Of a stretch of DNA of 64,000 nt, positions 1 through 64,000 are shown one piece after another. The DNA lies in the NCBI GenBank assembly GCA_965202585.1, contig OZ241833.1, positions 1,054,001 to 1,118,000 of the forward strand. The letters are read 5' to 3'. The notes under the pieces were generated by a model, which was given only the letters and a program-made list of their open reading frames with translations, did no database searches and was not told the origin of the DNA. Numbering within the stretch: the first letter of the stretch is position 1; each line of letters opens with the position of its first letter. This DNA comes from Thalia democratica (Eukaryota). The translations under genes and the position numbers were made by a program.

Positions 1-3000
1 TATTGCGTTTACAGTTTTATTCATACTTGATTATGGGGTAAATTATAAAATTGTTAGGTTGTTTATCAGCACTTTATTTACCATAAAAATTTCTAAAAGT
101 GACAATTTTTTTTTCAGTTGCATGTAGTTTGAAATTCTTGGAAAAAGTCTTTAAGAGTCTAAACTTTATCAAAACCCGCCAAGAATGACTGCATTTCAAA
201 AATAACTGTAAAAATATAAAACAATATTAAGAAAGTTTTAAGTATTTTTTTTTTGTTTTTAGTTTTATTCATACTTGATTATGGAGTAACTTTTATAATT
301 GTTAGGTCGTTTATCACCACTTTATTTTCCAAGATAACTTCTAAAAGTGATAAGTTTGTTTATCCTAGTTGTATGAAGTTTGAAATTATTGAAAAAAGTC
401 TTTAAGAATCTCAACTTTATCAAAGTAAATTTGAACCGGCCAAGGGTGATAGTATTAAAAAGATAGTTGTGAAAATATAAAATCATTTTAAAAATGTTTG
501 TATTGTTTTGTAGTCTTTTTAGTTTTATTAATGTTTGATTGTTTAGCAAATTTTAAAATTGTTTAGCCAGATTAACTAGGATAATTTCTAAAATTATAAC
601 AATGTTTTTTCTAGTATCATTAAAATGTTTCACAGAGCCTCAGCTTTCTCACAGTACAGTCAAACTGGCTGAGAATGACTGAAATGAAAAGATAATTGTA
701 AAAATATAAACTTATTTTAAGAAAGGTTTAAGTGATACATTGTGTTATTAGTTTTTGTCATACTTGATTATGGGGTGACTTTTATAATTGTTAGGTCGTT
801 TATCAACGCTTTATTTACCAAAAAAACTTTAAAAAAAGATAAATTCTATTTTTCCTAGGCACATGAAGTTTGAAATTATTAAATTAAATTACTGCAATAA
901 AAACTTAATTATAGAAATATCAAATTATTTTAAGTAAGTTTTAAGTTTTTTGTTGCGTATTTAGTTTTATTTATACTTGATTATGGAGTTACTTTTCAAG
1001 TTGTTTTGCCGTTTTGCAACACTATAATTATTAAATTAACGTCTAAATGTGAAAACTTTGTTATTTCTAGTTTCATGTGGCAAAAAATTATTGAAAAAAA
1101 AAATTTAAGAGACTCAACTTTATCAAAAACCTGTCGAACCGGCCGAGTAATGCTACATTGAAAATATAATTGTAAAAATTTAAAATCAATTTAAGAAAGG
1201 TTTAAGTGTTTTGGTGCGTTTTAAGTTTCATTCCTACTCGGAAATGGTGCAATTATTTAAAAAATATTCGTCGTTTATTAATAAAATTTACTAAGATAAC
1301 TTCTAAAAGACATAACTTTGTTTTTCTAGTTGCAGTTAGATGAAGAATATCAGAAAATTTCTCATTTAGTCTCAGCTTTATCAAAGCCCAAGCGACCAAG
1401 CTAAAATGACTTTATTGCAAAAATAATTGTAAAAAAATAAATTTATTTAAGAAAGATTTAATTGTTTTGTTGTGTTTTTAGTTTTATTCATACTTGATTA
1501 TGGGGTAACTTTTATAATTGTTAGGTCGTTTATAAACGCTTTATTTACCAAGATAACTTTTAAAAGTGATAACTTTGTTTTTTCTATTTACATTTAGCTG
1601 AAAAATATTACAAAATATCTCATAGAGTATCAGCTTTATCAAAGCCCAGTCAAACCAGATAAGAATGACTGCATTGCAATATAATTATAAAATTTTTAAA
1701 TTATTTTAAGAAAGTTTTAAGTGTTTTGTTGTGTTTTAAATTTTATTCATACTTGATTATGGGGTAAATTTTATAATTGTTAGGTCGTTTATCAACGGTT
1801 TATTTACTGATATAACTTCTAAATGTGATAAATTTGATTTTCCTAGTCGCATGAAGTTTGAAATTATTGAATAATTCTTTGAAAGTCTCAACTTTATCAA
1901 AGTCCAGTCGAACTGGCCGAAGGTAACTGTAATAAAAAGATAGTTGTAAAAACGTATAATCAATTTAAGAAGTATTAAATTTGTAATGTTTTGTTAGTAT
2001 TAAATTTGTAGTCTGTTGTTCACTTCTTAATTTTATTGATGTTTGATTGTGGGTCAACAATAAAATCTTTTAATCTTTTATTAGCACTATATTTTCTAAG
2101 TTAACTTTTAAAAGTGATAACTCAATTTATTCTAGTTGCAAGTAGCTGAAAATTTTTAGAAAAAATCTCAGAGCGCCTCAGATTTCTCAGAGTACAGTCT
2201 AAATGGACGAGGATGACTACAATAAAAACTTAATTATAGAAATATTAAATTATTTTAAGAAAGTTTTAAGTTTTTATGGCGTATTTAGTTTTATTTATAC
2301 TTGATTAAGGAGTTACTTTCAAAATTGTTTTGTCGTTTTCTAACACTATAATTATTTAGATAACGTCTAAATGTGATAACTTTGTTATTCCTAGTTAAAT
2401 GTAGCTGAAAATTGTTGGAAAAAAAAGATTGAGAGTCTCAACTTTATCAAAAACCTGTCGAACCGGCCGAGTAATGCTACATTGGATAGATAATTGTAAA
2501 AATAAAATCAATTTAAGAAAGGTTTAAGTGTTTTGGTGCGTTTTAAGTTTCATTCCTACTTGGAAATGGTGCAAATATTCAAAAATGACTAGTCGTTTAT
2601 TAATTATATTTACTAAGATAACTTCTAAATGTGATAACTTTGTTTACTAGTTGCAGTTAATTTAAAAATATTAGAAAAGGTCTAGAGAGCCTCAGCTTTC
2701 TCCCAGTACAGTCGAACTCGCCAAGGATGACCGCTACGTGTAGATAATTGTAAAAGATTGAAACTATTTTAGGAAAGATTTAAGTGTTCTATTGTATTTT
2801 CAGTTCGTTCGTACTTGATTATGATGTAACTTTTATAATTAATAGGTCGTTTATCAACGCATTAATTACTAAAATAATTTTTAAAAGTGATACCTTTGGT
2901 TTTTTAATTGCATTTAGCTAAAAATTATTAGAAAATATCTTCTAGAACTCAGCTATATCAAATCCCAGTCGAACCAGCTAAGAATGACTGCATTGCAAAG

Positions 3001-3725
3001 ATAATTGCAGATAAATAAATTTTTTTTATTAATTAGTGTAATGTTTCGTTGCGTTTTCATTTTTTTTTCATACTTGATTATGGACAAACTTTTATAATTA
3101 TTCGGTCGTTTATCAACGCTTTATTTACCAAAATAAATTCTAAAAGTGATAACTTTGATTTTCTAGTTGCATTTAGGTGAAAATTTTTAGAAAATATCTT
3201 ATAGAATCTAAGCTTTACCGAAGCCCAGTCGAACGAGCTGAGAATGACTGCATTGCAAAGATAACTGTAGAAATATAAAATTATTTAAATAAATGGTGTA
3301 GTATTTGTTGCGTTTTTAGTTTTATTAATACTTAATTATGAGGTAACTTTTATAATTTTTAGGTCATTTAACAAAACTTTAATTACTAAGATATCTTCTA
3401 AAAGTGATAAATCTGATTTTCTAGTTGCATTTAGCTGTAAATTACTTTAAAATATCTCTCAGAGTATTAGCTATATCAAAGCCCAGTAAAACCATCTAAG
3501 AATAACTGCATTGCAAAGATAATCATAGAAATATGAAATTATTTTAATAGATGGTGTAGTGTTCTGTTGCGTTTTTAGTTTGTTTCATACATGACTATGG
3601 GGTAACTTTTATAATAGTTAGGTCGTTTTTCAACACTTTAATTACTAGGATAACTTCTAAAAGTGATACCTTTCTTTTCTAGTTGCATTTAGCTGAAAAT
3701 TATTAGAAAATATCTCATAGAATCT

Positions 3726-4509
3726 GCTCTAAACAAATTTATCAGTTGATTTATTACATATGCCACAAGTTATTTTACCACTTGGTTGTGTGGTTTTCTT
3801 TGAGGATTTGTATGAGAAAGTTGAGGCTGTAACAGCGGGTTTTGACATTGCATCACGTGACATCTCTTTTCTTTCAATAAAACTGATTGTCTCATTGACA
3901 TTTTTTTCATCTAGATTTTCCCATCCTTCTTTATGGATATCCTCATCGGCTTAACCTAGTTACCATGACATCTTTTCGGTTTATGTCTGTAAAATCTATC
4001 ATTTGATAACAGCCATCCTTTGGGCATTTACATGTGTACGATAAGCATTGGCTTTTCCCTTCAAACGTGCAGTAAATGAACGATTGTTTTCAGTTAAATC
4101 CTGTCTTGCACTAAGAACTCTGATCGTCGTACAACAACTGACACAAGAATAACTGTGAGCTGCTTTATCATCCTTAAAAGCTCTTGCTCACTTAAATTTA
4201 TTTACACCTTCATGTCCCTTCAGAGTAGCATCGTCTAAATCTTCCTCAAAGCACTGGTACAGTTGACGACGTTTTTTCACCTCTGTCATCTCCATGCTAT
4301 TTTTATAAATAGTCCACTTTTGTAAAAATATAATCTAACCCTCTTCTTTGCAGTATTCGAAGACGGTCCATCTTTGGAGGCTTTGGTTTTGAAGAATTTG
4401 CATTAATGTAAACATTGTTGTAGATGATGAGCAAAGAAGCAATTACGGAAGCATCGATGTCTGGTGTTTCATGAGTGCAACTCTAAAGAGGGCATTTAAT
4501 CACAGGCAT
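3726..4509 (-). pseudogene. Degenerate retrotransposon Gag-like ORF with several stops and frameshifts
   Basis: Manual translation from the ATG at 4509, stitched across frameshifts: MPVIKCPL*SCTHETPDIDASVIASLLIIYNNVYINANSSKPKPPKMDR..FLQKWTIYKNSMEMTEVKKRRQLYQCFEEDLDDATLKGHE..NLSEQELLRMIKQLTVILVSVVVRRSE..LSARQDLTENNRSFTARLKGKA..SYTCKCPKDGCYQMIDFTDINRKDVMVTRL..ADEDIHKEGWENLDEKNVNETISFIERKEMSRDAM..KITCGICNKSTDKFV*. The Cys-rich N-terminus, the RQ..E..RSF.ARLKGKA segment and the distal CxxC resemble invertebrate Ty3/Gypsy Gag. The family assignment is from recall, not from a database search. Confidence 0.72.
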
Positions 4510-4642
4510 TGTTGATTCAATTCAGCTAGACTTTATCACAAATAAATATATCTTTCATTGTTGAGTTAATTCACAAACTAATTACAAGAATGATAAAGTC
4601 TGTAATACAAAACATAATTAAAACTAGGTAAATACTTATACA
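3726..4642 (-). mobile_element. Truncated LTR-retrotransposon (Ty3/Gypsy-like) 5' fragment inserted in satellite A
   Basis: About 0.92 kb of non-satellite sequence. The satellite stops at ...CATAGAATCT (3725) and resumes at TGGTGTAG (4643). The minus strand carries a frameshifted gag-like reading. There is no TSD, protease or RT. The right junction is uncertain by about 40 bp. Confidence 0.7.
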
Positions 4643-7600
4643 TGGTGTAGTATTTTGTTGCGTTTTTAGTTTTATGCAAACTTGATTATGGTATAACTTT
4701 TAAAATTGTTAGGTCGTTTATCAACGCTTTAATTACTAAGATAACTTCTAAAAGTGATAAATTTGAATTTTTAGTTGGATTTAGCAGATAATTATTAAAA
4801 AATAACTCAGAGAGTCTCAGCTTTATCAAAGCCAAGTCGAATCAGCTAAAAATGACTGCATTGCAAAGTAAATGTAGAATATAAGATTATTTTAAGTAAG
4901 TTTTAAGTGTTTTGATGTGTATTTAGTTTTATTCAAACTTGATTATGGGGTAACTTTTACAATTGTTTAGTCGTTTACCAACACTTCATTTACTAAGATA
5001 ACTTCTAAGGTGATAACTTTGTTTTTTCTAGTCGCATTAGATAAAAACTATAAGAGATGTTTCAAAGAGCCTCTGCTTTTTCACAGTACAGTCGAACTGG
5101 CAGAGGATGATTGCAATGATAATATAATTCTAGATATATAAAATTATTTTAAGAAAGACTGAAGAGTTTGTTGTGTTTTTAATTTTATTCATACTTGATC
5201 ATACGTAACTTTTAAAATTATTTAGTCGTTTATCAACATTTTTTTTACTAAGTAACTTCTAAATGTGATAACTTTGTTTTTTTCTAGTCGCATGCAGTTT
5301 AAAATTATCGGAAAAAATATTTTAAAGTGTTAATTTCATAGTCCAGTTGAATCGGCTGAGGGTAACTGCAATAAATAGATAGTTGTAAAAACATTAAATC
5401 AATTTAAGAAAGTTTGTTATGTTTTGTTGTGTTTTGTAGTGTTTTTATTTATATTTATGTTTGATTATGAAGCAAATTAATAATTGTTTAGTCATTTATG
5501 AACACCATATTTACTAAGATAATTTCTAAAAATTTTAATATTGTTTTTTCTAATATAACTAGATGAAAATTATTAGAATATGTTTCATAGAACTTCAGCT
5601 TTCTCACAGTACAGTCGAACTGGCCGAGGATGACTGCAATAAGAAGATAGTTGTAGAAAAAAAAAATATTTGAAGAAAGTTTTAAGTGTTTTGTTGTGTT
5701 TTTAGTTTTTTTCATACTTGATTACAGGGTGACTTTTATAATTGCTACGTCGTTTATCAACGCTTTGTTTACAAAGATGACTTCTAAATATAATAATTAT
5801 GATTTTTAATTGCATTTAGCTGAAAATTATTAGTAAAAATCTCAGAGAGTCTGAGCTTTATCAAAGCCAAGTCGTAACAAAAAATAATGACTGCATTACA
5901 AAGTAATTGTAGAAACATAAAGGTATTTTAAGAATAAGGTTAGTATTTTGTTACGTTTTTAGTTTTATTCATACTTGATTATAGAGTAATTTTTATAATT
6001 GTTAGGGCGTTTATCAAAACTTTAATTACTTTAAAAACTTCTAAAAGTGATAAATTTGATTTTCTAGTTGCATTCAACAAAAGATTTTTAAACAATATTT
6101 CATAGAGTCTCAGTTTTATCAAATCCCAGTGAAACCAGCTAAGAATGACTGCACTAAAAAGTAAATTGTGAATTATAAAGTTCTTTAAGAAAGATTTAAA
6201 AGCTTTGTTGCGTTTTCAGTTTTATTCATACTTGATTATGGGGTAAATTATAAATTTGTTAGGTTGTTTATCAACACTTTATTTACAAAGATAACTTCTG
6301 AAATTGATAAATTTATTTTTTCAGTTGCATGTAGTTTGAAATTATTGTAAAAAGTCTTTGAGAGTCTCAACTCTATCAAAGCCCAGTCGAACCAGCCAAG
6401 AATGACTGCATTGCAATTATAATTGTAAAAGTATATAATTATTTTAAGAAAGTTTTAAATATTTTTTTTTGTTTTTAGTTCTATTCATACTTGATTATGG
6501 AGTAACTTTTATAATTATTATGTCGTTTATCACCACTTTATTTTCCAAGATAACTTCTAAAAGTGATAAGTTTGTTTTTTCCTAGTTGTATGAAGTTTGA
6601 AATTATTGAATAAAGTCTTTAAGAATCTCAACTTTATCAAAGTAAATTCGAACCGGCCAAAGGTGATAGTATTAAAAAGATAGTTGTGAAAATATAAAAT
6701 CATTATATAAATGTTTGTAATGTTTTGTAGTCTTTTTGGTTTTATTAATGTTTGATTGTTTAGCAAATTTAAAATTGTTTAGCCATTTACTATCACCATA
6801 TTAACTAAGATAAATTCTAAAATTATAACATTGTTTTTTCTAGTGTCATTAAAATGTTTCACAGAGCCTCAGCTTTCTTACAGTACAGTCGAACTGGCCG
6901 AGAATGACTGAAATGAAAAGAAAATTGTAAAAATATAAAATTATTTTAAGAAAGGTTTAAGTGATACATTGTGTTATTAGTATTTTTTCATACTTGATTA
7001 TGGGGTGATTTTTATAGTTGTTAGGTCGTTTATCAACGCTTTATTTACCAAGATAACTACTAATAGTGATGAATTTAATATTCTAGTTCATTAAGCGGAA
7101 TATCATTAGAAAATAACTCAGAGAGTCGCAGCTTTATGTATGCCCAGTCGAACCAGCTAAAATTGAGTGTATTGTAAAGTAATTGTAGAAACTTTGAATT
7201 ATTTTAAGAAAGATTTAAGTGTTTTGTTGTGTTTTAAATTTTATTCATACTTAATTATGGGGTAACTTTTATAATTTTTAGGTCGTTTATCAACGCTTTA
7301 TTTACCAAGAAAACGTTTAAAAGTGATAAATTTTATTTTTCATAGGCACACGAAGTTTGAAATTATTGAATAATTCTTTGAGAGTCTTAACTTTATCAAA
7401 GTCCAGTCGAACCGGCCGAAGGTAACTGTAATAAAAAGATAGTTGTAAAAACGTATAATCAATTTAAGAAGTATTGAACTTGTAATGTTTTGTTAGTATT
7501 AAATTTGTAGTGTATTGTTCTCTTCTTAATTTTATTGATGTTTGATTGTGGGTCAATAATTAAATTTTTATAATCTTTTATTAGCACTATAATTACTAAG

Positions 7601-10600
7601 TTAACTTTTAAAAGTGATAACTCTATTTTTTCTAGTTGCAAGTAGCTGAAAATTTTTAGAAAATGTCTCAGAGCGCCTCAGATTTCTCAGAGTACAGTCT
7701 AAACGAAAGACGATGACTGCAATAAAAACTTAATTTTAGAAATATCAAATTATTTTAAGAAAGTTTTAAGTTTTTTGTTGCGTTTTTTGTTTTATTTATA
7801 CTTGATTATGGAGTTACTTTTAAAGATGTTTTGCCGTTTTCCAACACTATAATTATTAAATTAACGTCTAAATGTAATAACTTTGTTATTTCTAGTTTCA
7901 TGTAGCTAAAAATTATTGGAAAAAAATCTTTTAGAGACTCAACTTTATCAAAAACCTGTCGAACAGGCCGAGTAATGCTACATTGAAAATATAATTGTAA
8001 AAATTTAAAATCAATTTAAGAAAGGTATAAGTGTTTTGGTGCGTTTTAAGTTTCATTCCTACTTGAAAATGGTTCAATTATTAAAAAAATATTTGTCGTT
8101 TATTAATAAAATTTACTAAGATAACTTCTAAAATCGATAATATTGTTTTTCTAGTTGCAGTTAGATGATTAATATCAGAAAATTTCTAATATAGTCTCAG
8201 CTTTATCAAAGCCCGAGCTAAAATGACTTTATTGCAAAAATAATTGTAAAAAATTAAATTTATTTAAGAAAGATTTAATTGTTTTGTTGTGTTTTCAGTT
8301 TTATTCATACTTGATTATGGGGTAACTTTTATAATTGTTAGGTCGTTTATCAACGCTTTATTTACCAAGATAACTTTTAAAAGTGATAACTTTGTTTTTT
8401 CTATTTACATTTAGCTGAAAAATATTACAAAATATCTCATAGAGTATCAGCTTTATCAAAGCCCAGTCAAACCAGATAAGAATGACTGCATTGCAATATA
8501 ATTATAAAATTATTAAATTATTTTAAGAAAGTTTTAAGTGTTTTGTTGTCTTTTAAATTTTATTCATACTTGATTATGGGGTAAATTATATAATTGTTAG
8601 GTCGTTTATCAACGATTTATTTACAAATATAACTTCTAAATGTGATAAATTTGATTTTTCCTAGTCGCATGAAGTTTGAAATTATTGAATAATTCTTTGA
8701 GATTCTCAACTTTATCAAAGTCCAGTCGAACTGGCCGAGGATGACTGTAATAAAAAGATAGTTGTAAAAATCTATAATCAATTTAAGAAGTAGTGTATTT
8801 GTAATGTATTGTAAGTAGTAAATTTGTAGTGCATTGTTCTGTTCTTAATTTTATTGATGTTTCATGGTGGGTGAACAATTGAAATTGTTTAATCTTATAT
8901 TAGCACTATATTTACTTAGTCAACTTTTAAAAGTGATAACTCTATTTTTTCTAGTTGAAAGTAGCTGAAAATTTTTAGAAAATGTCTCAGAGCGCCTCAG
9001 ATTTCTCAGAGTACAGTCTAAATGGACGAGAATGACTGCATAGAAAACTTAATTATAGAAATATTAATTTATTTTAAGAAAGTTTTAAGTCTTTTGTTGC
9101 GTATTTAGTTTTATTTATACTTGATTATGGAGTTACGTTTAAAATTGTTTTGTCGTTTTCTAACACTATAATTATTAAGATAACGTCTAAATGTGATAAC
9201 TTTGTTATTTCTAGTTGAATGTAGCTAAAAAATTGTTGGAAAAAAAAGGTTGTAAGTCTCAACTTTATTAAAAACCTTTCGAACCGGCCGAGTAATGCTA
9301 CATTGGATAGATAATTGTAAAAATTTAAAATCTATTTAAGAAAGGTTTAAGTGTTTTGGTGCGTTTTAAATTTTATTCATATTTAAATATACGAAACTTT
9401 TAAAATTATTTAGTTGTTTATCAACATTTTTTTTACAAAGATAAGTTCTATAAGGTATAACTTTGTTTTTTTTAGTCGTATTAAATGAAAACTATTAGAA
9501 AATGTTTTAGTTAGCCTCAGATTTCTCATAGTACAGTTGAACTTGCCGAAGATGACTCTTAAAAAAATATAATTGTAGAAATATAAAATTATTTTAAAAA
9601 ACATTTAAGTGTGTTGTTGTGTTTTAAATATTAATCATACTTGATTTTACGTAAATTTTCAAGTTTTTAGTCGTTTTTCAACGCTTTAAATACAAATATA
9701 ACCTCTAAAAGTAAAAAAAAATATTCTTGAGTTAGATTTAGATGGAAGTTATTAGAAAATATCTCATTGAGTTTCAGCTTTGTCAAAGTTTAGTCAAATC
9801 AGCGAAGAATGACTGCATTGCTTAGATGATTGTAAAAATATATAGTTACTTTAAGAAATGGTGTAAAGTTTTAATCCTTTTTTAGCTTTATTCATACTTG
9901 ATCATGGGGTAACTTTTATAATTGATAGTTCAAATATCAATACTTAAATTACTAAAATAACAAAGTGATAACTTTGTTTTTTCTATTTACAATAAGCTTA
10001 AAATAATTAGAAAATATCTCAGAGAGTATCAGCTTTACCAAAGCCAAGTCTAACCAGCTAAGAATGACTGCATTGCAAAAATAATTGTAGAAATATAAAA
10101 TTGTTTTAACAAAGAGTTAAAAGTTTTGTTGCGTTTTTAGTTTTATTCATACTTGATTGCGGAGTAACTTTTATAAATGTTAGGTCGTTTATCGACATTT
10201 AATTACTAAGATAACTTCTAAAAGTTATCACCTTTGTTTTTTCTAGTCGCTTGCAGTTTGAAATTAGTAAAAAAAGTCTCCGAGAGTCTCAGCTTTATGA
10301 AAGTCCAGTCGAACCAGCCAAGAATGATTGCATAAAAAAGATAATTGTAGAAATATATATATATTTTATTTTAAGAAAGTTTTAAGTGTCTAGTTCAGTT
10401 TTTAGTTTTATTTATAGTTGATTATGGGGTAACTTTTATATTAATAGGTCGTTTACCAACGCTTTATTACTTTATTACTTTAAAAAGTGATAAATTTGAT
10501 TTTCTAGTAGCTTTTAGCTGAAAGTTTTTAGAAAATATCTAATATAGTGTCAGCTCTATCAAAGCCTAATCGAACTGGTCAAGGATTACTTTAATATAAG

Positions 10601-11810
10601 ATAACGGTAGAAAAACACTTTCATTTAAGGAAAATTGAGTGTTTTGTTGTGTTTTTGGTTTTGTTCATACTTGATTATGGGCTAAATTTTTTTATATGTT
10701 AGGTCGTTTATTAACGCTTCATTTACCAAGATAACTTCCAAAAGTGATAACTTAGTTTTTCTATTTACATTTAGCTAAAAATTATTAGAAAATATCGCAG
10801 AGAGTGTCAGGTTTATCAAAACCCAGTTGAACCAGCTAAGAATGACTGCTTTGCAAATTAATTGTAGAAATGTTAAATTATTTTTAATAAGTTTTAAGTT
10901 TTTTGTTTTGTTTTTATTTTAATTTATATCTTATTATGTAGTAACTTTAAAAATTGCTTGGCCCTTATCAACGCTTTATTTACCAAGATAACTTCTAAAA
11001 ATAAATTTGATTTTTTCTAGTCGCCTGCAGTTTGAAAACATTTGATAATTCTTTCAGAGTCTTAACTTTATCAAAGTCAAGTCGAAACAGCCGAGGGTAA
11101 CTACAATAAAAAGACAGTTGTAAAATTACAATATCTTTAAATAAAGAGTCTTTTGTTTTATATTTTTTTTTAGTTTTATTAATATTTGATTGTGAAAAAA
11201 AATTAGAAATTATTTAGTCATTTATGAACAACAAATTCACTAAGATAGTTTATTTAATTGAAAACTTTGTTTTTTCTAGTTGCATTATTTAAATATTATT
11301 AGAAAATGTTTTAAAGAGCCTCAGCTTTCTCACAGTACAGTCAAAATGGCCGAGTTGATTGTAATGAAAAAATAATTGTAGAACCATAAAATTATTTTAA
11401 GAAACGTTTGAGTGTTTTTTTGTGCATTTCGTTCTATTCATACTTATTTATGGGGTAACTATTATAACTGTTAGGTCGTTTATCAACACTTTATTTAGCA
11501 AGATAAATTCTTAACTTAAAAAAATTGATTTTCTAGTTGCATTAGGCTGAAAATTATTAGAAAATATCTCATAGAGTCACAGCTTTATCAAAGCCAAGTC
11601 GAACCAGCTAAATATGACTGCATTGCAAAGTAATTGTAGAGATATACATTTATTTTAGGAAAGATTTAAGTGTTTTGATATGTTTTAAATTTTATTTACA
11701 CTTGATTATGGGGTAATTTTTATAATTGTTAGGTCGTTTATCAAAGCTTTATTTACCAAGATAACTTCTAAAAGTGATAACTTTTTTATATCTGTTTATA
11801 TTTAGCTAAA

Positions 11811-14800
11811 ATTGTAGAACATTGAAGCAGGCAACAAAAAATTAGAACTGATAACAGTAAAATGAGTTTTTGATCACCGAGAACTTAAGAGCGTCTTCAT
11901 TGTAGGATAACAAGGCACACAACAAACCAGCAGAGCTGATAACAGTAAAATGAATTTTCGATCACGAAGAACTTAACAGCGATTTCATTGTAGAACATTA
12001 AAGCGGGCAACAAAACATTAAAACTGAAGAAGTAAAAGAAATTTTTGATCACCAAGTACTTAACATCGATTTTTTGCAGGATTACTAGGCGGGAAACAAA
12101 CAAGCAGAACTGATTAGAGTGAAAAAAATTTTAAATCATCAAGAACTTAACAGTGTCTTTGTTGGATGCCATGGCAAGCTACAAACCAGCAGAACTTATA
12201 ACAGTGAAGAGAATTTTTAATCACCAACAACCTAACAACGACTTAATTGTAGGATACCAAGGCGGGCAACAAACCAAGAGAACTGATAACAATGATAGGA
12301 ATTTAAGATCTCTGAGTCCTTAACAGCGACTTCATTGTAGGATATCAAGGGGGGAATAAACCAAGAGAACTGATAACAATGATAGGAATTTAAGATCACT
12401 AAGTTTTTAACAGCGTCTTCATTTTAGGATACCGAGGCGGGCAATAAACCAGGAGAACTGAAAACAATGTAAGGAGTTTTAGATCACTAGATCCTTAAAA
12501 ACAACCTAATTGTAAGAGACTAAGGTGGGCAACCAAAGGGAGAACTTATAACATTAAGAGAAATTTTTGATCACCAAAAACGTAAAAACAACTTTGTTGT
12601 AGGACACCAAGGTGGGCAACAAACCAGCAGAACTGATAACAGTAAAAGGAATTTTTGATCATCAAGAACTTAACAACGACTTCATTGTGAGATACCAAAT
12701 TTGGCAACAAACCAACAAAACTGACAACAGTAAAAGAAATTTCTGATCACCAACAACTTAACAGCGATTTCATTGTGGGATACCAAGGCGGACTATAAAC
12801 CTGCAGAACTGATATCAGTGAAAGGAATTTTTGATCACGAAGAACTTAACAACAACTTCATTGTAGAATACCAATGCGGGCAAAAAACCAGCAGAACTGA
12901 TAACAGTAAAAGAATTTTTGATCACCAAGAACTAAACAGCGATTTCATTGTGGGACACAAAGGCGGGCAACAAAACAGCAGAACTGATAACAGTGAAAGG
13001 AATTTTTGATCACCAAGAACTTAACAGCGTCTTCATTGTGGGATACCATGGTGAGCAACAAACCAGCAGAACTGATAACGGTAAAAGTAATTTTTGATCA
13101 CCAAGAAGTAAACAGCGATTTCGTTGTGGGATACCAAGGTGGGCAAAAAACCAGCAGAACTGATAACAGTAAAAGAAATTTTTGATCACCAAAAACTTAT
13201 AAATAACTTCATTGTAGAATACCAATGCGGGCAAAAACCAGCAGAACTTATAACATTAAAAGATATTTTGAACATTAAGAACTTTACAGCGATTTCATTG
13301 TAGGACACCAAGGTCGGCAACAAACCAGCAGAACTAATAACAGTTAAAGATGTTTTGAACACCAAGATCTAAACAGCAACTTCATTGTAGAATACCGAGG
13401 CGGGAAACAAACCAGCAGAACTGTAACAGTGAAAGGATTTATTGATCACCAAAAACTTAACAGCGATTTCATTGTAGGACACCAAAGCGGACAATAAACC
13501 AGCAGAACTGATAACAGTAAAATAAATATTTGGTCACCAAGAACTTAACAGCAACTTCATTGTAGGACACCAAGGCGGACAATAAACCAGCAGAACTGAT
13601 AGCTGTGAAAGGAATTTTTGATGACCGAGAAATTAACAGCGATTTCATTGTAGAACATTAAAGCGGGCAACAAAAGATTAGAACTGATAACAGTGATTGG
13701 AATTTTTGATCAACAAGAACATAACAGCGACTTCATTGTGGGATACCAAGGTTGGCAACAAACCAGCAGAACTGATATCAGTAAAAGGAATTTTTGATCA
13801 CCAAGAACTTAACAGCGATTTCATTGTAGAACATTAAAGCGGGCAACAAAACATTAGAACTGAAAACAGTAAAAGAAATTTTTGATCACCAAGTGCTTAA
13901 CAGCGATTTTTTGCAGGATACAAAGGCGGGAAACAAACCAGCAGAACTGATTAGAGTGAAAAGATTTTACAATCATCAACAACTTAACAGTGTCTTCGTT
14001 GGATGCCAAGGCAAGCTATAAACCAGCAGAACTCATAACAGTGAAGAGAATTTTCGATCAACAACAAAACAGCGACTTCATTGTAGGATACCGAGGCTGG
14101 AAACAAACCACCAGAACTTTTAACAGTGAAATGAATTTTTGATCACCAACAACCTAACAACGACTTAATTGTAGGATACTAAGGAGGGCAACAAACCAGG
14201 AGAACTGATAACAATAATAGGAATTTAAGATCACTAAGTCCTTAACAGCGTCTTCATTGTAGGATACCAAGACGGGCAATAAACCAGGAGAACTGAAAAC
14301 AATGTAAGGAATTTTAGATCACTAGGTCCTGAAAAACAACCTAATTGTAAGATACTAAGGTGGGCAACCAACCAGGAGAACTGATAACATTAAGAGAAAT
14401 TTTTGATCACCAAGAACTTAAAAACAACTTTATTGTAGGACACCAAGGTGGGCAACAAACCAGCAGAACAGATAACAGTAAAAGGAATTTTTGATCATCA
14501 AGAACTTAACAACGACTTCATTGTGGGATACCAAAGTGGGCAACAAACCAGAAGAACTGACAAAAGTAAAAGAAATTTTTGATCACCAACAACTTAACAG
14601 CGATTTCATTGTGAGATACCAAGGTGGACTATAAACCTGCAGAACTGTTATCAGTGAAAGAATTTTTTGATCACCAAGAACTAAACAATAATTTCATTGT
14701 AGGACACCAAGGCGGGCAACAAAACAGCAGAACTTATAACAGTGGAAGGAATTTTTGATCACCAAGAACTTAACAGCAACTTCATTGTGGAACACTGAGG

Positions 14801-17800
14801 CGGGCAACAAACTAGCAGAACTGATAACAGTAAAAGAAATGTTTGATCACCAAGAACTTAACAGCGATTTCATTGTGGGATGCTAAGATGGGCAATAAAC
14901 AAGCAGAACTGATATCAGTAAATTGAATTTTTAATCACCAAGAACTAAACAGCAACTTCATTGTAGAATACCGAGGCGGGAAATAAACCAGCATAACTGT
15001 AACAGTGAAAGGATTTATTGATCACCAAGAACTTAACAGCAACTCCATTGTAGGTTACCAATGCGTGCAAAACACCAACAGAACTGATAACAGTAAAAGA
15101 AATTTTGAACACCAAGAACTTAACAGAAACTTCATTGTAGAATACCAAGGCGGGCTACAAACCAGCAGAACTGATAACAGTAAACGAAATTTTGAACACC
15201 AAGAAATAAACAGCAACTTCATTTTAGAAAACCAAGGCAGGCAACAAAACAGCAGAACTGTAACAGTGAAATGAATTTTAGATCACCAAGAACTTAACAG
15301 CGTCTTTATTGTAGAACACCATGGCGGGCAACAAACTAGCAGTACTGATTACAATGAAAGGAATTTTTGATCATCAAGAACGTAACAGCAACTTCATTAT
15401 AGGACACCAAGGCGGACAACAAACCATTAGAACTGATAACAGTAAATTGAATTTTTAATCACCAAGAACTAAACAGCAACTTCATTGTAGAATATCGAGG
15501 CGGGAAACAAACCAGCAGAACTGTAACAGTGAAATGGTTTATTGATCACTAAGAACTTAACAGCGATTTCATTGTAGGACACCAAAGCGGACAATAAACC
15601 AGCAGAACTGATAACAGTAAAAGAAATTTTTGATCACCAAGAACTTAACAGCAACTTCATTGTAGGACACCATGACGGGCAACAAACTAGCAGTACTGAT
15701 TACAATGAATGGAATTTTTGATCACCAAGAACTTAACAGCAACTTCATTATAGGACACCAAGATGGGCAACAAACCATTAGAACTGATAACAGTAAAAGA
15801 TATTTTGGACACCAAGATCTAAACAGCAACTTCATTGTAGAATACCGAGGCGGGAAACAAACCTGCAGAACTGTAACAGTGAAAGGGTTTATTGATTACT
15901 AAGAACTTAACAGCGATTTCATTGTAGGACACCAAAGCGGACAATAAACCAGCAGAACTTATAAAAGTAAAAGAAATTTTTGATCACCAAGAACTTAACA
16001 GCAACTTCATAGTAGGACACCATGGCGGGCAACTAACCAGCAGAACTGATAACAGTGAAAGATCTTTGTACATTAAGAACTAAACAGCAACTTCATTGTA
16101 GAATACCGAGGCAGGAAACAAACCAGCAGAACTGAAACAGTGAAAGGGTTTATTGATCACCAAGAACTTAACAGCGATTTCATTGTAGGACACCAAAGCA
16201 GACAATAAAGCAGCAGAACTGATAACAGTAAAGGAAATTTTTGATCATTAAGAACTTAACAGCAACTTCATTGTAGGACACCAAGGCGGACAATAAACCA
16301 GCAGAACTGATAACAGTGAAAGGAATTTTTGATGACCGAAAACTTAACAGCGATTTAAATGTAGAACATTAAAGCGGGCAACAAATCATTAGATCTGATA
16401 ACAGTGAATCGAATTTTTGATCACCAAGAACATAACAGCGACTTCATTGTAAGATACCATTCAGGCAAAAAACCAGCAGATCTGATAACAATAAAGAAAT
16501 TTTGATCACAAAGAACTTAATTGCGTCTTCATTGTTGGATACCTATGCGGGCAAAAAACCAGCAGAACTAATAACAGTAAAGATATTTTGAACACCAAAA
16601 ACTTAATACGACTTCATTGTAGAATACCGAGGTGGGCAACAAACCAGCAGAACTGTAACAGTGAAAGGTTTATTGATCACCAAAAACTTAACAACAACTT
16701 CATTGTAGGACACCAAGGCGGGAAACAAACCAGCAGAACTGATAACAGTAAAATAAATTTTTGATCACCAAGAACTTAACAGCAACTTCATTGTAGGACA
16801 CCAAGGCGGACAAAAAAACCAGCAGAAGTGATAACTGTGAAAGGAATTTTAAATCATCAAGAACTTAACAGTGTCTCCGTTGGATGCCAAGGCAAGCTAC
16901 AAACCAGCAGAACTCATAACTTTGAAGAGATTTTTCGAAAAAAAACAAAACAGCAACTTCATTGTAGGATACCGAGGCGAGAAACAAAGCTGCAGAACTT
17001 ATAACAGTGAAATAAATTTTTGATCACCAACAACTTAACAACGACTTAATTGTAGGATACCAAGGCGGGCAACAAACCAGGAGAACTGATAAAAATGATA
17101 GGAATTTAAGATCACTGAGTCCTTAACAGCGACTTCATTGTAGGATACCAAGGGGGGAACAAATCAGCAGAACTGATAACAATGAAAGGAATTTTAGATC
17201 ACTAGGTCCTTGAAAATAACCTAATTGTAAGTTACTAAGTTGGGCAACCAACCAGGAGAACTGATAACAGTGAAAGGAATTTTTAATCATCAAGAACTTA
17301 ACAGCGATTTCATTGTCGGATACAAAGGTGGACTACAAACCTGCAGAACTGATATCAGTGAAAGAAATTTTTGATCACCAAGAACTTAACAACAACATCA
17401 TTGTAAGATACTAAGGTGGGCAACCAACCAGCAGAACTGACAACAGTAAAAGAAATTTTTGATCACCAAGAACTTAACAGCGATTTTATTGTCGGATACC
17501 AAGGTGGACAATAAACGAGCGGAACTCATAACAGTGAAAGGAAACTTTGATCACCAAGAACTTAACAGCAATTTCATTGTAGGACATTAAAGAGGGCTAC
17601 AAACCAGCAGAACTGATAATAGTAAATTGAATTTTAAGTCACTAAGAAGTTAACATCAATTTCACTGTAGGACACCAAGGCGGGCAACAAACTAGCAGAA
17701 CTGATAGCATAGAAATGAGTTTTTTGATTACCAAGAACTTAAATAGCGATTTCATTGTAGGACACCAAGGCGGGCAACAAACTAGCAGAACTGATAACAG

Positions 17801-20800
17801 TGAAAGGAATTTTTGATCAGCAAGAACTTAACAGCGATTTCATTGTAGGATACCAAGGCGGGGAACAAACCAGCAGAACAGATATCAATAAAGGAATTTT
17901 TGATTACCAAGAAATAAACAGCAATTTCATTGTAGGACACCAAGGCGGGCAACAAAACAGCAGAACTGATACAAGTGAAAGGAATTTTTGATCATCAAGA
18001 ACTTAACAGCAACTTCATTGTATGACATTAAAGCGGGCTACAAACCAGCAGAACTTATAACAGTGAAAGAAATCTTTGATCAAAAAGAACTTAACTGCGT
18101 CTTCATTGTGGGAAACCAAGGTTGGCAACAAACCAGCAGAATTGATATAAGTAAAATGAATTTTAGATCACCAAGAACTTAATAACGAATTCATTGTAGA
18201 ATACCAAGGCGGGTAATGAGCTAGAAAAACTGATAACAATAAAAGAAATTTTTTTAATCACCAAGAACTTAACAACGACTTCATTGTAGGACAACAAGGC
18301 GTGCAAAAAACTAGCAGAACTGATAACAGTGAAAGGAATTTTTGATCACCATGAACTTACGAGCGATTTCATTGTAGGATACCAAGGTGAACAACAAACC
18401 AGCAGAACTGATAACAGTAAAAGATATTTTGAACACTAAGAACTTAACAGCGTCTTCATTGTAGTATACCAAGGCAGACAACAAACCAGCAGAACTGATA
18501 ACAGTAAAATAAATTTTTTATCAATAAAAACTTAACAGCGATTTCATTGTAGAACATTAAAGCGGGCAACAAAAAATTAGAACTGAGAACAGAAAAAGAA
18601 ATTTTTGATCACCAAGAACTTATGAGCGATTTCATTGTAGAACATTAGAGCGGGCAACAAAACATTAGAACTGAAGACAGTAAAAGAAATTTTTGATCAC
18701 CACGTACTTAACAGCGATTTTTTGCAAAACACCAAGGCGGGAAACAAACCAGCAGAACTGATTAGAGTGAAAAAAAAATTTTGATCATCAAGAACTTAAC
18801 AGTGTCTTCGTTGGATGCCGTGGCAAGCTATAAGCCAGCAGAACTGATAACAGTTAAATGATTTTTCGATCAACAAAAAAATATCGACTTCATTGTAGCA
18901 TACATAGGCGGGAAACAAACCAGTAGAACTTATAGCAGTGAAATGAATTTTTGATCATTAACAACTTAACAACGACTTTATTGTAGGATACCAAGGCGGG
19001 CAACAAACCAAGAGAACTGATAACAATGATAGAAATTTAAGATTACTGACTCCTTAACAGCGACTTCATTGTAGGATACCAAGGGGGGAATAAACCAGCA
19101 GAACTGATAACAATGAAAGGAATTTTAAATCACTTGGTCCTTAATAACAACCTAATTGTAAGATACTAAGGTGGGCAACCAACAAGCTGAACTAATAACA
19201 CTAAGAGAAATTTTCGATCACCAAGAACTTAACAGCGACTTCATTGTAGGATACCAAGACGGGCAACAAAACAGCAGAACTGATACCAGTGAAAGGAATT
19301 TTTGATCAACGAGAACTTAACAGCAACTTCATTGTATGACATTAAAGCGGGCTACAAACCAGCAGAACTAATAACAGTAACATAATTTTGATCACCAAGA
19401 ACTTAACAGCGATTTTATTGTAGGACAACAAGGCGTGCAAAAAACTAGCAGAACTGATAACAGTAAAAGGAATTTTTGATCACCATGAACTTAAGAGCGA
19501 TTTCATTGTAGAATACCAAGGTGAACAACAAACCAGCTGAACTGATAAGAGTAAAATAAATTTTGATCACCAAGAACTTAACAGCAACTTTATTGTAGAA
19601 TACCAAGGCGGGCTACAAACCAGCAGAACTGATAACAGTAAAAGATATTTTGAACACCAAGAACTTAACAGCGATTTAATTGTAGAACATTAAAGCGGGC
19701 AACAAAACATTAGAACTGAAAACAGTAAAAGAAATTTTTGATCACCAAGTACTTAACAGCGATTTTTTACAGGATTCCAAGGCGGAAAACAAACCAGCAG
19801 AACTGATTAGAGTGAAAAAAAAATTTGATCATCAAGAACTTAACAGTGTCTTCGTTGGATGCCTAGGCAAGCTACAAACCAGCAGAAATGATAACAGTGG
19901 AATGAATTTTCGATCAACAACAACTTAACTACGACTTTATTGTAGGATACCAAGGCGGTCAACAAACCAAGAGAACTGATAACAATGATAGGAATTTAAG
20001 ATCACTGAGTCCTTAACAGCGACTTCATTGTAGGATACCAAGGGGGGGAATAAACCAGCAGAACTGATAACAATGAAAGGAATTTTAGATCACTAGGTCC
20101 TTAAAAACAACCTAATTTTAAGATACTAAGATGGGCAACCATCCAGCAGAATTGATAACACTAACAGAAATTTTTGATCACCAAGAACTTAAAAACAACT
20201 TTATTGTAGGACACCAAGGTGGGCAACAAACCAGCAGAACTGATAACAGTGAAAGGAATTTTTGATCATCAAGAATTTAACAACGACTTCATTGTGGGAT
20301 ACAAAAGTGGGCAACAAACCAGCAGAACTGACAACAGTAAATTAAATTTTTGATCACCAAGAACTTTACAGCGATTTCATTGTGGGATACCAAGGTGTAC
20401 TACAAACCTGCAGAACTGATATCAGTGAAAGGAATTTATGATTATTAAGAACTTAACAACAACTTCATTGTATGATACCAATGCGGGCATAAAAAGAGCA
20501 GAACTGATAACAGTAAAAGAAATTTTTGATCACCAAGAACTAAACAGCAAGTTCAATGTAGGACACCAAGGCGGGCAACAAAACAGCAGAACTGATAACA
20601 GTGAAACGAATTTTTGAACACCAACAACTAAACAGCGATTTCGTTGTTGGATACCAAATTGGGCAACAAACCAGCAGAACTGATAACAGTAAAAGAAATT
20701 TTTGATCACCAAAGAACTTAACAACAACTTCATTGTAGGACACCAAGGCGGGCAACAAACTAGCAGAACTGATAACAGTGAAAAGAATTTTTGATCAGCA

Positions 20801-23800
20801 AGAACTTAACAGCGATTTCATTTTAGGATACCAAGGCGAGGAACAAACCAGCAGAACTGATATCAATAAAGGAATTTTTGATCAACAAGAAATAAACAGC
20901 AACTTTATTGTAGGACACTAAGGCGGGTAACAAAACAGCAGAACTGATACCAGTGAAAGGAATTTTTGATTACAAAAAACTTAATAGCGTCTTCATTGTA
21001 GGATACCAAGACGGACAATAAACCAGCAGAACTGATAACAGTAAAAGAAATTTTTGATCACCAAGAACTTAACAGCAACTTCATTGTAGTACGCCAAGGC
21101 GGGCAACAAACTAGCAAAACTTATAACAGTGAAAGACATTTTGAACACCAAGAACTTTACAGCGATTTCATTGTAGGACACCAAGGTGGGCAACAAACCA
21201 GCAGTACAGATAACAGTGAAAGATATTTTGAACACCAAGAACTAAACAGCAACTTCAATGTAGAAGACAAAGGCGGGCAACAAACCAGCGAACTGATAAC
21301 AGTGAAAAATATTTTGAACACCAAGAACTAAACAGCAACTTCATTGTAGAATACCAAAGCGGGCAACAAACCATTAGAACTGATAACAGTGAAAGATATT
21401 ATGAACACCTAGAATTAAACAACAACTTCATTGTAGAATACCGAGGCGGGAAGCAAACCAGCAGAACTGTAACAGTGAAAGGATTTATTGATAACCAAAA
21501 ACTTAACAGCAACTTCATTGTAGGTTACCAATGCGAGCAAAAAACCAGCAGAACTGATAACAGTGAAAGATATTTGAACACCAAGAACTAAACATCAACT
21601 TCATTGTAGAATACCGAGGCGGGAAACTAACCAACAGAACTGTAACAATGAAAGGATTTATTGATCACTAAGAACTTAACAACGATTTCATTGTAGGACA
21701 CCAAAGCGGGCAATAAACCAGCAGAACTGATAACAGTAAAATATATTTTGAGCACCAAGAACTTTACAGCGATTTCATTGTAGGACACCAAGGTGGGAAA
21801 CAAACCAGCAGAACTGATAACAGTGAAAGGTATTTTGAACACCAAGAACTAAACAGCAACTTTCTTGTAGAATACCAAGGCGGGAAACAAACCAGCAGAA
21901 CTGTAACAGTGAAAGGGTTTATTGATCACTAAGAACTTAACAACGATTTCATTGTAGGACACCAAAGCGGACAATAAACTTAGCAGAACTGATAACAGTA
22001 AAAAAATTTTTTGATCGCCAAGAACTTAACAGCAACTTCATTGTAGGACACCAAGGCGGGCAACAAGCTAGCAGAACTGATTACAATTAAAGGAATTTTT
22101 GATCACCAAAAACTTAACAGCAACTTCATTATAGGACACCAAAGAGGGCATTAAACCAGCAGAACTGATAACAATGAAAGATCTTTGAACACTAAGAACT
22201 AAACAGCAACTTCGTTGTAGGACACCAAGGCGGGATACAAGCTAGCAGAACTGATAACAGTGAAAGATATTTTGAACACCAAGAACTAAACAGCAACTTC
22301 ATTGTAGAATACCGAGGCGAGAAACAAACCTGCAGAACTGTAACAGTGAAAGGATTTATTGATCACCAAGAACTTAACAGCGATTTCAATGTAGGACACC
22401 AAAGCGAACAATAAACCAGCAGAACTGATAACAGTAAAAGAAATTTTTGATGATCAAGAATTTAACAGCGTCTTCATTGTTGGATACTAAAGGGGTCAAC
22501 AAACTAGCATAACTGATAACAGTGAAAGAAATTATTGATCACCTAAAACTTAACACGACTTTATTGTAAGATACCAATGCGGGCAAAAAACCAGCAGAAC
22601 TGATAACAGTCAAAGGAAGTTTTGATCAGCAAGAACTTAACAGCGACTTCATTGTAGGACACTAAGGCAGGAAACAAACTAGCTGAATTATTAACAGTGA
22701 AAGGAATTTTTGATCACCAAGAACTTTACAGCGATTTCATTTTAGGATACCAAGGTGGGCAATAAACCAGCTGTACTGATAACAGTAAAAGATATTTTGA
22801 AAACCAAGAAATAAACAACAACTTCATTGTAGAATACCGAGGCGGGAAATAAAACAGCATAACTATAACAGTGAAAGTATTTATTGATCACCAAGAACTT
22901 AACAGCAACTTCATTGTTGGTTACCAATGCGGGGAAAAAACCAGCAGAACTGATAATAGTAAAAGAAATTTGAACACCAAGAACTTTACAGCGATTTCAT
23001 TGTAGGACAACAAGGTGGGCAACAAACCAGCAGAACTGATTAGAGTGAAATGAATTTTTGATCACCAACAACTTAACAACGACTTTATTGTAGGATACTA
23101 AGACGGGCAACAAACCAAGAGAACTGATAACAATGATAGGAATTTAAGATCTCTGAGTCCTTAACAGCGTCTTCATTGTAGGATATCAAGGGGGGAATAA
23201 ACCAGCAGAACTGATAATAATGAAAGGAATTTTAGATCACTAGGTCCTTAAAAACAACCTAATTGTAAGATACTAAGGTAGGCAACCAACCAGCAGAAGT
23301 GATAACACTAACAGAAATTTTTGATCACCAGGAACTTAAAAACAACTTTATTGTAGGACATCAAGGTGGGAAACAAACCAGCAGAACTGATAACAGTGAA
23401 AGTAATTTTTGATCATCAAGAACTTAACAACGACTTCATTGATGGATACCAAAGTGGGCAACAGACTAGCAAAACTGACAACAGTAAAAGAAATTTTTGA
23501 TCACAAAGAACTTAACAGCGATTTCATTGTGGGATACCAAGGTTGACTACAAACCTGCAGAACTGATATCAGTGAAAGTAATTTTTGATCACCAAGAACT
23601 TAACAACAACTTCATTGTAGGACACCAAGGCGGACAACAAACCAGCAGAACTGATTTCAGTGAAATGAATTTTTGATCATCAATAACTTAACAGCGATTT
23701 CAAAGTAGGATACCAAGACGGGCAACAAACCAGCAGAACTGATAACAGTAAAAGAATTTTGATCACCAAGAACTTAAAAGCGATTTAATTGTAGGACACC

Positions 23801-24235
23801 AAGGCGGGCAACATACCAACAGAACTGATAACAGTGAAAGGAATTTTTGATCAGCAAGAACTTAACAGCGAGTTCATTGTAGGATACCAAGGCGGGCAAC
23901 ATACCAACAGAACTGATATCAGTGAAGGAATTTTTGATTACCAAGAAATAAACAGCAACTTTATTGTAGGACACCAAGGCGGGCAACAAAACAGCAGAAC
24001 TGATACCAGTGAAAGGAATTTTTGATCACCAAGAACTTAAGTACAACTTAATTGTAGGATACCAAGGCAGTTAATGAGCTAGCATAACTGATAACAATAA
24101 AAAAATTTTTTGATCACCAAGAACTTAACAACGACTTAATTGTAGGATAGCAATGCGGGCTACAAACCTGCAGAACTGTAACAGTGAAATGAATTTTTCA
24201 TCACTCTGAACTTAACAGCGTCTTCATTGTAGGAT
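11811..24235 (+). repeat. Satellite family B, array 1 (~88 bp monomers, about 140 copies)
   Basis: The consensus AACCAGCAGAACTGATAACAGTAAAAGAAATTTTTGATCACCAAGAACTTAACAGCGATTTCATTGTAGGACACCAAGGCGGGCAACA is 88 bp (period checked 17761->17849). The + strand is A-rich, about 41% A versus 19% T in the consensus. Confidence 0.97.
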
Positions 24236-24732
24236 CCGGCCGAATATTGCCATTTTTGGCTAATATCTGGATCCGGCCGGATCCTAAATTAAAAAAAAGT
24301 CCGGATCCGGTTTTGGCCGGATTATAATTTGAAAAAAAAAAAGTCCGGATCCGGGTCCGGCCGAATCCTAATTTGAAAAAAAAGTCCGGATCCGGGTCCG
24401 TCCGGACCCGCAATTGTGAGTCCAGAACAAAACTCTTAATATCTAATATTAAATTTTTTTGAAATTACTTTTGTTTGCTCATATCTTAACTATGAGCTTA
24501 ACTATTCTCAGTTGATCCGAAGATATCTATAGAAAACTGAATAAGAAAAATTTAAGGTTATTTATAAGGTATGTGCAACCAAACACGGGTAATCGGCGAG
24601 AGTATAAATTTAGTACCAATTGAAACTTATAAACTATTCAAATGAAGTTTATGATATCAAATTAACAGTTCAAAGTACTTACAATTTTCTTGAGATGCAT
24701 TGACGTTTTTACTCATATCTCCTGAATGCGAG
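24232..24732. mobile_element. Truncated DNA-transposon-end-like fragment with ATCCGG/CCGGATCCGG subterminal repeats (hAT-like), at the B->A boundary
   Basis: A CpG-dense block (24232-24411) has several CCGGATCCGG palindromes in three ~42-bp units (TAATTTGAAAAAAAAGTCCGGATCCGG), followed by about 320 bp of unique AT-rich sequence. It joins satellite B through shared GGAT, and satellite A resumes near 24733. No TIR pair or TSD is visible, so the superfamily is inferred. Confidence 0.55.
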
Positions 24733-27700
24733 TTTAAGTGTTTTGTTTCGTTATCAGTTTTTTTCATACTTGATTATTTTGTAACTTTTATAATTGTTAG
24801 GTCGTTTACCAACACTTTAATTACTAAGATATCTTCTTGAAGTGATACCTTGGTTTTACTAGTCGCATTTAGCTGAATTTTTTTAGAAAATAACTCTGAG
24901 AGTATCAGGTTTATCAAAGCCCAGTCGAATCATCTAAGAATGTTTACATTGCAAAGATAATTGTAGAAATAAAAATTATTTATATAAATGGCGTAGTGTT
25001 TTGTTACGTTATCAGTTTTTTCATACTTGATTATATGGTTACTTTTATAGTTGTTAGGTCGCTTTAATTACTAAGATATCTTCTAAAAGTGATATCTTGG
25101 TTTTACTAGTTGCATTTAGCTGAAAATTATTAGAAAATCAGTCTATAAGTATCAGCTTTATCAAAACCAAGGCGAACCATCTAAAACTGACTAGATTGCA
25201 AAAATAATGCTTGAAATATGAAACTATTTTAATAGATAGTTTAGTGTTTTGTTGCATTTTCAGTTTTTTCATACTTAATAATGGGTTAACTTTTATAATT
25301 GTAAGGTCGTTTAACAACACTTTAAGTACTTAGATAGCTTCTAAAAGTGATAATTTTGTTTTTGCTATTTGCATTTAGCAGAAAATTATTAGAAAATATC
25401 TGTAGGAGTATCAGCTTATAAAAGCCAAGTCGAACCATCTAAAAATCACTGCATCGCAAATAAAATTGCAGAAATATAGAATTAATCTTAGAAAGATTTA
25501 AGTGTTTTAATGCGTTTTAAGTTTTATGAATACTTGATTATGGTGTTACTTTTATAATTGTTAGATGTTTAACAAAGCTTTTATTACTAAGATAACTTCT
25601 ATAAGTGATAACTTTGATTTTTTAGTTGCATTTAAACAATAATTATTAGAAAATATCTCATAGAATCTCAGCTTCTTTATTGAAGTTTAGTTGAACAATC
25701 TAAGAATGACTGCATTTGAAAGATATTTGTATAAATATAAAATTATTTCAATAAATGGTGTAGTGTTTTGTTGCGTTTTCAGTTTTTTCATACTTGATTA
25801 TGGGCAAACTTTTATAATTTTTAAGTCGTTTTTCAACCCTGTATTTACAAAGATAGCTTATAAAAGTGATAACTTTGTTTATAATATTTACATTTAGCTG
25901 TAAATTTCTAGAAAATATCTCATAGAGTCTCAGCTTTGTCAAACCCCAGTCGAACCAAATAACAATGACTGCATTGCAAAGGTAATGGTTGAAATATAAA
26001 ATTATTTTAATAAATGGTTTAGTGTTTTGTTGCGTTCTCAGTTTTTTCATACTAGATAATGGGTTAATTTTTAAAATTGTAATGATGTTTATCAACACTT
26101 TTATTACTTAATAAGCTTCTAAAAGTAATAATTTTGTTTTTTCTCTTAACAATTAGCTGAAAATTATTAGAAAATATCTCTGAGAGTATCAGCTTATCAA
26201 TCCCCAGTCAAACCAAATAACAGTGACTGCATTGCGAAGATAATGGTTGAATAATAAAAATATTTAATGAATTGTGTAGTGTTTCGTTGCATTTTCTGTT
26301 TTTTCATTTTTGATTATGGGGTTACTTTTATAATTGTTAGGTCGTTTATCAACACTTTAATTACTAAGACAACTTCTAAAAGTGATACCTTTGTTTTTAC
26401 TATTTACATTTAGCTGAAAATTATTAGAAAATATATCAAAGAATCTCAGCTTCTTTATCGAAGTCCAGTCGAACAAGCTAAGAATGACTGCATTTCAAAG
26501 ATAATTATATAAATATAAAAATATTTTAATAAGTGGTGTAGTGTTTTGTTGCGTTTTCAGTTTTTTCATACTTGATTATGGGCAAACTTTTATAATTTTT
26601 AAGTCGTTTTTCAACCCTGTATTTACAAAGATAGCTTATAAAAGTGATAACTTTGTTTATAATATTTACATTTAGCAGAAAATTTTTAGAAAATATCTCA
26701 TAGAGTCTCAGCTTTGTCAAACCCCAGTCGAACAAAATAACAATGACTGCATTGCAAAGGTAATGGTTGAAATATAAAATTATTTTAATAAATGGTTTAG
26801 TGTTTTGTTGCGTTTTCAGTTTTTTTATACTTGATTATGGGTTATTTTTTATAATTGTAAGGTCGTTTATCTACACTTTAATTACTTAGTGAGCTTCTTA
26901 AAGTAATAATTTTGTTTTTTCTATTAACATTTAGCTGAAAATTGTTAGAAAATTTGTCTGAGAGTATCAGCTTATGAAAGCCCAGTCGTACCATCTAAGA
27001 ATGACTAGATTGCAAAAATAATGCTTGAAATATGAAATTATTTTAATAGATGGTGTAGTGTTTTGTTGCGTTTTCAGTTTTTTCATACTTGATTATGGGG
27101 TTACTTTTATAATTGTTAGGACGTTTATCAACACTTTATTTACTAAGATAACTTCTAGAACTGATACCTTTGTTTTTCTAGTTGCATTTAGCTGACAATT
27201 ATTAGAAACTATCCCATAGAATCTCAGTTTTATCGAAGCCCATTCGAGCTATCTAAGAGTCACTGCATTGCAAATATAATTGCAGAAATATAAAATTATT
27301 TTAAGAAAGATTTAAGTGTTTTGTTGCGTTTTCAGTTTTTTTCATACATGATTATATTGTAACTTTTATAAATTTAAGGTCGTTTATCAATGCTTTAAAT
27401 ACTAAGATAACTTCTAAAAGTGATAACTTTATTTTTCTAGTTGCATTTAGCAGAAAATTATTAGAAAATCTGTCTGAGAGTATCAGCTTTATCAAAACCC
27501 AGTCAAACAAGCTAGGAATTACGGCATTTTAAAATTAATGGTAAAAATATAAAACTATTTTAAAAAATAATGTAGTGTTTTGTTGCGTTTTCAGTTTTTT
27601 CATACTAAATTATGTAGTAACTTTTATAATATAAAGTCGTTTATCAACGCTTTAATTACTAAGATAACTTCTAAAAGTGATACTTTTGTTTTTCGACTTG

Positions 27701-30700
27701 CATTTAGCTGACAATTATAAGAAATTATCTCATAGAAACTCAGCTTTATTTAAGCCAGTCGTACCAGCTATAAATAACTGCTTTGCAAAGATTATTCTAA
27801 ATATATAAAATTGTTATAATTAATGGTGTAATGTTTTGTTGCGTTTTCAGTTTTTTTCTTATTAATTATTGTGTAAATTTTATAGTTGTTAGGTCGTTTA
27901 TCAACACTTTAATTACTAAGATAAATTTCAAAAAAGATACCTTTGTTTTATAGTTGCATTTAGCTAAAAATTATTAGAAAATATATCTGTGAGTATTAGC
28001 TTTTTTAAAACGTAGTCGAACCAGCTAAGATTGACTACAATGCAAAAATAATGGTAGAACTATAAAATTATTTTAATAAATTGTGTAGTGTTTTGTTGCG
28101 TTTTCAGTTTTTTTCATACTTGATAATAGGGTAACTTTCATAAATTTTAGGTCGTTTATCAACGCTTTATTTACAAAAATAATTCTAAAAGTGAAAACTT
28201 TGATTTTCTAGTTGCATTCAGCTTAAAATTATTAGAAAATATTTCATAGAATCTCAGTTTTATCGAAGCTTCGTCGAACTATATAAGAATCACTGCATTG
28301 CAAAGATAATTCCAGAAATATAAAATTAATTTAAGAAAGATTTGAGTGTTTTGTTGCGTTTTCAGTTTTTATCATACTTGATTATGTTGTAACTTTTATA
28401 AATTTTAGGTCGTTTATCAACGCTATAATTACTAAGATAACTTCTAAAAGTAATAACTTCGTTTTTCTAGTCTTATTTCGCCAAAATTATAAGAAAGTAT
28501 CTTTAAGAACATCAGCTTTATCAAAGGCCAGTCGAACCATCTATAAATGAAATCATTGCAAAGATAATTGTAGAAATATAAAACTATTTCAATAAATGGT
28601 GTAGTGTTTTGTTGCGTTATCAGTTTTTTTCATACTTGATTATGGGGTAACTTTTATAATTGTTAGATCGTTTATCAACACTTTAATTAATAAGATAAGT
28701 TCTAAAAGAGATAAATTTGATTTTCTAGTTGCATTTAGCTGATAATTATTAGAAAATATCTCTAAGCTTTATGTATCAGCTTTATCAAAACCCAGTCGAA
28801 CCAGCTAGGAATGACTGCATTGCAAAGTTAATGGTAGAAATATAAAATGATTTTAATAAATGGTGTAGTGTTTTGTTGCGTTTTCAGTTTTTTTCATACT
28901 TGATTATTTTGTTACTTTTATAATAGATAGATCGTTTATCAACACTTTAATTACTAAGATAACTTCTATAAGTGATACCTTTATTTTTCTAGTTACATTT
29001 AGCTGACAATTATTAGAAAATCTGTCTGAGAGTGTCAGCTGTATTAAAACCAAGGCGAAACAGCTAAGAATGACTGCATTGCAAAGATAATGGTAGAAAT
29101 ATAAAATTATTTTAATTAATTGTCTAGTGTTTTGTTGCGTTTTCAGTTTTTTTCAAATTTGATAACTGGTTAACTTTTATAATTGTAAGGTTGTTATCAA
29201 CACTTAAAGTACTTAAATAGCTTCTAAAAGTGATAATTATGTTTTTACTATTTCAATTTAACTGATAATTATTAGAACATATCTCATAGATTCTCAGCTT
29301 TATCGAAGCCAAATCGAACTAGCTAAGAATGACTGCAATGCAAAGATAATTGTAGAAATATAAAATTATTTTAATAAATGGTGTAGTGTTTTGTTGAATT
29401 TTCAGTTTTTTTCATACTTGATTATGGGGTAAATTTTTTAATTGTTAGGTCGTTTATCAACACTTTAATTACTAAGATAACTTGTAAAAGTGATACCTTT
29501 GTTTTTCTAGTTGCATTTGGCTGAAAATTAGTAGAAAGTCTGTCTGATAGTATCAGCTTTATCAAAACCCATTTGAACAAGCTGAGAATGACGGCATTTC
29601 AAAATTAATGGTATAAATATAAAATTATTTAATTTAAAGGTGTAGTGTTTTGTTGCGTTTTCAGTTTTTTCATACTAAATTATGTAGTAACTTTTATAAT
29701 TTTTAGGTCGTTTATCAACGCTTTAATTACTAAGATAACTTCTAAAAGTGATACCTTTGTTTTTCGACTTGCATTAAGCTGACAATTATTAGAAATTATC
29801 TCATAGAATCTCAGCTTTATTGAAGCCAGGTAAACCAGCTAAGAATGACTGCATTCCAAAGATAATTCTAGAAATATAAAATAATTATTTTAATAATTGG
29901 TGTAGTATTTTGTTGCGTTTTTAGTTTTTTCATACTTTATTATGGGGAACTTTTATTGTTGTTAGGTCGTTTATCAACACTTTAATTATTTAGATAACTT
30001 TTAAAAGTTACACTTTCGTTTTTCTAGTTGCGTTTAGCTGAAAATTATTAGAAAATATGTCTGAGAGTATGAGGTTTTTTAAAACTCAATCGATCCAGCT
30101 AGGAATGACTGCAATGCAAAGATAGTGGCAAAACTATATAATTATTTTAATAAATGGTATAGTGTTTTGTTGCGTTTTCTGTTTTTTCATACTTGATTAT
30201 GGGGTAACTTTTATACATTTTAGGTCGATCATTACTTTATTTACCAAAATAATTTCTAATAGTGATAACTTTGATTTACTAGCTGTATTTAGCTGAAAAT
30301 TATCAGAAATTATCCCATAGATACTCAGTTTTATCGAAGCCCAGTCGAACCATCTAAAAATCAATACATTGCAAAGATAATTGCTGAAGTATAAAATTAT
30401 TTTAAGAAAGATTTAAGTGTTTTGTTGCGGTATCAGTTTTTTAAAACTTGATTATGTGGTAACTTTTATAATTTTTAGGTCGTTTATCAACGCTTTATTT
30501 ACCAAAATAATTTCTAAAAGTAATAACTTTGATATACTAGTTGCGTTTAGCTGGCATTTATTAGAAAATATCTCTGAGAGTATCAGCTTTATAAAAGCCC
30601 AGTCGAACCAGATAAGAATTACTGAAATGCAAAAATAATTGTAAAAACAGTAAATTATTTTGATAGATGGTGTCGTGTTTTGTTGCGTTTTCAGTTTTTG

Positions 30701-32300
30701 CTTACTTGATTATTTATTAACTTTTATAATTGTTATGTCATTTATCAACACTTTAATTACTAAGATAACTTCTAAAAGTGATACCTTTGTTTTTCTAGTT
30801 GTATTTAGCTGAAAATTATTAGAAAATATCTCTGAGATTATCAGCTTATGAAATCAAAGTTGAACCATCAAAAAATCACTGCATTGCATAGATAACTGCA
30901 AAAATATAATATTATTTTGAGAAGGATTTAAGTGTTTTGCTGCGTTTTCAGTTTTTTTCATACTTGATTATTGGGTTACTTTTAAAATTGTTAGGTCGTT
31001 TATTAACACTTTAGTTATTAAGATAACTTCTAGAAGTGAAACCTTTGGTTTTTTAATTGCATTTAGCTGAAAATTATTAAAAAATATCTAATAGAATCTC
31101 AGCTTTAACGAAGCCCAGTTGAACCAGCTAAGAATGACTGCATTGCAAAGATAATTCTAGAAATATAAAATCATTTTAATTAATAATGTAGTGTTTTGTT
31201 GTGTTTTTAGTTTTATTTATACTTGATTATGGGGTAATTGTTACACTTGTTAGGTCGTTATTCAACACTTTAATTATTAAGATAACTTCTAAAAGTGATA
31301 CCTTTGTTTTTCTAGTTGCAATTAGCTGAAAATTATTATAAAATCTGTCTGAGAGTATCAGCTTTATTAAAACCTAGTCGAAGAAGCTAAGAATGACTGC
31401 TTTTCGTAGATAATGGTAAAAATATAATATTATTTGAATTAATGGTGTAGTATTTTGTTGCGTTTAAAGTTTTTTCATACTAGATTATGGGGTAAGTTTA
31501 TAATATTAGGTCGTTTATCAACGCTTTAGTTACTAATATAACTTCTAAAAGTGATATCTTTGTTTTTCGACTTGCATTTAGCTGAAAAGTATTAGAAAAT
31601 ATCTCATAGAATCTCAGCATTATTGAAGCCAGTCGAACCAGCTAAGAATGAATACATTGCAAAGATAATTCTAGAAATATAAAATTATTTTAATTAATGG
31701 TGTAGTGTTTTGTTGTGTTTTTAGTTTTATTTATACTTGATTATGGGGTAACTGTTACACTTGTTAGGTCGTTTATCAACAGTTTAATTATTAAGATAAT
31801 TTCTAAAGGTGATACCTTTGTTTTCCTAGTTGCAATTAGATAAATATTATTAGAAAATCTGACTGAGAGTATCAGCTTTATCAAAACCTAGTCAAACAAG
31901 CAAAAGAATGACTGCATTTCGTAGATAATGGTAAAAATATAAAATTGTTTTAATAAATGATGTAGTGTTTTGTTTCATTAAAAGTTTTCATACTAAATTA
32001 TGTTGTAACTTTTACAATTTTAGTCGTTTTTCAACGCTTTAATTACTAAGATAACTTCTAAAAGTGATACCTTCGTTTTTTGACTTGCATTTAGCTGAAA
32101 ATCATTAGAAATATCTCATAGAATCTTAGTTTTATTAAAACTTAGTCGAACAAGCTAAGAATGACTGCATTTCAAAGATAATGGTAAAAATATAAAATTA
32201 TTTTTATAATTGATGTAGTATTTTGTTGCGTTTAAAGTTTTTTCATACTAGATTATCTGGAAACTTTTAAAATTTTTAATCGTTTATCAACGCTTTAATT

Positions 32301-35300
32301 CAGGGGTCGGCAAGCAGTTGGTGGTCGCGGGCCAAATTTCAAGTTTACAAAGTCTTCGCGGGCTGCAGTTTTAGTTTTAGTGACATTTGAATAATCTTTT
32401 GATTTTAGCTTTAGTCACACTAGAGAAAATTTTTTTTTATTCACCTTATCATTCAAAATAACTATAAGCTATACACAGAATGACTATTTAAATTAAATTA
32501 AATAAAATTAGAATAAAATTTACATTGACTAATATACTTAAGTGTTAATAAACTATTAACTTTTATAAGCACTTACTAAGTTAAATTTAATACTTTTGTA
32601 TTTTTACATACAATTTAACTCTCTTTAAAAACCAAACTTGAAAGACAATTTATTAGTTACTTTTACATATTTGTTATATTATCAACCTCTTTTTTCATAT
32701 TTCTAAGAATATTAACTTCAAAAAAAAATTTTTGCGTGTTAAATAGTTTACATCCATTAAAAAAATTAGTTATTAGTTAATTTAATAAAATCAATACCTG
32801 TTTGTATTATAGAAACCTAGAACAAATTCTTTAACATAATTAAATCTCGAATACTTGAATAAAACATCTCATTAGTAACTAGTATTTTACATGGTTGTCA
32901 CTTAAAAAGCAAAAATGTCTGAGTTGTATCAAACCAACCTAAGTTCATTAAAAGTTTGAAAAGCTAATAAATAGCTGTTAATCAAGCTTAAGTACCTAGT
33001 AAAAATATCATTATCATTAAAAAGTACACAAAGTGTAAAAAAAACAAGAAAAAACTACAATAAGTAAACTTCACTACAGTCATAAAAACTATTCTGGGAA
33101 TTCTAAGATTTATTAAAAGTGATTGAAATAAAAGTTTCAACCACATCTGAGTTTTCAAGCTTTTAAAACAGCCTGTTTGTGTAGCAACCCAGTTAAAACA
33201 AATTTCCCAACATAATGAAATAACGAAACTTATTAACAGTAAACAAACTACATGCCAAAAAAATATAAGTCAGCTGGAATGGACAATTAACTTTCTTAAA
33301 CATTTTTAACAAAAGTATAAAACTTAGTTGAGTCATTAGCGAAGAGAAAAACCTCTTTTTTATTAAGCATTACAGCAATTCTTTATCTGCAATAAGAATT
33401 TGAAAATATTAGTTGTAAAAGACGAGCAACAAAAAAAAACATTAGTTAGGAGTTATTGCGAGAAACAATAAAAAAACAAATCACCAAAGTCAGTTACAAC
33501 AAAGCACATGATTATCTTCAGTAACTACAGAATTATCAGAAAAAAAGTTGTAAAGGCAAGTTTTAAAGTAGCAAAATTTATTATTAATAATGAGATACCG
33601 TTTATAATTGAAAACTTTTTTAAAGAAACTTTGTTGGCAGTAATGAAAAACTGTTGTTTATTTCTTCAATGACAACAAAAAGTCCTATTTAGGAAATGTA
33701 TTAAGGTTATAAAGTCGCATAATTCAAATTATGACTTTAATCAATATGTTAAGATGAGAGCACTAATAGAAAAACTATTGCTCATCTGAGAATTTTTATT
33801 AGAGATGTTTTTTTAATGTTGACACTTTAGTATAATTTCTTGGTTTAGTTCAAACACAAAGCACAACAATCGGTGAAATTTTACAAGTAAATGTGCAATG
33901 CACCAAAAGTTTTTAGAAGTACAATTTCTTCTTTTATTTTTAGTATAAAGTTTAATTAAAGTTTAAAAAAAGATCTTATAAAGTAAATCAATATTAAAAA
34001 ACACTGTTAATCTATTTTAATAAATTTTTAATATAAAAATGTTTATTTGCTAAATTTTTTGTGTCAAATCGAAAGTTCACTACTTTACATGTAAAAATTG
34101 TTTGAAACTCCAGGCTTTTTCAAAAATTCTCAAATTCAAGTTTTTTTCCAAAACTTTTAAGCATAAATTTTCAAGTTCAAAGCTTAACTTGATATATTAT
34201 AACATATATTATAACTGAAACTAACACTTTGGGTTGAGCAAAACTTACATAATAAGTTTAAATTGCCACACTTTTAAGCAAAAAAGCCAGCCTGAATTGA
34301 CAAAAACATTCCTGATATTTTTGTATACAAAAAACAATTCTAGCCAAAAACTTATAAAATGACTTAGTTGGCCTGAGATTTGAAGTCTTCAAATAGTGAT
34401 AGTCTGAGTGTGTGTCAATGTTTATAAACTATCCCTAAGTCTAGTTTATATTAAATAGGTAGCTCCAAAAACAGCAAATGTGTGTATTGATATGCAAAGC
34501 AAAAAAGTTAACTTAGTTTGACAAAATCAATGTTTGAAAAATCAAAATGTATACCTAACAAAAACTATATTAGTTTATGTCATATATATTGTTCTAATTG
34601 TGTCTGTACAAATTTAGATATTACATGTAGAAAAAACAAACTTAGAAAATTATGCATAAACTAAACTTGATATAACTAAAGTATTTTATAAAAAGTGGTT
34701 TAAAATATGAGCATTTTGTTAAGTTGGTTTGCATATAAATTAGTGCAAAGAAAACTTCTAAAAAATTAAAATGTGTCAAAACAAACTTAAATAAACCTTT
34801 TTTTCTTATTACTATGTTATTTTAAATGTTTTTACACTAAAATATAACATTTACAAATAAAAAAAATATAAAAGAAACTTAGGTATAAAAAATATAGGAA
34901 AGAATATTTAAGCTATAAAGAAATGACACTTTATTTAATTACTGTGCATTACTTTTGATCATAATGGAAAACATTTGTATTTAGTTTATTTGATAAATAG
35001 GTATAATATAACTAACTTATTAAATTCAAGCGCTCTTTTTCAGAAAATTACTTGCTGTTGTAAAATAGAAGTTATTATAAAACTCAGAAAAATATCCTGT
35101 TAGAATGCTCATCTGTCTTTTTCACATTTTTAAATTAAAGTAGTAACTTCTTCTGATTATTTCTAAATGTTATACAGAGACTTAAAACTAAACTAAAAAA
35201 GTTAAATCGAATTACCGGAAAAAAATTTACTTGAAATATATTTTTGCTCAGCGGGCCACTTTTACATGCTCGCGGGCGACAAAATTTTCTTTCGCGGGCC

Positions 35301-35393
35301 GCATTCCATTCAAAAAAATAACGTGCTCGCGGGCCGCAGATTTACCCTTCGCGGGCCGCAATTAGCCCGCGGGCCGCAGTTTGCCGACCCCTG
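32301..35393 (+). mobile_element. hAT-superfamily DNA transposon (Charlie/SPIN-like), non-autonomous or decayed, 3093 bp
   Basis: Perfect 13-bp TIR: CAGGGGTCGGCAA (32301-32313) and TTGCCGACCCCTG (35381-35393). The 8-bp TSD CTTTAATT lies at 32293-32300 and 35394-35401 and has a central TA. GCGGGCC subterminal repeats occur at both ends (about six at 35250-35380). The flanks rejoin into a normal satellite A monomer. Confidence 0.95.
33361..33672 (+). pseudogene. Remnant of a Charlie/SPIN/GTF2IRD2-type hAT transposase N-terminal region
   Basis: Bases 33541-33660 read KKVVKASFKVAKFIINNEIPFIIENFFKETLLAVMKNCCL, resembling the KASF.VA..IA...KPF..GE..KE.LL segment of Charlie-group transposases. An upstream KHYSN resembles the RHY..KH motif. 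The region is flanked by stops, and I recognised no DDE core. Confidence 0.45.
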
Positions 35394-38300
35394 CTTTAAT
35401 TACTAAGATAACTTCTAAAAGTAATACCTTTGTTTTTTGACTAGCATTTAGCTAAAAATTATTAGAAATATCTCATAGAATCTCAGCTTTATTGGAGCCA
35501 GGTAAACCAGCTAAGAATGACTGCATTCCAAAGATAATTCTAGAAATATAAAATTATTTTAATAAATGGTGTAGTGTTTTGTTGTGTTTTTAGTTTTTTC
35601 ATACTTGATTATGGGGTAACTTTTATAGTTGTTAGGTCGTTTATCAACACTTTAATTACTTAGATAACTTTAAAAGTGCTAATTTGTTTTTCTAATTGCA
35701 TTTAGCTGAAAATTATTAGAAAATATCTCTGAGATTATCAGCTTATCAAATCCAAGTTGAACAATCAAAAAATCACTGCATTGCAAAGATAATTGCAGAA
35801 ATGTAATATTATTTTGAGAAGGATTTAATTGTTTTGTTTCGTTATCAGTTTTTTTCATACTTGATTATTTTGTAACTTTTATAATTGTTAGGTCGTTTAT
35901 CAACACTTTAATTACTAAGATAACTTCTAGAAGTGATAACATTGTTTTTCTAGTTGCATTTAGCTGAAAAATATTATAAAATATCTAATAGAATCTCAGC
36001 ATTATCGAAGCCCAGTCGAACTATCTAAGAATGACTGCATTGCAAAGATAATTGTAGAAATATGAAATTATTTTAATAAATGGTATAGTGTTTTGTTGCA
36101 TTTTCAGTTTTTTTAATACTTTATTATGAACTAACTTTTATAATTGTTAGATCGTTTATCAACACTTTAATTACTAAGTTAATTTCTAAAAGTAAAACCT
36201 TTGTTATTCTAGTCTTATTTAGCTGAAAATTAATAGAATATATCTCTATGAGTATCAGTTTTATCAAAGGCCAGTCTAACCAGCTAAGAATAACTGCATT
36301 GCAAAGTAAAATGTATAAATATAAAATTATTTCAATAAATTATGTAGTGTTTTTTTGCGTTTTCAGTTTTTTTCATACTTGATAATGGGGTAACTTTTAG
36401 AATTTTAGGTCGTTTATCAACGCTTTATTTACCAAAATAATTTCTAAGGTGATACCTTTGTTTTTTTAGTTGCATTTAGCTGACAATTATTAGAAAATAT
36501 CTCTGAGAGTATCAGCTTTATCAAAGCCCAGTCGAACCAGCTAAGAATGACTGCAATGCAAAAATAATTGTAGAAATAGTAAATTATTTTGATAGATGGT
36601 TTCGTGTTTTGTTGCGTTTTCAGTTTTTTCTTACTTGATTATGGGGTAACTTTTATTATATTTATGTCGTTTATCAACACTTAATTTACTTAGATAGCTT
36701 CTAAAAGTGATAACTTTGTTTTTACTATTTACGTTTAGCTGATAATTATTAGAAATATCTCTGAGATTATCAGCTTATGAAAGCCAAGTCGAACCATCTA
36801 AGAATCACTGCATCGCAAAGATAATTGCAGAAATATAGTATTAATCTAAGAAAGATTTAAGTGTTTTAATGCGTTATAAGTTTTATGAATAATTGATCAT
36901 GGTGTTACTTTTATAATTGTTAGGTCTTTAACAAAGCTTTTATTACTAAGATAACTTCTATAAGTGATAACTTTGATTTTTTAGTTGCATCTAACCAATA
37001 ATTATTAGAAAATATCTCATAGATACTCAGCTTCTTTATTGAAGTCCAGTTGAACAAGCTAAGAATGACTGCATTTCAAAGATATTTGTATAAATATAAA
37101 ATTATTTTATTAAATGGTGTAATATTTTGTTGCGTTTTCAGTTTTTTCATACTTGATTATGGGCAAACTTTTTTAATTTTTAAGTCGTTTATCAACGCTT
37201 TATTTACAAAGATAGCTTATAAAAGTGATAACTTTGTTTATAATATTTACATTTAGCAGAAAATTATTAGAAAATATCTCATAGAATCTCAGCTTTGTCA
37301 AAGCCCAGTCGAACTAAATAACAATGACTGCATTGCAAAGGTAATGGTTGAAATATAAAATTATTTAAATAAATGGTTTAGTGTTTTGTTGCGTTTTCAG
37401 TTTTTTCATACTAGATAATGGGTTAATTTTTATAATTGTAAGGTTGTTTATCAACACTTTAATTATTTAGTAAGCTTCTAAAAGTAATAATTTTGTTTTT
37501 TCTCTTAACAATTAGCTGAAAATTATTAGAAAATATGTCTGAAAGTATCAACTTATGTAGCCCAGTCGAACCATCTAAAAATCACTGCAATGCTAAGATA
37601 ATTGTAAAAAAAAAATTATAATAAATGGTGTAGTGATTTGTTGCGTTTTCAGTTTTTTCATACTTGATTATTGGGGCAAACTTTTATAATTTTTAAGTCG
37701 TTTATCAACGTTTTATTTACAAAGATAAGTTCTAAAATAAATAATTTTGTTTTTAATTTTTACATTTAGCTAAAAATTATTAAAAAATATCTTATAGATT
37801 CTCAGCTTTATCAAAGCCCAGACGAAGAAAATAAGAATGACTGCATTGCGAAGATAATGGTTGAAATATAAAATTATTTTAAGAAATGGTTTAGTGTTTT
37901 GTTGCGTTATAAGTTTTTTCATACTAGATAATGGGTTAATTTTTTAAATTGTAAGGCTAATTATCATCACTTTAAATACTAAGATAACTTCTAGAAGTAA
38001 TACCTTTGTTTTTCTAGTTGCATTTAACTGACAATTATTAGAAAATATCTCATAGAGTCTCCGCTTTGTCAAACCCCAGTCGAACCAAATAACAATGACT
38101 GCATTGCAAAGGTAATGGTTGAATTATAAAATTAATTTAATAAATGGTTCAGTGTTTTGTTGCGTTTTCAGTTTTTTCATACTAGATAATGGGTTAATTT
38201 TTAAAATTGTAAGGTTGTTTATCAACACTTTAATTACTTAGTAAGCTTCTAAAAGTAATAATTTTGTTTTTTCTTATAACAATTAGCTTAAAATTATTCA

Positions 38301-41300
38301 GAAAATATGTCTGAGAGTATCAGCTTATGAAAGCCCAGTCGAACCAAATAACAATGATTGCATTGCGAAGATAATGGTTGAAATATAAAATTATTTAAAT
38401 CGATGTTGTAGTGTTTTGTTGCGTTTTCAGTTTTTTCATTTTTGATTATGGGGTTACTTTTATAATTGTTAGGTCTTTATCAACACTTTAATTACTAAGA
38501 TAACTTCTAAAAGTGATACCTTTGTTTTTACTATTTACATTTAGCTGAAAATTATTAGAAAATAACTCATAGAATCTCAGCTTCTTTATCGAAGTCCAGT
38601 CGAACAAGCTAAGAATGACTGCATTTCAAAGATAATTGTATAAATATAAAAATATTTTATTAAGTGGTGTAGTGTTTTGTTGCGTTTTCAGTTTTTACAT
38701 ACTTGATTATGGGCAAACTTTTATAATTTTTAAGTCGTTTATCAACGCTTTATTTACAAAGATAAGTTCTAAAAGTGATAACTTTGTTTTTAATATTTAC
38801 ATTTAGCTGAAAATTATTAGAAAATAACTCATAGAATCTCAGCTTGTTTATCGAAGTCCAGTCGAACAAGCTAAGAATGACTGCATTTCAAAGATAATTG
38901 TATAAATATAAAAATATTTTATTAAGTGGTGTAGTGTTTTGTTGCGTTTTCAGTTTTTACATACTTGATTATGGGCAAACTTTTATAATTTTTAAGTCGT
39001 TTATCAACGCTTTATTTACAAAGATAAGTTCTAAAAGTGATAACTTTGTTTTTAATATTTACATTTAGCTGAAAATTATTAGAAAATATCTCATAGAATC
39101 TCAGCTTTATTAAAGCCCAGTCGAAGCAAATAAGAAAGACTGCAATGCAAAGATAATTGTAGAAATATGAAATTATTTTAATAGTTAGTGTAGTGTTTTG
39201 TTGCGTTTTCAGTTTTTTCATTCTTGAATATGGGGTTACTTTTATGATTGTTAGGTCGTTTACCAACACTATATTTACTAAGATAACTTCTAGAAGTGAT
39301 ACCTTTGTTTTTCTAGTTGCATTTAGCTGACAATTATTAGAAAAAATCTCTGAGAGTACCAGCTTTATAAAAGCCAAGTCAAACCAGCTAGGAGGACTCA
39401 TTGTAAAGTTATTGTGGAAATATTTAATTATTTTATGTAAGATTTAAGTGTTTTGTTGTGTTTTTAGTTTAATTCATACTTTATTACAGAATAACTATTA
39501 TAATTGTTTACTGGTTTACCAACAATTTTTTTATTAAAATAACTTCTTAAAGTGTTTTTTTTTTTTTTATCATGTCGCATGCAGTTTGAAAATATTGGAT
39601 AAATCTTTTAGAGTCTTAACTTTATCGAAGATCAGTCGAAACGGCCTAGGATGACTGCAATAAAAAGATATTTGTAAAACTACAAAATCTTTATAATAAA
39701 GGTTGTCGTGTCTCTTTTTAATTTTATTGATATTTGATTGTGTAACAAATTTAAAAAATGTTTATTTATTTATTTATGAACACTATATTTATTAAGATAA
39801 CTTCTAAAAATGATAACTTTGTTTTTTCTAGTCGCAAAAGTAGAAAATTATTGGAAGATGTTTCAGAGAGCATCAACTTTTTCCACTACAGTCAAACTTA
39901 CCGAAGACGACTGGAATTTAAAGATAATTGTAGAAATATAAAATTAGTTTATGAAAGATTTAAGTGTTTTGTTGTGTTTTGAGTTTTATTCATACTTAAT
40001 TATATGTTAACATTTTTAATTGTTAAGTAGTTTATGAACTCTTTATTTACTAATTTAATTTTTAAAAGTGATAATTTTGATTTTCTTATTGCATTTAGCC
40101 GATAATTATTAGAAAATATTTTATATAATCTCAGCTTTATCGAAGCCCAGTCGAACCAGCTAGGAATGACAGCATTGCAAAGATAATGGTAGAAATATAA
40201 AATTATTTTAATAAATGGTGAAGTGTTTTGTTGCGTTTTTAGTTTTTTCATACTTGATTATGGGGTAAGTTTTATAATTGTAAGGTCGTTTTTCAACACT
40301 TTAATTACTAAGTAACTTCAAAACGTGATACCCTTGTTTTTCTAGTTGCATTTAGCTGAAAATTATTAAAAATATCTGAGAGTATCAGCTTTATCAAAGC
40401 CTAGTCAAACTAGATAAGAAAGATTCATAGCAATGTACTTATAGAAGAATAAAGTTATTTTAAGAAAGTTTTAAGTGTTTTGTTGTGTTCTAATTTTATT
40501 TATACTTGATTATGGTGTAACTTTTATAATTGTTAGGTCGTTTATAAACACTTTATTTACAAAAATAACTTTCAAAGTAATAACTTTGTTTTTACTATTC
40601 ACATTTAGCTGAAAATTATTAGAATATATCTCATAGAGTCTCAGATTTATCAAAGCCCAGTCGAAGCAACTAAGAATGACTGTATTCTAAAGATAATGGT
40701 AGAAATATAAAATTATTTTAATAAATGGTTTAGTGTTTTGTTGCGTTTTTTATTTTTCATACTTGGTTATGGGCTATCTTTTAAAATTTTTAGGTCGTTT
40801 ATCAACACTTAAATTACTTAGATAGCTTCTAAAAGTGATAATTATGTTTTTTTTATTTACATTTAGCTAAAAACTATTAGAAAATATCTCTGAAAGTATC
40901 AGCTTTATCAAAGCCCAGTCGAACCATCAAAGAATCACTGCAATGCAGAAATATAAAACTATTTTGAGAAGGATTTAAGTATTTTGTTGCGTTTTAGTTT
41001 TATGCATAGTTGATTATGTTGTAACTTTTATAATTGTTAGGTCGTTTATCAACACTTTAATTACTAAGATAACTTCTAAAAGTGATAGCTTTGTTTTTCT
41101 AGTTACATTTAGCTGAAAATTATTAGAAAATATCTCATAGATTCTCAGCTTTATCGAAGCCAAATCGAACTAGCTAAGAATGACTGCAATGCAAAGATAA
41201 TTGTAGAAATATAAAATTATTTTAATAAATGGTGTAGTGTTTTGTTGCATTTTTAATTTTTTTTCATACTTGATTATAGGGTAACTTTTATAAATTTTAG

Positions 41301-44300
41301 GTCGTTTTTCAACGCTTTGTTTAGCAAATTAATTCCTAAAAGTGATATTTTCGATTTTCTACCTGCAATTAGCTGAAAATTATAAGAAAATATCCCATAG
41401 AATCTCAGTTTTATCGAAGCCCAGTCAAATCATCTAAGAATCACTAAATTGCAAAGATAATTGCAGAAATATAAAATTATTTTAAGAAAGATTTAAGTAT
41501 TTTGTTGCGTTTTCAGTTTATTTCATACTTAATTTTGTTGTAACTTTTAAAAATTTTAGGTCGTTTATCAACGTTTTAATTACAAAGATAACTTCTAAAA
41601 GTGATACCATTATTTTTCTAGTTGCATTTAGCTGAAAATTATTAGAAAATCTGTCAGAGAGTATCAGCTTTATCAAAACCAAGTCAAACAAGCTGAGAAT
41701 GAATGCATTTCAATATTAATGGTAAAATAATAAAATTATTATAATAAATGGTGTAGTGTTTTGTTGCGTTTAAATTTTTTTATACTTGTGTATTTTGTAA
41801 CTTTTATAATTGTTAGGTCATTTATCAACTTTTTATTTTTAAGATAACTTCTAACTGTGATAACTTTGTTTTTCAAGTAGCATTTAGCTTAAAACTGTTA
41901 GAAAATCTGTCTGAGAGTATCAGCTTTATCGAAGCCTAGTCGAACCAGCTAAGAATGACTGCATTGCAAAGATAATTATAGAAATATAAAATTATTTTGA
42001 GAAAGATTTAAGTGTTTTGTTGCGTTTTTAGCTTTAAGCATTTTTGATTATGGGGTAAATTTTATAATTGTTAGGTCGTTTATCAAAACTTTAATTACTA
42101 AGATAACGGCTAAAATTGATAAATTTGAATTTCTAGTTGATTTGGCAAAAAAATATTATAAAATATTTTGTAGAATGTCAGCTTTATTAAGCCAAGTCGA
42201 ACCAGCTAAGAATGACTGCATTGCAAAAATAATTGTAGAAATATAAAATTGTTTTAATAAATGGTCTAGTGCATTGTTGCGTTTTCAGTTTTTTTCATGC
42301 TTGATTATGGTGTAACTATAATAATTTTTAAGTCCTTTATCATCGCTTAGTTTACCAAAATAATTTCTAAAAGTGATAACTTTGATTTTCTAGTTATATT
42401 TAGCTAAAAAGTATTAAAAAACATCTCAGAGAATCTCAGCTTTATCAAAGCCCATTCGAACCAGCTAAGAATGACTGCATTGCAAAGATAATTGTTAAAA
42501 TATAAAATTATTGTAATTAATGGTGTAGTGTTTCGTTGTGTTTTTAGTTTTTCTCATGCTCGATTATGGGGTAACTGTTATAATAGTTAGGTCATTTATC
42601 AACATTTTATTTACTATGATAACTTTTGAAAGTGATAACATTGTTTTTTCTATAGTTAGATAAAAATTATTACAAAATGTCTCATAGAGTCTTAGCTTTA
42701 TAAAAACTCAGTTGAACCAGCTAAGAATGATTACATTTCAAAGATAATTGTAGAAATATAAAACTATTTTAATAAATGGTGTAGTGTTTAGTTGCGTTCT
42801 CAGTTTTTTTTTATACTTGATTATAGGGAAACTTTTATAACTGTTAGGTCGTTTATCAACACTTTAATTACTAAGATAACTTCTAAAAGCGATAAATTTG
42901 ATTTTCTAGTTGCCTTTAGCTGACAATTATTAGAAAATATCTCGTAGAATCTCAGCTTTATTGAAGCCCAGTCGAACCAGCTAAGAATGACTGCATTGCA
43001 AAAATAATTGTAGATATATAAAATTATTTTAATAAATGGTCTAGTGTTTTGTTGCGTTTTCAGTTTTTTTCATGCTTGATTATGGTGTAACTGTTATAAT
43101 TTTTAGGTCGTTTATCAATGCTTTGTTTACAAAAATAATTTCTAAAAGTGATAACTTCGATTTTCTAGTTGCATTTAGCTAAAAAGTATTAAATAACATC
43201 TCAGAGAATCTCAGCTTTATCAAAGCCCACTCGAACCAGCTAAAAATGACTGCATTGCAAAGATAATTGTTAAAATATAAAATTATTGGAATTGATGGTG
43301 TAGTGTTTCGTTGCGTTTTTAGTTTTTCTCATACTCGATTATAAGGTAACTGTTATAATAGTTAGGGCATTTATCAACACTTTTGACCGCTACTTATAGA
43401 TAATTGTAAAAAATTGAAACTATTTTAGGAAAGATTTAAGTGTTCTGTTGTGTTTTTAGTTTGTTCATACTTGATTATGATGTAACTTTTATAATTAATA
43501 GGTCGTTTATCAACGCTTAATTTACCAAAATAACTTCTAAAAGTGATAAATTTGATTTTCTAGATAGATTTAGCTGAAAAATATTTGGAAATATCTCATA
43601 GAGTCTTAGTTTTATCAAAGCCTAGTCGAACCAGCTAAGAATGACTGCATCGCAAATATAATTGTAGAAGTACTAAATTTTTTTAAGAAAGTTTTAACTG
43701 TTTTGTTGTTTTTTTAATTTTATTAATAGTTGATTATGAGGTAAAATTTATAAATATTAAGTCGTTTATCATCATTTTTTTTTACCAAGATAAGTTCTAA
43801 AAGGGATAACTTTGTTTTTTCAGTCACATTAGATGAAAACTATTAAAAAATGTTTTAGTAAGCCTCAGATTTCTCATAGTACAGTTGAACTTGCCGAAGA
43901 AGACTCTAATAGAAATATAATTGTAGAAATATACAATTATTTAAAAAAATAGATTTAAGTGTTTTGTTGTGTTTATAATTTTAATCATACTTGATTTTAC
44001 GTAAAATTTATAAATATTTAGTCATTTTTCAACGCTTCAATTACAAATATAACTTTTAAAAGTGAGAAATTTGATTCTTGAGTTAGATTTAGCTTAAAAT
44101 AATTAGAAAATATCTCATTGAGTGTCAGCTTTGTTAAAGTCCAGTCAAATCAGCGAAGAATGACTGCATTGCAAAGATGATTGTAAAAATATAAAATAAT
44201 TTTAATAAATGGTGTAGTGTTTTGTTGCGTTTTCAGTTTTTTTCATACTTTATTATGGGCTAACTTTTAAAATTGTTAGGTCGTTTATCAACACTTTAAT

Positions 44301-47300
44301 TACTAAATTTATTTCTAAAAGTAATACCTTTGTTTTTCTAGTCTTATTTAGCTGAAAATCATTATAAAATATCTATAAGAGTATCAGCTTTATCAAAGGC
44401 CAGTCGAACCAGCTAAGAATAACTGCATTGCAAAGATAAATGTAGAAATATAAAATTATTTCAATAAATATTGTAGTGTTTTTTTGCGTTTTCAGTTTTT
44501 TTCATACATGATTATGGGGTTATTTGTATAATTGATAGGTTGTTTATCAATACTTAAATTACTAAGATAACTTCTTAAAGTGATAACTTTGCTTTTCTAT
44601 TTACAATTAGCTTAAAATAATTAGAAAATATCTCAGAGAGTATCACCTCTTTCAAAGCCAAGTCGAACCAGCTAAGAATGACTGCATTGCAAAAATAATT
44701 GTAGAAATATAAAATTGTTTTAAGAAAGATTTAAGTGTTTTGCTGCGTTTTTAGTTTTATTCATACTTGATTGTGGAGTAACTTTTATAAATGTTAGGTC
44801 GTTTATCGACAATTTAATTACTAAAATAACTTCTAAAAGTTATCACCTTTGTTTTTTCTAGTCGCTTGCAGTTTGAAATTAGTAAAAAAAGTCTCCGAGA
44901 GTGACAGCTTTATGAAAGTCCAGTCGAACCAGCCAAGAATGATTGCATAAAAAAGATAATTGTAGAAATATATATATTTATTTTAAGAAAGTTTTAAGTG
45001 TTTAGTTTAGTTTTTAGTTTTATTTATAGTTGATTATGGGGTAACTTTTATATCAATAGGTCATTTACCAACGCTTTCTTACTTTATTACTTTAAAAAGT
45101 GATAAATTTGATTTTCTAGTAGCTTTTAGCTGAAAGTTTTTAGAAAATATCTAATATAGTGTCAGCTCTATCAAAGCCCAGTCGAACTGGTCAAGGATTA
45201 CTTTAATATAAGATAACGGTAGAAAAACACTTTCATTTAAGGAAAATTGAGTGTTTTGTTGTGTTTTTGGTTTTGTTCATACTTGATTATGGGCTAAATT
45301 TTTTTATATGTTAGGTCGTTTATTAACGCTTCATTTACCAAGATAACTTCCAAAAGTGATAACTTAGTTTTTCTATTTACATTTAGCTGAAAATTATTAG
45401 AAAATATCGCAGAGAGTGTCAGCTTTATCAAAACCCAGTTGAACCAGCTAAGATTGACTGCTTTGCAAATTAATTGTAGAAATGTTAAATTATTTTTAAT
45501 AAGTTTTAAGTTTTTTGTTTTGTTTTTAATTTAATTTATATCTTATTATGTAGTAACTTTAAGAATTGCTTGGCCCTTATCAACGCTTTATTTACCAAGA
45601 TAACTTCTAAAAATAAATTTGATGTTTTCTAGTCGCCTGCAGTTTGAAAACATTTGATAATTCTTTCAGAGTCTTAACTTTATCAAAGTCAAGTCGAAAC
45701 GGCCGAGGTGAACTGCAATAAAAAGACAGTCGTAAATTTACAATATCTTTAAATAAAGAGTGTTTTGTTTTATATTTTTTTTTAGTTTTATTAATATTTA
45801 ATTGTGAAAAAAAATTAGAAATTATTTAGTGATTTATGAACAACATATTCTCTAAGATAGTTTCTTTAATTGAAAACTTTGTTTTTTCTAGTTGCATTAT
45901 TTAAATATTATTAGAAAATGTTTTAGAGAGCCTCAGCTTTCTCACAGTACAGTCAAAATTGCCGAGTTGATTGTAATGAAAAAATAATTGTAGAACCATA
46001 AAATTATTTTAAGAAACGTTTGAGTGTTTTGTTGTGGATTTCGTTTTATTCATACTTATTTATGGGGTAATATTATAATTGTTAGGTCGTTTATCAACAC
46101 TTTATTTAGCAAGATAACTTCTAAAATTAATAAATTTGATTTTCTAGTTGCATTTAGCTGAAAATTATCAGAAAATATCTCATAGAGTCACAGCTTTATC
46201 AAAGCCAAGTCGAACCAGCTAAATATGACTGCATTGCAAAGTAATTGTAGAGATATACATTTATTTTAAAAAAGATTTAAGTGTTTTGATATGTTTTAAA
46301 TTTCATTTATACTTGATTATGGGGTAATTTTTATAATTGTTAGGTCGTTTATCAACGCTTTATTTACCAAGATAACTTCTAAAAGTGATAACTTTTTTAT
46401 ATCTATTTACATTTAGCTAAAATTGTAGAACATTGAAGCGGGCAACAAAAAATTAGAACTGATAACAGTAAAAAGAGTTTTTGATCACCGAGAACTTAAA
46501 AGCGTCTTCATTGTAGGATATCAAGGCAGACAACAAACCAGCAGAGCTGATAAGAGTTAAATGAATTTTTGATCAATAAGAACTTAACAGCAATTTCATT
46601 GTAGAACATTAAAGCGGGCAACAAAAAATTAGTACTGATAACAGTAAAAGGAATTTTTGATCACCAAGAACTTAACAGCGATTTCATTGTAGAACATTAA
46701 AGCGGGCAACAAAACATTAAAACTGAAGAAGTAAAAGAAATTTTTGATCACCAAGTACTTAACATCGATTTTTTGCAGGATTACTAGGCGGGAAACAAAC
46801 TAGCAGAACTGATTAGAGTAAAAAGAATTTTTAATCATCAAGAACTTAACAGTGTCTTCGTTGGATGCCAAGGCAAGCTACAAACCAGCAGAACTTATAA
46901 CAGTGAAATGAATTTTTGATCACCAACAACCTAACAACGACTTAATTGTAGGATACCAAGGCGGGCAACAAACTAGGAGAACTGATAACAATGATAGGAA
47001 ATTAAGATCACTAACAACTTAACAGCGTCTTCATTGTAGGATACCAAGACGGGCAATAAACCAGGAGAACTGAAAACAATGTAAGGAGTTTTAGATCACT
47101 AGGTCCTTAAAAACAACCTAATTGTAAGATACTAAGGTGGGCAACCAAACTGAGAACTTATAACATTAAGAGAAATTTTTGATCACCAAGAACGTAAAAA
47201 CAACTTTATTGTAGGACACCAAGGTGGGCAACAAACCAGCAGAACTGATAACAGTAAAAGGAATTTTTGATCATCAAGAACTTAACAACGACTTCATTGT

Positions 47301-50300
47301 GGAATACCAAAGTTGGCAACAAACCAACAGAACTGACAACAGTAAAAGAAATTTTTGATCACAACAACTTAACAGCGATTTCATTGTTGAATATTAAGGT
47401 GGACTATAAACCTGCAGAACTGATATCAGTGAAAGGAATTTTTGATCACCAAGAACTAAACAACAACTTCAGTGTAGAATACCGATGCGGGCAAAAAACC
47501 AGCAGAACTGATAACAGTAAAAGAAATTTTGATTACCAAGAACTAAACAGCGATTTCATTGTGGGACACCCAGGCAGCCAACAAAACAGCAGAACTGATA
47601 ACAGTGAAAGGAATTTTTGATCACCAAGAACTTAACAGCGTCTTCATTGTGGGATACCAAGGTGAGCAACAAACCAGCAGAACTGATAATGGTAAAAGTA
47701 ATTTTTGATCACCAAGAAGTAAACAGCGATTTAGTTGTGGGATACCAAGGTGGGCAAAAAACCAGCAGAACTGATAACAGTAAAAGAAATTTTTGATCAC
47801 CAAAAACTTATAAATAACTTCATTGTAGAATACCAATGCGGGCAAAAAACCAGCAGAACTGATAACATTAAAAGATATTTTGAACATTAAGAACTTTACA
47901 GCGATTTCATTGTAGGACACCAAAGTGGGCAACAAACCAGCAGAACTAATAACAGTGAAAGATATTTTGAACAACAAGATCTAAACAGCAACTTCATTGT
48001 AGAATACCGAGGCGGGAAACAAACCAGCAAAACTGTAACAGTGAAAGGATTTATTGATCACCAAGATCTTAACAGCGATTTCATTGTAGGACACCAAAGC
48101 GGACAATAAACCAGCAAAACTGATAACAGTAAAATAAACTTTGGTCACCAAGAACTTAACAGCAACTTCATTGTAGGACACCAAGGCGGACAATAAACCA
48201 GCAGAACTGATACCTGTGAAAGGAACTTTTGATGACCGAGAACTTAACAGCGATTTCATTGTAGAACATTAAAACGGGCAACAAAACATTAGAACTGATA
48301 ACAGTGATTGGAATTTTTGATCACCGAGTGCTTAACAGCGATTTCATTGTAAGACACCGTGCGGGCAACAAAGCAGCAGAATTGATAATAACGAAAGAAA
48401 TTTTTGATCACGAAGAACTTAACTTTGCTTCATTGTGCAACAACAAGGGCAACAAACCAGCAGAACTGATATCAGTAAAATGAATTTTTGATCACCAAGA
48501 ACTTAACAGCGATTTCATTGTAGAACATTAAAGCGGGCACCAAAACATTAGAACTGAAAACAGTAAAAGAAATTTTTAATCACCAAGTGCTTAACAGCGA
48601 TTTTTTGCAGGATACCAAGGCGGGAAACAAAATAGCAGAACTGATTAGAGTAAAAAGAATTTTTAATCATCAAGAACTTAACAGTGTCTTCGTTGGATGC
48701 CAAGGCAAGCTATAAACCATCAGAACTCGAAACAGTGAAGAGAATTTTTGATCACTAACAACCTAACAACGACTTAATTGTAGGATACCAAGGCGGGCAA
48801 CAAACCAGCTGAACTGATAACAATAATAGGAGTTTAAGATCACTAAGTCCTTAACTGCGTCTTCATTGTAGGATACCAAGACGGGCAATAAACCAGGAGA
48901 ACTAAAAACAATGTAAGGAATTTTAGATCACTAGGTCCTTAAAAACAACCTTATTGTAAAATACTAAGGTGGGCAACCAACCAGGAGAACTGATAACATT
49001 AAGAGAAATTTTTGATTACCAAGAACTTAAAAAAAACTTTATTGTAGGACACCAAGGTGGGCAACAAACCAGCAGAACAGATAACAGTGAAAGGAATTTT
49101 AGATCACCAAGAACTTAACAGCGATTTCATTGTGGGATACCAAGGTGGACTACAAACCTGCAGAACTGATATCAGTGAAAAAAAATTTTTGATCACCAAG
49201 AACTAAACAGCAACTTCATTGTAGAATACCGAGGCGGGAAATGAACCAGCATAACTGTAACAGTGAAAGGATTTATTGATCACAAAGAACTTAACAGCAA
49301 CTTCATTGTGTGATATCAAAGTGGGCAACAAACCAGCAGAACTGACAAAAGTAAAAGAAATTTTTGATCACCAACAACTTAACAGCAATTTCATTGTAGG
49401 ACACCAAAGCGGACAATAAACCAGCAGAACTGATAACAGTAATAGAAATTTTTGATCACCAAGAACTTAACAGCAACTTCATTGTAGGACACCATGGCGG
49501 GGAACAAACTAGCAGAACTGATAACAATAAAGAAATTATGATCACGAAGAACTTAATTGCGTCTTCATTGTTAGATACCAATGCGGGCAAAAAACCAGCA
49601 GAACTAGTAACAGTAAAGATATTTTGAACACAAAAAACTTAAAGACGACTTCATTGTAGAATACCGAGGTGGGCAACAAACCAGCAGAACTGATAACAGT
49701 GAAAGATATTTTGAACACAAAGAACTAAACAGCGACTTCATTGTAGAATACCGAGGCGGGAAACAAACCACCAGAACTGTAACAGTGAAAGGTTTATTGA
49801 TCACAAAAAACTTAACAACAACTTCATTGTAGGACACCAAGGCGGGAAACAAACCAGCAGAACTGAAAACAGTGAAAGATCTTTAAACACTAATAAAAAA
49901 AAAACAACTTCATTGTAGAACACAGAGGCGGAAAACAAACCAGCAGAACTGTAACAGTGAAAGGATTTATTGATCACCAAGAACTTAACAGCGTCTTCAT
50001 TGTAGGATACCAAGGCAGACAACAAACCAGCAGAGCTGATAACAGTAAAATAAATTTTTTATCAATAAGAACTTAACAGCGATTTCATTGTAGAACACTA
50101 AAGCGGGCAACAAAAAATTAGAACTGAAGACAGTAAAAGAAATTTTTGATCACCAAGTACTTAACAGCAATTTTTTTTAGAATACCAAGGCGGGAAACAA
50201 ACCAGCAGAACTGATTAGAGTGAAAAAAAAAAATTTGATAATCAAGAACTTAACATTGTCTTCGTTGGATGCCGTAGCAAGCTACAAACCAGCAGAACTG

Positions 50301-53300
50301 ATAACAGTGAAATGATTTTTCGATCAACAACAAAATAACGACTTGATTGAAGGATACCTAGGCGGGAACCAAACCAGTAGAATTTATAGCAGTGAAATGA
50401 ATTTTTGATCATTAACAACTTAACAACGACTTTATTGTAGGATACCAAGGCGGGCAACAAACCAAGAGAACTGATAACAATGATAGAAATTTAAGATTAC
50501 TGACTCCTTAACAGCGACTTCATTGTAGGATACCAAAGGGGGGGGGGATAAACCAGCAGAACTGATAACAATGAAAGGAATTTTAGATCACTTGGTCCTT
50601 AATAACAACCTAATTGTAAAATACTAAGGTTGGCAACCAACCAGCAGAATTGATAACACTAACAGAAATTTTTGATCACTAAGAACTTAAAAACAACTTT
50701 ATTGTAGGTCACCAAGGCGGGCAACAAAACAGCAGAACTGATAACAGTGAAAGGAATTTTTGATTACCAAGAACTTAACAGCGTCTTCAATGTGGGATAC
50801 CAAGGTGGGAAACAAACGAGCAGAACTAATAACAGTAAAAGAAATTTTCGATCATCAAGAACTTAACAACGATTTTATTGTGGAATACTAAGGTGGGCAA
50901 CAAACCAGCAGAACTGATATCAGTAAAATGAATTTTTAATGACCAAGAACTTAACAACGACTTCATTGTAGGACACCACAGCGGGCTACAAACTAGCAGG
51001 ACTGATGACAGTGAAAGGAATTTTTGATCACCAAGAACTTAACAGCGACTTCATTGTAGGACACCAAGGCGGACAACAAACCAGCAGAAACGATTTCAGT
51101 TGATTGAATTTTTTAATTACCAAGAACTTAACAGCGATTTCATTGTAGGACACTAAGGCGGGCAAAAAACTAGCAGAACTGATAACAGTGAAAGAAATTT
51201 TTGATCAGCGAGAAAAAAACTGCAACTTCATCGTAAGACACCAAAGCGGGCAACAAACCAGCAGAACTGATAACAGTAAAAGATATTTTGAACACCAAGA
51301 ATCAAACAGCAACTTCATTGTAGAACACCAAGGCGGGCACTAAAACAGCAGAACTGTAACAGTGAAACGAATTTTAGATCCCCAAGAAATTAACAGCGTC
51401 TTTATTGTAGGACACCAAGGCGGACAATAAACCAGCAGAACTGATAACAGTGAAAGGAATTTTTGATTACCGAGAACTTAACAGCGATTTCATTGTGGGA
51501 AACCAAGGTTTGAAACAAAGCAGCAGAATTAATATAAGTAAAATGTATTTTAGATCACTAAGAACTTAATAACGACTTCATTGTAGAATACCAAGGCGGG
51601 TAATGAGCTAGCAAAACTGATAACAATAAAAGAAATTTTTTTAATCACTATGAACTTAACAACGACTTCATTGTAGAATAGCAAGGCGAACTACAAACCT
51701 GCAGAACTGATAGAAGTGAAAGGAATTTTTGATCATCGAGAACTTAACAGCGTTTTTATTGGAGAAAACCAAGGCGGGAAACAAACAAGCAGAACTGATA
51801 ACAGTAAAAGAAATTTTTGATCACCGAGAACTTAACAGCGTCTTCATTGTAGTATACCAAGGCAACCAACAAACCAGCAGAGCTGATAACAGTAAAATGA
51901 ATTTTTGATCAATAAGAACTTAACAGCGATTTCATTGTAGAACATTAAAGCGGGCAACAAAAAATTAGATCTGATAATAGTAAAAGAAATATTTGATCAC
52001 CAAGAACTCAACAGCGATTTCATCGTAGAACACTAAAGCGGGCTATAAATCATCAGAACTGAAAACAGTAAAAGAAATTTTTGATCACCAAGTACTTAAC
52101 AGCGATTTTTTGCAGGATACCAAGGCGGGAAACAAACCAGCAGAACTAATGAGAGTGAATGATTTTTGATCATCAAGAACTTAACAGTGTTTTCGTTGGA
52201 TGCCAAGGCAAGCTACAAACCAGCAGAACTGATAACAGTGAAACGAATTTTTGATCAACAACAAAATAGCGACTTTATTGTAGGATACCAAGGCGGGCAA
52301 AAACCAAGTGAACTGATAACAATAATAGGAATTTAAGATCTCTGAGTCCTTAACAACGACTTCATTGTAGGATACCAAGGGGGGAATAAACCAGCAGAAC
52401 TGATAACAATGAAAGAAATTTTAGATCACCAAGAACTTAAAAACAACTTTATTGTAGGACACCAAGGTGGGCAACAAACCAGCAGAACTGATAACAGTGA
52501 AAGAAATTTTTGATCACCAAGAACTTAACAGCGATTTCATTGTGGGATACCAAGGTCTACTACAAACCTGCACAATTGATATCAGTAAAAGGAATTTTTG
52601 ATCAACAAGAACTTAACAGCGATTTCATTGTGGGATACCAAGGTGGACTACAAACCTGCATAAACTGATATCAGTAAAAGGAATTTTTGATCACCACGAA
52701 CTTGAAAACAACTTTTTGTGGTCACCAAAGTTGGTAACAAACAAACAGAACTGATAACAGTAAAAGGAAATTTCGATCACCAAGAACTTAACAACGACTT
52801 CATAGTGAGATACCAAAGTGGGTAACAAACCAGCAGAACTGATAACAGTAAAAGAAATTTTTGATCACATTGAACTTAACAGCGATATCATTGTAGAACA
52901 TTAAAGCGGGCACCAAAACATTTGAACTGAAAACAGTAAAAGAAATTTTTGATCACCAAGTGCTTAACAGCGATTTTTTGCAGGATACCAAGGCGGAAAA
53001 CAAACAAGCAGAACTGATTAGAGTAAAAAGAATTTTTAATCATCAAGAACTTAACAGTGTCTTCGTTGGATGCCAAGGCAAGCTATAAACCATCAGAACT
53101 CGAAACAGTGAAGAGAATTTTTGATCACTAACAACCTAACAACGACTTAATTGTAGGATACCAAGGCGGGCAACAAACCAGCAGAACTGATAACAATAAT
53201 AGGAGTTTAAGATCACTAAGTCCTTAACTGCGTCTTCATTGTAGGATACCAAGACGGGCAATAAACCAGGAGAACTAAAAACAATGTAAGGAATTTCAGA

Positions 53301-55922
53301 TCACTAGGTCCTTAAAAACAACCTTATTGTAAAATACTAAGGTGGGCAACCAACCAGGAGAACTGATAACATTAAGAGAAATTTTTGATCACCAACAACT
53401 TAAAAAAAAACTTTATTGTAGGACATTAAGGTGGGCAACAAACCAGCAGAACAGATAACAGTGAAAGGAATTTTTGATCACCAAGAACTTAACAGCGATT
53501 TCATTGTGGGATACCAAGGTGGACTATAAACCTGCAGAACTGATATCAGTGAAAAAAATTTTTGATCACCAAGAACTAAACAGCAACTTCATTGTAGAAT
53601 ACCGAGGCGGGAAATGAACCAGCATAACTGTAACAGTGAAAGGATTTATTGATCACCGAGAACTTAACAGCAACTTCATTGTGGGATTTTAAAGTGGGCA
53701 ACAAACCAGCAGAACTGACAAAAGTAAAAGAAATTTTTGATCACCAACAACTTAACAGCGATTTCATTGTGGGATACCAAGGTGGACTATAAACCTGCAG
53801 AAATGATATCAGTGAAAAAAATTTTTGATCACCAAGAACTAAACAATAACTTCATTGTGGGATACTAAGATGGGCAACAAACCAGCAGAACTGATATCAG
53901 TTCATTGAACTTTTAATAACCAAGAACTAAACAGCTGTTTCATTGTAGAATACCGAGGCGCGAAATGAACCAGCATAACTGTAACAGTGAAAAGATTTAT
54001 TGATCACCAAGAACTTAACAGCGATTTCATTGTAGGTTACCAATGCGGGCAAATCACCAGCAGAACTGATATTAGTAAAAGTAATTTTTGATCACCAACA
54101 ACTAAACAGCGATTTCGTTGTGGGATACCAAGGTTGGCAACAAAACAGCAGAACTGATAACAGTAAAAGAAATTTTTGATCACCAAAAACTTAAAAAGGA
54201 CTTCATTGTAGGATACCAATGCAGGCAAAAAACCAGCAGAAATGATTACATTAAAAGATATTTTGAACACCAAGAACTTTACAGCGATTTCATTGTAGGA
54301 CACCAAGGTGGGCAACAAACCAGCAGAACTGATAACAGTGAAAGATATTTTGAACACCAAGAACTAAACAGCAACTTTATTGTAGAATACCAAGGCGGAA
54401 AACTAACCAGCAGAACTGTAACAGTGAAAGGATTTATTGATCACTAAGAACTTAACAGCGATTTCATTGTAGGACACCAAAGCGGACAATAAACCAGCAG
54501 AACTGATAACAGTAAAAGAAATTTTTGATCACCAAGAACTTAACAGCAACTTCATTGTAGGACACCATGGCGGGGAACAAACTAGCAGAACTGATAACAA
54601 TAAAGAAATTTTGATCACGAAGAACTTAATTGCGTCTTCATTGTTAGATACCAATGCGGGCAAAAAACCAGCAGAACTAGTAACAGTAAAGATATTTTGA
54701 ACACAAAAAACTTAAAGACGACTTCATTGTAGAATAACGAGGTGGGCAACAAACCAGCAGAACTGATAACAGTGAAAGATATTTTGAACACAAAGAACTA
54801 AACAGCGACTTCATTGTAGAATACCGAGGCGGGAAACAAACCACCAGAACTGTAACAGTGAAAGGATTTATTGATCACCAAGAACTTAACAGCGTCTTCA
54901 TTGTAGGATACCAAGGCAGACAACAAACCAGCAGAGCTGATAACAGTAAAATAAATTTTTTATCAATAAGAACTTAACAGCGATTTCATTGTAGAACTCT
55001 AAAGCGGGCAACAAAAAATTAGAACTGAAGACAGTAAAAGAAATTTTTGATCACCAAGTACTTAACAGCGATTTTTTGCAGAATACCAAGGCGGGAAACA
55101 AACCAGCAGAACTGATTAGAGTGAAAAAAAAAATTTGATAATCAAGAACTTAACAGTGTCTTCGTTGGATGCCGTAGCAAGCTACAAACTAGCAGAACTG
55201 ATAACAGTGAAATGATTTTTCGATCAACAACAAAATAACGACTTTACTGTAGGATACCGAGGCGGGAACCAAACCAAGAGAACTGATAACAATGATAGAA
55301 ATTTAAGATTACTGACTCCTTAACAGCGACTTCATTGTAGGATACCAAAGGGGGGGGGGGGGATAAACCAGCAGAACTGATAACAATGAAAGGAATTTTA
55401 GATCACTTGGTCCTTAATAACAACCTAATTGTAAGATACTAAGGTGGGCAACCAACCAGCAGAATTGATAACACTAACAGAAATTTTTGATCACTAAGAA
55501 CTTAAAAACAACTTTATTGTAGGTCACCAAGGCGGGCAACAAAACAGCAGAACTGATAACAGTGAAAGGAATTTTAAATCATCAAGAACTTAACAGCGTC
55601 TTCAATGTGGGATACCAAGGTGGGCAACAAACGAGCAGAACTAATAACAGTAAAAGAATTTTTCGATCATCAAGAACTTAACAACGATTTTATTGTGGAA
55701 TACTAAGGTGGGCAACAAACCAGCAGAACTGATATCAGTAAAATGAATTTTTAATGACCAAGAACTTAACAACGACTTTATTGTAGGACACCTAGGCGGA
55801 CAACAAACCAGCAGAAACGATTTCAGTTGATTGAATTTTTTGATTACCAAGAACTTAACAGCGATTTCATCGTAGGATACCAAGGCGGGCAAAAAACTAG
55901 CAGAACTGATAACAGTGAAATA

Positions 55923-56450
55923 AATTTTTGATCAGCACAAACTTAACAGCGATTTCATTGTAGGATACCAAGGCGGGGAACAAACCAGCAGAACTGATAT
56001 CAATGAAGGAATTTTTGATCACCGAGAAATAAACAGCAACTTCATCGTAAGACACCAAAGCGGGCAACAAACAAGCAGAACTGATAACAGTAAAAGATAT
56101 TTTGAACACCAAGAAATAAACAGCAACTTCATTGTAGAACACCAAGGCGGGCACTAAAACAGCAGAACTGTAACAGTGAAACGAATTTTTGATCAGCACA
56201 AACTTAACAGCGATTTCATTGTAGGATACCAAGGCGGGGAACAAACCAGCAGAACTGATATCAATGAAGGAATTTTTGATCACCGAGAAATAAACAGCAA
56301 CTTCATCGTAAGACACCAAAGCGGGCAACAAACAAGCAGAACTGATAACAGTAAAAGATATTTTGAACACCAAGAAATAAACAGCAACTTCATTGTAGAA
56401 CACCAAGGCGGGCACTAAAACAGCAGAACTGTAACAGTGAAACGAATTTT
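55923..56450 (+). repeat. Apparently exact 261-bp tandem duplication (three 87-bp B monomers)
   Basis: AATTTTTGATCAGCACAAAC at 55923 recurs at 56184 (offset 261). The two copies read identically by eye, which produces the 87-aa repeat in the 172-aa minus-strand ORF. Confidence 0.9.
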
Positions 56451-56837
56451 AGGTCCCCAAGAACTTAACAGCGTCTTTATTGTAGGACACCAATGCGAAC
56501 AATAAACCAGCATAACTGATAACAGTGAAAGGAATTTTTGATTACCGAGAACTTAACAGCGATTTCATTGTGGGAAACCAAGGTTGGAAACAAAGCAGCA
56601 GAACTAATATAAGTAAAATGAATTTTAGATCACCAAGAACTTATTAACGACTTCATTGTAGAATACCAAGGCGGGTAATGAGCTAGCAAAACTGATAACA
56701 ATAAAAGAAATTTTTTTAATCACTATGAACTTAACAACGACTTCATTGTAGGATAGCAAGGCGAACAACAAACCTGCAGAACTGTAACAGTGAAATGAAT
56801 TTTTCATCACTCTGAACTTAACAGCGTCTTCATTGTA

Positions 56838-56862
56838 GGATCCGGCCGAATATTGCCATTTT
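56838..56862. mobile_element. 25-bp relic of the ATCCGG element start embedded inside satellite B array 2
   Basis: GGATCCGGCCGAATATTGCCATTTT matches 24232-24256. It is followed by the filler AGAAGAAGAAGATAA, and satellite B then resumes. Confidence 0.85.
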
Positions 56863-59800
56863 AGAAGAAGAAGATAATAGAAGTGAAAGGAATTTTTGAT
56901 CATCGAGAACTTAACAGCATTTTTATTGGAGAAAACCAAGGCGGGAAACAAACAAGCAGAACTGATAACAGTAAAAGAAATTTTTGATCACCGAGAACTT
57001 AACAGCGTCTTCATTGTAGTATACCAAGGCAGACAACAAACCAGCAGAGCTGATAACAGTAAAATGAATTTTTGATCAATAAGAACTTAACAGCGATTTC
57101 ATTGTAGAACATTAAAGCGGGCAACAAAAAATTAGATCTGATAACAGTAAAAGAAATATTTGATCACCAAGAACTCAACAGCGATTTCATCGTAGAACAC
57201 TAAAGCGGGCTACAAATCATCAGAACTGAAAACAGTAAAAGAAATTTTTGATCACCAAGTACTTAACAGCGATTTTTTGCAGGATTACTAGGCGGGAAAC
57301 AAACAAGCAGAACTGATTAGAGTGAAAAAAATTTTAAATCATCAAGAACTTAACAGTGTCTTTGTTGGATGCCATGGCAAGCTACAAACCAGCAGAACTT
57401 ATAACAGTGAAGAGAATTTTTAATCACCAACAACCTAACAACGACTTAATTGTAGGATACCAAGGCGGGCAACAAACCAGCAGAACTGATAACAATAAAA
57501 GATATTTTTGATCACCAAGAACTTAACAGCGATTTCATTGTTGGATACCAAGGTCGACCACAAACCTGCACAATTGATATCAGTAAAAGGAATTTTTGAT
57601 CAACAAGAACTTAACAGCGATTTCATTGTGGGATACCAAGGTGGACTACAAACTTGCATAAACTGATATCAGTAAAAGGAATTTTTGATCACCAAGAACT
57701 TGAAAACAACTTTTTGTGGTCACCAAAGTTGGTAACAAACAAACAGAACTGATAACAGTAAAAGGAAATTTTGATCACCAAGAACTTAACAACGACTTCA
57801 TTGTGAGATACCAAAGTGGGCAACAAACCAGCAGAACTGATAACAGTAAAAGAAATTTTTGATCACCATGAACTTAAACCGATTTCATTGTGGGATACCA
57901 AGGTGGACTACAAACCTGCAAAAACTGATATCAGTAAAAGGAATTTTTGATCAACAAGAACTTAACAACAACTTCATTGTAGGATTCTAAAGCGGGCAAA
58001 AAACCAGCAGAACTGATAACAGTAAACGAAACTTTTCTTCACTAAGAACTTAACAGCGTCTTCATTGTGGGATACTAAGGTGGGCAACAAACCAGCAGAA
58101 CAGATAACAGTGAAAGGAATTTTTTATCACCAAGAACTTAAGTACAACTTAATTGTAGGATACCAAGGCAGGTTAAGAGCTAGCATAACTGATAACAATA
58201 AAAAATTTTTTTGATTACCAAGAACTTAACAACGACTTCATTGTAGGACACCAAGGCAGACAACAAACCAACAAAATTGATAAAAGTTAAAGAAATTTTT
58301 CATCACCGAGAACTTAACAGCATCTTCATTTTAGGATACCAAGGCAGACAACAAACCAGCATAGCTGATAACAGTTAATTGAATTTTTAATCATCAAGAA
58401 CTTAACAACGACTTCATTGTAGGATACCAAGGCGGGCAACAAACCAGCAGAAAAGATAACAGTAAATTGAATTTTTGATCACCAAGAATTTAACAGCGAT
58501 TTCATTGTAGGACATCAAGGCGGGCTACAAACCATAAAAACTTATAGCAGTTAAAGGAATTTTTGATCATCAAGAATTTAACAGCGTCTTAATTGTTGGA
58601 TACTAAAGCCGACAACAAACTAGCAGAACTGATAACAGTAAAAGGAATTTTTGATCACCACGAACTTAAAAACAAACTCATTGTAAGAAACTAAGGTAGG
58701 CAACCAACCAGCAGAACTGAAAACAGTAACAGAATTTTTTGATTACCAAGAACTTAAAAAGACTTCATTGTAGAATAGCAAGACGGGCACAAACCAGCAG
58801 AACTGATAACAATTAAGGGAATTTTTGATCACCGAGAACTTAAAAACAACTTAATTGTAAGAAACTAAGGTGGGCAACAAACCATCAGAACTGATAACAG
58901 TAAAAGATATTTTGATAACCAAGAAATAAACAGCAACTTCGTTGTAGAATACCGAGGCGGGAAATAAACCAGCATAACTATAACAGTGAAACGATTTATT
59001 GATCACCAAGAACTTAACAGCAACTTCATTGTAGGTTACCAATGCGAGCAAAAAACCAGCAGAACTGATAACAGTAAAAGTAATTTTTGATCACCAAGAA
59101 CTAAACAGCGATTTCGTTGTGGGATACCAAGGTGGGCAAAATACCAGCAGAACTGATAACAGTAAAAGAAATTTTGATCACCAAAAATTTTAAAATGACT
59201 TCATTGTTTAATACCGAGGCGGGCAAAAAACCAGCGGAACTGATATCAGTAAAAGAAATTTTGATCACCAAGAAGTTAACAGCAACTTCATTGTAGGACA
59301 CCAAAGCGGACAATAAACCAGCAGAACTGATAACAGTAAAAGAAATTTTTGATCACCAAGAACTTAACAGCAACTTCATTATAAGAAACGAAAGCGGGCA
59401 ACTAACCAGCAGAACTGATAACAGTGAAAGATCTTTGAACACTAATAACTAAACAGCAACTTCATTGTAGAATACCAAGGCGGGAAACAAACCAGCAGAA
59501 CTGATAACAGTAAAAGAAATTTTTGATCACCAAGAACTTAACAGCGATTTCATTGTAGGATACCAAGGCAGACAATAAACCAGCAGAAGTGATAACTGTG
59601 AAAGGAAATTTTTGATCATTAAGAACTTAACAGCAACTTCATTGTAAGACACCAAGGCGGACAATAAACCAGCAGAAGTGATAACTGTGAAAGGAATTTT
59701 AAATCATATCATCAAGAACTTAACATTGTCTTCGTTGGATGCCAAGGCAAGCTACAAACCAGCAGAACTCAAAACATTGAAGAGATTTTTCGATCAACAA

Positions 59801-62800
59801 CAACACAGCGACTTCATTGTAGGATACCGAGGCTGGAAACAAAGCTGCAGAACTTATAACAGTGAAATGAATTTTTGATCACTAACAACTTAACAACGAC
59901 TTAATTGTAGGATACCAAGGCGGGCAACAAACCAGGAGAACTGATAACAATAAAAGGAATTTTAGATCACTAGGTCCTTAAAAACAACCTAATGGTAAAG
60001 ACCAACTATAATTGTAATAAAAAGAATTTTTTGATCACCAAGAACTTAACAGCGATTTCATTGTCGAATACCAAGGTGGACTACAAACCAGCAGAACTGA
60101 TATCAGTGAAAGGAATTTTTGATAACCAAGATTTTAACAACAACTTCATTGTAAGATACCAATTTGGGCGAAATACCAGCAGAACTGGAAACAGTAAAAG
60201 AAATTTTGATGACCAAGAACTAAACAGCAATTTCATTGTAGGACACAAAGGCGGGCAACAGAACAGCAGAACTGATAACAGTGAAAGAAATTTTTGATCG
60301 CCAAGAACTTAATAGTGTCTTCATTTTGGGATACCAAGGTGGGCAACAAACAAGCAGAACTGATAACAGTGAAAGGAAACTTTGATCACCGAGAACTTAA
60401 CAGCGATTTCATTGTAGGACTTTAAAGAGGGCTACAAACAAGCAGAACTGATAACAGTAAATTGAAATTTAATTCACCAAGAAGTTAACATCAATTTCAT
60501 TGTAAGACACCATTGCATGCACTAAACAAGCAGAATTGATAAGAGTAAAAGAAATTTTTGATTACCAAAAACTTGTAAACGACTTCATTGTAGGATACCA
60601 AGGCGGGCAACAAACCAGCAAAACTGATAACAGTGAAAGGAATTTTTGATCACCAAGAACTAAACAGCAACTTCATTGTAGGACACCATGGCGGGCAACA
60701 AACCAGCAGAACTGATAAAAGTAAAAGAAATTTTTATCACCAAGAACTTAACAGCAACTGCATTGTAGGACACCAAGACGGAAAACAAACCGGCAGAACT
60801 GATAACAGCGAAAGAAGTTTTTGATCACCAAGAACATAACAATTAATTCATTGTGGGATACCAAGGCGGGTAACAAACCAGCAGAACTGATAACAGTAAG
60901 AAGAATTTTTAATCAGCAAGAACTTAACAGCGCTTTCATTGTGGGATACCAAGGTGGACAAAAAACAAGCAGAACTGATATCAGTGAAAGGAATATTTCA
61001 TCACTAAGAACTTAACAGCGGTTTCATTGTAGGATACCAAGGTGGGCATTAAACTAGCAGTTTTGGTTATCAAGAAGTTAACAGCGATTTCATTTTGGGA
61101 TACCAAGGTTGACAACAAACTAGCAGAACTGATATCAGTTAAAGGAATTTTTGATCACTTAAAACATTACAATGACATCATTGTAGGACACCAAGACGGG
61201 CAACAAACCAGCAGAACTGATAAAAATAAAATAAACTTTCAATTAACAAGAACTTAACAGCGACTTCATTGTAGGACATTAAAGCGGGCTACAAACTAGC
61301 AGAACTGATAACAGTGAAATGACTTTTTGATCACCAAGAACTTAACAGCGACTTAATTGTAGGACACAAAGGCAAGCAACAAACTAGAAGCACTGATAAC
61401 AGTAAAAGAAATTTTGATCACCAAAAAATAAGCAGCAACTTCATTGTAAAACACCTTGGCGGGTAACGAAACAGCAGAACTGTAACAGTGAAATGAATTT
61501 TTTATCACCAAGAACTTAACAGCGTCTTTACACCAAAGCGGACAATAAACCAGCAGAACTAATAACAGTGAAAGGAATTTTTAATGACCGAGAACTTAAC
61601 AGCGATTTCATTGTAGAACATTAAAACGGGCAACAAAACATTAGAACTGATAACAGTGAATGGAATTTTTGAACACCAAGAACATAACAGCGACTTCATT
61701 TTAAGATACCATACGGGCAACAAACCAGCAGAACTGATAACAGTGAAAGAAATTTTTGATCACGAAGAACTTAACTGTGTCTTCATTGTCGAATACCAAG
61801 GTGGGCAACAAACCAGCGGAACTAATATCAGTGGAGGAATTTTTAATCACCAAGAATTTAATAACGAATTCAATGTAGAACACCAAGGCGGGTAATGAGC
61901 TAACAAAACTGATAACAATAAAAGAAATTTTTTTATCACCAAGAACTTAACAACGACTTCATTGTAGAAAACCAAGGCGGGAAACAAACAAGCAGAACTG
62001 ATAACAGTAAAAGAAATTTTTTATCACCGAGAACTTAACAGTGTCTTCATTGTAGGATACCAAAGCAGACAACAAACCAGCAGAGCTGATAACAGTAAAA
62101 TGAATTTTTGATCAATAAGATTTAACAGCAATTTAGATGTAGAACATTAAAGCGGGCAACAAAACATTAGAACTGAAAACAGTAAAAGAAATTTTTTATC
62201 ACCGAGAACTTAACAGCGATTTTTTGCAGGATACCAAGGCGGGAAACAAACCAGCAGAACTGATTAGAGTGAAATGAATTTTTAATCATCAAGAACTTAA
62301 CAGTGTCTTCGTTGGATGCCAAGGCAAGCTACAAACCAGCAGAACTCATAACAGTGAAATGAATTTTCGATCAAAAAGAAAACAGCGACTTCATTGTAGT
62401 ATACCTAGGCGGAAAACAAACCAGCAGAACTTATAAAAAAGAAATGAATTTTTGATCACCAACAACTTAACAACTACTTAATTGTAGGATACCAAGGCGG
62501 GAAACAAACCAGGAGAACTGATACAATGATAGAAAATTAAGACCACTAAGTCCTTAACAGCGTCTTCATTGTAGGTTACCAAGGCGGGCAATAAACCAGG
62601 AGAACTGAAAACAATGAAAGGAATTTTAGATCACCAAGAACTTAAAAACTACTTTATTGTAGGACACCAAGGTGGGCAAAAAACCAGCAGAACAGATAAC
62701 AGTGAAAGGAATTTTTGATCATCAAGAACTTAACAACGACTTCAATGTAGGATACCAAAGTGGGCAACAGACCAGCAAAACTGACAACAGTAAAAGAAAT

Positions 62801-63801
62801 TTTTGATCACCATGAACTGAACAGCGATTTCATTGTGGGATACCAAGGTCGACTACAAACCTGCAGAACTGATATCAGTGAAAGGAATTTTTGATCACCA
62901 AGAACTTAACATCAACTTCATTGTAGGACACCAAGGCCGACAACAAACCAGCAGAACTGATTTCAGTGAAATGAATTTTTGATCATCAATAACTTAACAG
63001 CGATTTCATTGTAGGATACCAAGACGGGCAACAAACCAGCAGAACTTCTAACAGTAAAATAATTTTTAATGACCAAGAACTTAACAGCGATTTTATTGTA
63101 GGATACCAAGACGGGCAACAAACCAGCAGAACTGATAACAGTAAAAGAATTTTGATCACCAAGAACTTAAAAGCGATTTAATTGTAGGACACCAAGGCGG
63201 GCAACAAACTAGCGGAACTGATAACAGTGAAAGGACTTTTTGATCAGCAAAAACTAAACAGCGAGTTCATTGTAGGATACCAAGGCGGGCAACATACCAA
63301 CAGAACTGATATCAGTGAAGGAATTTTTGATTACCAAGAAATAAACAGCAACTTCATTGTAGGACACCAAGGCGGGCAACAAAACAGCAGAACTGCTACC
63401 AGTGAAAGGAATTTTTGATCACAAAGAACTTAAGTACAACTTAATTGTAGGATACCAAGGCAGGTAATGAGCTAGCATAACTGATAACAATAAAATAATT
63501 TTTTGATCACCAAGAACTTAACAACGACTTAATTGTAGGATAGCAATGCGGGCTACAAACCTGCAGAACTGATAGAAGTAAAAGTATTATTTAATCATCG
63601 AGAACTTAACAGCGATTTCATTGTAAAACATTAAAGCGGGCAACAAAACATTAGAACTGAGAACAGAAAAAGAAATTTTTGATCACTCTGAACTTAACAG
63701 CGTCTTTATTGTAGGACACTAAGGCGGGAAACAAACAAGCAGAACTGATAACAGTAAAATAAATTTTTGATCACCGAGAACTTAACAACGTCTTAATTGT
63801 A

Positions 63802-64000
63802 GGATCCGGCCGAATATTGCCATATTTGGCTAATATCTGGATCCGGCCGAATCCTAATTTGAAAAAAAAGTCCGTATCCGGGTCCGTCCGGACCCGCAAT
63901 TGTGAGTCCAGAACAAAACTCTTAATATCTAATATTCAATTTTTTTGAAATTACTTTTGTTTGCTCATATCTTAACTATGAGCTTAACTATTCTCAGTTG
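63802..64000. mobile_element. Second copy of the ATCCGG transposon-end-like fragment (runs off the window edge)
   Basis: It has the same GTAGGAT|CCGGCCGAATATTGCC junction as 24232. Bases 63897-64000 match 24411-24514 with one substitution. It lacks 84 bp (two ~42-bp subrepeats) relative to copy 1. Confidence 0.85.

Follow-up and report, generated by a model that had tools for sequence, protein, structure and literature searches.

A directly repeated composite of two unrelated satellite arrays and a spacer in Thalia democratica, probably duplicated by unequal exchange

Work on the human T2T assembly has described composite units that combine several repeat types and are arrayed by unequal crossing-over (10.1101/2021.07.12.451456). 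In Drosophila, the Rsp and 1.688 satellite loci carry variant monomers at their array ends and undergo turnover at their centers (Khost et al. 2017, PMC5411766). Here we examine a 64,000-nucleotide stretch of Thalia democratica DNA (contig OZ241833.1, positions 1,054,001 to 1,118,000; hereafter the window) that combines features of both. Like the human composite repeats and macrosatellites (Hoyt et al., 10.1101/2021.07.12.451456), it brings at least three repeat types into one unit (satellite A of 259 bp, satellite B of 88 bp, and a 41-bp minisatellite, plus a unique spacer), and its units lie head to tail, an arrangement that in the human case is attributed to unequal crossing-over; here, however, only two units of ~35 kb are visible, built mostly of satellite arrays rather than transposon fragments. 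It shares with the Drosophila loci (PMC5411766) the end variants, central turnover, transposon interruptions, and higher-order structure from recent rearrangement, but in this locus the duplication took in two satellites that are unrelated to each other, along with their exact junctions. Single-satellite higher-order repeats such as alpha satellite also show ordered variant monomers and a long period, and the left A array described below has a 5-monomer order of its own. The present locus differs from those systems in that its 35-kb period takes in non-satellite DNA as well as two monomer families that are unrelated to each other, and in that its interiors lack colinearity at high identity. 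The closest mechanistic parallel is tandem segmental duplication by NAHR, which likewise features direct orientation, adjacency, breakpoints in homologous repeats, and a scarless identity step. Because the flanking repeats are satellite monomers in this case, the crossover can be placed only within about 130 bp. As a composite macro-repeat the locus belongs to a known kind, and growth of this sort is ordinary for satellite-rich DNA. A literature search with monomer and junction strings and with "259 bp" and "88 bp" satellites returned nothing matching these sequences.

TRF and an nhmmer map show satellites A and B alternating A-B-A-B on one strand, in agreement with what an earlier note on this DNA had described. 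Coordinates are those of the window, and the features lie on the forward (+) strand, with no strand assigned to the transposon insertion discussed at the end. The left A array (1-11821, interrupted at 3729-4649) is followed by B array 1 (11822-24235, 142 monomers), a non-satellite spacer, E (24236-24737), a second A array (24738-46432, with a 3.1-kb insertion at 32301-35393), B array 2 (46433-63805, 196 monomers), and a second full copy of E (63806-64000) that runs into the end of the window. The visible units number two, both in the same orientation, one of them full and the other truncated where the window stops. The window contains no runs of N and no reverse-strand self-matches. Local alignment of the A and B consensus sequences scores 16, where shuffled sequences average 15.9; this is not significant, so homology between A and B was rejected and we treat the two as unrelated.

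The two A arrays differ in their interiors and resemble each other at their right edges. Monomer clustering shows that the monomers of the left array are divergent and follow a higher-order pattern of five monomers (1.3 kb), "abfde"; self-BLAST reveals an internal duplication of ~6.8 kb (891-2555 versus 7716-9378 at 93%). Its last ~9 monomers, from 9351 onward, are "edge" variants common to unit 2. The second array begins with a homogeneous core of a single monomer type (24738-43383; mean pairwise identity 81%) that carries an internal duplication of 11.4-12.1 kb. This core is divided from the edge-type monomers of unit 2 (43384-46432; a g h a a b i a j c a) by an out-of-register scar at 43384-43439, where model position 81 is joined to ~205. 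The earlier note's observation that rare variant monomers are colinear on either side holds: unit 1 ends in the type string ...g h a b i a j c a and unit 2 in g h a a b i a j c a, and reciprocal-best monomer pairs near the junction are 94-99% identical.

The A-to-B boundary is duplicated with the same breakpoint, as had been claimed. An exact 28-mer spanning it occurs at 11801 (11801-11828, break at 11810/11811) and 46412 (46412-46439, break at 46421/46422), where none is expected by chance; A ends at model position 153 of 251. The B-to-E boundary is likewise copied, at 24227 and 63797, but the note's count of two is wrong, since the 25-mer (again with no chance occurrence expected) is also found at 56833. 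The three breaks fall at 24235/24236, 56841, and 63805/63806. Paired junction flanks differ by 2.4-4.0%, compared with ~20% between random monomers, which indicates that the junctions were copied and not formed by independent expansions, as the note had argued. The units are offset by 34,611-34,615 bp at the A-to-B junction and by 39.6 kb at the B-to-E junction, a 5-kb gap accounted for by a recent internal duplication in B array 2.

That duplication spans 4.4-5.2 kb at 1.9-4.5% divergence and explains why B array 2 is 5 kb longer than B array 1. B array 2 comprises three super-units of ~5-7 kb (46433-~51710, ~51710-56862, and 56863-63805). At the second of the boundaries between them, 22 bp left over from the start of E (56841-56862) form the third B-to-E junction; at the sister boundary near 51710, this relic has been lost through an in-register deletion of ~95 bp. 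The start and end of B array 1 are colinear with those of B array 2, while its interior is rearranged and includes a "B-end then B-start" boundary near 18100-18700. About 9 kb of this interior has no partner in B array 2 better than 85-93%.

Spacer E opens with a 41-bp GC-rich palindromic minisatellite (24232-24423) of five units, which form direct-repeat families D1-D3 spaced 37-44 bp apart; each unit begins with a GGATCCGGCCGAAT-like sequence and contains CCGGATCCGG. It continues as a unique AT-rich spacer of ~315 bp (24424-24737) that reaches to the next A array. The second E copy has three minisatellite units, and its remainder is 97.6% identical to 24349-24514. Neither A nor B matches the unique part significantly, and its derivation from an inverted or degenerate monomer of either was rejected (z = 2.3 and 2.9, neither exceeding the shuffle maxima). 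The "ATCCGG" fragment, previously taken for a transposon end, is instead the first unit of the minisatellite.

How much of the block was copied can be read from the identity profile. Close colinearity is confined to 10130-~14400 versus 44745-~49000 and to ~23500-24514 versus ~62900-64000, that is, to ~4.3 kb around the A-to-B junction and at least 1 kb around the B-to-spacer junction. The proposal that a block of 35-40 kb was copied is thus borne out in that A edge, B, and spacer form a direct-orientation unit, but not in the sense of close colinearity along its whole length. Divergence between units is 3.0% in the A edge (50/1688), 4.0% at the start of B (52/1297), 2.7% at the end of B (12/439), and 2.4% in E (4/166). 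Four of the preserved blocks thus lie close together at 2.4-4.0%, and a fifth (206 bp) stands at 6.8%; a chi-square test for equal divergence is marginal (p = 0.03) because of this 206-bp block, which adjoins a replaced patch. The B interiors, by contrast, are 7-15% diverged between units and rearranged, so divergence is not uniform over the whole duplicated unit, and either later turnover or an older layer is needed.

The left limit of the close copy lies within A. Identity between units 1 and 2 is ~80-89% to the left of 9995-10130 and ~97% to the right, a step that occurs within ~130 bp, in register and without an indel or register shift. Difference positions number 28 in 9868-9994, 10 in 10032-10129, and 18 in the next ~770 bp. 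From this profile and these positions we infer a crossover at 9995-10130 on the unit-1 side and 44610-44745 on the unit-2 side; to the right of ~44745, unit 2 A is a recent copy of 10130-11821. The scar at 43383/43384 was considered as the duplication junction and rejected, since the high-identity tract begins ~1.2 kb to its right, at the in-register step.

Taken together, these results make it probable that the locus arose as a direct tandem segmental duplication within satellite-rich DNA by unequal homologous exchange, with no need for transposition. The copies are adjacent and in the same orientation, their internal junctions are identical, and the breakpoint lies in register inside homologous repeats, where it is marked by a change in identity. 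The starting order would have been A (left array), B, spacer E, and A (core plus a few edge-type monomers). Similar A monomers on both sides of B and E could have paired out of alignment, and an in-register crossover between them would have placed a second copy of the last ~6.5 A monomers, B, E, and what follows ~34.6 kb downstream. Within the arrays, unequal exchange and gene conversion would then have driven the B interiors apart, B array 2 presumably gaining one ~5-kb super-unit and the minisatellite perhaps contracting from five units to three. What lies to the left of each unit is different (5-mer higher-order A for unit 1, homogeneous core A for unit 2), as it should be if the duplication had unit 1 as its source and did not take in the DNA to its left. 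The 22-bp E relic, together with "g h a" monomers that are ~85% identical and present on both sides, suggests at least one earlier event of this type. Three points count against tandem duplication. A whole-unit copy of 3% age should leave ~97% partners in the interior of B array 1; to explain their absence, the interior must have turned over or been converted quickly, or have exchanged with further units outside the window. The marginal outcome of the chi-square test for equal divergence is the second point. In addition, the prediction is only half seen, as the right end of unit 2, with its E-to-A junction and core A copy, falls beyond the window.

Among the mechanisms that the earlier note had listed, large unequal crossover fits best, given the in-register step in A and the similar divergence of four of the five blocks. 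A reading from the same mechanism family, unequal exchange and concerted evolution of a composite macrosatellite, would make the macro-repeat older (~10-15%), perhaps with more units outside the window, and the ~3% tracts mosaics left by recent exchange or long-tract gene conversion. In agreement with this, rough colinearity at 7-15% divergence is seen in the B interiors and in the three shared A monomers farthest to the left, and the E relic together with the B-end/B-start boundaries inside both B arrays points to earlier rounds. We nevertheless regard it as unlikely, because the tracts at 10130-14400 and ~23500-24514+ have nearly equal divergence, for which one event is simpler, and because no third unit appears to the left, where the 35-kb periodicity does not continue within the window. 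Side-by-side assembly of two haplotypes, or of mis-joined reads of one locus, would also yield paired copies in a satellite region, where assembly errors are common, and ~3% divergence is within the allelic range of very heterozygous marine animals. Such an artefact is improbable here: the sequence is free of gaps, the copies stand 18.6 kb apart with a different A subtype between them and dissimilar left flanks, and B array 2 has an internal duplication and an E relic of its own.

Two further explanations were considered. Rolling-circle or extrachromosomal-circle amplification, with a circle of ~35 kb that comprised A edge, B, E, and core A being reinserted, would give head-to-tail copies in one orientation, and the out-of-register A-to-A join at 43383/43384 could be read as the circle junction. 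Yet the copied tract begins at the step near 44610-44745 rather than at that scar, only two units are visible, and nothing requires a circular intermediate, so this origin is very improbable. In the other explanation the satellites would be the cargo of a giant mobile element, of Helitron-like or another type, with the ATCCGG piece as its terminus. It draws on the A/TCCGG junction and a GC-rich hairpin (GGGTCCG/CGGACCC) ~160 bp inside. These bear a loose likeness to the general features of Helitron ends. The supposed end is, however, the opening unit of the 41-bp minisatellite, and no CTRR-type 3' end can be read after the hairpin. E has no inverted partner and no target-site duplication, and no copy within the window besides those described. 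Past E comes A, and B does not resume. The locus therefore shows neither the termini nor the resumption of host sequence with a target-site duplication that would mark a transposon, Helitron, or giant element. An 18-mer from E gave 24 matches in bacterial-type metagenome contigs, all chance hits of 18-21 bp and most in GC-rich (53-67%) contigs. With the left flanks of the two units differing as well, a satellite-laden giant element is scarcely credible.

The locus is a clean base-level example of nested satellite growth, in which 88- and 259-bp monomers are layered into higher-order patterns of 1.3-1.8 kb, internal duplications of 4-12 kb, and a composite unit of ~35 kb. Array ends keep the history and interiors erase it. 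The layers are datable at about 2%, 3%, 6-7%, and 12-15% divergence, and the crossover interval is mapped. It is possible, if doubtful, that the two units belong to a multi-copy macrosatellite of 35-40 kb, a "satellite of satellites" with two long unrelated satellite arrays and a palindromic minisatellite per unit. Such a structure would evolve by exchange between units, its junctions staying similar while its interiors turn over, and might mark a centromeric or other specialized chromosome domain.

The locus points to no new mechanism, mobile element, or function. Rfam and tRNA scans of it gave no match, nor did a protein search with a 172-aa ORF through the B array, which sought the satellite in other assemblies. 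It is without detectable coding or RNA function and is best read as heterochromatin-type repeat DNA. The 921-bp insertion in the left A array (3729-4649) was identified only through relatives, Pfam searches with its broken ORF pieces giving no direct match. The insertion at 32301-35393 in the core A array carries a 13-bp terminal inverted repeat, CAGGGGTCGGCAA, and is flanked on both sides by an 8-bp target-site duplication, CTTTAATT, the combination of short inverted repeats and 8-bp duplication that defines the hAT superfamily. It contains no ORF of 90 aa or more and, because a transposase is absent, is classed as a non-autonomous hAT-like DNA transposon. The A register runs on across it with an overlap of ~9 positions, and its insertion into the core array is a later event.

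Tandem repeats on one strand fill nearly the whole window, which contains neither runs of N nor reverse-strand self-matches. Satellite A, with a 259-bp monomer and 117 model hits, covers positions 1–11821 and 24738–46432; satellite B, with an 88-bp monomer and 341 hits, covers 11822–24235 (B1) and 46433–63805 (B2). A 501-bp non-satellite spacer (E) follows each B array (24236–24737, and from 63806 until the window ends). Local alignment of the two consensus sequences scores 16 against a mean of 15.9 for shuffles, so A and B are unrelated, and composition sets the arrays apart, with ~25–27% G+C in A and ~36% in B, where adenine strongly exceeds thymine. Monomer-to-monomer identity is typically 76–81%. 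When the A monomers are clustered, the series leading up to B1 reads ...a b f d g h a b i a j c a and the one leading up to B2 reads a g h a a b i a j c a; the 18.6 kb of core A between E and the edge of the second unit consists of one homogeneous monomer type. The left A array (1–9350) follows a 5-monomer (~1.3 kb) higher-order pattern, a b f d e, and also contains a ~6.8-kb duplication (891–2555 versus 7716–9378, 5.9% divergence; 3–821 versus 6208–7051, ~90% identical).

The earlier note had proposed that both satellites and an "ATCCGG" piece were copied together as a macro-repeat, with each junction present twice. The duplicated junctions are real, far above chance, and were rightly spotted: a 28-mer across A→B occurs exactly twice in the window (11801 and 46412), neither it nor the B→E 25-mer appears in dinucleotide shuffles, and the flanks are close copies. 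The count holds for A→B but not for B→E, whose 25-mer occurs at 24227 and 63797 and a third time at 56833. Copying as a unit is likewise borne out at the junction flanks, but near-identity is confined to a few kilobases at the array ends. In 100-bp steps, 10130–11930 is 90–100% identical to 44744–46540, and 12422–13720 is 93–99% identical to 47034–48330. Over the final ~440 bp of B preceding E, the ends at 24235 and 63805 are 97–98% identical once two additional B monomers in the copy at 63805 are taken into account, and the E copies are 97.6% identical over 166 comparable bp.

Between the two copies of A edge, B, and E (units 1 and 2), divergence is 3.0% at the A edge (50/1688), 4.0% at the B start (52/1297), 2.7% at the B end (12/439), and 2.4% in E (4/166), and this similarity fits joint copying of all four in one event. 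Another preserved block, the fifth, spans 206 bp (11822–12027) and is 6.8% diverged (14/206), and with it the test of equal divergence across preserved blocks becomes marginal (p = 0.03). It adjoins a ~400-bp patch of ~4.5 B monomers (12028–12421 versus 46640–47033) with 21% divergence in a tract whose identity is otherwise ~96%; the patch looks like a local replacement via conversion or unequal exchange.

Leftward of A→B, identity stays at ~97% as far as ~10130 in unit 1 and ~44745 in unit 2, then drops to 80–89% within ~130 bp, with no gap and an unchanged register. Differences number 28 in 9868–9994, 10 in 10032–10129, and 18 over the following ~770 bp; the three A monomers farther left are still mutual best matches at 85–89%. 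Judged from sequence, this in-register step is characteristic of an unequal crossover in which the A monomers on either side of B and E were similar without being identical. Such monomers would pair and exchange unequally, so that unit 2 would retain the old right-hand A sequence to the left of the exchange point and be a fresh copy of unit 1 to its right. At 34,611–34,615 bp, the offset gives the unit length. Nothing before unit 2 corresponds to the left flank of unit 1, with its 5-monomer higher-order A and 6.8-kb duplication, as would be the case were unit 1 the original. Unit 2 also carries an additional core-type A monomer (44165–44490; 92% to monomers at 36036–36101), absent from unit 1, immediately left of the inferred crossover interval. 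Farther left, an out-of-register join at 43383/43384 (model position 81 to ~205, at most 1 bp of microhomology) divides homogeneous core A from the variant monomers adjoining B; the first ~65 bp after it match best at 2729 (94%). Because the exchange point is 1.2 kb farther right, we read this join as an older scar rather than the junction of this duplication; it may have arisen by an earlier deletion or as the junction of an earlier duplication.

B2 exceeds B1 by 5 kb and contains a recent internal duplication (seen, for example, in 48577–49100 versus 52950–53473, 1.9% divergence; 51745–52260 versus 56912–57427, 4.5%), which is why the two junction offsets differ. Rare B-end monomers (TAATGAGCTAG-type) occur at 18213, 24071, 51600, 56675, 61892, and 63464, with a weaker match (two mismatches) at 58172, and those inside the arrays are followed by B-start-type monomers. 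These boundaries suggest two super-units of ~6 kb in B1 and three in B2. The boundary at 56841–56862 retains 22 bp of E; its sister near 51710, at ~95% identity, is missing ~95 bp, this relic among them, and the B1 boundary near 18300 is without the relic as well. This pattern suggests that B end and E start were copied into the array earlier and mostly deleted since, probably before or around the large duplication, and that the locus has seen more than one such event.

A single recent duplication via unequal exchange within satellite DNA is the explanation we consider probable, and it is an ordinary one. All tested features match a tandem segmental duplication by non-allelic homologous recombination, except uniform divergence. 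As defined for the complete human genome, composite repeats or macrosatellites have units of at least three repeat types arrayed by unequal crossing-over (10.1101/2021.07.12.451456); this locus has such a composition, and two units are visible in the window. The ~9-kb interior of B1 fits less well, its best B2 matches reaching 85–93% in roughly retained order. Either exchange and conversion among monomers quickly overwrote the interior, as reported for other satellites whose variants persist at array ends (PMC5411766), or the macro-repeat is older, has further units, and owes its 3% tracts to recent exchange between them. We regard the older mosaic as unlikely; both belong to one mechanism family.

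An assembly artefact is improbable, since the units have different left flanks and private changes and the sequence has no gaps, and amplification through a circle, which no feature of the window requires, is very improbable. The tests within the window came out against a giant mobile element, making it extremely improbable, and transposon readings in general found no support, the locus lacking the transposon features tested. The "ATCCGG" piece, previously taken as a transposon end, is instead a minisatellite unit. E opens with ~41-bp G+C-rich repeats, five at 24232–24423 (~190 bp) versus three at 63802–63920, each with a GGATCCGGCCGAAT-like start and an internal palindrome, CCGGATCCGG. The remaining ~315 bp are unique and A+T-rich, and neither strand is significantly similar to A or B. 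The window holds no inverted partner or additional copy of E, and B does not restart beyond it. An E 18-mer gave only chance matches among metagenome contigs. On inspection, the A|TC start and hairpin resemble a Helitron terminus, but the 3′ end motif fails.

G+C-rich, CpG-rich sequence is limited in this window to the minisatellite and the ends of a non-autonomous, 3,093-bp hAT-like element inserted cleanly in core A (32301–35393). The termini of this element form a 13-bp inverted repeat (CAGGGGTCGGCAA) and are bounded by an 8-bp target-site duplication (CTTTAATT); subterminal GCGGGCC-type motifs are present, and ORFs of at least 90 aa are absent. Copies of an 11.4–12.1-kb core A duplication (25081–27208 versus 36449–39343, ~93% identity) flank it, one per side. 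A 921-bp minus-strand coding fragment (3729–4649) with ~8 stops in one frame interrupts the left A array, where ~80 bp of an A monomer are missing and no target duplication is present. A 73-aa piece of it has 61 relatives; in the long ones, reverse transcriptase, RNase H, and integrase follow one another in Ty3/gypsy order, and the matching region lies upstream, on the gag side. By these similarities, the fragment is classed as a decayed gag-side piece of a Ty3/gypsy-type LTR retroelement. Hinting at an A+T-rich marine eukaryote as host, its DNA relatives (76–79% identity) lie on contigs with 28–35% G+C, several of which come from Tara Oceans or other metagenomes labelled as marine.
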